Source: Actinomycetota bacterium
GTDB lineage: Bacteria; Actinomycetota; Actinomycetes; S36-B12
Direction of reading: 5' to 3'
Assembly: GCA_046046455.1 (NCBI GenBank)
Contig: JBJOJS010000054.1
Coordinates: 31,434-95,433, forward strand
Length of the DNA stretch: 64,000 nt
The position numbers and the translations under genes are program-made. Under the pieces are notes generated by a model. The model did no database searches, was not told the origin of the DNA, and was given only the letters and a program-made list of their open reading frames with translations. Of the stretch, positions 1-64,000 are shown piece after piece (the stretch's first letter is position 1; each line of letters begins with the position of its first letter).

Positions 1-33
1 CGCTGGATGACCCCGAGGTCTAGGCTGACGAGC

Positions 34-1257
34 GTGGAAACAGGCCCGCACGTGCTGGGAATCGTGCTCGCAGGAGGCGCGGGCAAGCGACTCATGCCGC
101 TCACGGCCGACCGCGCCAAGCCCGCCGTGCCCTTCGGCGGGAGCTATCGACTCATCGACTTCGCCCTGTCCAATTTGATCAACTCCGGTCTGCGTCGCGT
201 GGCTGTGCTCACGCAGTACAAGTCGCACTCCCTGGACCGGCACATCACCACCACCTGGCGCCTCTCACCTCTTCTCGGCGACTACGTCACGGCGGTCCCG
301 GCCCAGCAGCGTCTCGGGCCTCGCTGGTTCACGGGCAGCGCGGATGCGATCTTCCAGAGCCTGAACCTCATCAACGACGAGCGGCCCGACTACGTCGCGG
401 TCTTCGGAGCCGACCACGTCTATCGCATGGACCCCATGCAGATGGTCCAGGCTCATATCGACTCCGGTGCGGCGGTGACGGTGGCGGGCATCCGCCAGCC
501 GCGAGCCCTCGCACATCAGTTCGGCGTCATCGATACCGCCGAGGACGGCGTACGCATCCGTCGCTTCCTCGAAAAGCCCGCCGACCCGCCGGGCATCCCC
601 GGTGCGGAGGATGAGTCCTACGTCTCGATGGGCAACTACATCTTCACGACGGAAGCCCTCATCGAGGCCTTGCGCGCAGACGCAGCCGATGAGGGGTCGG
701 TGCACGACATGGGCGGCAACATCATCCCCATGCTCGTGGACCAGGGCCGAGCCTGCGTCTACGACTTCGCACTCAATGAGGTCCCCGGTGCCACCGATCG
801 GGATCGCGGCTACTGGCGCGATGTGGGGACCCTCGACGCCTACCACGATGCGCACATGGACCTGGTGTCCGTGCACCCGATCTTCAATCTCTACAACCGG
901 CGCTGGCCCATCCTCACCAATCACCCGTCCCTGCCCCCGGCGAAGTTCGTGGAGGGCGGCAACGCCCACGAGTCCATGGTGGGCACCGGGTCGATCATCG
1001 CCGGAGCCCATGTGCGCGGCTCGGTCGTCGCCTTCGACGTGCAGGTGCAGGGAGGCGCCTACATCGAGGGGTCGGTGATCCTGCCCGGAGTGCGCATCGG
1101 ACGAAACGCCGTCATCCGCAACGCCATCCTGGACAAGAACGTCATCGTCCCCGACGGTGCGCAGATCGGCGTGGACATCGAGCGTGACCGTGAGCTCTAT
1201 ACCGTGAGCGACGCCGGGATCGTCGTTCTCGGCAAGGGCGTCACGGCGGTGGTCTGA
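34..1257 (+). CDS. glgC: Glucose-1-phosphate adenylyltransferase
   Basis: Motifs [45 protein letters not shown] and YWRDVGT. Start GTG 34 chosen because TAGGCT (21-26) lies 7 nt upstream; ORF track starts at 7. Confidence 0.96.
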
Positions 1258-2036
1258 TGGCGCGGGCCGTCGTCACGGGTGCGGGCCGCGGACTCGGTGC
1301 CGCCATCGTCGAGCGACTGCGTGCCTCCGGCTATGACGTCATCGCGACTGATGTGACTGGAGGCGACGAGTATCTCGACGTGCGCGACGCCGATGCCTGC
1401 CGTGCGCTGGCTCGGGCCGTGCAGCCGGATGTCTGGATCAACAATGCTGGCATCCTGGGAGCGGGTGATGCCGCGACTCAGATGGACGACACGCTCGAAT
1501 CAGTGGTCGCGGTCAACCTGCTCGGGGTCATGCACGGCACCCGTGCGGCGGTGGAGGTCATGCGGCAGCGCGACGGCGGGCGTGGCCGTGGTCATGTCAT
1601 CAACGTCGGCTCGCTCGCCTCGTGGGTGCCGGTGCCGGGCGAGTGCGTCTACGCCGCGACGAAGGCGGGCGTGCTCTCCTTCACTCTCGGCCTCGAGGGT
1701 GAACTGCGTGCGCAGGGTGTCACCGGGATCCACTTCACCGTGCTCTGCCCCGACGGCATGCTCACCCCGATGATCACCGAGGTCATCGACGACCCGGCGG
1801 TCGCCATGACCTTCACGGGCGTGCGTCCGGTGACAGCGGAGAAGGTCGCGGATGCCGCGGTGCGCGCGCTGCGCAGGCCTCGCCGTGTGGTGAGCGTGCC
1901 GCACTGGCGCGGGGCCCAGGTGCGTCTCATCAGCGCAGTGCCCGATCTCGTGCTGCGGGCGGCGCCGCTCTTCACGCGGCTGGGTCGGGCTCAGCAGGAT
2001 CGGATGAGACGAGCACTCGAATCTGCTCGACGCTGA
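1257..2036 (+). CDS. Short-chain dehydrogenase/reductase (SDR)
   Basis: TGAGRGLG, NNAGI, NVGS and YAATK motifs; TGATG overlap with glgC. Confidence 0.92.
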   Translation: MARAVVTGAGRGLGAAIVERLRASGYDVIATDVTGGDEYLDVRDADACRALARAVQPDVWINNAGILGAGDAATQMDDTLESVVAVNLLGVMHGTRAAVEVMRQRDGGRGRGHVINVGSLASWVPVPGECVYAATKAGVLSFTLGLEGELRAQGVTGIHFTVLCPDGMLTPMITEVIDDPAVAMTFTGVRPVTAEKVADAAVRALRRPRRVVSVPHWRGAQVRLISAVPDLVLRAAPLFTRLGRAQQDRMRRALESARR

Positions 2037-2202
2037 CATCGGCGTCGGCGTACAGCAGCGCGTGATCGCGCGCCTCCTCGCGTGCTGCCGCCTCCGTCAC
2101 GCGTGCCGTGCCGATCCAGCCGCAGGAGCAGTGAGGCAGCATGAAGCGCCCCTTGCGCGCGAGCGACACCTGATGCTCGGGTTCGCGGATGCCGGCTGTC
2201 AC
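1972..2202 (-). CDS. Small hypothetical protein with H...CxCGW...H motif (76 aa)
   Basis: 3' part of ORF 1972..2445. GTG 2202 has TACGTT 6 nt upstream. Sequence includes EHQV...PHCSCGW...ARDH. Overlaps the SDR 3' end by 65 nt. Confidence 0.6.
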   Translation of the reverse strand: MTAGIREPEHQVSLARKGRFMLPHCSCGWIGTARVTEAAAREEARDHALLYADADVSVEQIRVLVSSDPAEPDPAA

Positions 2203-2489
2203 GGCCGCAACGTATTCGGTGGGGATGTCGCGGGAGTGAGGCGCGGCTGAATGCAAGGTGAACGCCGGTCGCAGGCTGCAGGTGATCTTCAAGCGGACGG
2301 TCTCGGCAGCCTGCCGTGCCCGTGTGGGCGACCGCCCGGGCCCCGAACTTTGGGACAAAAGTGTCGTCTGTCGGCCGAATTCGCCCAGAGTTCGCCGGAC
2401 CGGATCGGGGACGGCGCGATCGCGTGAGGACCACGCGGTCGCCACGACCAGGCGCGCTGCAGGGCCGCTCCTGTCGTAGCGTGGGGGTC

Positions 2490-2960
2490 ATGACGCAGGT
2501 CGAGGTCGTAGACACCGGATCCCCGTGGATCATCTCCCGTTCGATCGTCGTCGAGGCACCGGCGGACAGGATCTTCGAGCTCCTTGCGGATCCGCGCCGT
2601 CACTGCGACTTCGACGGCTCGGGATCGGTCCGAGGAGCTGTCTCGGGCCCGCAGAGGCTCTCCCTCGGCGCGAAGTTCGGCATGGACATGAAGCTGGGAG
2701 TGCCCTACCGCGTGAGCAGCCAGGTCAAGGAGTTCGAGGAGGGCCGGCGCATCGCCTGGGCCCACATCGGCGGCCACCGGTGGCGCTACGAGCTCGAGCC
2801 AGTGGACGGGACCACGACCCGGGTAACGGAGACCTTCGACGCGACGACGGCGCGCTCGGCTCGGGCGCTCAAACTCATGGATGCCTACAACCGCAACACG
2901 CGTGCGATCGAGGAGACGCTGCCGCGGCTGGCGGCACTTGCTGAGGGGGAGGGGCAGTGA
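2490..2960 (+). CDS. SRPBCC (polyketide cyclase/START-like) family protein
   Basis: SRSIVVEAPADRIFELLADP...IAW...HRWRYELEP...TRVTETFD; TAGCGT 7 nt before ATG 2490. Confidence 0.85.
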   Translation: MTQVEVVDTGSPWIISRSIVVEAPADRIFELLADPRRHCDFDGSGSVRGAVSGPQRLSLGAKFGMDMKLGVPYRVSSQVKEFEEGRRIAWAHIGGHRWRYELEPVDGTTTRVTETFDATTARSARALKLMDAYNRNTRAIEETLPRLAALAEGEGQ

Positions 2961-3163
2961 CGACCACGACCTATCGGGTGACCGGCATGACCTGCGATCA
3001 CTGCGTCCGCGCGGTGACGACCGAGCTCGTGCTCGTGCCCGGGGTGCGCAGCGTCGATATCGATCTCGCCGACGGCGCCGTGACCGTGACAAGCGACGGC
3101 CCCCTGGACCTCGAGGAGGTCCGGGAGGCCGTCGATGAAGCCGGATACGCGCTGGCGGACTAG
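2957..3163 (+). CDS. copZ: Heavy-metal-associated (CopZ-like) chaperone
   Basis: GMTCDHC metal motif and C-terminal VDEAGY; 68 aa. Confidence 0.88.
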   Translation: MTTTTYRVTGMTCDHCVRAVTTELVLVPGVRSVDIDLADGAVTVTSDGPLDLEEVREAVDEAGYALAD

Positions 3164-3167
3164 CGGC

Positions 3168-4088
3168 TCAGCCGAAGCGGCCCGAGATGTAGTCCTCGGT
3201 GCGCGGATCGTGCGGGGCGGTGAAGATCCGCCGGGTCGGGCCATACTCCACGAGCCGTCCGTGGCGGACGCCGTTGGCATCGACATCCGCGGTGAAGAAC
3301 GCCGTGCGCTCCGAGACGCGGGCCGCCTGCTGCATGTTGTGCGTCACGATGACGATCGTGTAGTCCTTCGCCAGCTCCTTCATGAGGTCCTCGATCTTCG
3401 CCGTGGCGATGGGATCGAGGGACGCGCAAGGCTCGTCCATGAGGATGACCTCGGGCTTCACGGCGATGCAGCGTGCGATGACCAGGCGCTGCTGCTGGCC
3501 GCCGGAGAGGGCGTAGGCGCTCTTCTTGAGATCGTCCTTGACCTCGTCCCAGAGTGCGGCCTTGGTGAGGCACTCCTCGACGAGATCGTCCATGTTGACC
3601 TTCATGCCGTTGACCTTGGGGCCGTAGGCGACGTTCTCGTAGATCGACTTGGGGAAGACATTGGGCTTCTGGAAGACCATGCCGATGCGACGGCGCACCT
3701 CGATGGGATCCACCTCGGGCGCGTAGATGTCGAAGCCGTGGTAGGCGAGGAGCCCCTCGACGCGCGCACCCGGGATGAGGTCGTTCATCCGATTGAAGCT
3801 GCGCAGCAGGGTCGACTTGCCGCAGCCCGACGGCCCGATGAATGCCGTGATCTCATTGCGGCCGATCTGCATCGTGACGTCGCGCACGGCCTGGAAGTCG
3901 CCGTAGTAGACCTGCACGTTGGCGAGGTCGAAGACGATGTTGGACACGGCCTCGGGGATCTCGGCGCCCTCGAGCACGGCGGAGACGTCCATGCGTCCGG
4001 TGTTGGCCAGGTCGCTGGTGGACTGGGGGGCGTCGGGATCGTGGATTTCGCTCATCGTCCTACTCGTCTGGGTTGTCCTGCTCATCAT
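3168..4088 (-). CDS. pstB: Phosphate ABC transporter ATPase
   Basis: [30 protein letters not shown] and DEPCASLDP; start may be slightly downstream. Confidence 0.96.
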
Positions 4089-4089
4089 G

Positions 4090-4988
4090 TCACCAGCGCT
4101 TCTGGGTTCGGTTGCGGATCAGGATGGCCACGGCGTTCATCGCCAGCAGGATCACCAGGAGGAGGACGATCGTGGCGGAGGCGAGGATCTGGAACTCCTC
4201 GCGCGACTCCTTGGTCCAGTTGAAGATCTGGATCGGAAGGGTCGTGTAGGCGGAGAAGGGACCCGTGGGGTTGAAGGAGATGAAGGTGACCGCCCCGAGG
4301 AGGAGTAGCGGAGCTGCCTCTCCGATCGCGCGGGAGAGGGCCAGGATGGTGCCCGTGGCCATGCCGGGGATGGCGGCCGGCATCGTCTGACGCCAGGTCG
4401 TCTGCCACAGAGTGGCACCGAGGGCCAGGGAACCGTGGCGGATGTTCTGCGGCACGGCCCGCAGGGCCTCGCGTGTCGACACGATGATGACGGGAAGCAC
4501 TAGCAGGGCCAGGGTGAGCCCCGCGGTGATCACGGACTGACCGAGAGAGAGCGCTCGCGCGAAGATCGCCAGGCCGAGGATGCCGTAGACGATCGAGGGC
4601 ACCGCGGCGAGATTCTGGATGTTGATCTCGACGAAGCGCGTGAAGCGACTCGTGGGGTTGGCGTATTCCTCCATGTAGACCGCGCCGAGGAAGCCGACCG
4701 GCAGCGCGAAGAGCGCGGTGAAGGCAATGACCCACAGCGTGCCGGTGATGGCGGACTGGGCTCCGGCCTGCTCGGGCCTGCGCAGGGACGGCATGTTCTC
4801 CCACAGGGTGGGGGTGAGCCGCGGCCAGCCCTTGATCGTCACGTAAGTGAGCAGCACGATCAGGAAGATGATGCCCACGGCGAGGCACAGGAAGAGGATC
4901 CAGCGGAAGGTCTTGTCGACGAGCGGCTGCCCCTTGCCCTCGAGATCGATGGGGGCGGAGGCAGCGGCTGGGGGGGTGAGCGTCGTGG

Positions 4989-4992
<4 letters not shown>
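4090..4992 (-). CDS. pstA: Phosphate ABC transporter permease PstA
   Basis: [18 protein letters not shown]...[15 protein letters not shown]; order within the operon. Confidence 0.95.
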
Positions 4993-5927
<935 letters not shown>

Positions 5928-5961
5928 GTGGGCAACCTATCCGGGTGGTGACGTCCGCGGA

Positions 5962-6921
5962 TCAGGAGCCGGTCAGTGCGGCGTAGTCAGACTGGAGCTT
6001 GGCCTTCTGCTCCTCGTTGAGAGGAATGAAGAGCGCATCGGCCGCGATCGTGGCGTCGTTGGCGACGTAGTAGTCGAAGAACGCCTTCACCTCGGGCCGA
6101 GCGAGCGCCTGCTTGGACGGGTAGATGAAGAGCGGGCGGGAGAGCGGCGTGTAGCTGCCGTCCTGCGCGGTCTCGACGCTCGGTGCGACGCAGCCGGCGC
6201 CGCTGTCGATCTGTACCGCGGTGAGCTTGTCGGCGTTCTCCTCGTAGTACGTGAAGCCGAAGTAGCCCAGGCCGCCCTGGGAGCCGCTCACGCCCTGCAC
6301 CGTGACGTTGTCATCCTCGGTGGGGGTGTAGTCGGTGCGGCTTGCACCCTCCTCGCCGTTGATGGCGTCGGTGAAGTAGTCGAAGGTGCCCGAGTCGGTG
6401 CCCGCGCCGAAGAGCTCCAGCGGGACATCGGGGAAGTCGGCGCGGACCTCGTTCCAGTTCTTGACCGTGGAATCCGGGCCCCAGATCTTGGCCAACTCCT
6501 CGACGGTGAGGCAGGTGGCCCAGGTGTTCTCCTTGTTGACGACCACGGTGAGGGCGTCGACGGCGACCTGCAGCCCGGCGTACTGGATCCCGGCTGCCTC
6601 GCATGCCGCGGCCTCCTCCTCCTTGATGGAGCGCGAGGCGTCGTTGGCGTCGGTCTCGCCGCGGCAGAACTTCTCGAAGCCACCGCCGGTGCCCGACGAG
6701 CCCACGGTGACCTGGACGCCGGGGTTGGCGGCCATGAAGTCCTCGGCCGCGAGCGCCGTGAGGGGGTAGACGGTCGAGGAGCCGTCGATGCGGACGGAGC
6801 CGCTCAGGTTGGGGTCACCCGAGGCGCTGGAGTCGCTGCTCGAGCCACCGCCGCAGGCGGCGAGCACGAGGGCGCTAGAGATGGCGAGTGCCGCGAGGGC
6901 GGCGGTGCGGGTGCGAGTCAC
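5962..6921 (-). CDS. pstS: Phosphate-binding lipoprotein PstS
   Basis: Lipobox LAAC; DGSSTV, SGTGGG, SGTFDYF and YTPLSRPLF. GTG 6921 follows AGGAGG. The 773-aa ORF is a spurious upstream extension. Confidence 0.94.
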   Translation of the reverse strand: MTRTRTAALAALAISSALVLAACGGGSSSDSSASGDPNLSGSVRIDGSSTVYPLTALAAEDFMAANPGVQVTVGSSGTGGGFEKFCRGETDANDASRSIKEEEAAACEAAGIQYAGLQVAVDALTVVVNKENTWATCLTVEELAKIWGPDSTVKNWNEVRADFPDVPLELFGAGTDSGTFDYFTDAINGEEGASRTDYTPTEDDNVTVQGVSGSQGGLGYFGFTYYEENADKLTAVQIDSGAGCVAPSVETAQDGSYTPLSRPLFIYPSKQALARPEVKAFFDYYVANDATIAADALFIPLNEEQKAKLQSDYAALTGS

Positions 6922-6958
6922 CCTGGTCCTCCTGTGAGTTGATGACGGGACGCCTCGA

Positions 6959-7035
6959 AACCTAGGAAGCCCGGATGACCCGGCAGCGGGGTAAAGGTGA
7001 ACGGAGGGTGAACTCAGCAGGGCGGGCCGATGAAC
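6959..7035 (-). promoter_or_regulatory. pstS promoter with PHO-box direct repeats
   Basis: Minus-strand units GTTCATC (7035), GTTCACC (7013), GTTCACC (7002) and GGTCATC (6980), all in 11-nt phase; -10 TAGGTT at 6964-6959. Confidence 0.8.
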
Positions 7036-7037
7036 CC

Positions 7038-7952
7038 TCAATCCCGGGAGACGGCATGGCGCTCGACGGCGAGCACGGTCGGCTCCTCGGCGTCGTCGGG
7101 GAAGTGCCGGTGGACGACGAGGAATCCCCCGGGGGAGAGCTTGGGGTCGAGGTCGAAGGAGCCGGTGATGCGCAGGCCAGCGATGGTCTCCACCAGGGCG
7201 GGGAGGACCGGACGGTGCGTGCACACGACCAGGGGGCGAGGGTCGAGGAGGAGCTCGCGCATACGCCGCACGGCACGCTTGGGCCGCTCGACGTAGGACT
7301 CCTCGCTGAGCGCGGGCTCCAACTCGATGTCGGCGTCGATCGACTTCGCGTAGCGCTTGACGGTCTCGCGGCAGCGTGTCGCGTCGGATGAGTGCACGCG
7401 CTCGATGCCGTATGCGGCGAGCATGGGGACGAGGGCCTTGGCCTGCGACCTGCCCTTGCCCGACAGTGGCCGCTCGGCGTCGAACTTGCCGTTGAAGTCC
7501 GCGCGTTTGAGGGCCTGGGTGTGCCGGAGCAGGATGAGCGGAGTGCTGGGGGGGAGTGCCACGGCATCGCGCACGAGGTCCCCGTCGCGCGGGTAGGTGA
7601 GGCGCGCGACCGCAGCGTCTGCCGGGAGCCACTCGACCGACTCCACCTCGTCGTCGGGAGCGAAGCCCTCGTCGGAGCCGACGCGAGCGGACCAGTAGTC
7701 GACGACCTTGGGCGCTCCCAGCGCGATGTACTCCTGACGAGCCAGGGGTGGTCCCAGGACGGGGACGATCCCGGTCTCCTCGTCGCACTCGCGGACGGCG
7801 GCGACGACGTGGTGCTCGCCGGGATCGAGCTTGCCCTTCGGCAGCGACCAGTCGGCCCGCAGGCCCCGGCGGATGACCGCGACCTCGGGGCCGGTGGCCC
7901 CCTCGCGCACGACGACCACGCCCGCGGCCCGCACGACCTCCGAGTCGGTCAT
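7038..7952 (-). CDS. mutT1: NUDIX hydrolase fused to a histidine-phosphatase-like domain (MutT1-type)
   Basis: Nudix box WSLPKGKLDPGE...AAVRECDEETG; second domain LILLRHTQA...RPLS...SSDATRCRETV...CTH. Confidence 0.88.
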   Translation of the reverse strand: MTDSEVVRAAGVVVVREGATGPEVAVIRRGLRADWSLPKGKLDPGEHHVVAAVRECDEETGIVPVLGPPLARQEYIALGAPKVVDYWSARVGSDEGFAPDDEVESVEWLPADAAVARLTYPRDGDLVRDAVALPPSTPLILLRHTQALKRADFNGKFDAERPLSGKGRSQAKALVPMLAAYGIERVHSSDATRCRETVKRYAKSIDADIELEPALSEESYVERPKRAVRRMRELLLDPRPLVVCTHRPVLPALVETIAGLRITGSFDLDPKLSPGGFLVVHRHFPDDAEEPTVLAVERHAVSRD

Positions 7953-8023
7953 AGGGGGCAGTCTGGACTACAAAAGTGAACAGGGGGGCGGGAGTGCCGA
8001 ATCCCCGGTCTGGGAGCTCAGCG

Positions 8024-9529
8024 TCAGGCCACGCCCGCCCGGTGGGCTGCCCGGTGCACGGAGGGCCACAGGTCCAGGAAGGAGTCCCGGTCAGCCATCT
8101 CGGCGGCCTCCTCGGCCGCGAGCAGCCGGCCGAGGGCGAAGGCCGCCTCAGGATCCGCATCGGCGACGAGGGCCCGCAGGGTCGCCTGGGCGACGTGGGC
8201 GTCCTGGTGGTGACCGAGCACCTCGGTGACGTCGGCGAGCCGCTCGGCGAGGCGGGCCATGTCGTGGCCGAGGACGGGGGCAACCGCGTCCGCGGCGTAG
8301 CGGGCGCGCTTCGCGGCGATGCGGGCCTCGTGCCAGACCGAGCTGGGCGTAGCCGGCTCCAGGTCGGCGACCCGGCGGTCGAGTCGGCGGAAGGCCTTGG
8401 CCACGAGCGGCGGTAGGACGTCCTCTGCCGGCTCCGCGGCGAGATGGGTGAGCGGGGGGCGGCGTACGCCGTCGACGAGCAACTCCAGGAGCCGGACGTA
8501 GCGATCGGAGTCGACCACGGCGCGCACCTCGGCCTCGGCCTCGTCCATGCGGCGGCCGAGGCTCGCGTCGATGACCGCGCGTGCGCGTGGGGCGTCGTCG
8601 TCGCCGAGTGCGGCGGCGTCGACGTCGAGGCGCTCGCGCAGGACCTCCGTGTCGCGCGCAGCGCCCAGGCCCGAGGCCATCCAGCCGAGATCGGAGCGCA
8701 GGTCGCGTGCCCACTCCTCGTCGAGCAGGGACTCGAAGACCTTGAGGCCGCTGCGGAGCCGGCGCGCGCTCACGCGCATCTGGTGCACGGCGTCGGGCAG
8801 GTCACGGCGTAGCAGCAGGTCGGCGAGCAGGAGGCGCCGACAGTGCAGCGCGAGGTAGGCGCTCACGACGTCGCCGGCCGGGGCATCAGCGGGTGGCCAG
8901 GGCAACTCCGCCACGTCCGGCGGCACCGCGGCCCGCGGGCCGAGCGCTGCCCCGGCCTTGCTCATCGTGCCGGGCACGGCGCCTGCAGCGAGGAGAGCGT
9001 CACCCACCTGTCTCAGGAGTGCGTCGTCCGAGGGGTCCGCGAGCGCCTCGGCCTCGATCTCGCGGAAGCGCGTGGCGATGCGGTCCCCCTCCATCACCGA
9101 CACCGTGTCGTCGACGACCTCGATGACGGCAGACCCGGATGCATCGAGGAGCAGTCGCGGAGTCCGTTCCGTCTGCAGCGCGGCGACCGGGCCCAGAGAC
9201 TCGCTCCGCGAGAAGGCGCGCACCAGGCGCGCGAGCTCGGCCGGGAGGGTGTCGGACAGCGGTGCTCTCACCTCGTCGCGCACGCCTTCGCCCGCGCCCT
9301 GCACCGGCAGCTTGAGGTGCCAGCCCTCATCGGGGCCGCCCTCGCGTCGCCGCAGGGTGATGCCCCAGCGGAAGAGCCTGAGGTCGGACGTGTCGTAGTA
9401 GACGTTGGCCATCACGAAGGTGGGGCGCGTCTCGACTCGCGAGACGCCGGCCACCTCGGCGAGATCCGGGAGAGCGAAGGCGCCGTTCACCCGGAACTTC
9501 AACTCCACCTCGCGGTGGGCCGTCGTCAT
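8024..9529 (-). CDS. CYTH + CHAD domain protein (polyphosphate-associated)
   Basis: N-terminal EVELKF, YYDT, LRRREGG and FREIEAE (CYTH); HQMRVSARRLRS, HEARIAAKRARY and LGHHQD (CHAD); next to ppk1. Confidence 0.9.
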   Translation of the reverse strand: MTTAHREVELKFRVNGAFALPDLAEVAGVSRVETRPTFVMANVYYDTSDLRLFRWGITLRRREGGPDEGWHLKLPVQGAGEGVRDEVRAPLSDTLPAELARLVRAFSRSESLGPVAALQTERTPRLLLDASGSAVIEVVDDTVSVMEGDRIATRFREIEAEALADPSDDALLRQVGDALLAAGAVPGTMSKAGAALGPRAAVPPDVAELPWPPADAPAGDVVSAYLALHCRRLLLADLLLRRDLPDAVHQMRVSARRLRSGLKVFESLLDEEWARDLRSDLGWMASGLGAARDTEVLRERLDVDAAALGDDDAPRARAVIDASLGRRMDEAEAEVRAVVDSDRYVRLLELLVDGVRRPPLTHLAAEPAEDVLPPLVAKAFRRLDRRVADLEPATPSSVWHEARIAAKRARYAADAVAPVLGHDMARLAERLADVTEVLGHHQDAHVAQATLRALVADADPEAAFALGRLLAAEEAAEMADRDSFLDLWPSVHRAAHRAGVA

Positions 9530-9551
9530 GATGTCGCCGCCGCGTTGACGA

Positions 9552-11705
9552 TCACACGAGTCGGCCGCGGGTGCGATGCACCTCGATGAGTGTCTCCTGG
9601 AGATCGCGCAGCGGTCCGCCTTGGGGGCTGCGGGTGCGCCGCTGCCAGGAGCCATCGGAGCGCAGGTCCCATGCGGCAGTGCCGGGATCGAAGGCCAGGA
9701 GGAAGAGGGCGTTGACCTCGGCGATGTCCTCACGGGACTTCAGGCTCACCAGCGCCTCCACGCGGCGGTCGAGGTTGCGATGCATGAGGTCGGCGGAGCC
9801 GATCCACACCTCGGTGTCGCCGTCGTTGCAGAACTCGTAGGCCCGCGAGTGCTCCAGGAAGCGGCCGAGGATGCTGATGACCTCGATGTTGTCGCTCAGG
9901 CCGGGTACGCCGGGCCGCAGAGCGCAGATACCGCGCACCCAGACCTTCACGGGTACGCCGGCCTGGGATGCCCGGTAGAGCGCATCGATGATGCGCTCGT
10001 CGACCACGGCGTTGCACTTGAACCGGATGCCTGAGGGGAGTCCGGCCCGGGCATGCTCGATCTCGCGATCGATGCGCTCGATGAGGCCATTGCGGATCGA
10101 GTGCGGGGCGACCAGCAGCCGGTGGTAGTCGGTATTCATCGAGTAGCCCGATAGCACATTGAAGAGATCGGAGACATCCTCGCCGACCTGCCCGTCGCAG
10201 GTGAAGAGGCCGAAGTCCTCGTAGAGCCGTGCGGTCTTGGGGTGGTAGTTGCCCGTGCCGAGGTGGCAGTAGCGCCGCAGTCGATCACCGTCATCGCGCA
10301 CGACCATGGAGAGCTTGCAGTGCGTCTTGAGTCCGACGAGGCCGTAGACGACGTGGACGCCGGCCTCCTCGAGCTTCTTGCCCCAGTCGATGTTGTTCTG
10401 CTCGTCGAATCGTGCCTTGATCTCGACCAGGGCCAGCACCTGCTTGCCGTTGCGGGCCGCCTCGATGAGGGCCTTGACGATGGGGGAGTCGCCGCTGGTG
10501 CGGTAGAGGGTCTGCTTGATCGCGAGCACGTGCGGGTCGACGGCGGCTTGCTCGAGGAAGAGCTGGACCGAGGTCGAGAACGAGTCGTAGGGGTGGTGGA
10601 CGAGGACGTCCTTCTCACGCACCTCGGCGAAGATGTCGGGCGCGGACGCCGACTCGACCTCGGCGAGTGCGCGACTTGTGCGGGGCACGAAGCTCGGCTG
10701 CTTGAGGTCATCACGGTCGACGGCGTAGAGCGACCAGAGCCCGGTGAGGTCGAGCGGCCCGGGCAGGCGGAAGACCTCGGGCTCGCTCACGTCGAGTTCG
10801 TCCATGAGCAGCTCGAGCACATGCGGGTCGATGGAGCTCTCGACTTCAAGTCGCACGGCGGGGCCGAAGCGCCGTCGCGAGAGCTCTCGCTCGAGGGCCT
10901 TGAGGAGGTTCTCGGCGTCGTCCTCCTCGACCTCCACGTCCTCGTTGCGCGTCACGCGGAAGGTGTGGTGCTGGAGGATGTCCATGCCCGGGAAGAGCTC
11001 ATCGAGGTGGGCCGCGATCACGGACTCCAGGGGCACGAAGCGCTGAGCATCGACCTTGACGAAGCGAGGCAGCGACGGCGGCACCTTGACACGGGCGAAG
11101 AGCTCGGTGCCGGTCACGGGATTGCGCACCACCACGGCGAGGTTGAGCGAGAGTCCGCTGATGTAGGGGAAGGGGTGGCTCGGGTCCACCGCGAGCGGAG
11201 TGAGGACGGGGAAGACCCGCTGGTCGAAGAAGATGTCGAGCTCGGTGCGCTCGTCGGCGGTCAAGGACGCCCAATCGAGGATCTGTACGCCGTGAGCCGC
11301 GAGAGCGGGCCGCACCTGGTCGCGGAAGATCGTCGCCTGCTGCAGCTGCAGGAGGTGGGCGCGACTCCAGATCGACTCGAGTACCTCGCGGGGCGTCAGT
11401 CCGCTGGCCGCGCGTACGGCGATGCCGGTGGCGATGCGCCGCTTGAGCCCCGCGACACGCACCATGAAGAACTCATCGAGGTTGCTGGCGAAGATCGCGA
11501 TGAACTTCGCGCGCTCGAGGACCGGCAGATCGGGGTCCTCGGAGAGTTGGAGGACGCGCTCGTTGAAGGCGAGCCACGAGAGCTCGCGATCGAGGAAGCG
11601 ATCGGCCGGGAGCGGGCCTGTCTCGGCCTCGACGGCGGCCACGGCGGCGTCGTCCAACTCGACCTCGGCCTGGGGCAGATGGGCCTGGGGAGCGTCGGTG
11701 GACAT
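9552..11705 (-). CDS. ppk1: Polyphosphate kinase 1
   Basis: [48 protein letters not shown] and [14 protein letters not shown]. Confidence 0.97.
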
Positions 11706-11776
11706 GGCTCCATGGTCCCACAGGCGGATGAGCCCCGGGTTGACCGCGGATGACGCCCGAGGGAGTGTGGAGCGAA

Positions 11777-12766
11777 TCAGGCGCGTCGATAGAGCACGTC
11801 GGTATCCCAGTGGGTGAAGCCGAGGCTGGAGTAGAGCGCGATGGCCGGGGCGTTGGCGGCGTCGACGTAGAGCATCGCCTGGGTGAGGCCCCGGGCCGCG
11901 AGGAGTCGCAGGCCCGCGATGAGCAGGCAGCGCCCGAGGCCCGTGCCCTGGTGCGCGGGATCGATGCCGATGACGTAGACCTCGCCCAGGGCCTCGTGGC
12001 CGTGGCCGTGGGAGTGGTCCACGCCCTCGGAGTGCAGGCGCTCATGGTCGGCGTCGCCGTGGGGATGGTCGCCGCCATGCACCTTGGTCCAGTGGAACCC
12101 GATGATGTCCCCGCGGTCATCGGTGGCGATGAGGAATCCCGACGGATCGAACCACGACTCAGCGGTGCGTCGATGCAGATCGTCGAGTGACCATCCACCC
12201 TGATCGGGGAGATCGGCGAAGGCTGCCGCATTGACCGTGAGCCACGCTTCGTCGTCCATGCCGGGCAGGAAGGTGCGCAGGTGCACGCCCGACGGCAGAG
12301 GTGCATCGGGGAGCGGAGTCATGAGCGAGCGGCGCATCTGCCAGAGCACGCGCGCGCGCGCGAAGCCGAGTTCCTCCGCGAGCCCGGTGGCCGCGGCGCT
12401 CTCGCCGTGCGCCCACAGGCGCATGCCACGCCCCGGTGCATCGCGCTCGCTCACGCGGATGAGCTCGTCGACCAGCGCGTGGCCGAGGCCGTGGCGTCGC
12501 GTCGACGGTGCCACAACGACCTCTGCGCTCGGCCCTTCGACGAGGTCGGTGACGTCGAGGTGGGCGTACCCCACGAGTCGACCGTCCGGGCCGTCGGTCC
12601 TCGCGAGGAGATGGCGTACGTCGGCATCGCCACCATGGCGCAGGTGCAGCATGACGTGCTCGGAAAGGGGGGTCATGCCGTCGTATCGGGTGGCGTCGTC
12701 CACCAGGTCGAAGACGTCGAGGACCTCAGCTCGCTCGAGGTGGCTGCGGACCTCGATCTCGGTCAT
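11777..12766 (-). CDS. mshD: Mycothiol synthase (tandem GNAT)
   Basis: [33 protein letters not shown] and LYVDAAN. Confidence 0.93.
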
Positions 12767-13506
12767 CCCCCGGCCCGGCTCTGGATCTCGACCTGAGCCT
12801 CGGCCTCGGTCTCGAGCGTGGAGACGGTGGCCTCATCGGGTCGGGCGGGGACGAAGCGGTAGCCGACATTGCGGACCGTGCCGATGAGCGCCTCGTGCTC
12901 GGGGCCGAGCTTGGCCCGCAGTCGGCGCACGTGCACATCGACGGTGCGAGTGCCACCGAAGTAGTCGTAGCCCCAGACCTCCTGGAGCAGTTGCGCGCGG
13001 CTGAAGACCCGACCGGGATGCTGAGCGAGGTAGCGGAGCAGCTCGAACTCCTTGAAGGTCAGGTCGAGCGTGCGGTTGCGCACGCGCGCAACGTAACCCG
13101 CCTCGTCGATCGACAGGTCGCCGCTGCGGATTTCGCCGGGACCATCGTCGGGCTGCACGTCGAGCCGCGCGACGGCAAGGCGCAGTCGCGCCTCGAGCTC
13201 CGCCGGCCCGCAGGTGTCGACCACGAACTCGTCGATGCCCCAGTCGCGCTGGAGTGCCGTGAGACCGCCCTCGGTGACGATGACGATGAGTGCGTGCTCG
13301 ATGCCGGTCTGACGGATCAGGCGGGTGAGGCTGCGCACCTGCGGCAGGTCGCGCCGTCCATCGACGAGGACCGCATCGCACGGCGGCGCGTCCAGGAGCG
13401 CCGTCGCCTGTGCCGGGAGGATGCGCACGGCGTGGGGGAGCAGGCTGAGCGCCGGCAGGACCTCCACGGAGGGCTCCACCGCCTGGGTGAGCAGCAGCAG
13501 GCGCAC
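12763..13506 (-). CDS. glnR: Orphan OmpR-family nitrogen regulator GlnR
   Basis: LLLLT...EVLPAL.LLPH.VR...VDGRRDL...VTEGGL...WGIDE...[12 protein letters not shown]; [10 protein letters not shown] and [25 protein letters not shown]; upstream of mshD. Confidence 0.9.
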
Positions 13507-13525
13507 TACGGGAGGATACCGACCT

Positions 13526-14353
13526 GTGACCCAGGCACCCGGCGTCGGGCGGCACCGGATCCCGGTGCCCGCTGAGGCGGAGCCACTCGCTCTGACCAGC
13601 CAGGACGGTGTATCGCTCGCGGCCATGCACCTGGCGCATCCCACGAGCACGACGGCGATCGTGGTGGCCCACGGCTTCGGTGGCGCACACGATCAGGAGC
13701 GCGTGGAGCGCATCGCCCGCATCCTGAGCGAGGACGCCGGGGTCGTCGCGGTGACGCAGCGCGGCCACGGCGACTCGGCGGGCATGACGACACTGGGTCA
13801 TCGCGAGCCGATGGATGTCGATGCGGCCGTGGCGTGGGCACGCGGGGCTGGGTACGAGCGCGTCGTCACGGTCGGCTTCTCGATGGGTGCCGCAGTGGTC
13901 CTGCGTCATGCTGCACTGCTCGGTCCGGGATCCAGCGATGCCGTTATCGGGGTGAGCGGTCCGGCGTACTGGTTCTACCGGGGGACGACACCGATGCGCT
14001 GGCTGCATCGCGGCATCTCCACGCCCGCGGGCCGCGCCTACATCCGCACCGCGCTCGGCACGCGCGTGGATCCCACTCCTTGGCCCGATCCGCCTCCGAT
14101 GCCGCCCACGGAGGCGGCCGCTCGCGTGCGCGACCATGACATCGACCTGCTCATCGTCCACGGTGACGCGGACGCATTCTTCCCACTTGACCACCCGCGC
14201 GCGCTGCATGAGGCCGCGCCGGGATCCGAGCTGTGGATCGAGCCGGGTTTCGGCCACGCGGAGGGGGCGATCGAGGAGGATCTCGTACGACGCATCGGCG
14301 CATGGGCCACGCAGGGGCCGGGGCGACAGGCTCCGAGCGCCTCTTCGGGCTAG
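13526..14353 (+). CDS. Alpha/beta hydrolase
   Basis: HGFGG, RGHGDS, nucleophile elbow GFSMG, HGDAD and GHAE. Confidence 0.85.
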
Positions 14354-14362
14354 GCTGACGTC

Positions 14363-14464
14363 ATGCTCGAGATCGTCTACACGGGACTCCTCGTCCTCGC
14401 GATCCTCTTCATCACGTGGTTCTCGGGCTACGTCGTCTACAAGCTCTTCAAGGGCCAGGGCTAG
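14363..14464 (+). CDS. 33-aa single-pass membrane microprotein (not in ORF track)
   Basis: Translates as MLEIVYTGLLVLAILFITWFSGYVVYKLFKGQG*. TAGGCT lies 6 nt before the ATG, codons are GC3-rich, and the stop abuts the next ATG. Confidence 0.8.
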   Translation: MLEIVYTGLLVLAILFITWFSGYVVYKLFKGQG

Positions 14465-14983
14465 ATGTCCGTCTCGGACCTGCCCGAGGAGCTCATCCCG
14501 CTCTCGTGGCTCATCGGCCGCTGGGCGGGCGTGGGACTCGGCCAGTACCCCACGATCGAGGACTTCCGCTTCGGCCAGGAGGTCTCCTTCATCACCGACG
14601 GTCGCCCCTTCCTGTCCTACGCCTCGCGCAGCTGGCTGCTGGATGACGACGGGGAGAAGGTGCGTCCCCTTGCACTCGAGACGGGCTTCTGGCGCCCGCG
14701 CCCCGATGGCGAGGTGGAGGTGACGCTCGCGCATCCGACGGGCTACTCCGAGCTCTGGCTCGGCACCCACGAGGTGCTCGGCATCGAGGATGCGCGCATC
14801 ACCGGCGCACGGGCGACCCTGCGCACCGATGTCATCGCCGCGTCTCCGAGCGCCAAGCCCTACTCCGCGGGAGAGCGTCTCTACGGACTCGTCAACGGCG
14901 AGCTCATGTGGACCTTCGACATGGCGGCCGTCGGTGAGCCGATGACCAACCACCTGTCCGCTCGCCTGCGCCCGGCTGACTGA
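14465..14983 (+). CDS. FABP-like/nitrobindin (DUF1794) heme-binding beta-barrel
   Basis: LSWLIGRWAGVG.G.YPTI, GRPFLSY, ETGFWR, RLYGLV and NHLSARL. Confidence 0.88.
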   Translation: MSVSDLPEELIPLSWLIGRWAGVGLGQYPTIEDFRFGQEVSFITDGRPFLSYASRSWLLDDDGEKVRPLALETGFWRPRPDGEVEVTLAHPTGYSELWLGTHEVLGIEDARITGARATLRTDVIAASPSAKPYSAGERLYGLVNGELMWTFDMAAVGEPMTNHLSARLRPAD

Positions 14984-14993
14984 GGGTCCCTCC

Positions 14994-15416
14994 GTGGACT
15001 GGGACCAGCGCCTCCACGCCCGCGGCTATCGCGTCACCCCGCAGCGCACCCTCGTGCTCGCCGCCGTCAATGATCTCGGCCACGCCACCCCCGAGGAGAT
15101 CCTCGCGCGGGTGCAGTCCGACGCGCCCAAGGTCAACCTGTCCACCGTCTATCGCACCCTCGACGTACTCGAGGATGTCGGCCTCGTCACCCACGCGCAC
15201 CTCGGTCACGGATCGCCGACGTACCACTCCGTCGACGACGACGTGCACATCCACCTCGTGTGCCGTCGTTGCGATGGCATCGAGTCGATCCCCGCCACCG
15301 TCGCCCGCGACTTCCTCGAGGCCCTCGATCGCGAGCAGGGTTTCTCGACGGACGTGGGCCACATGGCCATCCACGGCGTGTGCCGCACGTGCCGGGAAGG
15401 CCAGGACGATGAGTGA
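14994..15416 (+). CDS. Fur-family transcriptional regulator
   Basis: GYRVTPQR, STVYRTL, HIHLVCRRC and HGVCRTC. Confidence 0.92.
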   Translation: MDWDQRLHARGYRVTPQRTLVLAAVNDLGHATPEEILARVQSDAPKVNLSTVYRTLDVLEDVGLVTHAHLGHGSPTYHSVDDDVHIHLVCRRCDGIESIPATVARDFLEALDREQGFSTDVGHMAIHGVCRTCREGQDDE

Positions 15417-16485
15417 TGTTGCCCAGGAGGTGACGGAGTACCGCAGCCCCGCCCTCGATCTCCCCGGTGCGTGCCCCCCGCCGGTGGGATCACCCGACGA
15501 GGGCGTGCCCTGGCACTACGGCGATCCGCACGCGGAGCAGCGGCGCCTCGCGGGTGCCCGCGGCGCCGTCGATCTCTCCCATCGCGGCGTCATCACCGTC
15601 ACCGGACCCGATCGGCTCACCTGGCTGCACAGCCTCACCACACAGCACCTGGAGTCGCTGACCCCGGGATCATCGACCACCGCACTCATCCTCAGCCCGC
15701 ACGGCCATGTCGAGCACGAGATGCACGTGGCCGATGACGGCACCACGACCTGGATCACCGTCGAGCCTGGCGATGCCCCGGCTCTCGTCGCGTATCTCGA
15801 CTCGATGCGCTTCATGCTGCGCGTCGATGTCGCGGATGTTAGCGCCGACTGGGCGGTCGTGTGGCAGCCGCTGCGTGAAGTCGACCCCGATCACGTCACC
15901 TGGCTCGTGCCCGCCGACATGGCGGGCGTGGGGACCACCGACGCGGGCAGCGACCGTGGCGGCACGGCATCCAAGTACGTCGACCATCGCCCGGATGTGC
16001 TCGTCGGACGCGAGGTGATCGTGCCGCGCAATGACGTGCTGGAGGTCCTGGGCGATGAGCCCGCGGGCACGTGGGCCCTCGAAGCCCTGCGCGTCGCCGC
16101 GGCCGTGCCGCGCCTCGGGCACGAGACGGACCATCGCACGCTCCCGCATGAGGTCGGCTGGATCGGCCCCGCCGTGCACCTGTCGAAAGGCTGCTACCGC
16201 GGACAGGAGGCCGTCGCGCGGGTACACAACCTCGGTGCTCCGCCGCGTCGGCTCGTGCTGCTCCACCTCGACGGCGGTGCCGAGGCACTCCCCGCTCACG
16301 GCGACGCCGTGCTCCTCGGCGACCGCGAGATCGGTTGGGTGGCATCAGCCGCGCGGCACTACGAACTCGGCCCCATCGCCACCGCGGTCATCAAGCGGTC
16401 GGTCGACCCTGCCGCCGAGGTCGTCGTCCGTGGCGGGGCCGGTGACATTGCCGCATCTCAGGAGCCCGTCATCCTCGTGCGCTAG
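15409..16485 (+). CDS. ygfZ: YgfZ/GcvT-family folate-binding protein
   Basis: VDLSHRGVITVTGPDR..WL and signature KGCYRGQE. Confidence 0.9.
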   Translation: MSDVAQEVTEYRSPALDLPGACPPPVGSPDEGVPWHYGDPHAEQRRLAGARGAVDLSHRGVITVTGPDRLTWLHSLTTQHLESLTPGSSTTALILSPHGHVEHEMHVADDGTTTWITVEPGDAPALVAYLDSMRFMLRVDVADVSADWAVVWQPLREVDPDHVTWLVPADMAGVGTTDAGSDRGGTASKYVDHRPDVLVGREVIVPRNDVLEVLGDEPAGTWALEALRVAAAVPRLGHETDHRTLPHEVGWIGPAVHLSKGCYRGQEAVARVHNLGAPPRRLVLLHLDGGAEALPAHGDAVLLGDREIGWVASAARHYELGPIATAVIKRSVDPAAEVVVRGGAGDIAASQEPVILVR

Positions 16486-16562
16486 TCACTTCGTTGAGTG
16501 GCGACGTATCGCAGTCATCTTCGGCGTGTCGCGTGCGATTACCCGCCACTCAGAGAACGGGA

Positions 16563-17030
16563 TCAGTCGACGTCGATGATGATCGTCGTCGGTCCGTCGT
16601 TCACCAGGCTCACACGCATATCCGCTCCGAATCGACCCGTGGCCACGTCCGCCCCCCGCGAACGCAACTCGTCGGCGACGATGTCGACGAGGGGCTCGGC
16701 GACCGGCCCGGGTGCTGCCGCATCCCACGTGGGGCGACGGCCCTTGCGCGTATCGGCGTAGAGGGTGAACTGCGAGACGACGAGGACGGGCAGGTGGAGG
16801 TCGGACGCCGAGACCTCCCGGGGACCCTCCGGCACCGTGCCGGAGTCGAATCGCGACGCGTCGAAGATCCGCAGGTCGTAGGCCTTCTGGGCGAGCTTGC
16901 GGGCGATCGCCTCGTCGTCGGTGTGCGTGACACCGACGAGCATGAGCAGCCCCGGACCCTCGATGCGCCCTACGACATCGCCAGCGACGACGACATCGGC
17001 ACCGTCCACCCGCTGCACCACTGCCCGCAT
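16563..17030 (-). CDS. dtd: D-aminoacyl-tRNA deacylase
   Basis: [30 protein letters not shown] and NDGPTT. Confidence 0.95.
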
Positions 17031-17084
17031 GACGGCACCGTAACGCCTGCACGGGCGGCATCGGCCACCTGACAGGATGCCCGC

Positions 17085-17986
17085 GTGAGCGAGATCCTGG
17101 TCGAGGTACGCCGGGGCGGTGTCGTCGAGGGCGTGCACCGCGGCCACGCGGTCGTGCTGGCGCCCGACGGCACGATCCGCGCTCCTCCAATAAGCCCGCT
17201 CAGGCGACCGCCATGGTGCGTGCAGGTCTGCCCCTGGAGGGCGAACTCCTCGCGCTCGCCTGCGCATCGCACAGCGGCGAGGCCTTCCACCTCGAAGGGG
17301 TACGCCGCATTCTCGACGTAGCCGGCCTCGATGAGTCGAGCCTCCTCACGCCGCCGGAGCTGCCCCTCGACGACGACGTACGCCTCCAGGTGCAGATCGC
17401 TGGAGGTCACGCGACGTCGGCGTACATGAACTGCTCGGGGAAGCACGCGGCCATGCTGCTCACCTGCGTCGTCAACGACTGGTCGACCGTCGACTACACG
17501 GACGTCGATCATCCGCTGCAGCAGGCCATCCGCGTCGAGATGGCCGCGCGAGCGGGCGAGGAGCCGTGGACGGCCGCCGTCGATGGCTGCGGTGCACCGC
17601 TCTTCGGTCTCACGGTCGTCGGGCTGGCCCGTCTCGGGGCATCCATCGCGTCCGCCGAAGACGATGCGGGTCGACGCGTCGCAGCCGCGATGCGCGAGCA
17701 CCCCGAGTGGGTCGCGGGCAGCCGGCGCGATGCCGCGGCACTGCAGCGATCCCTGCCCGGTTCGCTCATCAAGGAAGGCGCCGAAGCCGTCTACCTCGCC
17801 GTGCTGCCGGACGGCCGCTCCGTGGCGCTCAAGATCGAGGACGGCTCCGGTCGAGCCAGGCCCATCGCGATGGCCGGCATCCTGCAGGCGATCGGCATCG
17901 ACAATGAGGTCATCGCGGGGCAGTCGCGTCAGGTGCTCCTCGGCGGTGGTCGGCCGGCCGGAGAGATCGTCGCCACCATCGGCTGA
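17085..17986 (+). pseudogene. L-asparaginase II (AnsA-type) disrupted by a frameshift/deletion near 17180
   Basis: The N-terminus [15 protein letters not shown] is in frame 17085. RSSNKP, ASHSGE, NCSGKH, DGCGAP, KEGAEAV and KIEDGS are in the frame of 17213. Confidence 0.8.
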
Positions 17987-18153
17987 GCGTGGCTGCCCTG
18001 TGGCGGGTCCGTCTCGAATTCCGCGCGCCGGGGCGCGTTCCACGCGGAGTTCGAGGCGGAGGCGTTGATGAGAGGCCCCTTTTGCGGCTGGGTGCCCCGG
18101 CCCGTGCCATGCCACAGGGTGACCCACCTCACGCTAACTCTCGCTAGCACTTC

Positions 18154-18169
18154 GCTTGCAATTGCAAGC
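18154..18169. promoter_or_regulatory. Perfect 16-bp palindrome, candidate operator of the XRE regulator
   Basis: GCTTGCAATTGCAAGC, ending 21 nt before the XRE ATG. Confidence 0.6.
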
Positions 18170-18190
18170 ACTTGAGCGCATCATGGGCAC

Positions 18191-18574
18191 ATGGCACGCA
18201 TCGAGGCACTCGGGGACTACATCCGCGAGCAGCGCGACCAGGCGCAGATGTCCGTCCGGCAGCTTGCCGCGGCGGCGGGGGTCTCCAACCCCTACCTGAG
18301 CCAGATTGAGCGAGGCCTGCGTCGCCCGAGCGCCGACATCCTGAACCGACTCGCCGGCGCCCTGCGCATCTCGGCCGAGACGCTCTACGTCCAGGCCGGG
18401 ATCCTCAGCGAGGACGACCGACCGGAGGCGAGCCTCTCCGTCGTCGACGCCATCGCTGCTGACATCAGCCTCACCGAGGCGCAGCGGCGCACGCTGCTGG
18501 AGATCTACCGGGCCTTCCAGGCCGAGAACCGCGCCGGGGAGACCCCCCGGGACACACGAGAGGACATCGCATGA
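18191..18574 (+). CDS. XRE-family HTH regulator (Rv0474-like)
   Basis: LGDYIREQR...SVRQLA..AGVSNPYLSQIERGLRRPSA...LRISAETLYVQAGIL. Confidence 0.92.
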   Translation: MARIEALGDYIREQRDQAQMSVRQLAAAAGVSNPYLSQIERGLRRPSADILNRLAGALRISAETLYVQAGILSEDDRPEASLSVVDAIAADISLTEAQRRTLLEIYRAFQAENRAGETPRDTREDIA

Positions 18575-19245
18575 GCACGCCCGAGACCCACAAGGTCACC
18601 GCTGCCCAGAACGCCGCATCCCCGACGGCCGCCGCTGCCAAGAAGTCCACGGCCAAGAAGTCCACTGCCAAGAAGGTGTCGGAGAAGGCCAAGCCCAAGA
18701 ACGCCGTCGCTGCGGCTCGTGCGACGACGGCGAAGGCCGCCGCGACCGCGAAGGACACCACCGCCAAGGCCGCGACGACCGCGAAGTCGACCACGCTCAA
18801 GGCTGCGGCCACCGCCAAGGACACCACCGCCAAGGCCGCATCGACTGCGCAGCAGGCCGTCACCAGCGTCACGCCGCGCACGGTGCCCTTCACCTCCATA
18901 GAGATCCCCGTCATCGAGTTCCCGGCGATCGAGATCCCGGCTGTGGAGATTCCGCGCGAGATGCCTTCGGCTGTCGCCGACGTCATCGAGTCGGTCCAGG
19001 AGAGCATGGTCTCCGTGCCTGAGTCCGCGAGTCGGGCCTGGCACCAGGTCACCGATCTCACGCGCGATGCTCGTGAGCAGGTGCACGATCTGGCTGTCGA
19101 CACCCGCGAGCGCGCCGTGCGCATCGCCCGCGAGGCCAAGTCCACCGCGACGTCGGTCGCTCGCGAGGCCAAGTCCACCGCGACCAACGTCGCCCACGGC
19201 GCGGAGCGCACCGTCGTCCTCGTCCGCGAGGCCGTCGGGATCTGA
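18571..19245 (+). CDS. Ala/Thr/Lys-rich repeat protein at the hbhA position
   Basis: AKKST repeats, 11-mers TTAKAAATAKD and REAKSTATxVA; lies between the XRE and DUF2516 genes. Confidence 0.8.
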   Translation: MSTPETHKVTAAQNAASPTAAAAKKSTAKKSTAKKVSEKAKPKNAVAAARATTAKAAATAKDTTAKAATTAKSTTLKAAATAKDTTAKAASTAQQAVTSVTPRTVPFTSIEIPVIEFPAIEIPAVEIPREMPSAVADVIESVQESMVSVPESASRAWHQVTDLTRDAREQVHDLAVDTRERAVRIAREAKSTATSVAREAKSTATNVAHGAERTVVLVREAVGI

Positions 19246-19267
19246 TCTCCGATCAGCATCGCCTCTG

Positions 19268-19300
19268 CGCGCCCCGCCTGCGAAATGCAGGCGGGGCGCG
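19268..19300 (+). terminator. Terminator-like hairpin
   Basis: 14-bp perfect stem CGCGCCCCGCCTGC-gaaat-GCAGGCGGGGCGCG after the repeat-protein gene. Confidence 0.75.
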
Positions 19301-19312
19301 TACGTTGGAGGG

Positions 19313-19591
19313 ATGTTCGACCTCACCCAGAATCTCGTCATCACCGTCCTGTGGGTCGTCTTCGGGGTGGTGAAGATCTGGGCCTTCGTCGATTGCGTCC
19401 GCCGCCCGGCGCAGGCCTTCCCCGCCGTGGGCCGAGTCTCCAAGATGCTGTGGCTCCTGCTCACCGGCATCGCCATGCTCACCGGCCTGATCCCCGGCCT
19501 CACCCTGGGCATCATCGGCATCGCCGGAATCGTCGTCGCGCTCGTCTACCTCTTCGACGTGCGCACGCGGATCGCTGAGATCACCGGCTAG
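19313..19591 (+). CDS. DUF2516-family membrane protein
   Basis: WAFVDCVRRPAQAFPAVG...K..W...LVYLFDVRTRI; TACGTT 6 nt before the ATG. Confidence 0.88.
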   Translation: MFDLTQNLVITVLWVVFGVVKIWAFVDCVRRPAQAFPAVGRVSKMLWLLLTGIAMLTGLIPGLTLGIIGIAGIVVALVYLFDVRTRIAEITG

Positions 19592-19595
19592 GCGC

Positions 19596-20198
19596 TCACA
19601 CCCAACCGCCGCCTTCCGGCAGCTGTCCGTGCTCGGCCCACATCCATAGCGCCGACTGGGTCATTCCTCCGCAGTCGAGTCGGTCCATGCGCCCCGCGTC
19701 ATCGACGATGAAGTACGCGAACGCGGGCGGGGCGGTGCCCCCGCCGGTCTGGTCGGTGACGTCGGTCGCGGGCGGCAGCTTCTCGCGAGGCACCCACGTG
19801 TGGCGGTCGCTGCCGGCGATGAGCAGACCATCGCGCCCGAGGACGTGCAATCCGCGGCGGTAGTGACCGCGCCTCACGTCGCGGCGCTCGGCAAGCCCCT
19901 GCAGCAATTTGCCGGCAGCGAAGACCGCACCGACGAGGCTGACCGCAGCCAGGGCGCCGTAGATGAGCCGCTCCGCGCCCGCAGCGGGATCCAGGCCGGC
20001 TGTGATCGTCGCGCGCACGCTCGCGAAGCCGACGAGGAGCAGTCCGCCGAGCCACGCGGCGGGTATCCAGCTCAGATGGGTGCGACGGGCGAGGAATCGC
20101 GACCCTGCGGGTCGTGGGATCCCGGAGTCCAGCAGCGCCTGCGCGCGCAGGGGCAACTCCTGCGCTGGCACCTGCACGAGGATGCGGTCATCTCCCAT
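19596..20198 (-). CDS. Hypothetical two-TM membrane protein
   Basis: 3' part of ORF 19596..21104; ATG 4 nt after the alaX stop; two hydrophobic segments. Confidence 0.7.
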   Translation of the reverse strand: MGDDRILVQVPAQELPLRAQALLDSGIPRPAGSRFLARRTHLSWIPAAWLGGLLLVGFASVRATITAGLDPAAGAERLIYGALAAVSLVGAVFAAGKLLQGLAERRDVRRGHYRRGLHVLGRDGLLIAGSDRHTWVPREKLPPATDVTDQTGGGTAPPAFAYFIVDDAGRMDRLDCGGMTQSALWMWAEHGQLPEGGGWV

Positions 20199-20202
20199 GC
20201 CA

Positions 20203-20922
20203 TCAGCCCTCGAGGGCGACGCGGATACGCCGGAAGCCCTTGCCCTTGTTCTCCACTTTGACGACGCGCATGCGCCCGACCTGTCGCGTCGACGCCACGT
20301 GAGTACCGCCGTCGGCCTGCATATCGAGCCCGTCGATATCGACGAGCCGCACGATCTCGATGTCGGGGGGCAGGAGATTGGAGGCGGTGCGGATGATGTC
20401 GGGGATCGCGAAGGCTTCCTCCCGGGGCAGTGAGTACGCACGGATCGCCCGATCGGCCTCCACCTCGGCGTTGATCGCATCCTCGACCGCTTCCTTGAAG
20501 CCCTCGGGGATCCCGTCGAGGTTGAAGTCCAGGCGTCCCTCAAGCGGCTCCATGTTGGATCCCGTGACAAGCGCTCCGAAGTCGCGGAAGACCACTCCGG
20601 AGAGCACGTGCAGTCCGGAGTGAGTGCGCATGAGCGCGGTACGCCGCGCGGAGTCGAGAGCACCCTGCACCTGAGTGCCCACGGGGGGCACGGGATCGCC
20701 CTCGACCGGGATGAGCCAGATGTCGTCGCCGGAGCGCCCCCCGACGATGCGTGTCTGCACACCGCCCCAGAGGAGGACGCCGTGATCGGGTGGCTGTCCG
20801 CCGCCACCGGGGTAGAAGGCCGAGCGGTCGAGCACGATGCCCTGCTCGGGATCGACGGCGACCACGGTCGCGCTCCACTCGCGCAGCGTGGCGTCGTCGA
20901 GATCGAGTCGGGTGGTCCCCAT
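20203..20922 (-). CDS. alaX: Alanyl-tRNA editing protein AlaX
   Basis: FYPGGGGQPPD, MRTHSGLH, RLDFN and QADGGTHV. Confidence 0.9.
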   Translation of the reverse strand: MGTTRLDLDDATLREWSATVVAVDPEQGIVLDRSAFYPGGGGQPPDHGVLLWGGVQTRIVGGRSGDDIWLIPVEGDPVPPVGTQVQGALDSARRTALMRTHSGLHVLSGVVFRDFGALVTGSNMEPLEGRLDFNLDGIPEGFKEAVEDAINAEVEADRAIRAYSLPREEAFAIPDIIRTASNLLPPDIEIVRLVDIDGLDMQADGGTHVASTRQVGRMRVVKVENKGKGFRRIRVALEG

Positions 20923-20940
20923 GTCAGCCGCTGTCCGCGC

Positions 20941-21696
20941 TCAACGGCCCTGGTTGGCGACGGCGGCTGCGGCCGTGGCGGCCGCCTCGGGATCGAGGTA
21001 CTCGCCACCGGGCACGATCGGACGCAGGTCCTCGTCGAGGCGGTAGACGAGTGGAATGCCGGTAGGGATGTTGAGCGCGGCGATGTCGGCGTCGGAGATG
21101 CCATCGAGATGCTTGACGAGCGCGCGTAGCGAGTTGCCGTGAGCGGCGACGAGCACCGTCTGCCCGCGGCGCAGGCCTTCCGCGACGATGACGTCCTCCC
21201 AATAGGGAATGAGCCGATGCACGACGTCCTTCAGGCATTCCGTGCGCGGTCGCGCGTCGGGAGGAAGTGAGGCGTAGCGGGGGTCGTAGGTCTGCGCGAA
21301 CTCGCTGTCGGGATCGATCGGCGGAGGGGGCACGTCGTACGAGCGGCGCCAGAGCATGAACTGCTCCTCGCCGTACTGATCGAGCGTGGCCTTCTTGTCC
21401 TTACCCTGCAGATCGCCGTAGTGGCGCTCGTTGAGGCGCCAGTTGCGCACCACGGGGATCCAGGAGCGACCGGCCTCGCCGAGCGCGATGTTGGCGGTCG
21501 TGATTGCACGGGTGAGCAGCGACGTGTGCACGACGTCGGGAAGGATGCCCGACTCGGTGAGGAGTCGTCCGCCGCGCGCAGCCTCCTCGCGACCCTTGTC
21601 CGACAGGCCGACGTCGACCCACCCGGTGAAGAGGTTGCGGGCATTCCACTCGCTCTCGCCGTGGCGGAGGAGCACCAGGGTGTACGGCGCTGTCAT
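20941..21696 (-). CDS. gpmA: 2,3-BPG-dependent phosphoglycerate mutase
   Basis: [34 protein letters not shown] and LNIPTG. Confidence 0.97.
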
Positions 21697-21715
21697 GGCG
21701 CCATCCTGTCAAGCC

Positions 21716-22219
21716 TCAGTCGGACTGCTCAGCGAGGTGCCGGAAAGCCTCCAGGTTGCCCGTGGGCTCGCCCCTGTCGACGCGCCACTTCCACTCGCGC
21801 CGGATCGCCGTGGCAAAGCCGAGCTCGAGGATGGTGTTGAAGGAACCGTCGGAGTACTCCGCGACGCAGCCCAGGAGGCGATCGACCTCTGCGGGAGTCA
21901 CCGACTCAAGCGAGGTGCGTCCCGAGAGGTAGATGTCGCCCAGGTGATCGATGCAGAAGGCGACGGCGTACATCCTGCGGTTGCGTTCGAGTAGCCACCG
22001 ATAGACCGCCTCGGCATTCTCATCGGGCCGGCGGGCCACGAATGCGTTGATGGAGAGGGCGTGATCGCCGACGACCAGGGACACGGTCGTGCGCAGTTTG
22101 TGCGCACCCTCCAGTGTGACGACGAACGTGTGATCATCGGTCCGCTCGACCGGGAGATCGGCCTCAGCGAGTGCCGCCTCGACGACGCGGATGGCCTCCT
22201 GCGTCGAGTTGTGGGTCAT
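21716..22219 (-). CDS. YbjN-domain (sensory/chaperone-like) protein
   Basis: LEGAHKLRT...AFVARRPDEN...WLLERN...FNTILELGF..AIRREW.WR; conserved position between mshA and gpmA. Confidence 0.87.
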   Translation of the reverse strand: MTHNSTQEAIRVVEAALAEADLPVERTDDHTFVVTLEGAHKLRTTVSLVVGDHALSINAFVARRPDENAEAVYRWLLERNRRMYAVAFCIDHLGDIYLSGRTSLESVTPAEVDRLLGCVAEYSDGSFNTILELGFATAIRREWKWRVDRGEPTGNLEAFRHLAEQSD

Positions 22220-22270
22220 GTCGAGTCGCGGTTCATGTCGAGTCGTGGGTCATGTCGAGTCGTGGGTCAG
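22203..22270. repeat. Four tandem 17-bp repeats
   Basis: Consensus GTCGAGTCGTGGGTCAT at 22203, 22220, 22237 and 22254, with 0-2 mismatches each. Confidence 0.95.
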
Positions 22271-23553
22271 GGGGTGCCCACGGCGGAGGGCAGGGCTGCG
22301 TGGTCTCCGATGGCGAGGGCGTAGGAGTCGATGAGCCCCTGGGCTGTCGCGTCCCAACTGAAGCCCTCGGCGTGGGCGCGCGCCCCGGCTGCAAGGTGAT
22401 CGCGCTCGCCCGTCGTCATGCGTTGCAGCACCCGTGCCCACTCGTCTGGATCGTGGGTGGGCACGAGCAGGCCCGAGCGGCCATCGGCGACGGAGGTGCG
22501 CAGGCCGCCGACGGACGCGGCGACCACCGGGGTGCCGCAGGCTTGCGACTCGATGGCCACGAGACCGAAGGACTCTGAGTACGAGGGGACGACGGTGGCG
22601 TCGGCGGCGCGGTACCACCGCGCGAGCCGCCTGCGATCGGTCGGTGGCTCGAAGCGGACGAGGTCGGCGATGCCGAGTGACGAGGCGAGGTCGGCGAGTG
22701 CGGTGGGGTGCTCGAGGCCGCTGCCCGACGGCCCTCCGCATACGGCGACGACGAGGTCATCGCGGCGGGAGGGATCGGCCTCGACCATGCGCGCCACGGC
22801 GTTGAGCAGGACGTCGGGTGCCTTGAGGGGCTGGATGCGCCCCACGAAGAGGAGGACGTGAGCCCGGGGGCTCAGCCCCAGCTCCGCACGCGCGGCGTCA
22901 CGATCTCCCGGGGAGAAGAGATCGAGATCGACGCCGGGATGCACGACGTCGATCGCGTGCGGTGATGCCGAGTAGAGGTCGATGAGCTGGCGAGCCTCGT
23001 CGCCGGTGTTGGCGATGAGCCGCGAGGCGTTGTCGACAACCTGCTCCTCGCCGATGACGCGGACCTGCGGCTCGGGCCGATCACCCGCGGCGAGCTCGAG
23101 GTTCTTGACCTTCGCCATGGTGTGCATCGAGTGCACCAGGGGCACGTCCCAGCGCTCGGACGCCAGCCAGCCGACCTGACCGGAGAGCCAGTAGTGGGAG
23201 TGGATGAGATCGAACCAACCGGCAGGCCGTCCTGCCTCGGCTCGCAGAAGGCCCGCGCTGAACGCGCACATCTGGGCGGGGAGGTCCTCCTTGGGCAGCT
23301 CCTCGAAGGGTCCGGCGCGTAGATGAGTGACCTTGACGCCGGGCTCGATCTCGACCATGGTCGGCACGGATGACGACACTGCACGGGTGAAGATCTCCAC
23401 GTCGACACCGGCGGAGGCGAGGCGACGCGATGTCTCGAGGACGTAGACATTCAGTCCACCCGCGTCGCCCGTTCCGGGCTGATCGAGCGGCGATGTATGC
23501 AGCGATACGACGGCGACCCGGCGGGGCCGGGTGTCGCGCAGATGTCGATTCAC
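22267..23553 (-). CDS. mshA: D-inositol-3-phosphate glycosyltransferase
   Basis: [42 protein letters not shown] and [10 protein letters not shown]; GTG 23553 follows GGAGG. Confidence 0.96.
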
Positions 23554-23618
23554 GGCCACCTCCCGAGGGTCGAACGACGCCCCAGTGTGACGTATTCCCG
23601 CGGCCGGGGCACCCCGGG

Positions 23619-24287
23619 TCAGCGACCGGCGTCGAGGGTGACGCCGGCGTAGGGCTCGCCCGTCACGATCGTGACCACCCGGCGCGTGACCGACACCGCA
23701 TGATCCGCGTAGCGCTCGTAGAAGCGCGAGAGCAGGGTGACGTCGATGGCGGCTTCGATTCCATGCTTCCACGACGGTGACAGGACGATGGTGAAGAGCT
23801 CGCGGTGCAGGTGATCCATCTGCTCGTCGTGGCGTGCGATGTCCGTGGCCAGGGAGACGTCCTTCGTCGCGATGACCGCACCCGTCTTGGACACGATTGC
23901 CTCCGCGATGCCACCCATCTCCGCGAACGTCCCTCGCAGCTCCTGGGGGATGGCGGCCGCGGGATAGCGCATGCGCGCCTGCTTGGCGACGTGCTCGGCC
24001 AGGTCGCCCATCCGCTCGAGTGATGACGCGATACGCAGCGCACCGATGACGATGCGCAGGTCGGAGGCCACGGGTGCCTGGAGGGCGATCACGTCGAAGC
24101 ACTTCTCCTCGGTCTCCGAGGTGAGCACATCGACCTGCTCATCGGCCGCGATGACCTCCTCGGCGAGGCGCAGGTCGGCGTCGAGGAGGGACTGAGTCGC
24201 GCGGTTCATCGCTGAGCCCACGAGTCGAGTCAGGTGGACCAGGTCATCACTGATGGCATCGAGCTCCGCCGTGAACGCCTCACGCAT
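23619..24287 (-). CDS. phoU: Phosphate signalling protein PhoU
   Basis: [22 protein letters not shown] and [11 protein letters not shown]. Confidence 0.95.
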
Positions 24288-24322
24288 CGGACACCTCCCG
24301 GTGGGTCATGGTGGACAGCGTA

Positions 24323-24372
24323 GGTGAACGACTGTTGAGCGGAAGGTGAACGGTCACCGCAGAGGGGTGAAC
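24323..24372 (-). promoter_or_regulatory. PHO-box repeats in the phoU/senX3 divergent promoter
   Basis: Minus-strand GTTCACC at 24372, 24351 and 24329, plus GCTCAAC at 24340; spacings of 21, 11 and 11 nt. Confidence 0.75.
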
Positions 24373-24443
24373 GATCGGACAATCCTGGCGGCGCCAGCCC
24401 ATGGGGACGCTGACCCGGTCGCGGGGGCGCCTATCGTGGCGCC

Positions 24444-25583
24444 ATGGCCGGTCGCCCTGCCCGCGTGACGTCCCCCGACGTGGTGGCCCCGATCGGGGCA
24501 CGAGCCGTACCCGACCACGTGGTGGCACTACTCAACATCCTGCCCATGGCCTCGCTCGTCGTCGACGCGGAGGGCAACGTCCTGCGGACGACCCCGCGCG
24601 CCGAGGCGCTCGGCCTGGTCCGTCGCGACGCGCTGGCGGTCGCCGATGTGCACGAGTTGATCCGGGCCTGCGTCGAGCGCGGCGTGGCGCAGGAGCGCGA
24701 GATCCGCGTCCGCCGGCCTCCGTTGGGCCGCGGGATGCTCGATCTCAAGGCGACCGTCGCACCGCTCTCGCCGGGCACCTATGTCGTTCTGGTGGAGGAT
24801 CTCGCAGAGGAACGCCGTGTGGATGCGGTGCGACGCGACTTCGTCGCCAACGTGAGTCACGAGCTCAAAACACCCGTGGGTGCCTTGGCCCTCCTTGCCG
24901 AAGCCATCCTGAGTTCGGCAGAAGATCAGGAGAGCGTGCAGCGCTTCGCTGAGCGCATGATCGTGGAGTCATCGCGCCTTGCCTCCCTCATCAACGACAT
25001 CATCGAGCTCTCCCGACTGCAGGGCGACGACCCCCTCGCTCGCGCTGCTGTCTTCGAGATCGACGCGGTGATCGCCCAGGCGGTGGACGAGGTCCGCCCC
25101 TTCGCCGATGCGCGAGGAATCGAGCTCGTGGTCATCGGCGCACCCGGTGCGGAAATGGTGGGTGATCGTCAGCAGGTGCTGACAGCCGTGCGCAATCTCG
25201 TGAGCAACGCCGTGACCTACTCCCCGGACCACACGCGCGTTGCCGTCGCAGCCCGCACGGATAGCGGCATGGTCGAGATCGATGTCAAGGATCAGGGCAT
25301 CGGCATCGCTTCGCATGACCTCGACCGGATCTTCGAGCGCTTCTATCGCGCCGATCCGGCCCGCTCACGTGCCACCGGAGGGACGGGGCTCGGCCTGTCG
25401 ATCGTCAAGCACGTGTGCGAGAACCATGGCGGTGACGTCGCGGTGTGGTCCGAGTTCGGAGTGGGGTCGACATTCACCCTGCGCTTCCCCCTGTCCAGCG
25501 GAAGCGGCGACACTGAGCTGGTGGCACTGAGCACAGGGCGCGCACGCGCCCACCGTGCCGCGAAGGAGGAGGAGTCCCGGTGA
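24444..25583 (+). CDS. senX3: Sensor histidine kinase SenX3/PhoR
   Basis: DFVANVSHELKTP, NLVSNAV, DQGIGI, FERFYR.D.ARSR.TGGTGLGLSIVKH. Confidence 0.92.
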   Translation: MAGRPARVTSPDVVAPIGARAVPDHVVALLNILPMASLVVDAEGNVLRTTPRAEALGLVRRDALAVADVHELIRACVERGVAQEREIRVRRPPLGRGMLDLKATVAPLSPGTYVVLVEDLAEERRVDAVRRDFVANVSHELKTPVGALALLAEAILSSAEDQESVQRFAERMIVESSRLASLINDIIELSRLQGDDPLARAAVFEIDAVIAQAVDEVRPFADARGIELVVIGAPGAEMVGDRQQVLTAVRNLVSNAVTYSPDHTRVAVAARTDSGMVEIDVKDQGIGIASHDLDRIFERFYRADPARSRATGGTGLGLSIVKHVCENHGGDVAVWSEFGVGSTFTLRFPLSSGSGDTELVALSTGRARAHRAAKEEESR

Positions 25584-26263
25584 CACGGGTACTGGTGGTC
25601 GAGGACGAGGAGTCCTTCTCGGATGCTCTGTCCTTCATGCTCCGTCGCGAGGGCTACGAGGTGGGCGTCGCGGCCGATGGCGCGGCGGCGCTCGATGAGT
25701 TCGACCGACATGGCGCCGATCTCGTGCTCCTCGACCTCATGCTGCCGGGCATCTCCGGCACGGAGGTGTGCCGCACTCTCCGCCAGAAGTCAGCGGTGCC
25801 CATCATCATGGTGACGGCCAAGGACGGCGAGGTCGACAAGGTCGTGGGCCTCGAGCTCGGAGCCGACGACTACGTCACCAAGCCCTTCTCCTCGCGCGAG
25901 CTCGTCGCCCGCATCCGTGCGGTCCTGCGCCGGCGCGGTGAGCCCGAGGAGATGCTGCCGAGCGTGCTCGAAGCCGGCCCCGTGCGCATCGACGTCGATC
26001 GCCACGTCGTCGCGGTGCGCGGGCAGACCATCGCGATGCCCCTGAAGGAGTTCGACCTCCTCGAACTCCTCGTCCGCAACGCCGGACGCGTGCTCACCCG
26101 CGGGCAGATCATCGATCGCGTCTGGGGGTCGGACTATGTGGGAGACACCAAGACCCTGGACGTCCACGTGAAGCGCCTGCGCGCCAAGATCGAAGAGGAT
26201 CCGCGCCATCCGAAACTGATCCTCACGGTGCGCGGACTCGGCTACAAGTACGAGGCCGAGTAG
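25580..26263 (+). CDS. regX3: Response regulator RegX3/PhoP
   Basis: VEDEES, LDLMLPG, GADDYVTKPFS, LKEFDLL and VWGSDYVGDTKTLDVHVKRLR. Confidence 0.94.
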   Translation: MTRVLVVEDEESFSDALSFMLRREGYEVGVAADGAAALDEFDRHGADLVLLDLMLPGISGTEVCRTLRQKSAVPIIMVTAKDGEVDKVVGLELGADDYVTKPFSSRELVARIRAVLRRRGEPEEMLPSVLEAGPVRIDVDRHVVAVRGQTIAMPLKEFDLLELLVRNAGRVLTRGQIIDRVWGSDYVGDTKTLDVHVKRLRAKIEEDPRHPKLILTVRGLGYKYEAE

Positions 26264-26276
26264 CGCCGACTCCGGC

Positions 26277-26786
26277 TCAGCCCGCGGGGACGTAGCCGGC
26301 GTAGTACCCCACGTCCGGCACCACGAGGGACGTGAATTCGGTGACGCCGTTGGTCGTGAAGGCGAGCGAGACGGTGGAGTACGACCCGGCCGGCGTCGCG
26401 AGTGCGTCGATGAGCAGGACGTTCTCCGGAGGAGCGCCCTCAGCGCCGTAGCCGAAGGTTGCGAAGGATCCCGGCTCGATCGTGACCGCGGGGGCAGCGA
26501 GTGGCTGGCCATCGACGGAGACACCTGCGAGCGTGTCGGCCGCATCTCCCTGATTGAAGACCGCCATGACGAGCGATGCTCGACCGGCTTCGTTACGTAC
26601 GACGGTGGCATTCTCGATGCGCAGCGATCCCACGATCTCCTGCGTGCCGTTGCCTGAGTTCATGGAGTTCTGCATCGTGGTGCTCGCCCCGAAGCCCTGC
26701 CAGCAACCGGCAAGAAGGGGGGAGAGGGCGGCGACTGTCGCGACGAGGGCGACGCGGCTGACGATGCGATGGCGCGCTGCAATCAC
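26277..26786 (-). CDS. LpqE-like lipoprotein
   Basis: Lipobox LAGC; beta-rich mature part; divergent from carD; TACGCT 7 nt before GTG 26786. Confidence 0.75.
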   Translation of the reverse strand: MIAARHRIVSRVALVATVAALSPLLAGCWQGFGASTTMQNSMNSGNGTQEIVGSLRIENATVVRNEAGRASLVMAVFNQGDAADTLAGVSVDGQPLAAPAVTIEPGSFATFGYGAEGAPPENVLLIDALATPAGSYSTVSLAFTTNGVTEFTSLVVPDVGYYAGYVPAG

Positions 26787-26879
26787 GCTTCTCAGCGTAG
26801 CGGGTGCGGGGGCTGGGACTCGGGGTGGTGCTCCTGATGCCCGTGATATCCTGATGGACCGGGAAAGGGGTCTCTCTCT

Positions 26880-27362
26880 ATGACGTTCAAGGTTGGCGAC
26901 ACTGTCGTCTACCCCCATCACGGGGCTGCCCTCATCGAGGCCGTGGAGGTCCGGGTCATCAAGGGGGCCGAGAAGGAGTACCTCGTGCTCCGCGTCGCCC
27001 AGGGAGACCTCACCGTCCGCGTCCCGGCCGACAATGTCGACCTCGTGGGCGTCCGCGATGTGGTCAATGCCGAGGGCCTCGACCGGGTCTTCGAGGTGTT
27101 GCGCCAGCCCTACACCGAAGAGCCCACCAACTGGTCCCGCCGCTACAAGGCCAACCTCGAGAAGCTCGCCTCCGGCGACGTCATCAAGGTAGCCGAGGTC
27201 GTCCGTGACCTGTGGCGTCGTGAGCGCGAGCGCGGCCTGTCGGCCGGCGAGAAGCGCATGCTGGCCAAGGCACGCCAGATCCTCGTGAGCGAGCTCGCCC
27301 TCGCGGAGAAGACCAACGAGGACAAGGCCGAAGCCATCCTCGACGAGGTTCTCGCCTCCTAG
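26880..27362 (+). CDS. carD: RNA polymerase-binding factor CarD
   Basis: [31 protein letters not shown] and [14 protein letters not shown]. Confidence 0.97.
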
Positions 27363-27388
27363 GTCGTCACGGCCCGTGCTGACGGGCT

Positions 27389-28120
27389 GTGCCAGTGGAA
27401 GCGGAGGTCGCCATGGGCGACGCCCCCCTCACCGCGGTGATCGTGCCTGCGGCGGGACGCGGTGAGCGACTCGGTCCCGGTGCGCCCAAAGCGCTGCGCA
27501 CACTCGCGGGGCAGCCGATCCTCCTGCACGCCGTGCGCAACCTCGCCACCGCGCGCGATGTCGACATCATCGTGGTGGCCGTGCCCGAGGATGCGGTCGA
27601 GGAGTCTCGCGCGCTGCTCGCCGGCATCGAACTCCCCATCACCATCGTCTCCGGTGGTGAGACCCGGCAGGACTCCGTCGCACGAGCCCTGCTGGCGCTG
27701 CCGCCCGAGGTCGATGTCGTCCTCGTCCACGACGCCGCACGGCCGCTCGTCCCCGCAGACGTCGTCGATCGCGTGGCCGCTGCCGTGCGCGCCGGATCCC
27801 AGGCGGTGATCCCCACCCTGGGCGTGGTCGACACCATCAAGGAGGTCGATGGCGAGGGCGTCGTGCGCGCCACCCTGGACCGTGCGCGACTCCATGCCGT
27901 CCAGACTCCCCAGGGATTCGATCGCGACGTACTCCAGCGTGCCCATGGCGAGTCCGATGGAGGGGACGCCACCGACGACGCGGGAATGGTCGAGCGGATG
28001 GGCGTGACCGTGCAGACGGTGCCGGGTCACGAGGAAGCCTTCAAGATCACGCGCCCGCTCGACCTCGTCCTCGCCGAGGCGATCCTGGTCCGTCGACGTG
28101 CGGCCGGCGGTGTCGGCTAG
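27389..28120 (+). CDS. ispD: 2-C-methyl-D-erythritol 4-phosphate cytidylyltransferase
   Basis: [10 protein letters not shown]...[29 protein letters not shown] and KIT. Confidence 0.95.
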
Positions 28121-28580
28121 TCGCATCGGCGTGGGAGTCGACGTCCACGCCTTCGCCGCGGGTCGCCCCCTCTGGGTCGCGGGCCTGCTCTGGGATGGCG
28201 ACGGTCTCGATGGTCACTCCGATGCGGACGTCGCGGCCCACGCGGCGTGCGATGCGCTGCTCTCCGCTGCGAGCCTCGGCGACCTCGGCGCGCTCGTGGG
28301 AGTCGATGATCCCCAGTGGTCAGGTGCCAGCGGTGCGGCACTCCTCGCTCATGCGGCAGCCAGCGTCCGGTCGGCCGGCTGGGAGATCTCGAATATCGCC
28401 ATCCAGGTCATCGGCGTACGCCCGCGGATCGGCACGCGTCGCGCGGAGGCCGAAGCCGCGCTGTCCGCGGCGGCCGGGGCTCCCGTGAGTGTGGCGGGCA
28501 CCACGACCGATGGCTTGGGTCTCACCGGTCGAGGCGAGGGCCTGGCGGCCATCGCGACCGCCCTCCTGTCTCGCTCCTGA
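28110..28580 (+). CDS. ispF: MECDP synthase
   Basis: [22 protein letters not shown] and TTTDGLG.TGRGEG. Confidence 0.94.
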
Positions 28581-28607
28581 CGACGTGACGTCCGATACCG
28601 TCGCCCC

Positions 28608-29012
28608 ATGACCGCCACCATCCCGCCCGATGCCTACCCCATGCTCGACGCACCCGAGTTCGCGACCATCGCGACCACCAACCCCAACGGATACCCGCAT
28701 CTGTCCGTCGTGTGGGTGGAGCGCGACGGCAATGACCTTCTCGTGTCCACGATCAAGGGACGCCGCAAGTACCTCAACATGGAGCGCGACCCCAAGGTGA
28801 CCGTGCTGGTCTACCCGAAGGACAACCCGTACTCCTATGTCGAGGTGCGCGGCACGGTGTCGATGGTGAAGGAGGGCGGCCGCGAGCTCATCGACCGCCT
28901 CAACCAGGCCTACACCGGCACCGGGCGCTACACCGGTGACGATGGGACCGACAACGTGCGCGTGGTCTGCCGCATCACCCCGGAGAAGGTCGTCACGCGC
29001 GTACCGCACTGA
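28608..29012 (+). CDS. PPOX-class F420-dependent oxidoreductase
   Basis: ATIATTNPNGYPHLSVVW, RRKYLNMERDPKV and YVEVRG. Confidence 0.88.
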   Translation: MTATIPPDAYPMLDAPEFATIATTNPNGYPHLSVVWVERDGNDLLVSTIKGRRKYLNMERDPKVTVLVYPKDNPYSYVEVRGTVSMVKEGGRELIDRLNQAYTGTGRYTGDDGTDNVRVVCRITPEKVVTRVPH

Positions 29013-29045
29013 CCCTGTCCGCAGACCGTTCACTACCCTGTCGGA

Positions 29046-30443
29046 GTGACCCTGCGCCTGTACGACACCGCGACCCGCGCGGTGCGCGACTTCGTCCCGC
29101 TCGAGCCAGGCCGGGTGTCGATCTATCTGTGCGGGGCGACCGTCCAGGCACCTCCCCATGTGGGCCATATCCGGTCGGGACTGGCCTTCGACATCCTGAG
29201 GCGCTGGCTGGCGGCCTCGGGGTACGACGTGACCTTCGTCCGCAATGTCACGGACATCGACGACAAGATCCTGGCGCGCGGTGCCGACGAGGGCATTCCC
29301 TTCTGGCAGGTGGCGATGCGCAATGAGCGTGCCTTCACCTGGGCCTACGACGTCCTCGGATGCCTGCCGCCGACGTACGAACCCCGGGCCACGGGGCACG
29401 TCCCCGAGATGGTCGAGCTCATGCAGCGGCTCATCGATGACGGTCACGCGTACGCCGCGGACGGCGACGTCTACTTCGACGTGCGGTCCTTCCCCGAGTA
29501 CGGCGCGCTGAGCGGGCAGCGCCTCGACGACATGCAGCCTGCCGGTGACTCCGACGCCTCGATCAAGCGCGATCCCCGTGACTTCGCCCTGTGGAAGTCC
29601 GCCAAGCCGGGCGAGCCGCACTGGAACACCCCGTGGGGGCCGGGCCGGCCCGGATGGCACCTGGAGTGCTCCGCCATGGCGTCGCGCTATCTCGGCTCGG
29701 CGTTCGACATCCACGGCGGTGGCATGGATCTGCTCTTCCCCCATCACGAAAACGAGATCGCCCAGTCCAAGGCTGCCGGTGACGAGTTCGCACGCTTCTG
29801 GATGCACAACGCCTGGGTGACGACCTCGGGCGAGAAGATGAGCAAGTCGCTGGGCAACTCTCTCCTCGTCTCGGAGGTCGTCAAGCGTGTCCGACCCGTC
29901 GAACTCCGCTACTACCTGGGCTCTGCGCACTACCGCTCGATGCTGGAGTTCTCCGACGAGGCTCTCGCCGAGGCGGCCGCGGGTTATCGGCGAATCGAGG
30001 GCTTCCTCCGCCGCGCGGAGGAGGCACTTGGGGATGGCCCTGGCGCCACCGCGGTGCCCGCAGCCTTTGCCGCGGCACTCGACGACGATCTCGGCGTGCC
30101 CCAGGCACTCGCAGTCGTGCACGACACCGTCCGCGCCGGCAATGCCGCTCTCTCGGACGGTGACACTGGCGCTGCGCGCCGCGCGCGCGATGAGGTCGTC
30201 GTGATGCTGGATGTGCTCGGGGTCAACCCCTACGCCGAACCGTGGGCGGCGCAATCAGACGACGGTGCTGCGCGTCGTGCACTCGGGCCGCTCGTCGAGG
30301 TCGTCCTCGCGCAGCGCCAGGCCGCGCGCGAACGCAAGGACTTCGCCGTCGCCGATGCCCTCCGAGACGGTCTTGCATCCTCCGGTATCTCGGTGGAGGA
30401 CACTCCGGCCGGCGCTCGCTGGTCCCTGACAGAGGAGTCCTGA
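29046..30443 (+). CDS. cysS: Cysteine--tRNA ligase
   Basis: YLCGATV...[27 protein letters not shown] and KMSKS. Confidence 0.97.
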
Positions 30444-31420
30444 TGGCCGGTAACTCCCAGCGCAAGGGCGCCATGCGCAAGGAAGGCACCAAGAAGGGCA
30501 TGACCGTCGGCTCCGGTGGCCAGCGCCGCAAGGCGCTCAAGGGCAAGGGGCCCACGCCCAAGGCAGAGGAGCGGACCAAGCACCCGGCCGCGCGTCGCGC
30601 GCGCGCGGCCGAGAAGCGGGCTGCCAGGAGCACGTCCTCGACACGCGGCCGTAAGGACGGACGCGAGGTCCTCGTGGGCCGCAACCCCGTGGTCGAGGCA
30701 CTGCGCGCGGGAGTCCCGGCGTCGGCGCTCTACGTGCAGCAGTACGTCGACACCGATGATCGCGTGCGCGAGGCGCTGACAACAGCGGCAGACCAGGGCA
30801 TGCCGATCATGGAGGTGACGCGTGCCGAGCTCGATCGCATGTCGGGAGGTGCGGCGCACCAGGGATTGCTGCTCACCGTGCCGGCGTACGACTATCTCGA
30901 CCCTGACGACCTGCTCGCGCGGGCCATCGACTCGGGCACGGCGCCGCTGATCGTCGCCCTCGATGGTGTGACCGACCCGCGCAATCTCGGCGCGATCGTC
31001 CGCTCGGCCGCGGCCTTCGGCGCCCAGGGAGTCGTGGTGCCCGAACGCCGCGCTGCCGGCGTCACCGGCTCGGCGTGGAAGGCAAGCGCGGGCACACTCG
31101 CGCACGTTCCTGTCGCCCGAGCCACCAATCTCACCCGGGCGCTCACCGCCTATCGCAAGGCCGGTTGCACGGTGATCGGCCTCGCTGCAGACGGCGACAT
31201 GCAACTCACGGCGCTTCCGCCCGACGTGGCGCGGGATCCCCTGGTCATCGTGATCGGTGGTGAGGGGCGCGGCCTGAGTCGCCTCGTCGGCGAGACGTGC
31301 GATCACATCGTGTCGATCCCCATGGCCGCGGACACGGAGTCGCTCAACGCTGCGGTGGCGGCGGGGGTGACGCTCTACGCCGTCGCTTCGCTGCGGACCG
31401 CGGGTGCGGCTACGCCGTAG
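30443..31420 (+). CDS. rlmB: 23S rRNA Gm2251 methyltransferase (SpoU family)
   Basis: [29 protein letters not shown] and ESLNAAVA; TGATG coupling to cysS. Confidence 0.94.
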
Positions 31421-34136
31421 TGGGGTGTCCCGCGTCAGCGACGGGATGCGCAGATTCAGTAGCCGGAAGCGCTGGGTCGCTGGCGACCTGACCGCCGACG
31501 CCGGTGGCCATCGAAATCCAGACGAACCCCGCGCGCCTGAGGGCGTCGACATCGGCCTGCGAGCCGGCTTCAGCGATGAGGTGGGTGCCGCGCCTGGCCA
31601 GCGCTGAGGCGACCTGCTGGACCGAGAGCGGATCCAGTCCTGTGGGGCGCCGGTCCTTCCCGAGCGGGAAGACCAGGGCCCACGGGCTCCAGCCGATGAG
31701 GTCGTCGGGATCGGCTCCGGCTGCGGCGTCTGCGACGACGGCGATGCGCAATCCCCGATCCTCCAGGAGAGCGAAGGCCTGGCCCGAGCCATGCGGGACC
31801 GAGGAAACCACGATGACGGTCCGTGCCGCGTCGACGCGATCGAGCAGACGCCCTGCGATGTTGGGAAGGGCCGCAGCGCCGGCATCGGGCAGGAGCAGCA
31901 GGGCCGGTGCCGAGACGAGCACGGGCGCCCCCGTCGCCTCGGTGTCGCACAGGAGGGTACGGACTGCTGCCAGCGAACTGGCGGTGAATTCCACAGCCAG
32001 ATCGAGGCGATGTTCGGCCGCGTCCAGGAGTCGATGCGGGGTCCCGAGATCGAGGTCTCCGGGTGCGTGTGGCCATGACGCGTCGAGTTGGAGGGCGACA
32101 TCCTCCCGAGTGCGTGAGTCGATGATGCGGCGGAGAGCGAACTCCAGGCCCTGATCGGGTGTGCCTGCTTCGGCCAGTGCCTGTGCGAGGTCCGCTGTCG
32201 AGATCGTGGCTGAGCTGCCCGTGATGTCTTCCGGGGTGAAGTCGAGGTAGCCGAGGCTTTCGCCGAGGAGCGCCCGGCGGGTTGACCTGTCGCGGTCGAG
32301 CCGCTCGGCGGCGACCTCCATCAACTCGGGGAACGACACCGCGTCGACCTGATACGTGGCGTGACCGAGGGACACGCTCACGCTGACCTCGACGTCGACG
32401 CGTGCCGACGACACGGAGCCGTGATCGTTGATCCACTGCTGCAGGGCACGCAATTGAGTGGCGACGTGCCTGACGACGGGCCCACCCAGCAGCCCGATCC
32501 AGATTCGGCCGGCACCTTCGTACGCGACGAAGAGCTCCTCGCCCGCGAAGTCGGCGTTGCCCAGCACGGTTCGAATGACCTGGGCCACAGCCGCCTGCTC
32601 GAACTTGCCGCCGGCTAGTGCGCCGAACTCATCGATTTCGAGAACGGCTACGAGGAGCGAGCTCGTCTGGGTGGACTGGTCGGCCCGGTCGCGCAACCGA
32701 TCGCCTGCTTCATGGAAAGCGGACATCGTGGGCCAGCGCGATCGGTCGTCGAACATCAAATCAAAGGCGCGACTAGCGGAGAGGTAGTCCTGTGCCATGA
32801 CGGGGGAGAGCAATGCGAGCGTGGCGAGTTCGACGTACTCATCGACGATGTCGCGGGAGCGAATGAGGAAGGAGCCGGGGGCGAGCCACGAGCCGATAAC
32901 GATCCAGCCTTCGGCGTTGTCGCGATCGGGCCGGCCCAGGCGGATCTCGCGGTGAGGGCGTGCCGCCAGGTCCGTTGCCAGGGGCACGGGGCCGACGTCG
33001 TGTCGATCCAACCCGGCGAGGCTCGAGCGACGAGTTCCGTCCGGAAGCGTGATGTGCCCCATGGCGCGTGTGGCTCCGAAGGTCGCCAGAGCCACGCGGG
33101 TGGCCGTGGGAAGCGCAGCGCGTGCAGCGAGATCCGGGCTGAGCGATCCATCGGCGAGTCGGCGCACGATCTCGGCCTGGTGGGCTCGCCATGCCCCTAG
33201 CAGTACGCGCGCGTCATGGCGCCACCAGGCGATGGACGCGAGCCAGAGTGCCGCCCACGCGACGACCAGGACACCAAGGCCCGCGAGCCCAGCCGCGTCC
33301 TCTCGTCCCGGAGTCGTGGGCCCGGCTGTCGACGCGACCGCGACCGCAGCGGCGAAGGCCAGCCAGGCGACGAGGGCCGTGATCCCCGCGATGAGGAGGC
33401 GGCGTGGATCGATGGCATCGCGCAGGAATGCCCAGCGTTCGCTTGCCCCGGTCGCCCAGCGTTCTAGGGAATTGAGAGCCAGTTGCGAGTACAGCGCCAC
33501 CGTCACGGCCAGCAGGAGCGGCCAGATGGACATGCGATCGATGAGCAGGGGCGCGAGCGAGTAGACGATGAGATACGCGATGGCCGCTGCGGCGCCGGCC
33601 GAAAAGCTGGAGAAGATCGCGGAGAAGCGCATGTTGACGTCATGTCGCGGCGCGCGTCGGATCATGACGGCCGCGCGTGCGATCAAGCCGACGCCGATGA
33701 GAGAGATGGTGATGGCAGGTGGAGTGAGAACGCCGGCGAGGAGTGCTCCGACGAGCAGGGCGTCGAAAGTGATGGTCACTCGGTCCCAGGACCGGATCCG
33801 GCTGTCGTTCTCGGAGAAGAGGGTCCTGCTCCACGCCGCGGAACTCGTGCGGAACGTGGCTGCCGGGACCAGCGCCGCCAGGGAGAGGATGATCACTGAT
33901 CCGACGATGACGGCCAGGACATCCTCGTCGGCGGGAGCGGGCATCGGCAGGGTGAACGCGACCACGATCGCGGCTGCTGTCGCGACCAACCCGACCACGA
34001 TCGCGAGGGCGCCGGCGATGCCGGCGCGCAGATGCAGGACGGGCAGGCTGATCGAGGAGGCGTTCGGCGGCTGCGGGATGAGCCAGGAGCCGAGGGTGCG
34101 GAGGACCCGCGTTACGGGCTCGCGGGCCGACGTCAT
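31410..34136 (-). CDS. Multi-pass membrane protein with degenerate GGDEF and EAL domains
   Basis: Many N-terminal TM segments. GGDEF-like [12 protein letters not shown]...[11 protein letters not shown]...[11 protein letters not shown]-like [13 protein letters not shown]...ALQLDASW...LIAEAG...[14 protein letters not shown] 6 nt before ATG 34136. Confidence 0.7.
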
Positions 34137-34198
34137 GGCTCGATGGTAGGGCTCCGCACACGTGGAAGGGCGGTTCCGGGACTCCGGAGGTCGCCTCG

Positions 34199-34206
34199 GC
34201 CGATAC
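34199..34206 (+). promoter_or_regulatory. Sigma-28-type -10 element upstream of the minor pilin operon
   Basis: GCCGATAC 27 nt before GTG 34234. Confidence 0.65.
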
Positions 34207-34233
34207 TGCTGTGGGAGGAAGGAGGCACGTCGA

Positions 34234-35505
34234 GTGCCGGTTCGGCGCCGCCCTGACGAGGGATTCACGCTGATCGAGGTGGTCGTGGCGATGGCCGTGT
34301 TCACCGCGGTCTCCTTGGCGACCCTGGCCGTCGTCCTCACCTCCCTACGAACGGTCCGTGAGAACGAGGACCGGGTGATTGCGGCCAACCTGGCGCGTTC
34401 GGTCTTCTCGGGCCTGCGGGTCGCCGGGGCGGCCGACGTCCCGCTCGGCCGCACGGTCGTCCAGCAGGATGGCTTCACGGTGACCACCGACGCGGCATGG
34501 GTCGGTGTCGCGCAGACGGCAAGCGCCTGCGATGAGGCTGCCCCGGGGGCCGACTTCCTTCGTGTCGAGGTCTCGGTCGATGGCGGGACTCTCGATTCCG
34601 CCCAGGTGATCGCAGGAGTGGTTCCCGCGCCCGAGGGCGGGCCAGAGGGTCCGCGTGGGTCTGTCGCCGTCTCGATAGGGGATCGGTTCGGCAACCCACT
34701 TCCGGACGTTCTCGTCACCGGCGACGATCCCTTCCACCCGAACAATGACTTCGCCCTGATCAGCGGAGCGGACGGATGCGTCTTCCTGCCCGGCTTGGAA
34801 CCGACGGGCTCGCTCGTCGTATCCGTCAGTGGCGAGGTGAAGGGTGTCTCCCTGATAGCACCCACACCCCAGGCGAGTCAGTCGCAGGCACAGGTCGTGG
34901 CCGATCAGGTCACGCGGCTGGACTTCACGCTCGCGTTGCCAGCGGCCCTGCGCCTGGTGGGGGACGACACGGCCTACCCCGTCCCCGCAGACATCCTGGC
35001 GTCGTGGCAGGGGTCGGGCACCGGGACCGTCGCGACCGCGACCCCGTTGCGCACGCGCCTCGATGGCCTGTGGCCTGCCACCACGGGTTTCACCGCGTGG
35101 CTCGGCAACTGTTCCGCGTCGAGCCCGGTGCAGTACGGCGAGCAGCCGGCTGTCTTCGATCTCGCACCGGGTGAGCTCACGACGGTGGATCTCATCGGCG
35201 CCCGCCTGCGTGCGAAGGGCCTGGCTACGCGTGGTCGACTCGATGCCATCTATGTCCCGATCGCCGGGGATTCGTGCAATGGCTTCACCGTCGATGTCGG
35301 GACGGCGGACGATAGCGGCGTCCTCGACTTCACCCTGCCGTATGGCACGTGGGAGTTCCGCTCCGAGGGTCAGGTCCGTCGGCCGGCGGCTCTTGTACCG
35401 TCCCCGGATCGCACGGTCGTCACCTTCGATCTGCAGCCCACTCCGAGTCCGTCGCCCAGTGCCTCGCCATCGGCGAGCCCCGCTGCGTCGGGGGGCCAGC
35501 CATGA
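34234..35505 (+). CDS. Type IV minor pilin (PilV-like) with a large C-terminal beta domain
   Basis: Class III signal RRRPDEG|FTLIEVVVAMAVF; RBS AGGAGG; Pro/Ser-rich tail. Confidence 0.82.
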   Translation: MPVRRRPDEGFTLIEVVVAMAVFTAVSLATLAVVLTSLRTVRENEDRVIAANLARSVFSGLRVAGAADVPLGRTVVQQDGFTVTTDAAWVGVAQTASACDEAAPGADFLRVEVSVDGGTLDSAQVIAGVVPAPEGGPEGPRGSVAVSIGDRFGNPLPDVLVTGDDPFHPNNDFALISGADGCVFLPGLEPTGSLVVSVSGEVKGVSLIAPTPQASQSQAQVVADQVTRLDFTLALPAALRLVGDDTAYPVPADILASWQGSGTGTVATATPLRTRLDGLWPATTGFTAWLGNCSASSPVQYGEQPAVFDLAPGELTTVDLIGARLRAKGLATRGRLDAIYVPIAGDSCNGFTVDVGTADDSGVLDFTLPYGTWEFRSEGQVRRPAALVPSPDRTVVTFDLQPTPSPSPSASPSASPAASGGQP

Positions 35506-36200
35506 AGTCGCCGAGCATGACTCGACGCACCCCTCGCCCCGGTCCGGATGGCGGTTTCACCGCGGTCGAGCTTGTGGTGGCCGTGGGAATCTTCAGTGTG
35601 CTGGCGATGCTGAGTGCGACGGCGATGATCTACCTCTTCGGCGGGATCCGCGAGGTCTCGTCGGGTACGCAGCTCCAGGCGCAGTCGCAGAACTCTGCGG
35701 AGTGGGTGAGCCGGTTGCTCCGCTACACCGATCAGGTCCCGGGAGCCACGGCCGCGATCGTGTCCGCGGCACCGGATCGGATCACGGTCAACACGTGGTC
35801 GGGCACGGGCGACGACCCCGATGCTGCCTACCGGGCCCGTCTCATCGTCATCCCCGATGGCGATGGCTATGCCCTGGTGAGCGATGTTGCCGAAGGACAG
35901 CTGAACGCAGGTGCGTGGTCCTGGACCGGTGACTGGCAGTCCGCTGCCGTGCCTGCGGGCGCGAGTCGTCGGGTGCTGCTGCAGGTGCCCGCCAGCACAG
36001 GGCCCCCCTTCAACGTCAAAGTGATTGCCTGCCGACCCGATCTCGGCTGCTCCGCGACCTCACGTGATGCGACACCCATGACTCCCGGCCCCGTGGTCCT
36101 GGCCGCCGGCGAGGAGGTCGTAGCCCTCGAGGTGCTCCTCGGCGATGTCGATGATCCGTTGAACGCGGTCACCCAGCGGATCGAGCTGGTGAACCAATGA
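35502..36200 (+). CDS. Type IV minor pilin (PilW-like)
   Basis: DGG|FTAVELVVAVGIF; ATGA overlaps with both neighbours. Confidence 0.82.
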   Translation: MKSPSMTRRTPRPGPDGGFTAVELVVAVGIFSVLAMLSATAMIYLFGGIREVSSGTQLQAQSQNSAEWVSRLLRYTDQVPGATAAIVSAAPDRITVNTWSGTGDDPDAAYRARLIVIPDGDGYALVSDVAEGQLNAGAWSWTGDWQSAAVPAGASRRVLLQVPASTGPPFNVKVIACRPDLGCSATSRDATPMTPGPVVLAAGEEVVALEVLLGDVDDPLNAVTQRIELVNQ

Positions 36201-38374
36201 CCGAGAGGGAGTCCTGCGACGCGTCGAAGCGCGACAGCGGCATTGCCATGATCATGGTCCTGCTGTGGAGCGTCCTGCTCCTGGCGATCGCCCTGGCTGT
36301 GACCGTAGTGGCGCTGCGCCAGATCCAGCCGTCGGATGCGAGCGAGAAGTCGTACGCCGCCCTCGCCGCTGCGGAGGCGGGGATCGAGGACTACCTGGTC
36401 AGGCTTCGACAGCCCGGCTACGAGTCCACGATCGATCCCAGCAACCCGGCATTCACGTCTTTCGTGCCTGTCCCGGGTGGCGCGACGGCCGGGGAGTTCA
36501 CGTATGCGGTCGATACCTCACGGGCGAGGTCAGGGGGGGAGATCCGCGTGTACTCCACGGGCCGCTCGGGTGGCATCGAACGCACCGTGGAGGCCGTGCT
36601 CTCCCGTCGCACGCCGCTCGATTACGTCTACCTCAGCGACATCGAGACACCATCCCCTGAGGTCCCCGGCTCGTACTCCACGCGTGCCGGCACGGGTGGC
36701 AACACCACCACGACCGCTCGCCAGCTTGCTGAGGCGCTCTGCAGTCGCCGCTGGTACGAGGCTGGACAGGTCGGTCCCAATGGGCAGGTGGGGAATCAGC
36801 GCAATATCCGCTACTGCCAATGGGCGGGCATCTACGCGTCCGAGCGCATCTTCGGCCGAATCCACACGAACGACGTCTGGGTCCTCGAAAATGCGGACCT
36901 CTCCCAGGCCATCCAGGTCGGCGCCATCTCGTCGTCGTGCCGAAGCGAAGCCGAGGGGATCGTGGCGGGTGAGGTCGGTTGCCCGGCTAACCATCGGTAC
37001 ATCGCGAGCAACACCCTGTCATCAGGGCGCATCGTCGACCGCACATGGACGTCGCAGACGAGCACCTACCAGGGCGATTCCTATCGACCATCGGGTGCCG
37101 AGGTCACCCGGCGCAACCCCCGCTACGAGCCGCCGCTCGAACTGCCCACCGCGGCGGCGACGGCCGCGAAGTTCAAGGTCTTCGCGGCTGAGTCGGGCTG
37201 CATCTTCACCGGGCCGACGCGCATTCGCTTCGATGTCGTGGCAGGCCGTGGTGTCGCCTATGTCACCAGCCCGGACACGAAGCAGACCGGGACCGGCTGC
37301 GGGACCGGGTATGCAGCGACCACGGGAGCGCCGACGTCCCAGCAGACGCGGATGATCTATCTCGATCAGTTCGATGACCTCGTGATCTTCATCCAGGACC
37401 TTCCGCTCGCGGGGGTCGACGATCCGAGCAATCCCCTGGACGTGGCCAACGTATGGGCGGCGGGCACCGCCCCCACCTGCCAGATCAAGACGTACGGCAC
37501 GACCTCATCGCCCTACCCCTACGTGGTCCCCAACGTCAGCGCGGATTCTGGAGAGGCGGCACTCTTCTCGGCGACTTCGCGCCCGGAAGGCTTCCCCTCG
37601 GCGTACGCCGACCCGACCAATGCCTGGTACGCGTCGAATTGCGGCCTGGGTGATGTCTACGTCCAGGGCACGGCCAAGGGCCGCGTCACCGTCGCCGCCG
37701 AGAACAACATCGTCCTCACGGGCTCGCTGCGGGATTCCACCGCCCAGAGTGGCGGCACGGACAACGGCAAGCCTGCCGCGAGTTCCCAGACGAGTGTCGG
37801 GATGGTGGCGGGTCAGTTCGCCTACCTCTATCGTCCGCTCACGTCCACGACGTCGAGCCCCGCATGGGTGACTGACTGGCGTACGTCGAACGCGTCGGAC
37901 CCGGTCCTCAACGCCGCAATCCTCGCCGTGGATCAATGCTTCGGAGCCCAGGATGCCGAGTACGGCAGCCGCAATGGATCCATCTACCTCTGGGGGTCGC
38001 TCTCTCAGAAGTATCGCTGCATCGTCGGCTTCACCGGCGGCTACTCCAAGAGCTACAAGTACGACGACCGCCTGACCTGGCAGGCACCGCCCTACTTCGT
38101 CGCGCTCTTCGACGAGCCCTGGGAGGTCCGGCGCTGGGGCGAGGTCACGCCGCGGCAGCAGGCGCCGGGGACGACCGAGTGGGAGTTGCCACTGTCACCG
38201 GGTGAGTCGGTGATCGATGCGCAGGTCGTCTTCGGTGATGCCAGCGTCACCCAGGACGGAGTGAGCGCGTCCGTGACGGCCCGCAGCGATGGTCAGGTCA
38301 TCGTGCGCTACCGCGTGAGCACTGCCTCCGGCTTCCGATACCGGCACCTCGTGATCCTGGTCGCATCCCCGTAG
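36197..38374 (+). CDS. Large PilX-like minor pilin / putative tip adhesin
   Basis: RDSG|IAMIMVLL (no Glu5), ALAAAEAGIEDY, late GYSKSYKYDDRL...PPYF; rich in Cys and Thr. Confidence 0.8.
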   Translation: MTERESCDASKRDSGIAMIMVLLWSVLLLAIALAVTVVALRQIQPSDASEKSYAALAAAEAGIEDYLVRLRQPGYESTIDPSNPAFTSFVPVPGGATAGEFTYAVDTSRARSGGEIRVYSTGRSGGIERTVEAVLSRRTPLDYVYLSDIETPSPEVPGSYSTRAGTGGNTTTTARQLAEALCSRRWYEAGQVGPNGQVGNQRNIRYCQWAGIYASERIFGRIHTNDVWVLENADLSQAIQVGAISSSCRSEAEGIVAGEVGCPANHRYIASNTLSSGRIVDRTWTSQTSTYQGDSYRPSGAEVTRRNPRYEPPLELPTAAATAAKFKVFAAESGCIFTGPTRIRFDVVAGRGVAYVTSPDTKQTGTGCGTGYAATTGAPTSQQTRMIYLDQFDDLVIFIQDLPLAGVDDPSNPLDVANVWAAGTAPTCQIKTYGTTSSPYPYVVPNVSADSGEAALFSATSRPEGFPSAYADPTNAWYASNCGLGDVYVQGTAKGRVTVAAENNIVLTGSLRDSTAQSGGTDNGKPAASSQTSVGMVAGQFAYLYRPLTSTTSSPAWVTDWRTSNASDPVLNAAILAVDQCFGAQDAEYGSRNGSIYLWGSLSQKYRCIVGFTGGYSKSYKYDDRLTWQAPPYFVALFDEPWEVRRWGEVTPRQQAPGTTEWELPLSPGESVIDAQVVFGDASVTQDGVSASVTARSDGQVIVRYRVSTASGFRYRHLVILVASP

Positions 38375-38424
38375 GATCGAGTTCCCCGAGGATCGAGGGC
38401 GGTGAGCAGTCGAGGAGGGCGCGC

Positions 38425-39198
38425 GTGAGCGATCGCCAGCTTGACGCCTTCGTCCCCTGGGCCCTCCAGTCAGCCGATGTCTTGGAACTGGCGGCGTGTG
38501 AGGCGGCCCAGTCGGGCGACGCGGCTCGTGCCGTGGGGCTTGCCTGGAGCGCCGACCTTCACCGAGTCCAGGGCGCGCTCTGGTCGGAGCTCGTCGTCAC
38601 CCAGCAGTTGAGCCGCCGCGAGTTCTTCCACATACTGCAGGATCTCGTGGCGTCTCCCGACGACGCACCGGCGTTGTCGGAATCGGCACAGGATGCCCTC
38701 GACAGGTCGCGCATGACATTGCTCGCCGGGCTGGGGGAGATCATTCCCGACGGCGTCGCCCTGGCACATGTTCCTGAGTTGGCATCCCTTCCGGCCCCGG
38801 ACGCCGATGCCTGGGATCGGCTGCGATTGAGCCTTCTCAGTGGCATGCGACCCGACGACCTGGTTGAGACGCGGCGACGGCAGTCGGCAGATCTCATGCT
38901 GCGCGCGCTTCGGGCACAGCAATCCGGCGACGACGCAGAGGCCATCCGTCTGGCATATGACTCGGACATGGCGTCCCTGGAGGCCTATCTTGTCGAGTCG
39001 GCCACTGCGGTGGGCGACGCTCCGCTCGTGACGGTCGCCGCACGCTGGGCACTGGTGGCGCATCGTATGTCGGGTCTGCCTGCCCTCCCGTGGGAGTTCC
39101 TCGGAGCGGTGCGCGCCGTGCGCATGGTCCTTGCCGAGGCCCTGGGCGATTCCGACGGAGCCCGCATGCTGGCAGGTCTCCAATCCTTCTCCGCCTAG
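38425..39198 (+). CDS. Hypothetical helical protein with an internal duplication
   Basis: RBS GAGGAGG; two copies of QSAD...QSGD...A..LA...D, 138 aa apart. Confidence 0.7.
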   Translation: MSDRQLDAFVPWALQSADVLELAACEAAQSGDAARAVGLAWSADLHRVQGALWSELVVTQQLSRREFFHILQDLVASPDDAPALSESAQDALDRSRMTLLAGLGEIIPDGVALAHVPELASLPAPDADAWDRLRLSLLSGMRPDDLVETRRRQSADLMLRALRAQQSGDDAEAIRLAYDSDMASLEAYLVESATAVGDAPLVTVAARWALVAHRMSGLPALPWEFLGAVRAVRMVLAEALGDSDGARMLAGLQSFSA

Positions 39199-39866
39199 GG
39201 GGCCGCGGCCGGCGAGGAAGGCGCCGGAGCAGGTTCCCCGGCCTGCGCGGCTACCTTCTCCGCGGCCGCGACCAGGTCCGGCAGCGGCGTCTGCAAGACG
39301 AAGAAGGTGCCCGTGACGGACGCCGTCCACGGGGACCGCGGACCCGGATCGGGTCGGTCGACGGTGATGGCCGTGATGAGGAGTGAGCGCTCGAGCCCCT
39401 CCAGATTGCCGAGGAACTTCAGGACGGCGGCCTCGGGGCCCTCGACCGTCATGTCGACCTGCATGGTGGCCAGCGCGACCCCGGATTCACTGGCATCGAC
39501 CTCGACGCTCACGGGTACTCCCGTGTTGATCACGGAGATGCTGCCGGGCTCGATGCCAGCCGACGTCGCCGCCTTGGTGAGCTGCCGCAGCAGCCGTGGC
39601 TGCTGTGCAGACTGCGGCATGCGTGCGAAGACCTGCTGCGCCTGACGGGCGGCTTCGGGCAGTGCTGCGGCCAATGCGTCGAGGTCGCGTTGCTTGCGCT
39701 GCAGGCTGATCTGCGTCAACTCGAGGTCGGCCGCGGCGGTCTGCAATTCGGCTGTCTCGGAGAGTCGCGGAGACAGGACAAGGAGCCACAGCAGGCCAGC
39801 GAGGAGTCCCAGCGTCAGTACGGCCACCACGCCCGCGGCCCCTACCCGAGTGAGACGGATCCTCAT
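39195..39866 (-). CDS. pilO: Type IV pilus protein PilO
   Basis: One N-terminal TM, a coiled coil, then RMP...LLRQL and FLGNLEGLERSLLITAI; third gene of the MNO operon. Confidence 0.8.
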   Translation of the reverse strand: MRIRLTRVGAAGVVAVLTLGLLAGLLWLLVLSPRLSETAELQTAAADLELTQISLQRKQRDLDALAAALPEAARQAQQVFARMPQSAQQPRLLRQLTKAATSAGIEPGSISVINTGVPVSVEVDASESGVALATMQVDMTVEGPEAAVLKFLGNLEGLERSLLITAITVDRPDPGPRSPWTASVTGTFFVLQTPLPDLVAAAEKVAAQAGEPAPAPSSPAAAP

Positions 39867-40600
39867 GGCGTCGCCTCCGGCACCGTTGTGTCGTCCGCGG
39901 CGGCAAGGGCGGCGATGACGGAGTCGTCGGAGATCGGTGCCACGAGCCCCTTGAGGGAGATGCCGACGCTCCCGGTGAAGGTGACCGTGCTGGCCGCGTC
40001 GGATGTCGTGCTGCTGACGTACGGCCCGATGAAGAACGGATCCTTCTCGAGTTCGGCAATGAACCGGGCCACCTCTTCTCGGCTTCCCGCCGTAGCCGAG
40101 AAGTCGACGCAGCCGATGGTGACGCGTTCCGAGAACGGATCCGGAGTCGGGCAGCGATTGATGTCCTCGCTGACCTTGGGGATCCCGTGGTAGACGACCG
40201 TGACCTTGCTGAAGCGGACATTGCCTCCGGCCGCGGCAGCTGCTTCGAGGCGAGCGAGGGTGACGACAGCCTGCGGCGACGAGGCGAGCGTGTCCGATAC
40301 GAGCCCCTCGAGCCGCTCGAGTTGTCCGTAGAAGTTGCCGACCGGTCCGAGGGCATTGACCTTCGCCTGGATCGCGGCGTTCTGCGCCGTGAGGTCCTCG
40401 ACCCGAGAAGCAGCGGATCCGATGGACGGTCCGACCGACCACCACACGAGACCCGTCAACGCCACGATGATGACGGCGGCTATCGCGGTGCGGCGAGCGA
40501 TGGTCGCGATCCGCAGGGACTGCGTCACGTCAGCGGGGAGAAGATCCACCCGTGGCGACGGCGGCGGAGTTGTCGGGCGAGGGGTCGCAGGTGACGTCAT
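39863..40600 (-). CDS. pilN: Type IV pilus protein PilN
   Basis: PRVDLLP (INLLP-type PilM-binding motif), TM, coiled coil and VARFIAELE. Confidence 0.78.
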   Translation of the reverse strand: MTSPATPRPTTPPPSPRVDLLPADVTQSLRIATIARRTAIAAVIIVALTGLVWWSVGPSIGSAASRVEDLTAQNAAIQAKVNALGPVGNFYGQLERLEGLVSDTLASSPQAVVTLARLEAAAAAGGNVRFSKVTVVYHGIPKVSEDINRCPTPDPFSERVTIGCVDFSATAGSREEVARFIAELEKDPFFIGPYVSSTTSDAASTVTFTGSVGISLKGLVAPISDDSVIAALAAADDTTVPEATP

Positions 40601-41709
40601 GGCAGCGCCAACCCGAGTGCGCAGGTGTAGCGGCCGTCCGGAGGCAGATGACGTTGAACACGCGGGGCAAGGGAGAGACCGGCGAAGGGCGCCAGGATGT
40701 CGACCGGCTTGCGGACCTGGGTCTCTATGCGCTCGGCGAGGCCCGGCATGGCACTGACCCGTCCCGTAAGGGTGATGCGGGCGACCTGGGTGCCCACTCC
40801 GGACGTGTCGAGGTAGTCAAGGGAGTCCTGGATCTCCTTGACCACCGTCGTCGCCCAGCGCCCCAACTCCGCGACGACACGTTCATTGTCGAGGTCGCGC
40901 TCACTGCGGTCGGCTGACGGCAGGCCCGTGAAGACCGACGATTCGGCAATGGGAGTGAGCACAGGAGCCGGCGCCTTGAGTCCGACCGTCATCTTCCGGA
41001 GCTCGGCCGCTTCTTCCGTCATGCCGAGGGCCTCCTGCAGGGCAGTCGTTGCGGCCCGCCCACCCACGGTGCCCACGGAGCGGATGAGCAAGGGCGTGCC
41101 CCCTGCGTGGATCACGACCGTCAGGTGGTCGGCTCCGAGGTCGACCAGCATGGCCGGACGGGGATCCGGGTCGGCATTCAGAGCCGTGCGGAGCAGGGCG
41201 AAGGCGCTGGCATCGGCGGCGATGGGTCGCACCCCGCCCTTGCGCAGAGCCTTCGCGGTGTCGCGCACCGCCTCGGTGGCCGTCGCCACGAGCAGAATGC
41301 GGCTCGTTTCGGGTGTGCCTGAGGGGGTCGCCCCGCGGGTCTCCAGCAGCGAGTAGTCGAGTTCGACCGTGCGCACGTCGACCGGCAACGCATCCTGCAC
41401 CTGGTAGCGCAGGGCCGATCGGAAGTCCTCGGGTTCCATCCACGGCAGGTCCATTTGGCGGGTGAGCACGGCCGGTACGCCGAATACGGCCCGGCGGGTG
41501 GAGAAGCGCCCCCGGCGCCACAGGCGACGGATCGCCTTCGAGACCACAGCCGGGTCCCGCACCGCTCCGTGGTCCAAGGCCCCCGGAGGGAGTTCGACCT
41601 CGGCGGCCCGGATGACCTCGGGCCCCTGGCCCCTCAGGGACACCTCGACCGCGCGGATCCCGGTGGCGCCGAGGTCGATGCCTACGGCGCGACGGGAGGA
41701 CAGCAGCAT
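40597..41709 (-). CDS. pilM: Type IV pilus actin-like protein PilM
   Basis: VGIDLGATGIRAVEV, VDLGA, GG...T and ALGLAL. Confidence 0.88.
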   Translation of the reverse strand: MLLSSRRAVGIDLGATGIRAVEVSLRGQGPEVIRAAEVELPPGALDHGAVRDPAVVSKAIRRLWRRGRFSTRRAVFGVPAVLTRQMDLPWMEPEDFRSALRYQVQDALPVDVRTVELDYSLLETRGATPSGTPETSRILLVATATEAVRDTAKALRKGGVRPIAADASAFALLRTALNADPDPRPAMLVDLGADHLTVVIHAGGTPLLIRSVGTVGGRAATTALQEALGMTEEAAELRKMTVGLKAPAPVLTPIAESSVFTGLPSADRSERDLDNERVVAELGRWATTVVKEIQDSLDYLDTSGVGTQVARITLTGRVSAMPGLAERIETQVRKPVDILAPFAGLSLAPRVQRHLPPDGRYTCALGLALP

Positions 41710-41746
41710 GTCCCTCCCTCGGTGTGCGCGCGTGCCTTCGTGGACA

Positions 41747-41798
41747 GTATCGGCCGAAGCGGGCGCTCGTGGCGACCGCGGACCGAATGAGCCGATAC
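41747..41798. promoter_or_regulatory. Back-to-back sigma-28-type -10 elements for pilM (-) and the pilT-like operon (+)
   Basis: GCCGATAC on the minus strand at 41754-41747 and on the plus strand at 41791-41798. Confidence 0.68.
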
Positions 41799-41805
41799 TC
41801 CTCGC

Positions 41806-42921
41806 GTGACCCTGCCCACGGCCCCGGATCTACCGGTGACTCCCCGGAGCCTGGGCCCTCTCCTCGACCTCGCGGTTGCTTCCCGTGCGTCGGATCTGCA
41901 CCTGAAGGTCGGTGCGCCCCCGCGGCTTCGCATCGACGGAGTGCTCGTCAACCAGCCCGGCCTCCCTCTGACTCCGGGTGAGGTGCAGGCCATGATCGAG
42001 GAGGCCACGGGCGAGTCCCCCGACCACACCGGGCTCGACGACCTCGACTTCGCGGTAGACCTGCCTGGCGTCGGCCGTTTCCGGGGAAACGCCTTCAGAT
42101 CGCGGCGCGAGTGGGCCGTGGTGCTGCGCCATGTCCGCTCCGAGATTCCTACGGTCGAGGGTCTCGGTCTGCCCACCATCGTGCAGCGCTGGTGCGAGGC
42201 GACCTCCGGTCTCATCCTCGTGTGCGGGCCGACGGGCTCGGGTAAGTCCACGACCCTGGCGGCCATGGTCGGTCATATCAACGCTGCCCGTGCCTGCCAC
42301 ATCCTCACGATCGAGGATCCCGTCGAATTCCTCCACGCCGATCGCCGGGCGAGCGTGAGCCAACGTGAGGTCCACACCGATACCGCCGGCTTCGCCACGG
42401 CCTTGCGATCGGGGCTCCGCCAGGACCCTGACGTCATCCTCATCGGCGAGATCCGGGATGCCGAGACGATGCGCATCGCCCTGCATGCCAGCGAGAGCGG
42501 TCATCTCGTCCTCGCCACGCTGCATGCTGGCAGCGCCCTGGAGGCGGTCCACCGCGTCGTGAATCTCTTCCCGGCTGACGAGCAGAGCGTCGTTCGGGGG
42601 ATCCTTGCAGAGGCTCTGATCGGCGTTCTCTGCCAGCGCCTGGTGTGGTCGGACGCCCGGCATCGCCGCCAGGTGGTGTGCGAGGTGATGACGGGCACTC
42701 CGCGCACCCACGACGCCATCGCCGATGCCGCCAAGACGGCCGCTCTCCCGGACATCATTGCCGACGGAGATCATTACGGCATGCGTACGCTCATGCAGGA
42801 TGCCGCCCTCGCCGTGATCAGCGGCGACTTGACGGTCGCGGAGGCTGAATCGGTCGTGCCGCCCGGATCCGACCTGCGCGTGGTACTCCAGCGAGCCGGC
42901 TACCGGGGCGCAGATGTCTAG
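41806..42921 (+). CDS. PilT/PilU-family retraction ATPase (second copy)
   Basis: ASDLHL, GPTGSGKSTT, TIEDPVE, QREV, LRQDPDVILIGEIRD and GHLVLATLH; lacks AIRNLIRE. Confidence 0.88.
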   Translation: MTLPTAPDLPVTPRSLGPLLDLAVASRASDLHLKVGAPPRLRIDGVLVNQPGLPLTPGEVQAMIEEATGESPDHTGLDDLDFAVDLPGVGRFRGNAFRSRREWAVVLRHVRSEIPTVEGLGLPTIVQRWCEATSGLILVCGPTGSGKSTTLAAMVGHINAARACHILTIEDPVEFLHADRRASVSQREVHTDTAGFATALRSGLRQDPDVILIGEIRDAETMRIALHASESGHLVLATLHAGSALEAVHRVVNLFPADEQSVVRGILAEALIGVLCQRLVWSDARHRRQVVCEVMTGTPRTHDAIADAAKTAALPDIIADGDHYGMRTLMQDAALAVISGDLTVAEAESVVPPGSDLRVVLQRAGYRGADV

Positions 42922-44584
42922 CGGGGTCGTCGATGTCCTCCTCTCCCAGGGCCTGGTCACGGCGGAGCAGGTCGAGAGCGCACAGGTCCGATCGAGGCGA
43001 GCGGGTGACAACGTCGTGCGCACCCTCGTTGAGGACGGTGCCGTATCTCGGCGCGATGTGGTGCGTGCCACCGTAGAAGCCGCGGGGCTGACTTACGTCG
43101 ACGCGCTCGAAGTCGCGTTGGACCCCAACGCCGTCGCTCTCCTCACCGGCGACCAGGCACGCAAGTACGGCGTCGTCCCGATGCGGTTCGACGGCGGCAT
43201 GCTCGTCCTTGCCACCGACTCCCAGACTGCGGCCAACTGGCAGGTGCGCGAAGACCTCCAGGCCATCACGCGAAGCCCCATCCGCTTCGAGTGCGGCATG
43301 AAGCAGGAGGTTCAGACCCGGATCAACCAGGTCTACCGGGCCGAGGGCGAGCTCGGCGCCCTGGTGCGCGACATGCTCGACGATCAAGCCGCCATCGATG
43401 TCCAGGCACCCGTCGCCGCCACATCCGACGCCCCGCTGGTCCGCTACGTCAATCTCCTCCTGAGCCAGGCCATCTCCGACAACGCGAGCGATGTGCACGT
43501 CGAGCCCAGCGAGGAGAGCATCCGGATCCGCTATCGCATCGATGGTGTGCTCAAGGAGATGGCCCCGGCCCCCAAGGAGGTCCAGTCCGCGCTGGTCTCG
43601 CGGCTCAAGATCATGGCCGATATGGACATTGCCGAAAGGCGGGTGCCTCAGGACGGGCGACTCACGGTCGCCTGGCAGGGGCGCAAGATCGACCTCCGCG
43701 TCAACTCGATCCCCACGGTGTGGGGGGAGAAGATCGTCATGCGAGTCCTCGACAACACCGCAGCGCGTATGGCTCTCCCTGACCTCGGCTTCTCGCCGGA
43801 GAACCTGACACGGTGGCGAGAGGCCTATTCCCGACCGTATGGGCTCATCATCGTGAGCGGGCCCACCGGTTCCGGTAAGTCCACGACCCTCTACGCCACG
43901 CTCAACAGCCTGGTGCGTCCTGAGATCAACATCGTGACCGTCGAGGATCCTGTCGAGTACCGGATCCCCGGCATCAACCAGGTCCAGACCAATGCGAAGG
44001 CGGGCCTCACTTTCGCTTCGGCATTGCGCTCCATCCTGCGAGCCGACCCGGATGTCGTCCTCGTGGGCGAGATCCGCGACCACGAGACAGCTCAGATGGC
44101 CATCGAGGCTTCTCTCACCGGACACCTGGTGCTCACGACGCTGCACACCAACGACGCCCCCAGCGTGATCACCCGGCTCACCGAGATGGGCATCGAGCCC
44201 TACCTGATCACGTCGTCCCTGGCATGCGCGTCAAGCCAGCGCCTCGCGCGACGCCTGTGCGCCAAGTGCAAGCAGGAGATCGAGATCTCGCCCGTCGAGC
44301 TTGCGGCGATCGGATTCGAATACCCGGAGGGGATCTCACCGCGCTTCTATGAACCCATCGGCTGCTCCAATTGCGCCGGCACCGGCTACCGAGGTCGGGT
44401 GGCCCTTCACGAGGTCATGATGATGAACGACGAGGTTGCCGCCCTGGCGATTCACAGGGCCTCCTCCGAGGACATCCGACGGGTGGTCGTCCGTGACGGC
44501 ATGCGAACCTTGAAGCAGGATGGCTGGATCAAGGTGGCTCAGGGCGAGACGACCACGGCCGAGATCCTGCGGATCGTGTCCTAG
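42914..44584 (+). CDS. pilB: Type IV pilus extension ATPase
   Basis: ASDVHVEP, RYRIDG, ERRVPQDGR, GPTGSGKSTTLY, LRADPD..LVGEIRD, TLHTNDA and tetracysteine CAKC...CSNC. Confidence 0.94.
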   Translation: MSSGVVDVLLSQGLVTAEQVESAQVRSRRAGDNVVRTLVEDGAVSRRDVVRATVEAAGLTYVDALEVALDPNAVALLTGDQARKYGVVPMRFDGGMLVLATDSQTAANWQVREDLQAITRSPIRFECGMKQEVQTRINQVYRAEGELGALVRDMLDDQAAIDVQAPVAATSDAPLVRYVNLLLSQAISDNASDVHVEPSEESIRIRYRIDGVLKEMAPAPKEVQSALVSRLKIMADMDIAERRVPQDGRLTVAWQGRKIDLRVNSIPTVWGEKIVMRVLDNTAARMALPDLGFSPENLTRWREAYSRPYGLIIVSGPTGSGKSTTLYATLNSLVRPEINIVTVEDPVEYRIPGINQVQTNAKAGLTFASALRSILRADPDVVLVGEIRDHETAQMAIEASLTGHLVLTTLHTNDAPSVITRLTEMGIEPYLITSSLACASSQRLARRLCAKCKQEIEISPVELAAIGFEYPEGISPRFYEPIGCSNCAGTGYRGRVALHEVMMMNDEVAALAIHRASSEDIRRVVVRDGMRTLKQDGWIKVAQGETTTAEILRIVS

Positions 44585-44592
44585 GAGTAGCC

Positions 44593-45921
44593 ATGTCAGA
44601 TGACTCCTTCCGTCTGCCCATCACTGACGACGCACCGGTGTTCGCGCCCGTGCCGCCGCCGATCGCTCCGCCGCCGACCCCCCTCCCGGTCGCTGTGCCG
44701 AGCCTCCCGACCGCGCCGGATCTCCCCGTGGCCCCCGAGCCCGTGCGGCCCGCTCAGCGCATCGCTGATCCCCAGGCACCGGATCTGCCGACCGTGGGAG
44801 GCGATCGCGGTGTGACAGCCACCGCGGATGACTCCCAGGGCCCCGTGGCGCGACTGGAGGCGGCCCTGCTGGAGCTCCTCCGCCTGGGTGGGTCCGACCT
44901 CCATCTCAACGCCGGACTGCCGCCGATGGTCCGCGTCGATGGCGAACTCCAACCACTGAGCGGGTGGAATGCCCTCACCGCCCGCCAGGTGCTCGAGAGC
45001 GTCTACGCGATCCTGTCCAACCGGCAGAAGCAGCGATTCGAGGAAGAACGCGAACTCGACTTCGCCTACGAACTCACCGGCGCTGCGCGATTCCGTGTCA
45101 ACGCGATGTGGCAACGCGGATCCGTCAAGGCGACGCTGCGAGTGATCCCGTGGGACATCCTGCCGCTCGAAGCGCTGGGACTTCCCGAGGCGCTCGATGG
45201 TCTCGCCAGCCTCCCCCGCGGGCTCGTCCTTGTGACCGGGCCGACGGGTTCCGGCAAGTCCACCACCCTGGCTGCGGTGATCGATCGAATCAACCGCGAG
45301 AAGCACGGGCACATCATCACTGTCGAGGATCCCATCGAGTTCGTCCACGAGAGCCGCTCGAGCGTGGTGAGTCAGCGAGAGGTCGGCGATGACACCCCGA
45401 CCTTCGCGAGCGCCTTGAAGCACGCACTTCGCCAGGATCCTGACGTCATCCTGGTCGGCGAGATGCGTGATCTCGAGACGGTCTCGATCGCGCTGACCGC
45501 CGCTGAGACCGGCCACCTCGTCTTCGGCACGCTCCACACCAGTTCGGCGGCGAGCACGATCGACCGCATCATCGATGTCTTCCCACCCGAGCAGCAGGGC
45601 CAGATTCGCGCCCAACTGGCAGGTTCCCTCCAGGCGGTCGTGTGCCAGTCGCTGCTGCGGAAGTCATCCGGTGAGGGCCGGGTGGCGGCGACCGAAGTCA
45701 TGATCGTCACACCGGCCATCCGCAATCTCATCCGCGAAGGCAAGGTGCAATCCATTCCCTCGGCGTTGCAGACGGGATCTCGCCTGGGCATGCGCACCCT
45801 CAACCAGGATCTTGCGCGCCTGGTGAGCGAGGGTGTCATCACCTACGAGGCAGCGGCCGCGACCGCGAGCGACATCACCGAGCTCAACCAGATCCTGGGC
45901 ATGGACGATGGCACAGACTGA
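44593..45921 (+). CDS. pilT: Type IV pilus retraction ATPase
   Basis: GPTGSGKSTT, QREVG.DT, AAETGHLVFGTLHT and AIRNLIRE; Pro-rich N-terminal extension. Confidence 0.93.
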   Translation: MSDDSFRLPITDDAPVFAPVPPPIAPPPTPLPVAVPSLPTAPDLPVAPEPVRPAQRIADPQAPDLPTVGGDRGVTATADDSQGPVARLEAALLELLRLGGSDLHLNAGLPPMVRVDGELQPLSGWNALTARQVLESVYAILSNRQKQRFEEERELDFAYELTGAARFRVNAMWQRGSVKATLRVIPWDILPLEALGLPEALDGLASLPRGLVLVTGPTGSGKSTTLAAVIDRINREKHGHIITVEDPIEFVHESRSSVVSQREVGDDTPTFASALKHALRQDPDVILVGEMRDLETVSIALTAAETGHLVFGTLHTSSAASTIDRIIDVFPPEQQGQIRAQLAGSLQAVVCQSLLRKSSGEGRVAATEVMIVTPAIRNLIREGKVQSIPSALQTGSRLGMRTLNQDLARLVSEGVITYEAAAATASDITELNQILGMDDGTD

Positions 45922-47125
45922 CTACCGGGTCCGGGCTCGCTCCAAGCAGGGCAAGCTCGTCGAGCAGAAGATCAAGGCCTCCAGCGAGGGCGAGGCTGCC
46001 TCTCGCGTGCAGCAACTCGGACTCGTGCCCATCTCCATCGAGCCTCTCGGCAAGGGCCTCAATCGGGAGATTCGATTCGGGGCCGGCAAGGTCAAGACCA
46101 AGGACCTCGCCATCTTCGCTCGGCAGTTCTCCACCATGCTGGCGTCCGGATTGCCCATCCTGCGCTGCCTGTCCATCCTCAGCCAGCAGACCGAGTCCAC
46201 CCGGCTGCGTGAGCTCCTCGATCAGATGAGGGTGGAGGTCGAGAAGGGTTCAGCGCTGTCCGAGACGATGGCGCAGCGCAAGGAGTTTCCCCCGCTCATG
46301 GTCAGCATGACTCGTGCAGGCGAGGTGGGCGGTTTCCTCGACTCGACGATGCGCCAGATCGCCACCTCCCTCGAGGCGGATGTCAAGCTCCGGGGTCGCA
46401 TCAAGGCCGCGCTCACCTACCCGGTGGCCGTAGGCGTCATCGCGGTGTTGATCGTCACGGGGATGCTCATCTTCGTGGTGCCTGTCTTCGCCTCGATGTT
46501 CGACTCATTCGGTGGCACGCTGCCCTTGCCCACCCAGGTGCTCGTGACGCTGTCGAATCTCATCAAGGACCCCCGCTTCTTCGTACCGTTGCTGGCGGCC
46601 ATCGTGATCGGCGTCTTCCTCTATCGGCGCAACGCTCGCAATCCACGACTGCGAGCCGTGGTGGACCCGCTGAAGTTCAAGATCCCGGTCTTCGGGTCGC
46701 TTCTCAAGAAGGTCGCCATCGCGCGATTCACACGGAACCTGTCGTCCCTGCTCGCGGCCGGCGTCCCGATCCTCACCTCCCTCGACATCGTGGCGGATAC
46801 GTCGGGCAATGCCGTGATCGCCAACGCCGTCGGCGAAGTGAAGGAAAGCGTCCGCCAAGGCAGCGGAATCGCCAAGCCCCTCGAAGCCGAAGGGGTCTTC
46901 CCGGACATGGTGGTCCAGATGATCTCCGTGGGCGAGTCGACCGGATCCCTCGACGAGATGCTGGCCCGGATCGCCGACTTCTACGACCAGGAGGTCGAGG
47001 CGACCACGGAGCAGTTGACGGCCCTGATCGAGCCGATCATGATCGTGGTCCTCGGCGGGGTGGTGGGGGCCATGATCATCGCTCTCTACCTGCCGATCTT
47101 CTCGATTTTCGACCTCATCAAGTGA
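45908..47125 (+). CDS. pilC: Type IV pilus platform protein
   Basis: FARQFSTML.SGLP, AGEVGG.LD, ALTYP, GESTGSLD, LIEP and YLPIF. Confidence 0.94.
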   Translation: MAQTDYRVRARSKQGKLVEQKIKASSEGEAASRVQQLGLVPISIEPLGKGLNREIRFGAGKVKTKDLAIFARQFSTMLASGLPILRCLSILSQQTESTRLRELLDQMRVEVEKGSALSETMAQRKEFPPLMVSMTRAGEVGGFLDSTMRQIATSLEADVKLRGRIKAALTYPVAVGVIAVLIVTGMLIFVVPVFASMFDSFGGTLPLPTQVLVTLSNLIKDPRFFVPLLAAIVIGVFLYRRNARNPRLRAVVDPLKFKIPVFGSLLKKVAIARFTRNLSSLLAAGVPILTSLDIVADTSGNAVIANAVGEVKESVRQGSGIAKPLEAEGVFPDMVVQMISVGESTGSLDEMLARIADFYDQEVEATTEQLTALIEPIMIVVLGGVVGAMIIALYLPIFSIFDLIK

Positions 47126-47245
47126 GGTTCGGATCACGTGAGGTTCAGCCTCCCGGGAACTTCTGCGAATTCGGTCCGATACCCAGGTCAGCGGGTCGAG
47201 TGACCCCTCCCGGCAGTCCCGGGCACGAAGATTTGGGAGTCGACG

Positions 47246-47692
47246 ATGTTCGCTCGCGTCGCAGCAGTCCGCGAAGCCCGGGCCAAGGGGGAGTCCGGCT
47301 TCACCCTCATTGAGCTCCTCGTGGTGGTCGCCATCATCGGCATCCTGGCCGCCATCGCCATTCCGTTCTTCCTCAACCAGCGCAACTCCGCTCGCGATGC
47401 GTCCGTGGAGTCCGATATTCGGAACGCCGCCACCTCACTCGAGACGGCATACACCCGGGATGGCGTCTATCCGGCCACCGGAACCGATCTCACCTCGGCG
47501 CCCTACGCGGTCAACGTCTCACAGGGCAATGGCCTGGCCGTGACCGTGGCCGCCAGCGGCTCCTCCTACGTGATCGTCGGCTGCAACTCCGAGTCCGAGA
47601 CGGTCTTCTACTTCGATTCCGCCGCCAGCGGCTTCGGGGATGCGCCGGCAGGGACAGCCTGCCCGGCGAGCGGCATCAGCATCACCAACTAG
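47246..47692 (+). CDS. pilA: Major type IVa pilin
   Basis: KGESG|FTLIELLVVVAIIGILAAIAIP; C-terminal Cys pair; own TCCGATAC element (47175-47182) and terminator. Confidence 0.88.
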   Translation: MFARVAAVREARAKGESGFTLIELLVVVAIIGILAAIAIPFFLNQRNSARDASVESDIRNAATSLETAYTRDGVYPATGTDLTSAPYAVNVSQGNGLAVTVAASGSSYVIVGCNSESETVFYFDSAASGFGDAPAGTACPASGISITN

Positions 47693-47713
47693 AGCAGCAT
47701 CACGAACGACGTG

Positions 47714-47743
47714 GCGGGGGTCGGCCGAAAGGCCGCCCCCCGC
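47714..47743 (+). terminator. Hairpin after pilA
   Basis: GCGGGGGtCGGCC-GAAA-GGCCGcCCCCCGC. Confidence 0.72.
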
Positions 47744-47805
47744 ATAGTCGATTCACCGCGAAATCGGGCCAGGGGGAGCACTAGACTCCTCATCGGGAGG
47801 TCGCC

Positions 47806-48270
47806 ATGACGTCAGTCGCGCAGGCACCGAAGACTCGTATATCGAAGTCCGGAGCATCCATGCCGGTCGCGATCGATCCGCGCTCCGTCGCGGACCTGGG
47901 TTTCGAACGCCACATCGATGTCGCACTGCGACTCCACATTCCCCGCGACCAGGCGGTCCTGGCCGCCCGAGCTCTCGGTGCCTTCATCGCCGACACGGAA
48001 GGCTTCGCTGCCCGCGTCGCCGGCCTCGACGTGGCTGCCGACCGCACCGACATCACGCTGGCCGTTTCCCTGGGCACGACGGAGCAGATCCGCTCGAGCG
48101 CCGATGCGTCGGTCCGAGCACTCCGATCGCTCACTCGACTCGTCGACTCGATGAGTCACTACGCGCCTGCATTCGTCTCGATACCGGCGCCTGAATCCGC
48201 CGAGGCCCGCGCTGCTGCCAGCCTGGTGGCCGGAGCCGACTCCTTCGCCTGGATCTCCGCGACCGCCTGA
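47806..48270 (+). CDS. Hypothetical protein, first gene of the sigma operon
   Basis: RBS GGAGG at 47796-47800, -10 TAGACT at 47782-47787; stop 2 nt before the sigma ATG. Confidence 0.72.
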   Translation: MTSVAQAPKTRISKSGASMPVAIDPRSVADLGFERHIDVALRLHIPRDQAVLAARALGAFIADTEGFAARVAGLDVAADRTDITLAVSLGTTEQIRSSADASVRALRSLTRLVDSMSHYAPAFVSIPAPESAEARAAASLVAGADSFAWISATA

Positions 48271-48272
48271 CC

Positions 48273-49367
48273 ATGGCCGGCGAGTCGGTCGGTGATGACG
48301 AGGAGATCATCACCGCAGGCAACCGCCGCGGTCGTCGTCTGCCGGACCTCGTCGTCGATGGGCTCGACGAACACGAGATCTTCAGCTTCGCCCCCGTCAT
48401 GCGGTGCGATCGCATCTACTGGGGCACCTCAGATCCCATCGATCTGCGTGCGCTGCTGAGCGATCTCGGTCCGCAGGCATGGACCCGCCAGTGGAGCGAC
48501 GGCCTCTGCCGGGTATGGGTGCCCGAAGGCAACGGGGAGCATGCGCGTGAACGCATCCGTGCCTGGTGCGAGGAGCGAGACATCGAGCCTGTCAACCTCC
48601 GCGTGGAGTCCGGTGTTGCCTTCCGAGACCTCGATCTGATCCCGTCAGGCCTCCTACCCGCTTTGATCGCGGCATGCGTCGACTGGCTCTATCCGCATAC
48701 GTCGTCGATCCAGCGACGCCTCGTGGCCGAACTTCCCGGCGTAGATGACGACGACGTGCGAGGCATGATGTATCTCTTCGTGCACGACCTCGCGGATCGT
48801 TTCGACTCCGACCGACAGGGTCGCAATGGCGCCCTCAACTTCACCGCGTTCGCGCTCGGCAAGATCCGGACGTGGCCGCAGGATGCGGCGCGGTCGGTCC
48901 ACGGGAGAGTGCTCGCCAATGATCGTGCGGCCCTCGGCAAGCTGGCGGCCGCCATCGCGGCCCAGGAGGGGCGTGCGGCGACGGAAGCTGAGCGCGCAGA
49001 AGCGCTCGGAGTTGGCATCACCGAACTCCGTAAGCGCGAGGAAGCGGTGCAGGGACTCATGCGACTGCGCCATATGGACCCCATCCTCGAACCCGACGAT
49101 GTCCAGATGGCGAGCAGTACTGACCGCGACGTTGCGGACGAGGCTCTGGATGCCATCCTGCGGTCGGACCTCACTCGCGAGTTGCTGCGGGCTGTCGATC
49201 CTGGCGATGGCAGGGCTGATCCCCTAGGGCTCGCGGCCGTCTACCTGGGATTCTGGGAGGGCCTTGGCAGGTCTGAGATCGCAGACGAGTTGGGTGTCAG
49301 TCCCAAGACAGTCTCCTCTGCTATGGCAAGGACCCTGCGCGATATCGACGCGAGCAGGTTCGCATGA
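48273..49367 (+). CDS. Divergent FliA/WhiG-like sigma-70 factor with an N-terminal extension
   Basis: Region 2: RRLVAELPGVDDDD...DLADRFD...FTAFALGKIR....DAAR. Region 3: EGRAATEAERAEALGV. Region 4: LGFWEGLGRSEIADELGVSPKTVS. Confidence 0.78.
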   Translation: MAGESVGDDEEIITAGNRRGRRLPDLVVDGLDEHEIFSFAPVMRCDRIYWGTSDPIDLRALLSDLGPQAWTRQWSDGLCRVWVPEGNGEHARERIRAWCEERDIEPVNLRVESGVAFRDLDLIPSGLLPALIAACVDWLYPHTSSIQRRLVAELPGVDDDDVRGMMYLFVHDLADRFDSDRQGRNGALNFTAFALGKIRTWPQDAARSVHGRVLANDRAALGKLAAAIAAQEGRAATEAERAEALGVGITELRKREEAVQGLMRLRHMDPILEPDDVQMASSTDRDVADEALDAILRSDLTRELLRAVDPGDGRADPLGLAAVYLGFWEGLGRSEIADELGVSPKTVSSAMARTLRDIDASRFA

Positions 49368-50068
49368 CCGCCGACGCCGTCCCCTGGATCTTCACCGACG
49401 AGCCAGGACTCCTGCAGTGGGCATGGGTCACCGACCACTTCATGGCGCGCATCAGTGCGGTGCAGGCGGGTGTAGGCGCGGATGGGCAGAGGCTCATCAG
49501 GTCCATGCATTGGGAGTTGGCCGATCGGATGAGGCTCCAGCAGGGTGTGCCCCGGCTGCTCATCGAGGGAGACGCGCGGAGCTTCGACGAGGCCGAGTCG
49601 GCGCTGCGTGAGCACGTCGCCAAGTGCTACGACCCACGCCTCGGCTACCGCCGCTACGCGGGTGCTCTGGCCTTCACCTTCGAACTCTCGAGCGGCGAGC
49701 GCGTCGACGTGTCCCGCTACATCGGACGCGAGGTCACCGTGACCGTGCTCCAGGCCGGTGGCGAGCGCACCACGGTGCGCGGCGACTTCGACGTCTCCGG
49801 ATATCGCTGGCGGGTCCGTGGCACCGACTCCGTCTACGACGTGGTCCCCGAGCACGCGGTGAGCATCAGCGACCGATCCGTCTTCGCCCAGGAGGCCGAG
49901 GAACTCGTGCGCCCAGCCTCCTACTCGGGGGTCGGCCGCATCTACCGGGAGGATCCGCGCCCCGGATGCACCGGCACACCGGGCTTCCTCTCGCAGACAG
50001 TGGACCACGCCGGCCGCCCGCGGTGCCCCCTGCATGAACGTGACCTACCTGACCATGTTCTGCACTGA
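49364..50068 (+). CDS. Hypothetical protein coupled to the sigma gene, with a C-terminal Cys/His cluster
   Basis: ATGA overlap with the sigma stop; GC3-rich codons; C-x12-H-x5-C-x2-H near the C-terminus. Confidence 0.78.
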   Translation: MTADAVPWIFTDEPGLLQWAWVTDHFMARISAVQAGVGADGQRLIRSMHWELADRMRLQQGVPRLLIEGDARSFDEAESALREHVAKCYDPRLGYRRYAGALAFTFELSSGERVDVSRYIGREVTVTVLQAGGERTTVRGDFDVSGYRWRVRGTDSVYDVVPEHAVSISDRSVFAQEAEELVRPASYSGVGRIYREDPRPGCTGTPGFLSQTVDHAGRPRCPLHERDLPDHVLH

Positions 50069-50091
50069 TGACCATGTTCTGCACTGATGAC
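50050..50091. repeat. 19-bp tandem duplication spanning the stop codon
   Basis: TGACCATGTTCTGCACTGA at 50050 and 50069, followed by TGAC. Confidence 0.92.
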
Positions 50092-50167
50092 ACTGTGCCC
50101 TCGTCCGGCCTCATGCGAGGCTGGTGGAGATCGATGGCCGAATGAGCCGATACCGGAGGGGAGACTC

Positions 50168-50917
50168 ATGAAGAGGAGGAACCCCGTGGAGTCGACGTTC
50201 GCCGTCGCCGTGGATTTCGCGTCATCGACGGTGGGTCGCGCACTGCACGAGGCCAGTGCCGATGGCTTCGATGGGGCGCTGGCCTTCTCCGGGTCGGCCT
50301 CGGGTCGGATCTACTGCTTCGAGGGCTCCGCCTACGCGGCGGAGGTCGAGGGGTTCACGCCTGATGTCGAGCGGCGACTCGTGACGTCAGGGGCATTGAC
50401 CGCAGGCGATAGTCCTCGAGCGGCGGTGACCGCCATGCGCCTTACCCCCGAGGCGCTTGCCTCGGTGAACCAGGAGTTCCTCCTCGCGCTGCTGGGGCGT
50501 CTCGCCGAACTACCGGGGTTGGCGGTGGCCCGGCTCCCGCAGGTGGTCACGGCCGAGGGCTGCACGCTGCCCATCCCCTTCGAGTCACTGGTCGAGGTGA
50601 TTCGCCTGCGCCAGGTGCGTTCGATCGAGGATCTGAGTCATGTGGGGGGTGCGGCGTCCGCGCAGGTGGTGCTCGCGCAGCGGGGGGACATGCCGACCGG
50701 ACTGCCGGAACTCAGTGCGCTGTGGACAGCGCTGGGCGACGGCAGCGAACTCGACGCTGCTGCTGCCGCCTGTGGCCTGTCCCGAGCGGAGGCTCTCCAT
50801 CTGGCCGCCAACCTCCTGCGCCAGGAGGCGGCGACGGTCATTTCCACGTGGCCGCGGGTCTCAGGGCCGCCGGCGGTCCCCGAAGCAGTAGGGGCGGGAC
50901 CGGGCCGGAGAGCCTGA
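50168..50917 (+). CDS. DUF4388/PatA-N-like protein
   Basis: ALHEAS..GFDGALAF....SGRIYCFEGSAYAAE......ERRLVTSGALT; helix-turn-helix-like C-terminus; GCCGATAC (50146) and GGAGG upstream. Confidence 0.62.
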   Translation: MKRRNPVESTFAVAVDFASSTVGRALHEASADGFDGALAFSGSASGRIYCFEGSAYAAEVEGFTPDVERRLVTSGALTAGDSPRAAVTAMRLTPEALASVNQEFLLALLGRLAELPGLAVARLPQVVTAEGCTLPIPFESLVEVIRLRQVRSIEDLSHVGGAASAQVVLAQRGDMPTGLPELSALWTALGDGSELDAAAAACGLSRAEALHLAANLLRQEAATVISTWPRVSGPPAVPEAVGAGPGRRA

Positions 50918-51030
50918 TCCTGACGGTGAGCCGATACTAGAACTAGGGCACCACCGGAGTAGGACAGCACGTCAGAACCGCAGTGGCGACGTATGTCACC
51001 GCGAAGATTGCCGAGAGGAGGGGTGGATCA

Positions 51031-51441
51031 ATGCGCGCGTGGATTGGGCACGATGCCGACGCGACCACTCTCCTGCGCACCGGCATGGGCGTGGTCACCG
51101 CAGTTGCGGAGGCGCCTCGCGCGTACGCCGACAGTGGCGCATCATCACTGGTCGAGATTGCCGTAAGCGCCGTCACGCCGAAGGCGATCCGGGTGACCGT
51201 CAAGGCGACGTGTCCGAGGGGCAGCGAGTTGGCCCTGCGCGCGGCGCACCTTGCCGAGACGGGCGAGGAGGTCGCCTGGCTCGTCGAGTGGCGTCGACTG
51301 CCGGGGGTCCCCCCGCAGATCCCGATCACCGATCTCCAACTCCGCACCGATGCTTCCGCGGTGCTGCTGGCGCTGGCGGGCGCCGAATCGGAGTTCTCCG
51401 ACGAGTCCGTGGGAGAGTGGGCACGGGGCTCGGCCTCATGA
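51031..51441 (+). CDS. Hypothetical protein
   Basis: RBS GAGGAGG before ATG 51031; GCCGATAC at 50930; ATGA overlap with the next ORF. Confidence 0.62.
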   Translation: MRAWIGHDADATTLLRTGMGVVTAVAEAPRAYADSGASSLVEIAVSAVTPKAIRVTVKATCPRGSELALRAAHLAETGEEVAWLVEWRRLPGVPPQIPITDLQLRTDASAVLLALAGAESEFSDESVGEWARGSAS

Positions 51442-51722
51442 GCGACCCCGGCAAGTCCCCCTTCCGGGCGGTGCCGCAGGACAGGGTTCTTGCCGACGGC
51501 CGCCAATTCGGGTCCGATGACTCCGGAATCGACTTCTTCGCCGATGCACTTGCCCGGCCGCATACCGACGCCGAAGCGGTCTTCGCCGCAGGGGTGGCGG
51601 CAATGGGCGGGACCGGATCCGCCCAGGGCTGGGTGGCCTTCCGCGGTGACCTCTCCGCCGATCCGGCCGCTCGTGCCGCCTTCATCCTGCATGGCCCGGC
51701 CGGAGTGCGTCGCGAGAACTGA
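51438..51722 (+). CDS. Small hypothetical protein (94 aa)
   Basis: 3' part of ORF 51039..51722; ATG overlaps the previous stop. Confidence 0.55.
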   Translation: MSDPGKSPFRAVPQDRVLADGRQFGSDDSGIDFFADALARPHTDAEAVFAAGVAAMGGTGSAQGWVAFRGDLSADPAARAAFILHGPAGVRREN

Positions 51723-51816
51723 CCCTCGATCGCCCTCCTCGGCAGACTCCTGCTCTATCCGCCGATACCCTGGAGGTGTCCGCTGACGGCACCGACGGCC
51801 CGGAGGGAGCGCCTTC

Positions 51817-53259
51817 ATGAGCTCTCCTGCGGACGCCGCGCGCGTGATTGTCGTCAGCGAGAGCGCAGATGATGTGCAGATCCTGGAGGCGGTCCCCGCA
51901 GACTGGACTCTCCAGCCTGCCGTCCACACGCTGGCTGCGATGTGGCAGGGATTGTCGTCGGGGACCCTCGACACTCAGTCGCGCATCCTCTTCTTCTCGG
52001 ACTCGCTTGCTGCGAATGGCACTGACGACGCCGCGAGCCTGATCCGGGCGGTAGCCCGCATGGCCGAGGCAGGCGCGACCGTGATCGTTCTGAGCCACGG
52101 TGACACGACAAGTTCGATCGCTGAAGCCGCCCGATCGTCGTTGACGCCACCGGCCAAGGGTTCGATTCAGGACGTCTCAGCCGAGGCCCTGCGTCGCGAT
52201 CCAGCAATCCTGGCGTCCGTCCTACCCGGGGTGGTCAGGGTCACGTCAGGTCCCGCGCCTGTCGGCGTGCGACCGGCCATGCCGGAGTTGGCGCCGGTCG
52301 ACGCTCCGGTCGTCGATGCGGCGGCTGTCGTGCGCGACGAACTGCCCGAGCAAGCCGATCGTGCTCTCCTCGCGCGTCCGCGTCGGCCCGGGCAGGTGAC
52401 GATCACCGTGACGTCGAGCAAGGGGGGCTCGGGTAAATCGACGGCGTCGATCCTGCTCTCGGCTGCCATCGCTCGGGCGTCGGCGGAGGCGGGCAAGCCT
52501 CTTTCGGTCTGCCTCATCGACCTCGACACCCGTGACGGCCAGGTGGCCTCCATGATCGGTCAGTTCATGCCGACCGCCCTCAATGTGCGGATCCAGCCGA
52601 TGTGGGATGAGGAGCGGATTCGCCGCAACCTCGTGCCCGCTCCCTCCCTGGGCATCGAGACGCTCCTGGCCCCCATTCGTCCTCGTACGGCCCAGACCGT
52701 AGGTCCGGACTTCTATCGGACGATCGTCCGGAGCCTCCAGCGCATGTTCGACGTCGTGGTGATGGATACCAGCGTCCAGTATCTCGATCCCCTCATCGCC
52801 GATGTGGCTCTCGTGGAGGCCGATGAGGTGCTCTTCGTCACCAACCTTGCTGCCACGGCGGTCCAGGGAATGGCACGCGCACTGAGGGAGATCACGGCGC
52901 CTGTCGACGAATCGGGCCTCGGCATTCCCCGCGAAAAACTCGGCATCATCGTCAACCAGTCCGTCGCCGACGTGGGTATGGGGCGCGATCAGGTGCTCGC
53001 CGCGGGCCTCGGCGTCCCGGTCGTCGGGGTCATTCCCCTAGCGACGAGGGATGTGCTGTCGGCGACCAACCTCAATCGGATGCAGGAACTCCTCGATCAC
53101 CCGGTGGTGGGTCCGGCCTATGCCGATCTCGCGATGGCGTGCCTGCCGGACCAGGCTCTCAAGGCTTGGCCCATAGACACCCCGGCCGAGCCGGAGCCGT
53201 CGGCGTCGGATGAACCGCCGAAGGATGAGCGACGTTCGCTCTTCCGGAGGAGTTCGTGA
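51817..53259 (+). CDS. MinD/ParA (CpaE/TadZ-like) ATPase with a receiver-like N-terminus
   Basis: Deviant Walker A SKGGSGKST, CLIDLD, DVVVMDT and GIIVNQ; C-terminal RRSLFRRSS; GCCGATAC at 51761. Confidence 0.83.
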   Translation: MSSPADAARVIVVSESADDVQILEAVPADWTLQPAVHTLAAMWQGLSSGTLDTQSRILFFSDSLAANGTDDAASLIRAVARMAEAGATVIVLSHGDTTSSIAEAARSSLTPPAKGSIQDVSAEALRRDPAILASVLPGVVRVTSGPAPVGVRPAMPELAPVDAPVVDAAAVVRDELPEQADRALLARPRRPGQVTITVTSSKGGSGKSTASILLSAAIARASAEAGKPLSVCLIDLDTRDGQVASMIGQFMPTALNVRIQPMWDEERIRRNLVPAPSLGIETLLAPIRPRTAQTVGPDFYRTIVRSLQRMFDVVVMDTSVQYLDPLIADVALVEADEVLFVTNLAATAVQGMARALREITAPVDESGLGIPREKLGIIVNQSVADVGMGRDQVLAAGLGVPVVGVIPLATRDVLSATNLNRMQELLDHPVVGPAYADLAMACLPDQALKAWPIDTPAEPEPSASDEPPKDERRSLFRRSS

Positions 53260-53597
53260 CCGGGGGTCCACTCGACCGGGCTGCCTTCGCCACTTTCGCC
53301 CTGTCGCAGAACCTGCCGATGGGACTCATCGAGGAGGGAGCTCGGGAAGGGCGACTGCCCCTCTCTGAGCGGCACACCCCGGAGTGGTTCGCGGCAGCAG
53401 CCGAAGAGCACGCCTCTCTCCTCGACATGGCTCCTGAACTCCGAGCCGGTGACGACTCACCTGGGCAGCGCGACCTCGTCGGCATCTACGGCGGCGGGGG
53501 ACAGGGCTTGCCCACGACCCCGGAGCCACCGGTTCGGGCCGGTTCGGACAGCATCCGCATCGGCCTCCTGCGCGAACTCGAGGGCTTGGACGACTGA
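53256..53597 (+). CDS. Small hypothetical protein coupled to the ATPase gene
   Basis: GTGA overlap; ends in amphipathic IGLLRELEGLDD. Confidence 0.6.
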   Translation: MTGGPLDRAAFATFALSQNLPMGLIEEGAREGRLPLSERHTPEWFAAAAEEHASLLDMAPELRAGDDSPGQRDLVGIYGGGGQGLPTTPEPPVRAGSDSIRIGLLRELEGLDD

Positions 53598-53598
53598 C

Positions 53599-54819
53599 CT
53601 ACGCTGATGAAGCGCCTGCAGCCGCCGGGCGCTTCGGCAGGAGCGCCTGCGCGACCAGGGGGAAGACCAAGACCGAGAGAGCGCCTGCTCCCACAAGCGC
53701 CGCAGCGACAGACGTGCTCATGAGGTCTGCGCCGAGTTCCACCGAGGTGACGGCGACGATGATGGGCAGCGCCGTAGCTACGTAGAGCGAGTAGCCAGCC
53801 CGCTCCTTGGCCTGGGGGATCGCCCGTCGGTAGAGGAAGAACTGCGGAACTCCGCGCACGACGAGCAGCAGGACGAAGAAGACGAGCAGCAGGCTCGGAT
53901 TCGCGATGATGGAGTCGATATCGAGCCGCGCCCCCGAGACGATGAAGAAGATCGGGATGAAGACACCGAAGGCGATGCCCTCGACCTTCTTCTGCAAGCC
54001 GCTCTCCTCCCCGGTCGGGGCGAGCTGCTTGATGATGATGCCGGCGATGAAGGCACCGAGCACCACGTCGAGTCCGAGCCCCTCGGCCACCGCGAGGAGT
54101 GCGACGAGGAGCAGAGCTGTCAGGCGCACGGCTGTCTGCGCACTCGTCTCCTGCCCCCGCTCGATCACCGCGATCACCCTGTCGGTGCGCAACCACTGGG
54201 GAACCTTGGAGAAGACGAACGCCACGGCGCCGAAGAGCAGCACGGAGAGGAGCGCAAGCCAGAAGGACTTCGTCGTGAGCAGGAGTGAGATCGCGAGCAC
54301 GGGACCGAACTCTCCGATCGCGCCGGCACCCATGAAGTAGGTGCCGAAAGGGGTCTTGAGCAGGCCCTTATCGCGTAGCACGGGCAGCAGCGTGCCGAGT
54401 GCCGTACTCGTGAGGCAGATCGCGACACCGAGGAAGTCGGTGATGATGCCGGTCGCCTCGAGGAGGCCGGCAGCGATCAGTGCGAGTGCGGCGCTTACGA
54501 GCCAACCGGTGAGGGCGAGCCTGCCGGAGCGCCCCTGGATGGCGTGCTTCTCCAATTCGAGTCCCGCCGCGAAGAAGAGGAAGGCGAGGCCGAGCTCAGC
54601 GAGAAGGTCGATGGCCTCGTCGAGTTGGATCCAGCCGAGCATCTCGGGTCCGAAGAGGACGCCGAAGCCGAGCATCAGGACGACCTCGGCGACCGGCAGG
54701 CGGAGGAGGCCGACGAGGAGGGGCGTGGCTGCCGCGATCGCCGCGATGACCAGCAGCGAGTTGAGTTCGGTCTGCAGGTCGCTGCTCGACGCGGTCGCCA
54801 TGACGGCCACGAGATCCAT
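53599..54819 (-). CDS. Cation:proton antiporter (CPA2-like)
   Basis: Multi-TM protein; ELGLAFLFFAAGLE, TSTALG, VLGAFIAG and FIPIFFIVSG. Confidence 0.88.
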   Translation of the reverse strand: MDLVAVMATASSSDLQTELNSLLVIAAIAAATPLLVGLLRLPVAEVVLMLGFGVLFGPEMLGWIQLDEAIDLLAELGLAFLFFAAGLELEKHAIQGRSGRLALTGWLVSAALALIAAGLLEATGIITDFLGVAICLTSTALGTLLPVLRDKGLLKTPFGTYFMGAGAIGEFGPVLAISLLLTTKSFWLALLSVLLFGAVAFVFSKVPQWLRTDRVIAVIERGQETSAQTAVRLTALLLVALLAVAEGLGLDVVLGAFIAGIIIKQLAPTGEESGLQKKVEGIAFGVFIPIFFIVSGARLDIDSIIANPSLLLVFFVLLLVVRGVPQFFLYRRAIPQAKERAGYSLYVATALPIIVAVTSVELGADLMSTSVAAALVGAGALSVLVFPLVAQALLPKRPAAAGASSA

Positions 54820-54882
54820 GTGGGCCCCCTTCAGCGCCGGAGCCTAGTGGGCGTCTCGGGGTCGGGGATCTAGTCTCAGCGT

Positions 54883-56406
54883 GTGGCAGCACGGTCCCCC
54901 TGGGCGATCCTCTCGGTCCTCGCGGCTGCCCTCGCCCTCATCTCGCTCGATAACACCATCGTCAACGTGGCGCTGCCCACCCTCCAGGAGGAGTTGGGAG
55001 CCACCACTGCCGAGCTCCAATGGGTTGTCGATGCCTACTCGGTGCTCTTCGCCGGGACCCTCCTCCTCGCGGGCAGTCTCGGAGACCGCTTCGGGCGCAG
55101 GCGCGCCCTCGTCGTTGGTCTCGTGGTCTTCGGCGCCGGATCGTTGGCTGCCGGATTCGCGACGACAGCGGATGTGCTCATCGCGTGCCGGGCCGTGATG
55201 GGCATCGGCGGCGCCTTCATCATGCCGTCGACGCTGTCGATTCTCGTCCAGGTCTTCACCGATCCGCGAGGGCGCGCACAGGCGATCGGCATCTGGGCAG
55301 CGGTGGCTGGAGCCGCGGTGGCTGTCGGTCCGATCCTCGGTGGGTTCCTTCTCGAGGTGACGACCTGGCATGCGATCTTCTGGGTGAATCCACCGCTCGT
55401 CGTGCTGGCGCTCATCGCGACGCTCGTGCTTGTGCCGGAGTCCCGTGACCCGAGCCATCCGCGGCTGGATCCCTTGGGCGCCGTGTTGTCTACGGTGGGA
55501 ATCATCGCCTTCGTCGTCACGGTGATCGAGGTGCCGGACCAGGGGATTTCCACGGTGACGATCCTCTCGACGATCACGGCGGTCGTGTTCCTCGCGGCCT
55601 TCGTCTGGTGGGAGCGACGAGCGCCGCGGCCGCTCCTGCCGATGGAGCTCTTCGCGGACAGGCTCTTCACGGTGGCCGTCATCACCGTGGCGCTCGTCTA
55701 CGGCGCTCTCATGGGCGTGATGTTCTTCCTCCCGCAGTTCCTCCAACTCGTGCAGGGGGATACCCCGCTGCAGTCGGGCATCGCCATGCTCCCCGCCGCG
55801 GGCGGACTCTTCCTCGCATCCCTCTTCAGTCCGCGCTGGGCGGACCGATTCGGCACCCGCCGCATCGTGGTGAGCGGGCTAGTGCTTGTCGTCCTCGGTC
55901 TGACTTTCGCCGCCTACCTGACGGCGACCTCGTCGTACCTCCATGTCGGCGGCAGCCTCGGACTCATGGGTCTCGGTCTGGGCATGGTCCTGCCGCAGGC
56001 GACCAACGCCGTCCTCGCTTCGGTCCCACGCGAGCGAGCGGGCATGGGATCGGCGGTCAACGACGGGGTGGGCGAGCTCGGTGGCTCACTTGGAGTCGCC
56101 ATCCTCGGATCCTTGCTCTCCCTGGGGTATCGCAACGAGATCGAGGCGCAGATCCAGGCGGCGGGCGACGCCATCTCCGCGATCCCCGCCGGTGTCGTCG
56201 AGGCTGTCCGGGAGTCGCTCGCCGCGGGATCGCTCGCCGTTGCGCAACTCCCGGCCAACGTGGCGACCCCCATCCGAGAGGCAGCAGGCAACGCCTTCGT
56301 CTCGGGCATGACCACAGCGCTGCTGGTGGCTGCGGTGATCGTGAGCGCAGGCGCTCTCCTTGCCTGGCGGTTGTTCCCTTCGCGCGTGGGGCGCGTCGAG
56401 GAGTAG
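54883..56406 (+). CDS. DHA2-family MFS drug/H+ antiporter
   Basis: LDNTIVNVALP, LQWVVDAY, GSLGDRFGRRR, GPILGG and IFWVNPP. Confidence 0.92.
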   Translation: MAARSPWAILSVLAAALALISLDNTIVNVALPTLQEELGATTAELQWVVDAYSVLFAGTLLLAGSLGDRFGRRRALVVGLVVFGAGSLAAGFATTADVLIACRAVMGIGGAFIMPSTLSILVQVFTDPRGRAQAIGIWAAVAGAAVAVGPILGGFLLEVTTWHAIFWVNPPLVVLALIATLVLVPESRDPSHPRLDPLGAVLSTVGIIAFVVTVIEVPDQGISTVTILSTITAVVFLAAFVWWERRAPRPLLPMELFADRLFTVAVITVALVYGALMGVMFFLPQFLQLVQGDTPLQSGIAMLPAAGGLFLASLFSPRWADRFGTRRIVVSGLVLVVLGLTFAAYLTATSSYLHVGGSLGLMGLGLGMVLPQATNAVLASVPRERAGMGSAVNDGVGELGGSLGVAILGSLLSLGYRNEIEAQIQAAGDAISAIPAGVVEAVRESLAAGSLAVAQLPANVATPIREAAGNAFVSGMTTALLVAAVIVSAGALLAWRLFPSRVGRVEE

Positions 56407-56536
56407 CAGCACGACGTCGGTGTAGCCGGTCAGCAATTCCCTCTGAGGCAACACTGATCGCCATCACCATTGCCTCGCTCAGAACCGTCATCCAGGGTGA
56501 AGGGGGGGATATCGAGCGCGAGGACTGGGGCGACAC

Positions 56537-59500
56537 ATGGCGAGCCAAGGGGAGGCGTCGCACCGTCAACTCATCGTCGTTGCGAATCGACTGCCCGTCG
56601 AACCCATCGTGGGAGACGACCCCGACGGACCTCCGCAGGGGTGGCAGTTGGCCCCCGGCGGTCTCGTGAGTGCCCTCGACGCGGTTCTGCGCGACAGGAC
56701 CGCCATCTGGGTCGGCAATGGCGGCAACGTTCCCGATGACCTCGGTGCGAGTGGGCTGCGACTCGAGGCGGTGCGCGTGCCGCGGCGTGATGCAGAAGCG
56801 CACTACGCGGGCTTCTCCAACAAGGCCATCTGGCCGCTCTTCCACAGTTCGGTGGTCACTCCGGAATTCCACCGCGCGCATTTCGCCTCCTACCAGCGCG
56901 TCAACCATGCCTTCGCCGACCATGTCGCCGGCATCGCCGAGCCCGGGGCGACCGTGTGGGTGCACGACTATCAGCTGCTGCTGGTGCCATCGATGCTGCG
57001 TGACATCCGTCCCGACCTGCACATCGGCTTCTTCCTGCACATTCCCTTCCCGCCACCCGACCTCTTTGCGCAGTTGCCGTGGCGGCGAGAAGTCCTCCTG
57101 GGCATGCTGGGCGCGGATCTCATCGGAATGCAGACCCACAGTGACGTCGTCAACGCCAGCGGAGCCATGGAGCGCTTCCTCGGCCTCACCCTGGATTCAG
57201 GGCGCGTGGCAGTGGACGAACGCTCGGTTGCGCTGGGCGCCTTCCCGATCGGCATCGATGCAGCCCACTTCGCCGTCCTCGCCTCCGATCCGGCGGTGAG
57301 GGCCCGTGCCGTCGAACTTCGCGCGGAATTGGGCAATCCGGAGACCCTCATCCTCGGCGTCGATCGGCTCGACTACACCAAGGGCATCGACATCCGCATT
57401 CGCGCGTTCTCAGAGCTGCTCGAGTCGGAACGCCTTGATCCCACGCGCAATGTGCTCGTCCAGCTCGCCGTGCCCTCGCGTGAGAATCTCTCGGAGTACC
57501 AGAGCATCCGTGACGAGATCGAGATGCTGGTGGGACGGTCCAACGGTGCCTTCGCGAGTTTCGACGTGACGCCGATCCACTACCTGCGCAGGAGCCTGGA
57601 TCGATCCGAGCTCGTCGCTCTCTACCTGGCAGCCGACATCATGCTGGTCACTCCTCTGCGCGACGGTATGAATCTCGTGGGCAAGGAGTACGTCGCGACG
57701 CGGGTCGACGACTCAGGCGCCCTCATCCTGAGCGAGTTTGCCGGCGCCGCTGCACAACTCGGTGATGCCTGGCTGGTCAATCCCTTCGACACCATGGCCG
57801 TCGCTCAGGCGCTTCTCGATGTCATCGGCGCTGATGCAGACGAGCGCCGCTATCGCATGCGCCGGATGAGAGCGGTCGTCTTCGGCAGTGACGCGCAAGC
57901 CTGGGCCACGGACTTCCTCGATGCACTCGACGAGGTCACGGCTACCCGATCGGCCGCACCGCTCTCGGTTGCCGCGCACCCGGGCCGGACTGTTCCGCTC
58001 GAGGAACTCGCGACGACGCCCCACCTCCTGGTGTGCTGCGACTACGACGGCACCCTCGCCCCGATCGTGGAGGATCCCGGTCGCGCGCTCCCTCTGCCCC
58101 ATGCTGTGACGGCCCTGCGGGCTTTGTCGATCCTGCCGTCCACGACGGTGGCGGTCGTCTCGGGCCGCGCCCTGCGCGATCTGGCGCTGCTGTCTCGCCT
58201 GCCGAGCGAGATCCACCTCATCGGGAGTCACGGGGGTGAGTTCGACCATGATTTCGAGCTCAACGCCCACCAGCGGCGCCTTCTGGACGAGTGCACCAAC
58301 GATGCCCAGGAGCTCGCTGCGACGTGCGCGGGAGCCTTCGTCGAGAGGAAGCCAAGCAGCGTGGCCATTCACATCCGCAGGTGCACGGAAGCGGATGGTC
58401 GTGAGCTGATGGAGCGCCTGGTCATGGGGCCCGGCCAGTTCCCCGGTGTCCTTGTCCGCCACGGCAAGCAGGTCATCGAACTCAGCGTGGTGCACGCCCA
58501 CAAGTCCGACGCGGTCGCTCTGCTGCGTCACCGCGTTGGCGCCACCGCCATCCTCTTCATCGGCGATGACATCACGGACGAGTCCGTCTTCGCGGGCTTG
58601 TCCGGGCCCGATGTGGGAGTCAAGGTCGGCGAAGGCGAGACGGCCGCTGGCTGGCGCGTAGACACCCCAGCTGATGTCGCCAACCTCATCATCACCCTGA
58701 CGGAGTTGCGTGAGCGCTGGCTGCTGGGCGGTCACGCGGCCCCCATCGAGGAGCACATCATGCTCTCCGATCGTCAGTCGGTGGCCCTTCTTGCCCCGGA
58801 CGGCTCGATCGACTGGTTCTGCGCCCCGGAGCCCGAGTCGCCCGCGGTCTTCGCTTCGCTCCTCGGTGATGAGTCGTCGGGGCACTTCACCATCCGCCCC
58901 CGGCATGGCATGCCGATGCTGTCGCAGACGTATATCGGCGGCACGCTCACTGCGCGCACGCGCTGGGCAGACCTCACGGTGCACGACTACATGCCCGTGC
59001 CGACGGACTGGGGTACGTCGATTGTGCGGATCGTTCGGGAGATCAGCGGGCGAGAGCCCGCCGTCGTTACGTTCGCTCCGCGGCCGCAGTTCGGAGCCCT
59101 CTCCGTGAGCCTCGAGGCAGCTGAAGGTGGACTGAGACTCGTGGGGTCCTCCGAGCAGATGGCGCTCTACTCGCCCGGAGTCGAGTGGATCATCGAAGGT
59201 CCGCCCGGTCGGCAGTCCGCGACCGCTCTCGTGGATCCGTCAGGCGGCAATGTCGTCCTGGAGTATCGCTTCGGCACCGACGATCTCTCTCCCCCGGATC
59301 GTCCCGAGCCCGAGACACGCGAGCAGACGATCCGGTACTGGCGTGACTGGGTGCGCTCGCTGTCACTGCCCGGTATCCGACCCGCTGCCGAAGAGCGTGC
59401 CGCTCTGACGTTGCGCGCGCTCTGTCACGGAGCGACCGGCGGTGTGCTGGCGGCGGCCACATCGAGCCTGCCCGAGCGCATCGGGGGCGTGCGCAACTGG

Positions 59501-60529
59501 GACTATCGCTTCTGCTGGATCCGTGACGCGGCGCTCACCGTGCGCGAGCTCGTGGCCCTGGGATCCACGGAGGAAGCCGATGCCTTCATCCGCTGGCTCC
59601 TCGGGCTCGCCGAGACAGTCGACAGTCCGGAACACCTACGGCCCGTCTACTCCCTCCACGGCCAGCCACTCGTCACCGAGGGCGTCATCGACACGCTCTC
59701 GGGATACGCGGGCAGTCGTCCGGTCCGCATCGGAAATGCGGCCGCGGGTCAGTTGCAGCTGGATGTCTACGGGCCCGTCGTGATGCTCATCGCCGACCTC
59801 GCTCGCCTGCGTGGATGCGTATCCGACGAGGAGTGGAAACTCGTCGTCAAGATGGTCGATGCCGTGACCCTGCGGTGGAGTGAGCCCGATCACGGCATCT
59901 GGGAGATTCGCGATCAGCCCAGGAGGCATACCCACTCCCGGATGATGTGCTGGCTCACCGTGGATCATGCGCTCACGGTGGCCGAGGTGCGCGGCGAGAA
60001 GCCGCAGGGCTGGGCGCAACTCAAGGACGCCATCGCCTTCGACATCGAGAACGAATGCTGGAACGGCGACTGCGAGGCCTATGTCGCGGCGACCGACCTC
60101 CATGAGGCGGATGCGGCTGTTCTCCAGGGCATCCTCGAGGGTTATCCGGCTCCGGTGGACCGTGTCATCGGCACGGTGGCCTATGTCGAACGAGAACTGC
60201 GGCGTTCACAGGGGGTGTACCGGTACCGCTACGACGATGGCCTCCCCGCGGGTGAGGGCGCGATGCACATCTGCTCCGCGTGGCTTGCGGCCGTCTACGT
60301 CCGCTCGGGCGCGCTCGACGACGCCCATCAGATGCTCGATGCCATCCTCGACGCCGCGGGCGCCAGCGGCCTGCTCCCCGAGCAGATCGATCCGCACTCG
60401 GGCCGCGGACTCGGCAATCATCCTCAGGCCTACTCCCACGTCGGCGTACTCGCGACTGCCCGGCTCCTGGCCTCCAGCCAACTCGTCACCGACGGCACCG
60501 CGACGGTCCACGGGAAGTTCGTCAGCTAG
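56537..60529 (+). CDS. Fused trehalose-6-P synthase (OtsA) + trehalose-6-P phosphatase (OtsB) + GH15 hydrolase
   Basis: GT20: [41 protein letters not shown]: [24 protein letters not shown]15: [37 protein letters not shown]. Confidence 0.9.
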
Positions 60530-62064
60530 CCCCGCACGGTGATGGGCCGCTTCACCACGGCCCTCTGTCCCTCCGAGGTGGCAGTGATCCGCAGCGTGCC
60601 CGACCTCGGCGGGCGCACGGATAGGGAGTAGCGTCCCTCGGCGCTGCTGCGGGTCGTCCCGAGGTCCCTCGTCTGCGACGTCGACGAGATCCACGTGATC
60701 GTCACGCGTGCCCCCGAGACTGCTCGGTCGCCTCGCAGCACCCTGCCGTAGACCTTCGTCGACTCACCCTTGCGGATCACGTCGTCGAAGATGACGCGGA
60801 CCTCGAGGGGTGGGGCGATCTTGCGGGCCATCTGGCTGTAGAAGCCGTCGAGCACGAAGCCGAACTCCCACACCGCGAGGCCGGCGATGCGCTGGTCCGT
60901 CACGATGTTGGCCTTGAGTTTCGCTGACCTCGTGTCGGCGAACCAGACTTCGCGCTCGGCATTGCACCTCGTCGGTGCACCGCCGGAGCTGCCGTCGGTG
61001 TCGATCCAGTACCGGAAGGTGTACTCCCCGTACGTCGCATCCCACGTGGGCACGACCCCCTCGCGAGCGGCGATCTCCTTCGCCCGGGCAAGGGATTGGC
61101 TGAGCATGCCCGGGACTCCTGCGGAGCCGGTCGCCGGCTTCCAGTCAGTGGGGCACCCACCGCGCGTGACGTAGGAGCCGTCCGAGCGTTGCCGCACCCA
61201 GTTGCGGGAGTACTGCGGGATCCCGAGCCAGACCTTCTTGCGGTACGAGGGTGTGTCATCAGCCACCTGCGCGAGGGCGGAGGCGCTCACGTCCCTGGCC
61301 CACGGCCACGGTCCGATCGGTCCGGGGGAGGTGTAGCTGTAGTCGTAGGCCATGAGCCGCAGGCGATCGACGTAAGCGATGATCTCGTCCCAGGCGTAGA
61401 CCCAGTAGCCCGTGCCCGGATTGGGCCTTCCATCGGAGAGGAAGGGGTAGGTGCCTGCAGGCACTGTCGCTGACAGCACGAGTCCCTCGGCGTGGAGCCG
61501 CGTCGCGAGCGTCCGGACGAAGGCCACCCATCGCGGCTTGGTCGTGGTCCACGTGTCGCGACCGTCGGCGAAGGCGAACTTCTCCCAGTCGAGGTCGACG
61601 CCGTCGAGCCCGGCCTTCGTGGCCCAGTCGACGATCTGAGCGGCGTACGCCGCGCGGTTGGTGTCGGTGGCGAGGTACGCGGAGAGTGCGCCCGCCGTCG
61701 AACCGTCGACGATGGAGCCAAGGACGGGGATTCCCGCACCTTTCAGGATGCGCCGCTGTCCGTCGAGGTGTGCGTTCGTCCACGGCGTCTCTCCGGAGGT
61801 CGAGCAGCTGCTGTCGGTGTTGTAGGTGCACAGGGGACGCTCCGCACTGGCGAAGCTCCACCAGAAGATGTGGACCTCGGGCACTGTGGACGCGCCCTTG
61901 TCCGCGAGGTCCTGGACCACGGAGTCCGGCTCCCAGTAGCCGAACCATCCGGAGACGTAGGGACCGGTGATCAGGCGAGGTGTCATCGCCTGCGCAGGCG
62001 CAGCGAGCACGATCCCCGCGATCAACGCCAGTGCCGTGCCCATGGCACCCGTGCGCAGACTCAT
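60526..62064 (-). CDS. Secreted glycoside hydrolase family 18 with a C-terminal beta domain
   Basis: Signal peptide (..AAPAQA); catalytic DGVDLDWE, MAYDY, LGIPQY and GLAVWEFG; TACCGT 6 nt before ATG 62064. Confidence 0.85.
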   Translation of the reverse strand: MSLRTGAMGTALALIAGIVLAAPAQAMTPRLITGPYVSGWFGYWEPDSVVQDLADKGASTVPEVHIFWWSFASAERPLCTYNTDSSCSTSGETPWTNAHLDGQRRILKGAGIPVLGSIVDGSTAGALSAYLATDTNRAAYAAQIVDWATKAGLDGVDLDWEKFAFADGRDTWTTTKPRWVAFVRTLATRLHAEGLVLSATVPAGTYPFLSDGRPNPGTGYWVYAWDEIIAYVDRLRLMAYDYSYTSPGPIGPWPWARDVSASALAQVADDTPSYRKKVWLGIPQYSRNWVRQRSDGSYVTRGGCPTDWKPATGSAGVPGMLSQSLARAKEIAAREGVVPTWDATYGEYTFRYWIDTDGSSGGAPTRCNAEREVWFADTRSAKLKANIVTDQRIAGLAVWEFGFVLDGFYSQMARKIAPPLEVRVIFDDVIRKGESTKVYGRVLRGDRAVSGARVTITWISSTSQTRDLGTTRSSAEGRYSLSVRPPRSGTLRITATSEGQRAVVKRPITVRG

Positions 62065-62125
62065 GACTCGACGGTACGCGTCACCCTCGTGGTGAGACCA
62101 CGTACCCACGGGATAGTGTCCGGAC

Positions 62126-63634
62126 ATGCTCTCGAAGTTCTCCGTCATCGTGGTGACAGCGATTGCGACATCTGCTGTCGCTCTCGTCGCGCCGTCATCG
62201 GGCACCGCCGCGACCGATCCCGGGGCGACGCAGCGGGTCACCTGGGTCACGTGCCCCTCCGACATGCCCGCCGGGGTGGAGTGCGGACGACTCGATGTGC
62301 CGATCGATTGGGCAATCCCCGATGATCCTCGGCGCGCATCGTTCGCCTTCGCCATCCATCGCGCCACAGGCGAACGGAAGGGCACGTACACCTTCAACCC
62401 GGGCGGCCCCGGCGTCAGCGGATTGGGTTACCTGCCGATCTGGCTCACGGGCAAGCCCTACGGGCCCTGGGCCGCTCTGCCGGCGGACATCCTCGAGCAC
62501 TTCGACGTCGTCGCCTGGGATCCGCGCGGCGTCGGTAACAGCACCCCGACACTGCAGGGATGCGAGGGGACAGCGACATACGGTGAGTTGCCCCAGGCGG
62601 GGCCGGTCGACTGGACTGCCGTGGCGACGACGTACGCCGAGTCGATGGCCGCCAGCCTGCAATCGTGCCTCGCAGCCAATCCTGATCTCGCTCCGTACCT
62701 GGGCACGCACTACGTCATCCGCGATCTCGAGGCCCTGCGCGCTGCGCTCAATGTCGGCCGGTGGACCTACAACGGCGTGAGCTACGGCACCACCGTGGGA
62801 ATGGCCTACGCGCGCCAGTACCCCTCGCGGGTGCGCGCCCTGGTGCTCGACGGCGTGGCACCGACGAACCAGACGCAGTTGCAGCAGGCATCGACGATGG
62901 CCTGGGCCTGGTCGACCGCACTGAGGGTCTTCGCGGGCACGGCGCCCGCCGGATTCAGTGACAAGCTCAATCGCGTGATCGCCGCGCTCGATGAGGGTCC
63001 CCTCGAAGTCGAAGGTGTGACGTACCCGAGATTCGCCACCGACTTCGTGGGCCTCGACTCCACCGTGTCCTCTGTGTGGGTTCAGCGGAACTTCCCGGAC
63101 CTACGCCGACTCTTCCAGGCACTGGACAGGGCAGCGCGCGAGCGTGGACCCGTCGTCGGTCCGGTGAGCCCCCGCCCCGCGCAGGAGGAGACGATCCCGT
63201 TCATCGTCAGCTTCGTGCTGTGCGCTGATCGACCCGATCGGCCCACGGTGCAGCAGGTGGCGGCGATCGCGGAGACGACATCGGCCGTGGGCTTGACCGC
63301 CGCGGGGACCAAAGCGATTGAGCGTGGGCTGTGGTGCTCAGGCCTGCCCTCCATCGGCGTCCCCCTCGATGCGTCGAGCACGCCGATCCGACTCGCGAAC
63401 TCGGCACTCGTCGTCAACGCGACGGGCGACCCCAAGACGCCCTGGCTGCGGGCACGCGTCGCAGCGAGCACCATCGCCGGCGCGCGCCTGCTCTCCTACG
63501 CGGGCACTCAGCATGCCGTCTATCGTCGGGTGGGGTCTCAGTGCATCGATGGAGCAGTCACGCGTTACCTCATGACCCTGCGCCTGCCGATCGGCGATGC
63601 GTCGTGCCCCTTCAGTGTGGCGCCCGCGCGCTGA
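62126..63634 (+). CDS. Secreted TAP-like alpha/beta hydrolase (peptidase S33-like)
   Basis: ECGRLDVPID, NPGGPG.SG, WDPRGVG, GVSYGT, LDG, GDPKTP and H...SQC. Confidence 0.88.
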   Translation: MLSKFSVIVVTAIATSAVALVAPSSGTAATDPGATQRVTWVTCPSDMPAGVECGRLDVPIDWAIPDDPRRASFAFAIHRATGERKGTYTFNPGGPGVSGLGYLPIWLTGKPYGPWAALPADILEHFDVVAWDPRGVGNSTPTLQGCEGTATYGELPQAGPVDWTAVATTYAESMAASLQSCLAANPDLAPYLGTHYVIRDLEALRAALNVGRWTYNGVSYGTTVGMAYARQYPSRVRALVLDGVAPTNQTQLQQASTMAWAWSTALRVFAGTAPAGFSDKLNRVIAALDEGPLEVEGVTYPRFATDFVGLDSTVSSVWVQRNFPDLRRLFQALDRAARERGPVVGPVSPRPAQEETIPFIVSFVLCADRPDRPTVQQVAAIAETTSAVGLTAAGTKAIERGLWCSGLPSIGVPLDASSTPIRLANSALVVNATGDPKTPWLRARVAASTIAGARLLSYAGTQHAVYRRVGSQCIDGAVTRYLMTLRLPIGDASCPFSVAPAR

Positions 63635-63798
63635 TCGCGGGAAAGCGGCTGGCCGCCGTGCTCGCCTGGCATCGGCCGGTGATGCACTTCGCGGGATTTG
63701 GACCGAGCCTCTTCGGGGGCATCTGCACTGCACGACGGGCACAGATGGTGGCACGCTCGGACGCGTCAAGCATCAGCCGAAACCACACAACGAAGGAG

Positions 63799-63871
63799 TG
63801 GCCCCGAGAGGATTCGAACCTCCGACACAAGGTTTAGGAAACCTCTGCTCTATCCCCTGAGCTACGGGGCC
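63799..63871 (-). tRNA. tRNA-Arg(CCT)
   Basis: GGCCCCGTAGCTCAGGGGATAGAGCAGAGGTTTCCTAAACCTTGTGTCGGAGGTTCGAATCCTCTCGGGGCCA; anticodon CCT; CCA not encoded. Confidence 0.95.
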
Positions 63872-64000
63872 GGGGCGCGTGTGTGCATCCGTTTTCATGT
63901 GCGTTTGCATGACCCACGCTTCGGCCAGTCACGGAGTCTATCGGGGGTATCGGACCTGACGATCGCGGGTTCGGGGCTTCGGATTCCGGGCGATGAGCCG

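Follow-up and report, generated by a model that had tools for sequence, protein, structure and literature searches.

Control of type IV pili by WhiG-type sigma factors has already been published (PMC8325347; PMC12871210). WhiG-type promoters with mapped starts drive the pil genes of Rubrobacter (PMC8325347), and such pil promoters have been predicted for further actinobacterial families (PMC12871210). Rubrobacter radiotolerans is comparable to the lineage described here: it is a monoderm actinobacterium without flagella, a sigma factor of the sigma-28 family has been taken over for pili, and several promoters of its pil cluster carry a GCCGATAA-type -10 element with starts mapped just downstream (PMC8325347). 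The Rubrobacter sites were found with a TAAA -35 element (up to two mismatches in all), whereas the 64-kb stretch of DNA analyzed here (hereafter the window) has no TAAA-like -35. In Rubrobacter an ordinary WhiG serves as the sigma factor and is held in check by RsiG, an anti-sigma factor that binds c-di-GMP (PMC8325347); no plausible RsiG signature turned up in the window or in 51 related loci. The -10 block of the window is also longer than that of Rubrobacter (YGRK before CCGAWAC), and its cluster contains an extra, divergent sigma-28-like gene.

A survey of WhiG1 and WhiG2 gave the consensus sequences T(A/C)AA-N16-GCCGATAA and CTCA-N16-17-GCCGAACT, with the central CGA as the most conserved part, and predicted pil targets in Cellulomonadaceae, Sanguibacteraceae, Jonesiaceae, Cryptosporangiaceae, and Rubrobacteraceae (PMC12871210). 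Working from 673 reference genomes, it accepted only promoters with an exact T(A/C)AA or CTCA, a filter that the window's promoters would fail; the passages considered here do not refer to this uncultured lineage or to any sigma gene within a pil cluster (PMC12871210). Our literature search found no sigma gene in an actinobacterial pil cluster beyond these two WhiG papers; their supplementary site tables may bear on novelty.

The flagellar sigma-28 promoters of E. coli and Pseudomonas are alike in having the 8-mer at -15 to -8 with the start 7 nt after it; a conserved arginine reads their GC extended -10, and the A at -11 is flipped out (PMC12784957). However, their targets are flagellar and chemotaxis genes, and they need a -35 of the TAAA type, which region 4.2 reads (PMC12784957), whereas the boxes described here end in C, begin with G or T, and have a weak or absent -35. 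Zoospore pili of Actinoplanes missouriensis are also controlled by a FliA-family sigma factor (cited in PMC8325347), but this organism is flagellated and has several ordinary FliA paralogues.

Box copies in the pilus cluster

The type IV pilus cluster of the window comprises the following genes, according to our own gene list, which was made from GC3 and Pfam/NCBIfam matches:

34234-38374, plus strand, minor pilins
38425-39198, plus strand, ORF
39195-about 39900, minus strand, pilO (Pfam/NCBIfam PilO)
39863-40600, minus strand, pilN
40597-41709, minus strand, pilM (Pfam/NCBIfam PilM_2)
41806-42921, plus strand, pilT-like gene
42914-44584, plus strand, pilB
44593-45921, plus strand, second pilT-like gene (pilT2)
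45833-47125, plus strand, pilC
47246-47692, plus strand, pilA (major pilin)
47806-48270, plus strand, orfA, directly before the sigma-like gene; start maybe ATG 47860
48273-49367, plus strand, divergent sigma-28-like protein of 364 aa, candidate reader of the boxes
49364-50068, plus strand, orfB, its start overlapping the stop of the sigma-like gene
50167-53597, plus strand, orfC, orfD1, small ORF 51435-51722, ParA/MinD-like ATPase 51817-53259, and orfE 53256-53597

Pfam and NCBIfam domains across the pil genes at 34234-47692 were N_methyl, PilO, PilM_2, T2SSE, MshEN, and T2SSF, and the pil gene order is syntenic in the relatives. The motif copies considered in this cluster are as follows:

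34199-34206, plus strand, putative -10 box GCCGATAC of the minor-pilin operon; predicted start 34214
38334-38341, plus strand, TCCGATAC inside the coding 3' end of gene 36197-38374
41747-41754, minus strand, putative -10 box GCCGATAC of pilM-pilN-pilO; predicted start 41739, pilM ATG 41709
41791-41798, plus strand, putative -10 box GCCGATAC of pilT-pilB-pilT2-pilC; predicted start 41806
47175-47182, plus strand, putative -10 box TCCGATAC of pilA (major pilin); predicted start 47190, ATG 47246
50146-50153, plus strand, candidate box GCCGATAC before orfC; predicted start 50161
50930-50937, plus strand, putative -10 box GCCGATAC before orfD1 (50983-51441) and the coupled small ORF 51435-51722; predicted start 50945
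51761-51768, plus strand, GCCGATAC before the ParA/MinD-like gene (51817-53259); weakest-supported of the sites

An earlier note on this DNA had placed the motif before most transcription units of the locus, each copy oriented toward its gene. On recount, its coordinates and orientations were all correct: GCCGATAC occurs 8 times in the window versus 1.84 expected, a number reached by none of 100 dinucleotide-preserving shuffles. Six copies are those listed above; the other two, at 5003 (plus strand) and 16750 (minus strand), lie outside the cluster, inside genes or on the strand opposite to them, and are as many as the roughly two copies expected by chance. The 16 identical bases that the note saw at 41783 and 50138 (CCGAATGAGCCGATAC) and the 7 nt between the 41791 motif and the GTG at 41806 were confirmed as well. 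The heptamer CCGATAC occurs 15 times versus 5.3 expected, and nine of these copies fall in the 13.7% of the window outside the gene list (binomial P = 3.8e-5). Seven of the nine lie within the 743 intergenic bases of the cluster (34137-53597), which hold the six GCCGATAC copies and the TCCGATAC before pilA, each aimed at its gene. Two further heptamers were treated as chance: one at 63947-63953 (minus strand), upstream of a tRNA gene and overlapping a TAGACT box, and one at 28592, which lies 9 nt before an F420-oxidoreductase gene and outside the 30 best matrix matches (see below). CCGATAC inside orfC of the two nearest relatives (L001 and L002) was set aside as codons for T-D-T.

Compared with the classical -10 element GCCGATAA, GCCGATAC matches at 7/8 bases and TCCGATAC at 6/8, and the intergenic sites of the cluster have the GCCGATAA-like form with invariant central CGA that marks a sigma-28 -10 element.

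Conservation and geometry in related loci

The comparison set consisted of 51 related loci of uncultured Actinomycetes (about 0.75 Mb), retrieved with the sigma-like protein as bait; the presence of this protein beside every box is therefore circular. A box was counted if it was co-oriented and within -250 to +60 of the gene start, with nine operon-internal genes as controls. CCGA(T/A)A was found before pilM (27/29), pilT (27/33), pilA (39/39), and orfD1 (31/32), that is, in 124 of 133 cases versus 22 of 306 before operon-internal genes (Fisher P = 7.5e-74). The note's proposal of a FliA/WhiG-like -10 box agrees with the hexamers at these four promoter positions, where the box was the most enriched sequence: in 132 promoter-position versus 306 control regions, CCGATA was counted 65 versus 5 times and CCGAAA 57 versus 5, and the top four enriched hexamers were CCGATA, CCGAAA, CGAAAC, and CGATAC. 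A stricter pattern, [ACT][CT][GC][AG][GT]CCGA[TA]A, had 138 matches in the about 0.75 Mb of loci, 108 of them co-oriented before pilA, pilM, pilT, orfC, or orfD1 and 7 within mapped genes. The family consensus of the relatives' sites is YGRK-CCGAWAC.

These counts bear on the reading that the copies are chance occurrences or a functionless dispersed repeat. The exact copies at 5003 and 16750 and several CCGATAC in coding DNA would suit it, as would the 16-base identity, which, with the tandem duplication beside 50138, shows local duplication to be the origin of at least one copy. However, the shuffles did not reach the observed number, and relatives whose proteins are just 44-60% identical retain the box at four orthologous promoter positions. 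We consider the probability of this reading negligible; on the comparative evidence it is already refuted for the core sites, while 38334 and 51761 may be such copies.

A scoring matrix was built from the relatives alone and then run on the window, where its eight best matches were seven of the earlier note's sites and one other. Only two of the seven exceed all simulated maxima: the pilT site at 41791, the window's top match with 21.7 bits (above the maxima of 20/20 simulated sequences, the highest being 17.2), and the pilA site at 47175 (21.2 bits). The other five score 10-13 bits, which simulated sequences reach about once each by chance, so support for them comes from the exact 8-mer, position, and orientation. 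The 34199 site, whose score of 11.4 bits would not by itself set it apart from chance, is preceded by the TCGG block and lies in the 97-nt gap between a divergent ORF (ATG 34136, minus strand) and the pilin gene; downstream of it follow GGAGG and the GTG at 34234, and it would serve the genes at 34234-35505, 35502-36200, and 36197-38374. The relatives' DNA stops short of this promoter. The orfD1 site at 50930 scores 10.4 bits. The 50146 site (13.0 bits) comes after a perfect 19-nt tandem duplication at 50050-50091 and precedes orfC, which spans about 50167-50917, since a start at the ATG at 50087 would extend the gene too far. A box at the orfC position was found in 14-15 of 45 relatives and is missing in the two nearest, L001 and L002; judged from these sequences, the orfC box is lineage-variable.

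Two of the note's sites fared less well. The 51761 copy exists as described but has the lowest matrix score (10.3 bits) and lacks both the upstream YGRK block and the G three bases before CCGA (present in about 90% of sites). A box stands ahead of the ParA-like gene in just 1 of 34 relatives, and at the equivalent place L001 has TAGTCT, L002 TACGCT, and L034 TAGAGT; the window itself also has TACCCT. TANNNT is the housekeeping -10 consensus of actinobacteria, and 51761 is doubtful as a promoter box. Concerning the TCCGATAC variant, the copy at 47175 held up as the pilA box (relatives have T at the variant position in 27/39), but the one at 38334 did not: it lies within a coding end, is not among the 30 best matrix matches, and has no CCGA[AT]A counterpart before the ORF 38425 homologue in the two relatives reaching that far (L002 and L051). 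It is probably a chance copy.

The note had further predicted starts 6-8 nt downstream of each motif and -10-dominated promoters without a TAAA-like -35, and the sequence comparison is consistent with both predictions. Counted from the first C of CCGA in 121 aligned sites, a pyrimidine stands at position 13 in 107 and a purine at position 14 in 114, and the window, like 23 of 25 relatives, has its pilT start codon exactly 14 nt from this C. The predicted -1/+1 step thus falls 7 nt after the 8-mer, the same spacing as in the Pseudomonas sigma-28 open complex, (-15)GCCGATAA(-8) (PMC12784957); as far as alignment can tell, this is sigma-28 promoter geometry. None of the seven window sites has TAAA, T(A/C)AA, or CTCA 15-17 nt upstream of the 8-mer, and relatives without an in-cluster whiG show merely a weak G-rich stretch at -35. 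A scan of 34000-53800 for E. coli-type promoters and terminators returned fewer than chance, and Rfam at gathering scores gave no match in 33000-54000.

Taken as sigma-28-class promoters, GCCGATAC would combine the extended -10 and core -10 elements, transcription would start 7 nt after the 8-mer, and the five well-supported copies would head the minor-pilin, pilMNO, pilT-pilB-pilT2-pilC, pilA, and orfD1-onward units. Since the predicted start at 41806 is the G of the GTG start codon, the pilT operon mRNA would be leaderless. The pilA 5' UTR may be hairpin-capped: folding predicted two hairpins, the first beginning at or near +1. The two hairpins came up when 15 of the 40 pilA 5' UTRs were folded singly (modest z-scores, +0.3 to -3.6), and RNAalifold on 28 of the 40 found no consensus structure because MAFFT lost the hairpin register.

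A short conserved box before co-regulated operons could also be the site of a pilus-regulon transcription factor, activator or repressor, rather than a -10 element, and between pilM and pilT the two boxes are arranged head to head in the manner of half-sites. However, the box is strictly oriented with its gene, keeps a fixed 7 nt to the conserved pyrimidine/purine step and the leaderless pilT start codon, shares 7/8 bases with the known -10 consensus, and is single and unpaired at pilA, orfD1, orfC, and the minor pilins; we consider a regulator site very improbable. We prefer to read the cluster boxes as promoters of the sigma-28 (FliA/WhiG) class, with a probability of about 0.75 that covers the promoter class and not the identity of the reader.

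The note's placement of the downstream ORFs in the pilus regulon is likewise favored by synteny of orfA-orfE with the pil genes and by the orfD1 box. Homologues among the 51 loci number 44 for orfA, 46 for orfB, 45 for orfC, 32 for orfD1, 34 for the parA-like gene, and 32 for orfE. The ParA/MinD-like ATPase matches Pfam AAA_31/CbiA; orfC, orfD1, the small ORF, and orfE have no Pfam match, and orfA has none in Pfam or NCBIfam. The Atlas model of orfA is ferredoxin-like at low confidence. As leads only, Atlas look-ups of orfA and the N-terminal domain of the sigma-like protein returned a 356-aa actinobacterial cluster auto-named FliA, ABC-transporter C-terminal domains, and ABM-like folds. In orfB, C202, H215, C221, and H224 are invariant in 38 sequences. 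Its model (pLDDT 91) had no PDB match at E <= 0.001, the best (E 0.02) covering just a small Sm-like barrel sub-domain. A PilZ-like assignment of orfB by eye (RxxxR...DxSxxG) was rejected, as the spacing is wrong and Pfam PilZ is absent.

Candidate readers of the boxes

Such boxes would be read by a sigma-28-family sigma factor, and the lineage offers two candidates: canonical WhiG, encoded in the cluster of 13 relatives, or the divergent sigma-28-like protein. The gene of the latter, an addition beyond the earlier note, is present in every one of the clusters, these loci having been found with it as bait. An N-terminal alpha/beta domain of about 120 residues is followed by sigma domains 2, 3, and 4. 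Its scores are below every curated sigma family cut-off, including NCBIfam FliA_WhiG (TIGR02479; 28.6 bits versus 189.6) and WhiG NF004935 (19.1 versus 343), and Pfam reports Sigma70_r4_2 alone. The best profile matches to solved structures were WhiG 6pfv/6pfj, FliA 6pmi, and SigF 1l0o. In a Foldseek search with its AlphaFold2 model (pLDDT 83), ranks 1-7 were all sigma-28 relatives, namely 9a7s (listed as RPSD, which we take to be B. subtilis SigD), S. venezuelae WhiG, and Aquifex FliA; the alignments spanned about 240 columns, with E values of 3e-5 to 3e-4, and TM-scores were low because the domains are arranged differently. By these profile and model comparisons, the protein has a three-domain group-3 sigma fold (2, 3, 4). 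Complex prediction with orfB (alignments A2 and A3) scored 0.00 against a mark of 0.32, which speaks neither for nor against binding.

The sigma domains are intact across 120 sequences, as are two aligned -10-reading residues: D204 (invariant) aligns with the D of (L/I)DEL and R212 (at least 90%) with the R of VPR in E. coli FliA and in-cluster WhiG. Koo et al., in 2009, reportedly addressed the equivalent arginine of E. coli, R91, and the role of D81. In the Pseudomonas protein, the conserved arginine (R97) reads the extended -10 (PMC12784957). The residues for extended -10 and -10 reading (region 3.0 arginine and region 2.4 aspartate) thus appear, by alignment, to be present. In contrast, the region 4.2 recognition helix reads SPKTVSSAMART versus SESRACQVHGRA of WhiG/FliA in the profile alignment and has hardly a residue in common with WhiG; the protein would accordingly be expected to prefer another -35 or to have no such preference. 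A comparison of this helix with -35 type across loci by eye was merely suggestive and was dropped for a test of whiG presence.

Of the 32 loci with DNA across the orfD1-parA interval, 13 have a canonical whiG within the cluster. Eleven exceed the TIGR02479 cut-off (198-235 bits); of the two below it, one ORF runs off its contig and the other aligns with just the first 195 of the profile's 224 positions. Neither the 64-kb window nor the retrieved DNA of the 38 remaining loci, 19 of them spanning the interval, contained a canonical whiG. GGTTCA or GTTCA was present at the -35 of pilA or orfD1 in 12 of 12 whiG-bearing rows versus 0 of 19 without whiG, the window included. The GGTTCA form at pilA and orfD1 of whiG-bearing relatives is GGTTCA-N17-CCGA, equal to TTCA-N16-KCCGA, one base from the CTCA form of the survey (PMC12871210). 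On well-supported branches, whiG was gained or lost at least 3 times; the whiG-GTTCA link rests on 3 independent contrasts (5 on all branches), and the sign test was not significant (P = 0.25). The signature of RsiG is E-x3-S-x2-R-x3-Q-x3-D; searching all six frames of the window and of the 51 loci for this motif gave no plausible match, the one match being in an unrelated frame.

The window lacks whiG and GGTTCA while its -10 box is fully kept, which favors the divergent sigma as reader; we see roughly even odds that this protein reads the largely -10-driven promoters in the window's genome. With just 64 kb in view, however, a canonical WhiG/FliA encoded elsewhere may be the reader, and the divergent protein could then act at another promoter, as an anti-sigma decoy, or as a regulator. 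The box is one base off the classical GCCGATAA, a canonical whiG sits in the same cluster in 13 relatives, and the divergent protein scores far under every sigma family cut-off. In Rubrobacter, ordinary WhiG drives pil genes from such boxes, with mapped starts, so the box does not need a divergent protein (PMC8325347). On the other hand, neither the window nor the DNA of 38 other loci contains a canonical whiG, the absence of the GTTCA -35 from all 19 rows without whiG, the window included, would be hard to explain by a mere relocation of the same WhiG, and the divergent protein keeps its sigma domains and both -10-reading residues across 120 sequences. A WhiG encoded elsewhere is thus a real possibility, which we hold to be distinctly below an even chance; the rest of the probability belongs to both proteins or neither.

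Favoring the divergent protein, we tentatively propose, at somewhat less than even odds, that this N-terminally extended sigma is a dedicated pilus sigma factor that reads YGRK-CCGAWAC with little or no -35 contact. In-cluster WhiG would add a GGTTCA layer at pilA and orfD1, and at least three WhiG losses, each with -35 decay, would have left the divergent sigma as sole reader, as in the window.

Implications for monoderm pili

Type IV pili of monoderms are poorly understood, and pilus regulation is obscure in the abundant uncultured Actinomycetes of freshwater and soil. The box gives a ready operon map of the 20-kb cluster and may connect the pilus with seven conserved genes of unknown function, namely orfA, orfB, orfC, orfD1, the small ORF, the ParA-like ATPase, and orfE. 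If the proposed reading is true, two sigma-28-type genes paired with two promoter sub-types in one cluster would constitute a compact natural case of sigma factor duplication, specialization, and replacement.

Pilus cluster and motif copies in the window

The gene map was drawn from third-position GC together with Pfam and NCBIfam matches. The window is high-GC actinobacterial DNA (approximately 68%) that carries the housekeeping genes glnR, ppk, phoU, carD, ispD, cysS, and an SpoU methylase gene, and the order of the pilus cluster genes was mapped from 34.1 to 53.6 kb as follows (orfA to orfE are cluster genes of unknown function).

Genes of the pilus cluster
34234-38374 (+), three minor pilins, prepilin-type
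38425-39198 (+), conserved unknown ORF
39195-41709 (-), pilO, pilN, pilM
41806-47692 (+), pilT-like, pilB, second pilT-like (pilT2), pilC, pilA
47806-48270 (+), orfA
48273-49367 (+), sigma-like gene
49364-50068 (+), orfB
about 50167-50917 (+), orfC
50983-51441 (+), orfD1
51435-51722 (+), small coupled ORF
51817-53259 (+), ParA/MinD-like ATPase
53256-53597 (+), orfE

Divergent from the minor-pilin promoter region, a 908-aa ORF at 31410-34136 (-) showed good coding statistics and no match in Pfam or NCBIfam. A GC-rich hairpin (47713-47744) 3' of the pilA stop is followed by TAGACT (47783-47788) upstream of orfA, which raises the possibility of a separate housekeeping-type promoter for the orfA-sigma-orfB operon. 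With a mean column identity of 61%, the orfB product is as conserved as the sigma-like protein, and its invariant C202, H215, C221, and H224 form a possible metal site; its structure model is confident, and the fold search returned no solved structural relative. The ParA/MinD-like ATPase (51817-53259) has approximately 190 additional N-terminal residues, an architecture that presumably resembles TadZ/CpaE of Tad pili.

The motif GCCGATAC, proposed in an earlier note as a FliA/WhiG-like -10 box heading most of the pilus transcription units, occurs eight times in the 64-kb window compared with 1.84 expected from dinucleotide-preserving shuffles, none of which (0/100) reached eight copies. Six copies lie exactly where the earlier note had located them; the two outside the cluster, at 5003 and 16750, fall within coding sequence or antisense to it, and their number is the chance expectation. 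The variant TCCGATAC was likewise found at 47175 and 38334, and the 16-base identity CCGAATGAGCCGATAC between 41783 and 50138 is real. Intergenic DNA constitutes 13.7% of the window and holds 9 of its 15 CCGATAC heptamers (binomial P = 3.8e-5), and the intergenic DNA of the pilus cluster (743 bases) contains 7 of these. Intergenic heptamers also occur at 63947-63953 (-), approximately 75 nt before tRNA-Arg(CCT) and overlapping TAGACT, and at 28592-28598 (+), 9 nt 5' of the ATG of an F420-dependent PPOX-class oxidoreductase gene; these copies have a low score or lack the remaining promoter pattern.

Conservation and anatomy of the boxes

A large protein set contained 169 relatives (E <= 0.001) of the product of the sigma-like gene, a divergent sigma-28-like protein of 364 aa; among the 120 matches listed, identity was 44-77% over the full length, and nearly all were unnamed or annotated 'hypothetical'. 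A scan of species-representative genomes with an alignment of 18 relatives (A1) yielded 51 loci, every one from metagenome-assembled uncultured Actinomycetes and many titled Candidatus Nanopelagicales, and up to 10 kb of flank was fetched on either side, which stops short of the minor-pilin promoter. Gene order was the same across loci according to tblastn with the window proteins as queries, and missing homologues are mostly due to contig ends. Boxes were counted as co-oriented CCGA[TA]A within -250 to +60 of the estimated gene start.

Homologues among the 51 loci, and boxes before the genes
pilM: homologue 29/51; box 27/29
pilT: homologue 34/51; box 27/33
pilA: homologue 39/51; box 39/39
orfD1: homologue 32/51; box 31/32
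orfC: homologue 45/51; box 10/45
orfA: homologue 44/51; box 10/41
pilO: homologue 26/51; box 1/26
pilN: homologue 26/51; box 0/26
pilB: homologue 34/51; box 2/30
pilT2: homologue 34/51; box 5/32
pilC: homologue 37/51; box 3/34
sigma-like gene: box 2/46
orfB: homologue 46/51; box 5/46
parA-like: homologue 34/51; box 1/34
orfE: homologue 32/51; box 3/32

A box was present at the four promoter positions (pilM, pilT, pilA, and orfD1) in 124/133 cases and before the nine internal genes in 22/306 (Fisher P = 7.5e-74). When hexamers were counted without a motif assumption in 132 promoter-position and 306 control regions, CCGATA, CCGAAA, CGAAAC, and CGATAC were the most enriched, and GGTTCA was likewise enriched (23 vs 1). 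A stricter 11-mer pattern gave 138 matches over all loci, 108 of them co-oriented before pilA, pilM, pilT, orfC, or orfD1 and 7 inside mapped genes. In four relatives (L022-L024 and L043), orfA is preceded by a CCGATAC box that also fits the strict upstream pattern, in place of a housekeeping-type element, and CCGATAC was also seen there in L021 and L040.

The sequence logo was built from one site per region within gene-specific distance ranges set by the analyst, and out-of-range regions were dropped, leaving 121 of 124 (27 pilM, 25 pilT, 39 pilA, and 30 orfD1). The core CCGA(T/A)A, followed by C, is preceded by Y-G-R-K, with G three bases 5' of the core in approximately 90% of sites, and a weak G-rich stretch lies 18-23 nt 5'. 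Counted from the first C, position 13 is a pyrimidine in 107/121 sites and position 14, which is 7 nt past the 8-mer, is a purine in 114/121. The spacing of this step exactly equals the sigma-28 geometry, (-15)GCCGATAA(-8), given in PMC12784957. Because position 14 coincides exactly with the first base of the pilT start codon in the window and in 23/25 relatives (of the two exceptions, one is an inner site picked wrongly and the other differs by one position), the pilT operon is predicted to be leaderless, for which a reading of the boxes as regulator sites would not account. With this spacing, the predicted transcription starts in the window are 34214, 41739 (-), 41806, 47190, 50161, and 50945. 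We put the probability that the boxes are sigma-28-class promoters at roughly three in four.

The predicted pilA 5' UTR (window 47190-47235) opens with a hairpin of variable sequence and conserved pairing among relatives, and the second hairpin, which follows it, is nearly invariant (ACCCC...GGGGT). A search of Rfam gave no match; the structure looks like a stabilising 5' cap for pilin mRNA.

A scan matrix built from the relatives only was then applied to the window. The eight best matches were the seven sites of the earlier note other than 38334, plus 63953 (-).

Best matrix matches in the window (first C of CCGA)
41792, pilT promoter, 21.7 bits
47176, pilA promoter, 21.2 bits
50147, orfC promoter, 13.0 bits
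63953 (-), no promoter assigned, 5' of tRNA gene, 12.4 bits
34200, minor-pilin promoter, 11.4 bits
41753 (-), pilM promoter, 11.1 bits
50931, orfD1 promoter, 10.4 bits
51762, parA-like promoter, 10.3 bits

The maxima in 20 simulated sequences ranged from 9.4 to 17.2 bits, and thus only 41792 and 47176 stand out by score alone; the other putative promoters rest on the exact 8-mer, location, and conservation. The match at 63953 (-) precedes the tRNA-Arg gene, overlaps a TAGACT box, and was treated as a chance copy. The site at 38334 is unsupported; it falls within coding DNA, and neither of the two relatives that reach it shows a counterpart. At 51761, the exact 8-mer is indeed present, but it has no upstream block, and just 1/34 relatives have a box there. 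The equivalent place reads TAGTCT in L001, TACGCT in L002, and TAGAGT in L034, and the window has TACCCT inside the motif; a housekeeping promoter may lie here. The orfC promoter was found in 14-15/45 relatives and is absent from the two nearest. In the window, it lies just 3' of a perfect tandem duplication of 19 nt (2.2 copies; 50050-50091) that crosses the orfB stop codon; this duplication and the 16 bases shared with the pilT promoter suggest that the site was gained locally and recently.

The divergent sigma-28-like protein

The SigF, SigB/F/G, and FliA/WhiG models matched the protein encoded at 48273-49367 only below threshold. By family profile, its best solved relatives were Streptomyces venezuelae WhiG, Escherichia coli FliA, and SigF. 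The AlphaFold2 model (pLDDT 83) predicts an alpha/beta domain at the N terminus, with helical domains after it, and its best Foldseek matches, of approximately 240 columns each, were all sigma-28 relatives: the 9a7s model listed as RPSD, which we take to be Bacillus subtilis SigD, WhiG, and FliA of Aquifex and Pseudomonas. In the alignment, D204 and R212 occupy the places of the aspartate and arginine in the -10-reading segment of sigma-28, and the region 4.2 helix differs from its sigma-28 counterpart.

The family is small: of 1.84 billion representatives, 104 fall at E <= 0.001, and canonical-length sigmas were reached only at E ~1e-4 to 1e-6. A Pfam scan of 14 representatives gave three sub-threshold Sigma70_r3 matches, one ordinary sigma, and ten without a match. 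Longer relatives (~420-570 aa; P0130-P0195) carry an extra 100-200 N-terminal residues; in the Pfam scan, eight of them were covered, three with a sub-threshold Sigma70_r3 match and five without a match. In the Atlas, a 356-aa actinobacterial cluster auto-named FliA has the same N-terminal domain fold.

Canonical whiG in relatives and the candidate reader of the boxes

When the loci were searched by tblastn with 11 canonical-looking sigmas, a second sigma gene was found in 13 (L005-L010, L015, L016, L018, L026, L033, L037, and L045); it sits in the interval from orfD1 to the ParA-like gene and is encoded on the opposite strand. This gene is a canonical FliA/WhiG (whiG), with TIGR02479 above cut-off in 11/13; of the remaining two, one ORF is cut by a contig end, and one matches only the first 195/224 profile positions. 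No canonical whiG was found in the DNA searched for the window and the other 38 loci, 19 of which span the orfD1-parA interval. The box upstream of the in-cluster whiG has CGA replaced in the 13 relatives (e.g., L010 15701-15709, -), reading exactly KCCAATACY in 9/13 and CCCATAC in L006 and L045; this box might act as a weak promoter under auto-regulation or be read by the other sigma of the cluster.

In four whiG-bearing relatives, a TGAG-CCGATAC box was seen at the gene for a single-span membrane protein of 68-78 aa, which is convergent with orfE. The start codon of this gene is positioned exactly 7 nt 3' of the 8-mer, and the gene is a predicted further leaderless regulon member.

Small membrane protein gene
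L009 18444-18650 (-)
L016 18269-18475 (-)
L026 18118-18354 (-)
L033 18057-18272 (-)

In a 49-row tree built from the sigma-like protein, the whiG-bearing loci do not form one clade; whiG presence needs five changes, at least three on well-supported branches. GTTCA occurred at the -35 of pilA or orfD1 in 12/12 whiG-bearing rows and in 0/19 rows without whiG, window included. All three independent contrasts agreed (3/3), but with P = 0.25 in the sign test, the association of GTTCA with whiG is suggestive, not significant.

Our reading is that GGTTCA serves as the -35 of canonical WhiG and that departure of whiG from the cluster would lead to its decay, with the -10 block left intact. Since that block is intact where GGTTCA has decayed, it would be read by another sigma with the same -10 preference, and the natural candidate is the divergent protein. 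We regard the divergent protein as the reader in this genome at even odds. Against it, the loci were fetched using this very protein as bait, Rubrobacter manages without such a protein (PMC8325347), and a whiG may lie elsewhere in the genome. We give a smaller though substantial probability to reading of the boxes by a canonical WhiG from another part of the genome.

WhiG-type promoters with mapped starts are described in Rubrobacter pil clusters (PMC8325347), cited for Actinoplanes pil genes (in PMC8325347), and predicted for five further families (PMC12871210); therefore, the promoter class found here belongs to a known kind. Genes for diguanylate cyclases or phosphodiesterases are part of the regulon in Rubrobacter. 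No report was found in the literature searched, supplementary tables aside, of the long -10 block, the weak -35, the leaderless pilT, a second, divergent sigma-28-like gene in the cluster, or the apparent whiG turnover. These features represent variants on a known theme.

Follow-up and report, generated by a model that had tools for sequence, protein, structure and literature searches.

The described sigma factors closest to the protein reported here are WhiG and FliA/σ28/SigD, whose cognate promoter is TAAA-N15-GCCGATAA. In the available part of PMC12784957, roles are assigned to the σ28 residues that read the -10 element, including aromatic stacking on the flipped -11A, and S224 and Q228 (P. 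aeruginosa numbering) are given as the -35 readers. In Actinomycetota, WhiG has recently emerged as a regulator of type IV pili. According to the accessible part of PMC8325347, the type IV pilus clusters of Rubrobacter are under WhiG via TAAA/GCCGATAA promoters, and such control is predicted widely in the accessible part of a WhiG preprint (bioRxiv 10.64898/2026.01.14.699351). The words 'N-terminal' and 'Nanopelagic' have 0 occurrences each in that part of the preprint, and our literature search found nothing joining Nanopelagicales, type IV pili and a sigma factor.

We analysed a 64,000-nucleotide stretch of actinobacterial DNA (the window), in which a divergent relative of these proteins, here called SIG, is encoded. 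The gene and its parts are as follows.

48273–49367, forward strand: SIG, a divergent WhiG/FliA-like sigma-family gene (ORF of 364 aa; homologues; profile, fold and HMM matches to group-3 sigmas)
48273–48647, forward strand: N-terminal ferredoxin-like domain of no known family, aa 1–125, core aa ~20–120 (AF2 model, invariant columns)
48648–48968, forward strand: Sigma2-like domain, aa ~126–232, with F193, K197, R199, D204, R207 and R212 kept (alignments to WhiG and E. coli FliA)
48813–48833, forward strand: insertion after RFD in the specificity loop, aa 181–187, GRNGxL, predicted beta-hairpin (alignment gap, model)
49134–49367, forward strand: Sigma4-like domain with helix-turn-helix, aa ~288–364 (Pfam Sigma70_r4_2, alignment)

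SIG starts with an ATG 2 nt past the stop of the upstream ORF and is a real, strongly conserved gene. An alignment of 36 sequences (46–76% identity) contains 50 invariant columns and has a mean column identity of 59% over its full length. Homologues number 169 at E≤1e-3, the full-length ones being 345–407 aa long, and the family comprises 75 clusters at E≤1e-10. Weak family scores and a GC3 of 0.75, slightly below that of neighbouring genes, might suggest a decaying or spurious ORF, a high-GC artefact or pseudogene with residual sigma likeness. The conservation data refute this in practice, as do synteny kept in 51 loci and a confident AF2 model (pLDDT 80 for the full-length protein), and we give this reading almost no credence.

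The preliminary description of this DNA, made from its letters alone, had recognised sigma regions 2, 3 and 4 in SIG. This is borne out, weakly by sequence, in a body (aa ~126–364) with the three-domain layout of the sigma-70 family. Pfam detects Sigma70_r4_2 alone, just at threshold (25.8 versus 25.7 bits, aa 322–357), and no Sigma70_r2; all other curated sigma family cut-offs are missed widely. NCBIfam matches are near-full-length yet far under their cut-offs: the best single-sequence match is SigF PRK07122 (2.1e-8, aa 156–357) rather than FliA/WhiG, SigBFG gives 3.3e-7, and FliA_WhiG TIGR02479 gives 1.1e-6 over aa 146–348, with 28.6 bits against a cut-off of 189.6. The SigB/SigF/SigG model TIGR02980 scores 30.3 bits and its cut-off of 234.35 is not reached. 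Canonical whiG genes of related loci score about 222–236 bits with TIGR02479. A SIG profile built from 36 sequences finds WhiG of S. venezuelae (PDB 6PFJ/6PFV) as its best solved-structure match (8.6e-5), with σF (1L0O) and E. coli FliA (6PMI) both at 1.7e-4, and the HMM alignments cover regions 2.2–4.2. In the AF2 model the helical body (aa 127–363) matches SigD, WhiG, FliA, σS and σA chains, seven of them at E≤1e-3; the top Foldseek matches are B. subtilis SigD, WhiG and FliA (2e-5 to 5e-4), and those to the FliA/σ28/SigD group as a whole (6PMI, P. aeruginosa 9WSM, Aquifex 1RP3, B. subtilis SigD model 9A7S) span 2e-5 to 1e-3. The model keeps the full σ2–σ3–linker–σ4 order with an acidic linker. 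By sequence profile and predicted fold, the SIG body is thus nearest to WhiG/FliA/SigD. In a tree of 46 rows (quick search, no outgroup), SIG groups with its distant relatives in a separate clade (SH-aLRT 100) on a long branch apart from all canonical FliA/WhiG/SigBFG rows, and the canonical whiG genes from SIG's own clusters fall outside it. The group-3 phylogeny that the preliminary description had called for sets SIG and these relatives apart from the canonical group-3 sigmas and, being without an outgroup, leaves the clade unplaced relative to the σ28 lineage. Together, these results support SIG as a divergent sigma-70-family protein that is closest to the FliA/WhiG type and bears an additional domain at its N-terminus.

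The residues that would read the -10 element are retained. Alignments pair E. coli FliA Y70, R74, R76, D81, R84 and R91 with SIG F193, K197, R199, D204, R207 and R212 (the offset of 6 between P. aeruginosa and E. coli numbering is our own deduction). K197, D204 and R207 are invariant among 36 homologues, and F193, R199 and R212 are at least 90% conserved. An earlier pairing of SIG KIRTWPQDAAR with FliA RIRGAMLDELR, with Asp and Arg kept, is reproduced by MAFFT, and D204 also falls on D81 in the HMM alignment of SIG to 6pmi_F. This D/R pair and the three-domain group-3 layout are common to SIG and WhiG, whereas an aligned SigB/F/G example lacks the pair at the region 2.4 position.

Elsewhere SIG departs from WhiG and FliA. 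Region 2.2, which contributes the core-binding motif D-L-x-Q/S-x-G-x-x-G-L-x-x-A, reads D-V-R-G/S-M-M-Y-L-F-V-H/S-D; both glycines of the GxxGL motif common to WhiG, FliA and SigB/F are replaced across the SIG family, with bulky residues (MMYLFV) instead. At the junction of regions 2.4 and 3.0, the S-x-D-W-x-P-R segment is reduced to S-x-x-G-R by deletion of 3–5 residues, and after RFD a 5-residue GRNGx insertion lies opposite a 5-residue gap in WhiG/FliA, its residues G183, N185 and G186 being invariant and residues 181–187 forming strands in the AF2 model. The loss of DWxPRS and the insertion had both been noted before and agree with our alignments. The region 4.2 helix-turn-helix is present (helices 317–328, 333–340 and 344–356 in the AF2 model), with a recognition helix that differs from that of WhiG: it reads PKT(A/V)xxA where SxSRVxQ is expected, P344 and K345 being conserved, and the counterparts of S224 and Q228 are not kept.

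The losses of G..GL and DWxPR raise the alternative that SIG derives from a sigma factor and is no longer an RNA polymerase subunit, acting instead through its σ2/σ4 surfaces as a DNA-binding regulator on the same promoters or as a decoy or adaptor for an anti-sigma-like partner such as the neighbouring orf154. The scores far under curated cut-offs, the long branch, the additional domain at the N-terminus and a pair of co-translated partners outside known families all fit such a protein. Against it stand the conservation or invariance of residues that read the -10 element in the holoenzyme, including the aromatic one stacking on -11A, and the retained domain layout and acidic linker. Moreover, WhiG-less genomes would be left without another σ28-like protein for the conserved CCGAWAC promoters described below. 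We regard this alternative as unlikely.

SIG differs further from WhiG in its additional ~120-aa N-terminal domain and is flanked by two small ORFs.

47806–48270, forward strand: orf154, upstream partner of 154 aa, of no known family, its stop 2 nt before the SIG start
49364–50068, forward strand: orf234, downstream ORF of 234 aa, of no known family, overlapping the SIG stop by ATGA

The unrecognised alpha/beta N-terminal domain of the preliminary description is real, with 23 invariant columns among 24 sequences, and the structure prediction suggested there for aa 1–125 gives a confident ferredoxin-like fold of beta-alpha-beta-beta-alpha-beta order (pLDDT 84; 83–97 over aa 21–125). In the full-length model, pLDDT is 88–95 over aa 21–50 and 81–140. 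The best Foldseek match is an aspartate kinase ACT domain at E 0.047; by VIA the best Z is 7.7 (MzrA), with acylphosphatase, ACT and PII-like chains at Z 6–7, a range of common folds. A profile search of the PDB returned nothing under E 0.1 (best E 0.3), and an Atlas feature search gave scores all below 0.8. The predicted fold is thus generic ferredoxin-like, with no specific relative by Foldseek, VIA or PDB profile. The nearest Atlas structural cluster, automatically named 'FliA', holds 356-aa actinobacterial proteins that are probably kin of SIG. Orf154 adjoins SIG in 44 of 51 loci, including three without other cluster genes, and orf234 is present in 46. Neither has a Pfam family; for orf154 a PDB profile search found nothing under E 0.1, and Atlas structures indicate a ferredoxin-like fold (TM 0.5–0.6). 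Comparison of orf154 with the SIG N-terminal domain by hhalign showed no relationship (probability 0.1).

The N-terminal domain is also found in a cultured genus outside the family that carries the cluster. Blastococcus sp. WP_200492754.1 (P0234, 358 aa) is a full-length SIG homologue that has this domain as well (E 9e-26, 27% identity across 338 aa). The GRNG insertion is missing from it and, like SIG, it lies far under the FliA_WhiG cut-off (25.5 bits). Its RefSeq name, 'flagellar biosynthesis protein FliA', is an automatic annotation. When this protein and 10 longer family members (499–680 aa) were searched with Pfam, their extra N-terminal stretches had no match and 3 of the 11 showed a sub-threshold Sigma70_r3. 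In a class-wide sample with the Blastococcus homologue, family-f1 genomes alone were found, plus one partial match (a 303-aa frame). The SIG profile matched 0 of 400 other genomes in a phylum-wide sample at E≤1e-12 (4 candidates scored per genome).

The genes around SIG form a type IV pilus cluster whose synteny is kept in 51 related loci from one family of a Nanopelagicales-like order. The cluster genes with mapped promoter motifs are listed here.

40597–41709, reverse strand: pilM (Pfam PilM_2)
41806–42921, forward strand: pilT-like ATPase gene with GTG start (Pfam T2SSE), heading pilT-like/pilB/pilT/pilC
47246–47692, forward strand: pilin gene
50983–51441, forward strand: orf152

Across the 51 loci we counted pilM in 26, the pilT-like gene, pilB and pilT in 35 each, pilC in 38, the pilin gene in 40, orf276 in 45, orf152 in 32 and a MinD-like ATPase gene in 34. 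SIG lacks the flagellar context of FliA and a recognised FlgM-like partner, and the Pfam matches within the cluster include neither an anti-sigma kinase nor a STAS domain. In one freshwater metatranscriptome, assembled contigs agree without differences with the pilin, orf154, orf152 and ATPase genes, and none of the contigs covers SIG itself; we count these matches as a weak hint only in favour of SIG serving the cluster.

Unbiased 7-mer counts over the upstream regions of related loci, observed against expected, reveal strong enrichment of a σ28-type -10 motif, YGRKCCGAWAC, upstream of four transcription units: pilM, the pilT-like operon, pilin and orf152.

47172–47182, forward strand: CGGTCCGATAC, candidate -10 of the pilin promoter (CCGAAAC in 31 of 40 pilin upstream regions, 0.95 expected)
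41788–41798, forward strand: TGAGCCGATAC, 7 nt before the pilT-like GTG, a leaderless arrangement (CCGAAAC in 21 of 33, 0.76 expected)
41745–41755, reverse strand: GGCCGATACTG, upstream of pilM (GCCGATA in 16 of 26 pilM upstream regions, 0.71 expected)
50927–50937, forward strand: TGAGCCGATAC, upstream of orf152 (CCGATAC in 27 of 32 upstream regions, 1.0 expected)
50143–50153, forward strand: third copy of TGAGCCGATAC, 14 nt before an internal ATG (50168) of orf276, a lineage-specific site

The site inside orf276 shows no enrichment across loci. The pilT-like start codon is fixed 7–8 nt past the motif, at +14 to +16 in 19–23 of 24 aligned sites, as expected of a leaderless transcript. The motif is concentrated at the cluster: in the window's own assembly, three of the four intergenic sites ≤200 nt upstream of a gene belong to it, and of the 26 sites in the complete genome G116 the 17-kb locus holds four, which include the pilin, pilT-like and pilM promoters. 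Its CCGAWA corresponds to positions -14 to -9 of the σ28 GCCGATAA, and SIG, like Rubrobacter WhiG in the accessible part of PMC8325347, is linked to pilus genes with a GCCGATAA-like -10. Only this half of the FliA/WhiG promoter is present, however. TAAA occurs at the -35 position in 0 of 90 aligned sites, where the sequence is G-rich instead, and a SIG without S224 and Q228 fits promoters without TAAA. The SIG recognition helix and the -35 variant did not covary in any clear pattern, phylogeny being a confounder.

We consider it rather likely that SIG is a sigma factor dedicated to the promoters of this pilus cluster. SIG would derive from, or be sister to, the σ28/WhiG lineage; its σ2 domain would read the -10 motif before pilM, pilT-like/pilB/pilT/pilC, pilin and orf152, and its altered σ4 helix would read, rather than TAAA, a -35 rich in G, of the form GGGTTCA or GGGGCC and some 17 nt farther upstream. 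RNA polymerase core binding, promoter specificity and regulation of SIG are inferred. The loss of GxxGL, the wide misses of curated cut-offs, the single-sequence best match to SigF, the whiG genes within some clusters and the lack of an RNA contig over SIG count against a dedicated sigma factor.

A canonical whiG elsewhere, which the preliminary description had named as one finding that could overturn its proposal, is part of the pilus cluster at 13 of the 51 related loci (10 among the 29 that span the site), and its product could read the same -10 motif there. The CCGAWAC promoters might then be used by canonical WhiG, following the Rubrobacter example, or by a different sigma factor, with SIG having other targets or only modulating WhiG. 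The published WhiG-to-pilus connection favours this, as does the co-occurrence of the two genes: canonical WhiG exceeds the cut-off in 5 of 18 SIG-carrying genomes, and all five WhiG-positive genomes of the family carry SIG too. Furthermore, a strong GGGTTCA -35 is found at 21 of 38 sites in whiG-containing loci and at 0 of 52 in whiG-lacking ones, a difference confounded with phylogeny (one genus). On the other hand, the motif is equally conserved in the 19 of 29 spanning loci and the 13 of 18 SIG-positive genomes in which no whiG was found, and the WhiG -35 is absent from all 90 sites. The window contains no canonical whiG; none was found in the complete genome G116, whose group-3 sigmas besides SIG are of SigB/F/G type only, and a 97% complete genome of the same genus (G180) has only a principal-sigma-type match. 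The missing whiG of the window's own assembly is weak evidence, since that assembly is without even a principal sigma gene. Attribution of these promoters to WhiG or another sigma factor thus appears quite improbable. The earlier proposal that SIG drives the pilus genes keeps the support of the σ28-type motifs before pilus units, the retained -10 readers and the many carriers without WhiG, and is weakened by the clusters that contain whiG.

Expression of the proposed sigma factor itself would start between pilin and orf154.

47713–47742, forward strand: GC-rich hairpin after pilin, likely a terminator without T-run (fold of 47701–47745, -32.4 kcal/mol)
47782–47787, forward strand: TAGACT, candidate housekeeping-type -10 of the orf154–SIG operon, 18 nt before the orf154 ATG

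Comparable hairpins lie 3' of pilin in related loci; a T-run-based terminator scan of 47100–48300 called nothing. TAGACT, put forward earlier as the operon's housekeeping-type -10, is plausible in the window, where the orf154–SIG–orf234 operon probably has its own promoter of this type, but does not extend to the family: it recurs in two near relatives only (L035 and L039), and other loci have AGCCGGNTATATCC or the CCGATAC motif itself at this place. A consensus σ70 scan of 47100–48300 found no full promoter and no -35 match by TAGACT. Once made, SIG may be controlled in its activity, or in its hold on RNA polymerase, by the ferredoxin-like domain at its N-terminus and by orf154, with which it is co-translated. 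The preliminary description had suggested that the domain is a sensor or autoinhibitor; its generic fold leaves this a suggestion.

A broader proposal, which we offer tentatively and think somewhat doubtful, is that SIG founds an undescribed sigma subfamily: a σ28/WhiG-derived body that lost its core-binding glycines, is gated or re-anchored on RNA polymerase by the N-terminal domain and the ferredoxin-like orf154, and took over an ancestral WhiG-to-pilus regulon with changed -35 specificity, coexisting with whiG in the clusters of one genus. The cultured Blastococcus homologue, at 27% identity, opens the question of SIG function to bench testing. If SIG is a dedicated sigma factor, abundant uncultured freshwater actinobacteria would possess a distinct pilus-cluster sigma lineage with a defined in-silico sigma/promoter pair, and SIG would be a rare group-3-type sigma in which the N-terminus folds as a domain of its own and the core-binding helix is remodelled, useful for questions of sigma re-wiring and regulation.

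SIG, a divergent relative of WhiG and FliA, starts 2 nt past the stop codon of a 154-aa open reading frame (orf154), and its own stop codon shares the sequence ATGA with the start codon of orf234, an ORF of 234 aa.

47806-48270, +, orf154, 154-aa ORF
48273-49367, +, SIG, 364 aa

The source metagenome-assembled genome, G000, measures 2.95 Mb (68% GC, 144 contigs, 94.8% complete). Database searching returned 169 SIG-like proteins at E≤1e-3. The best 120 of these are 345–407 aa long and 48–100% identical to SIG; nearly all of the 120 listed are unnamed or 'hypothetical', and their source is Nanopelagicales/Actinomycetes MAGs. An alignment of 36 sequences (A1) contains 50 invariant columns, spread across the full length including the N-terminal part. 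Translation of the N-terminal part of one homologue (L025:7652-8002) meets one in-frame stop, which may reflect a sequencing error, a pseudogene or an offset in the coordinate frame.

Single-sequence Pfam analysis gives SIG a sole match, Sigma70_r4_2 at aa 322–357 (25.8 bits against a threshold of 25.7), and does not detect region 2. Very weak but near-full-length NCBIfam matches are to SigF PRK07122 (2.1e-8; aa 156–357) and SigBFG (3.3e-7), followed by FliA_WhiG (1.1e-6; aa 146–348, 28.6 bits against a cut-off of 189.6); beyond the Pfam match, SIG reaches no curated sigma family threshold. Against solved structures, the A1 profile matches S. venezuelae WhiG (6pfv/6pfj; 8.6e-5 and 1.4e-4), and σF (1l0o) and E. 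coli FliA (6pmi), both at 1.7e-4. The AF2 model (pLDDT 80, pTM 0.58) comprises an alpha/beta domain at aa ~8–120 and then a helical body, for which Foldseek ranks a B. subtilis SigD model first, then WhiG and FliA (2e-5 to 5e-4), with σS, SigB and σA chains after them. Hence, regions 2–4 are recognisable, as the preliminary description had held, because profile and fold comparisons alike match SIG to group-3-type sigmas.

The residues that read the −10 element are retained. In P. aeruginosa σ28, the available text of PMC12784957 describes Y76 stacking on the flipped −11A, R80 contacting −12G, D87 touching −12/−13 and R97 touching GC at −15/−14. An inferred offset of 6 converts these to E. coli Y70, R74, D81 and R91, whose counterparts in SIG (F193, K197, D204 and R212) are each invariant or at least 90% conserved in A1. 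MAFFT and HMM alignments reproduce the pairing first proposed between KIRTWPQDAAR and FliA RIRGAMLDELR, K197..D204-A-A-R207 facing R..D81-E-L-R84 of E. coli FliA. The DWxPR stretch is deleted, and the insertion seen after RFD proves to be five residues, GRNGx (G183, N185 and G186 invariant), in the loop responsible for the −11A pocket of σ28. Two differences are important: the region 2.2 G..GL motif, common to WhiG, FliA and SigB/F rows, is MMYLFV in SIG, and the σ4 recognition helix reads PKT(A/V)xxA in place of SxSRVxQ. S224/Q228, the −35 readers of P. aeruginosa σ28 in the available text of the same paper, therefore have no counterpart.

Modelled alone, the N-terminal domain adopts a beta-alpha-beta-beta-alpha-beta ferredoxin-like fold (pLDDT 84); this model and the domain's conservation bear out the alpha/beta domain expected ahead of region 2. 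The best Foldseek match, the ACT domain of an aspartate kinase, has E 0.047. Scores from an exhaustive VIA search stay at Z≤7.7, for MzrA, acylphosphatases, and ACT and PII-like proteins, a range typical of a common arrangement, and the best match in a PDB profile search has E 0.3. The domain is real and conserved, with no assignable family; the sensor or autoinhibitor role suggested for it is conjecture.

SIG belongs to a wider family. A profile search of 1.84 billion representatives found 108 clusters at E≤1e-3 (75 at ≤1e-10), many of 420–570 aa with an extra N-terminal stretch that matches no Pfam family. When nine distant members were scanned with NCBIfam (seven long forms, one of 338 aa and one of 397 aa), FliA_WhiG was the best match in five (1e-6 to 1e-11) and four had no match at the 1e-5 threshold. 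In a quick maximum-likelihood tree of 46 rows without an outgroup, SIG (12 rows) groups with distant members (10 rows) in a single clade, with an SH-aLRT of 100, set apart from all canonical WhiG, FliA and SigBFG rows. A protein from cultured Blastococcus (WP_200492754.1) falls in one of the distant clusters and is 27% identical to SIG over 338 aa, N-domain included. RefSeq names it 'flagellar biosynthesis protein FliA'; like SIG it falls far below the FliA_WhiG cut-off, but unlike SIG it has no GRNGx insertion. We found no description of the family in literature on Nanopelagicales, type IV pili and sigma factors. The accessible text of one 2026 preprint (bioRxiv 10.64898/2026.01.14.699351) predicts WhiG regulons including type IV pili across Actinomycetota, and neither 'N-terminal' nor 'Nanopelagic' occurs in it.

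The gene order around SIG is common to 51 related loci, many of which are cut short by contig ends. The genes, with counts out of 51, are pilM, on the opposite strand (26), then a pilT-like ATPase gene (35), pilB (35), pilT (35), pilC (38), pilin (40), orf154 (44), SIG (51), orf234 (46), orf276 (45), orf152 (32), a MinD/ParA-like ATPase gene (34) and orf113 (33). A strong GC hairpin lies 3′ of the pilin gene in the window and its relatives. At three lower-GC loci (L020:9095-9895, L023:1516-2316 and L043:1866-2672) orf154-SIG is followed directly by a 266–268-aa membrane protein, other pilus cluster genes being absent nearby; its N-terminus, judged by eye, looks like that of a prepilin peptidase. 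The PilT-type ATPase (44593-45921, +) has a ~80-aa Pro/Ala-rich N-terminal extension ahead of T2SSE (aa 82–364). The MinD/ParA-type ATPase (51817-53259, +; 480 aa, AAA_31/CbiA at aa 195–410, ~190-aa N-terminal extension), which may be a CpaE/TadZ-like positioning ATPase, adjoins a 113-aa ORF (53256-53597, +), and the pair ends the cluster in 33–34 of 51 loci.

An unbiased census of 7-mers upstream of the genes, with the loci themselves as background, recovered CCGATAC before orf152 (27/32 regions, 1.0 expected), CCGAAAC before pilin (31/40, 0.95 expected) and the pilT-like gene (21/33, 0.76 expected), and GCCGATA before pilM (16/26, 0.71 expected). Aligned on CCGAWA, the sites give the consensus YGRKCCGAWAC with a G-rich element ~17 nt upstream. 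The pilT-like start codon lies at +14 to +16, 7–8 nt past the motif, in 19–23 of 24 aligned sites, which is the geometry of a leaderless transcript from a −10 element. The window contains the following sites.

41745-41755, -, motif site
41788-41798, +, motif site
47172-47182, +, motif site
50143-50153, +, motif site, third exact copy of TGAGCCGATAC, within the annotated 5′ end of orf276 (50087-50917)
50927-50937, +, motif site

The copy at 50143-50153 is lineage-specific, not conserved across loci, and stands 14 nt ahead of an internal ATG at 50168, which suggests that this ATG is the true orf276 start. The window has 13 copies of GCCGATA (5.35 expected), and 0 of 100 shuffles reach that number. 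Genome-wide the strict pattern is rare: G000 has 32 sites, 9 of them intergenic by crude GC3-based gene calls; 4 fall within 200 nt ahead of a gene, 3 of the 4 in the pilus cluster. The complete chromosome G116 has 26 (reversed-pattern control, 19), with 4 in the 17-kb locus, 3 of them the pilin, pilT-like and pilM promoters. Since strict sites are rare and concentrated in the cluster in both genomes, the CCGAWAC regulon looks cluster-centred.

In Rubrobacter, TAAA/GCCGATAA promoters in a type IV pilus cluster depend on WhiG, according to the available text of PMC8325347. None of 90 aligned sites here has TAAA at the −35 position. GGGTTCA occupies it in 21/38 sites from whiG-containing loci versus 0/52 from whiG-lacking loci, where it is GGGGCC-like, a split confounded with phylogeny. 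Upstream of the orf154-SIG operon, AGCCGG(N)TATATCC is conserved in one clade (L005-L007, L009, L013, L016, L022, L029, L031 and L047); in L024-L028 and L044 the CCGAWAC motif precedes orf154, which would imply autoregulation.

A canonical WhiG elsewhere could instead account for these promoters, as the preliminary description recognised. Such a gene (TIGR02479, 222–236 bits) does lie inside the cluster in 13/51 related loci (10/29 loci that span this site), in reverse orientation, with orf152 on one side and the MinD-like ATPase gene on the other.

L009:12811-13662, -, canonical whiG; same place in L004-L007, L013, L016, L018, L021, L022, L029, L036 and L047

In the window this place spans only ~375 nt. 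Within G000, a TIGR02479 search recovers SIG alone and a WhiG query gives no tblastn match; its sigma genes are five ECF-like region-2 matches and SIG, with principal (SigA/HrdB-type) and SigB/F-type genes absent. The assembly therefore lacks at least one essential sigma gene, which makes the absence of whiG from it weak evidence. Across the order, one family has SIG in 18 of its 48 genomes, G000 included, and nine other families have it in 0 of 153. WhiG exceeds the cut-off in 5/38 family genomes tested, all SIG-positive and from one genus. It does not in 13/18 SIG-positive genomes, among them G180, which is 97% complete and of the window's own genus, and single-contig G116, whose group-3 sigmas besides SIG are all of SigB/F/G type. 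CCGAWAC promoters are intact in whiG-less loci.

Contigs of one freshwater metatranscriptome are identical to 47445-47707 (pilin 3′ end), 48047-48250 (orf154), 51022-51219, 51631-51799 and 52643-52968, and none covers SIG. Strand, starts and levels are not readable from these contigs, and DNA may be in the library; they hint weakly that the organism and its pilus cluster are active. One RNA contig (run X1) runs from 42449 to 45497 but has 35 foreign letters in place of the intervening 3047 nt; it most likely represents another organism's paralogous ATPase gene, not a real deletion.

The main doubts about SIG as a sigma factor are the loss of a core-binding motif, the putative status of its RNAP interaction, and its co-occurrence with canonical whiG in a single genus. 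The initial observations hold and their interpretation is supported in part. The most economical model, which we consider fairly probable, is that SIG is a cluster-dedicated sigma factor of σ28/WhiG ancestry that would read CCGAWAC promoters with a changed −35 element.
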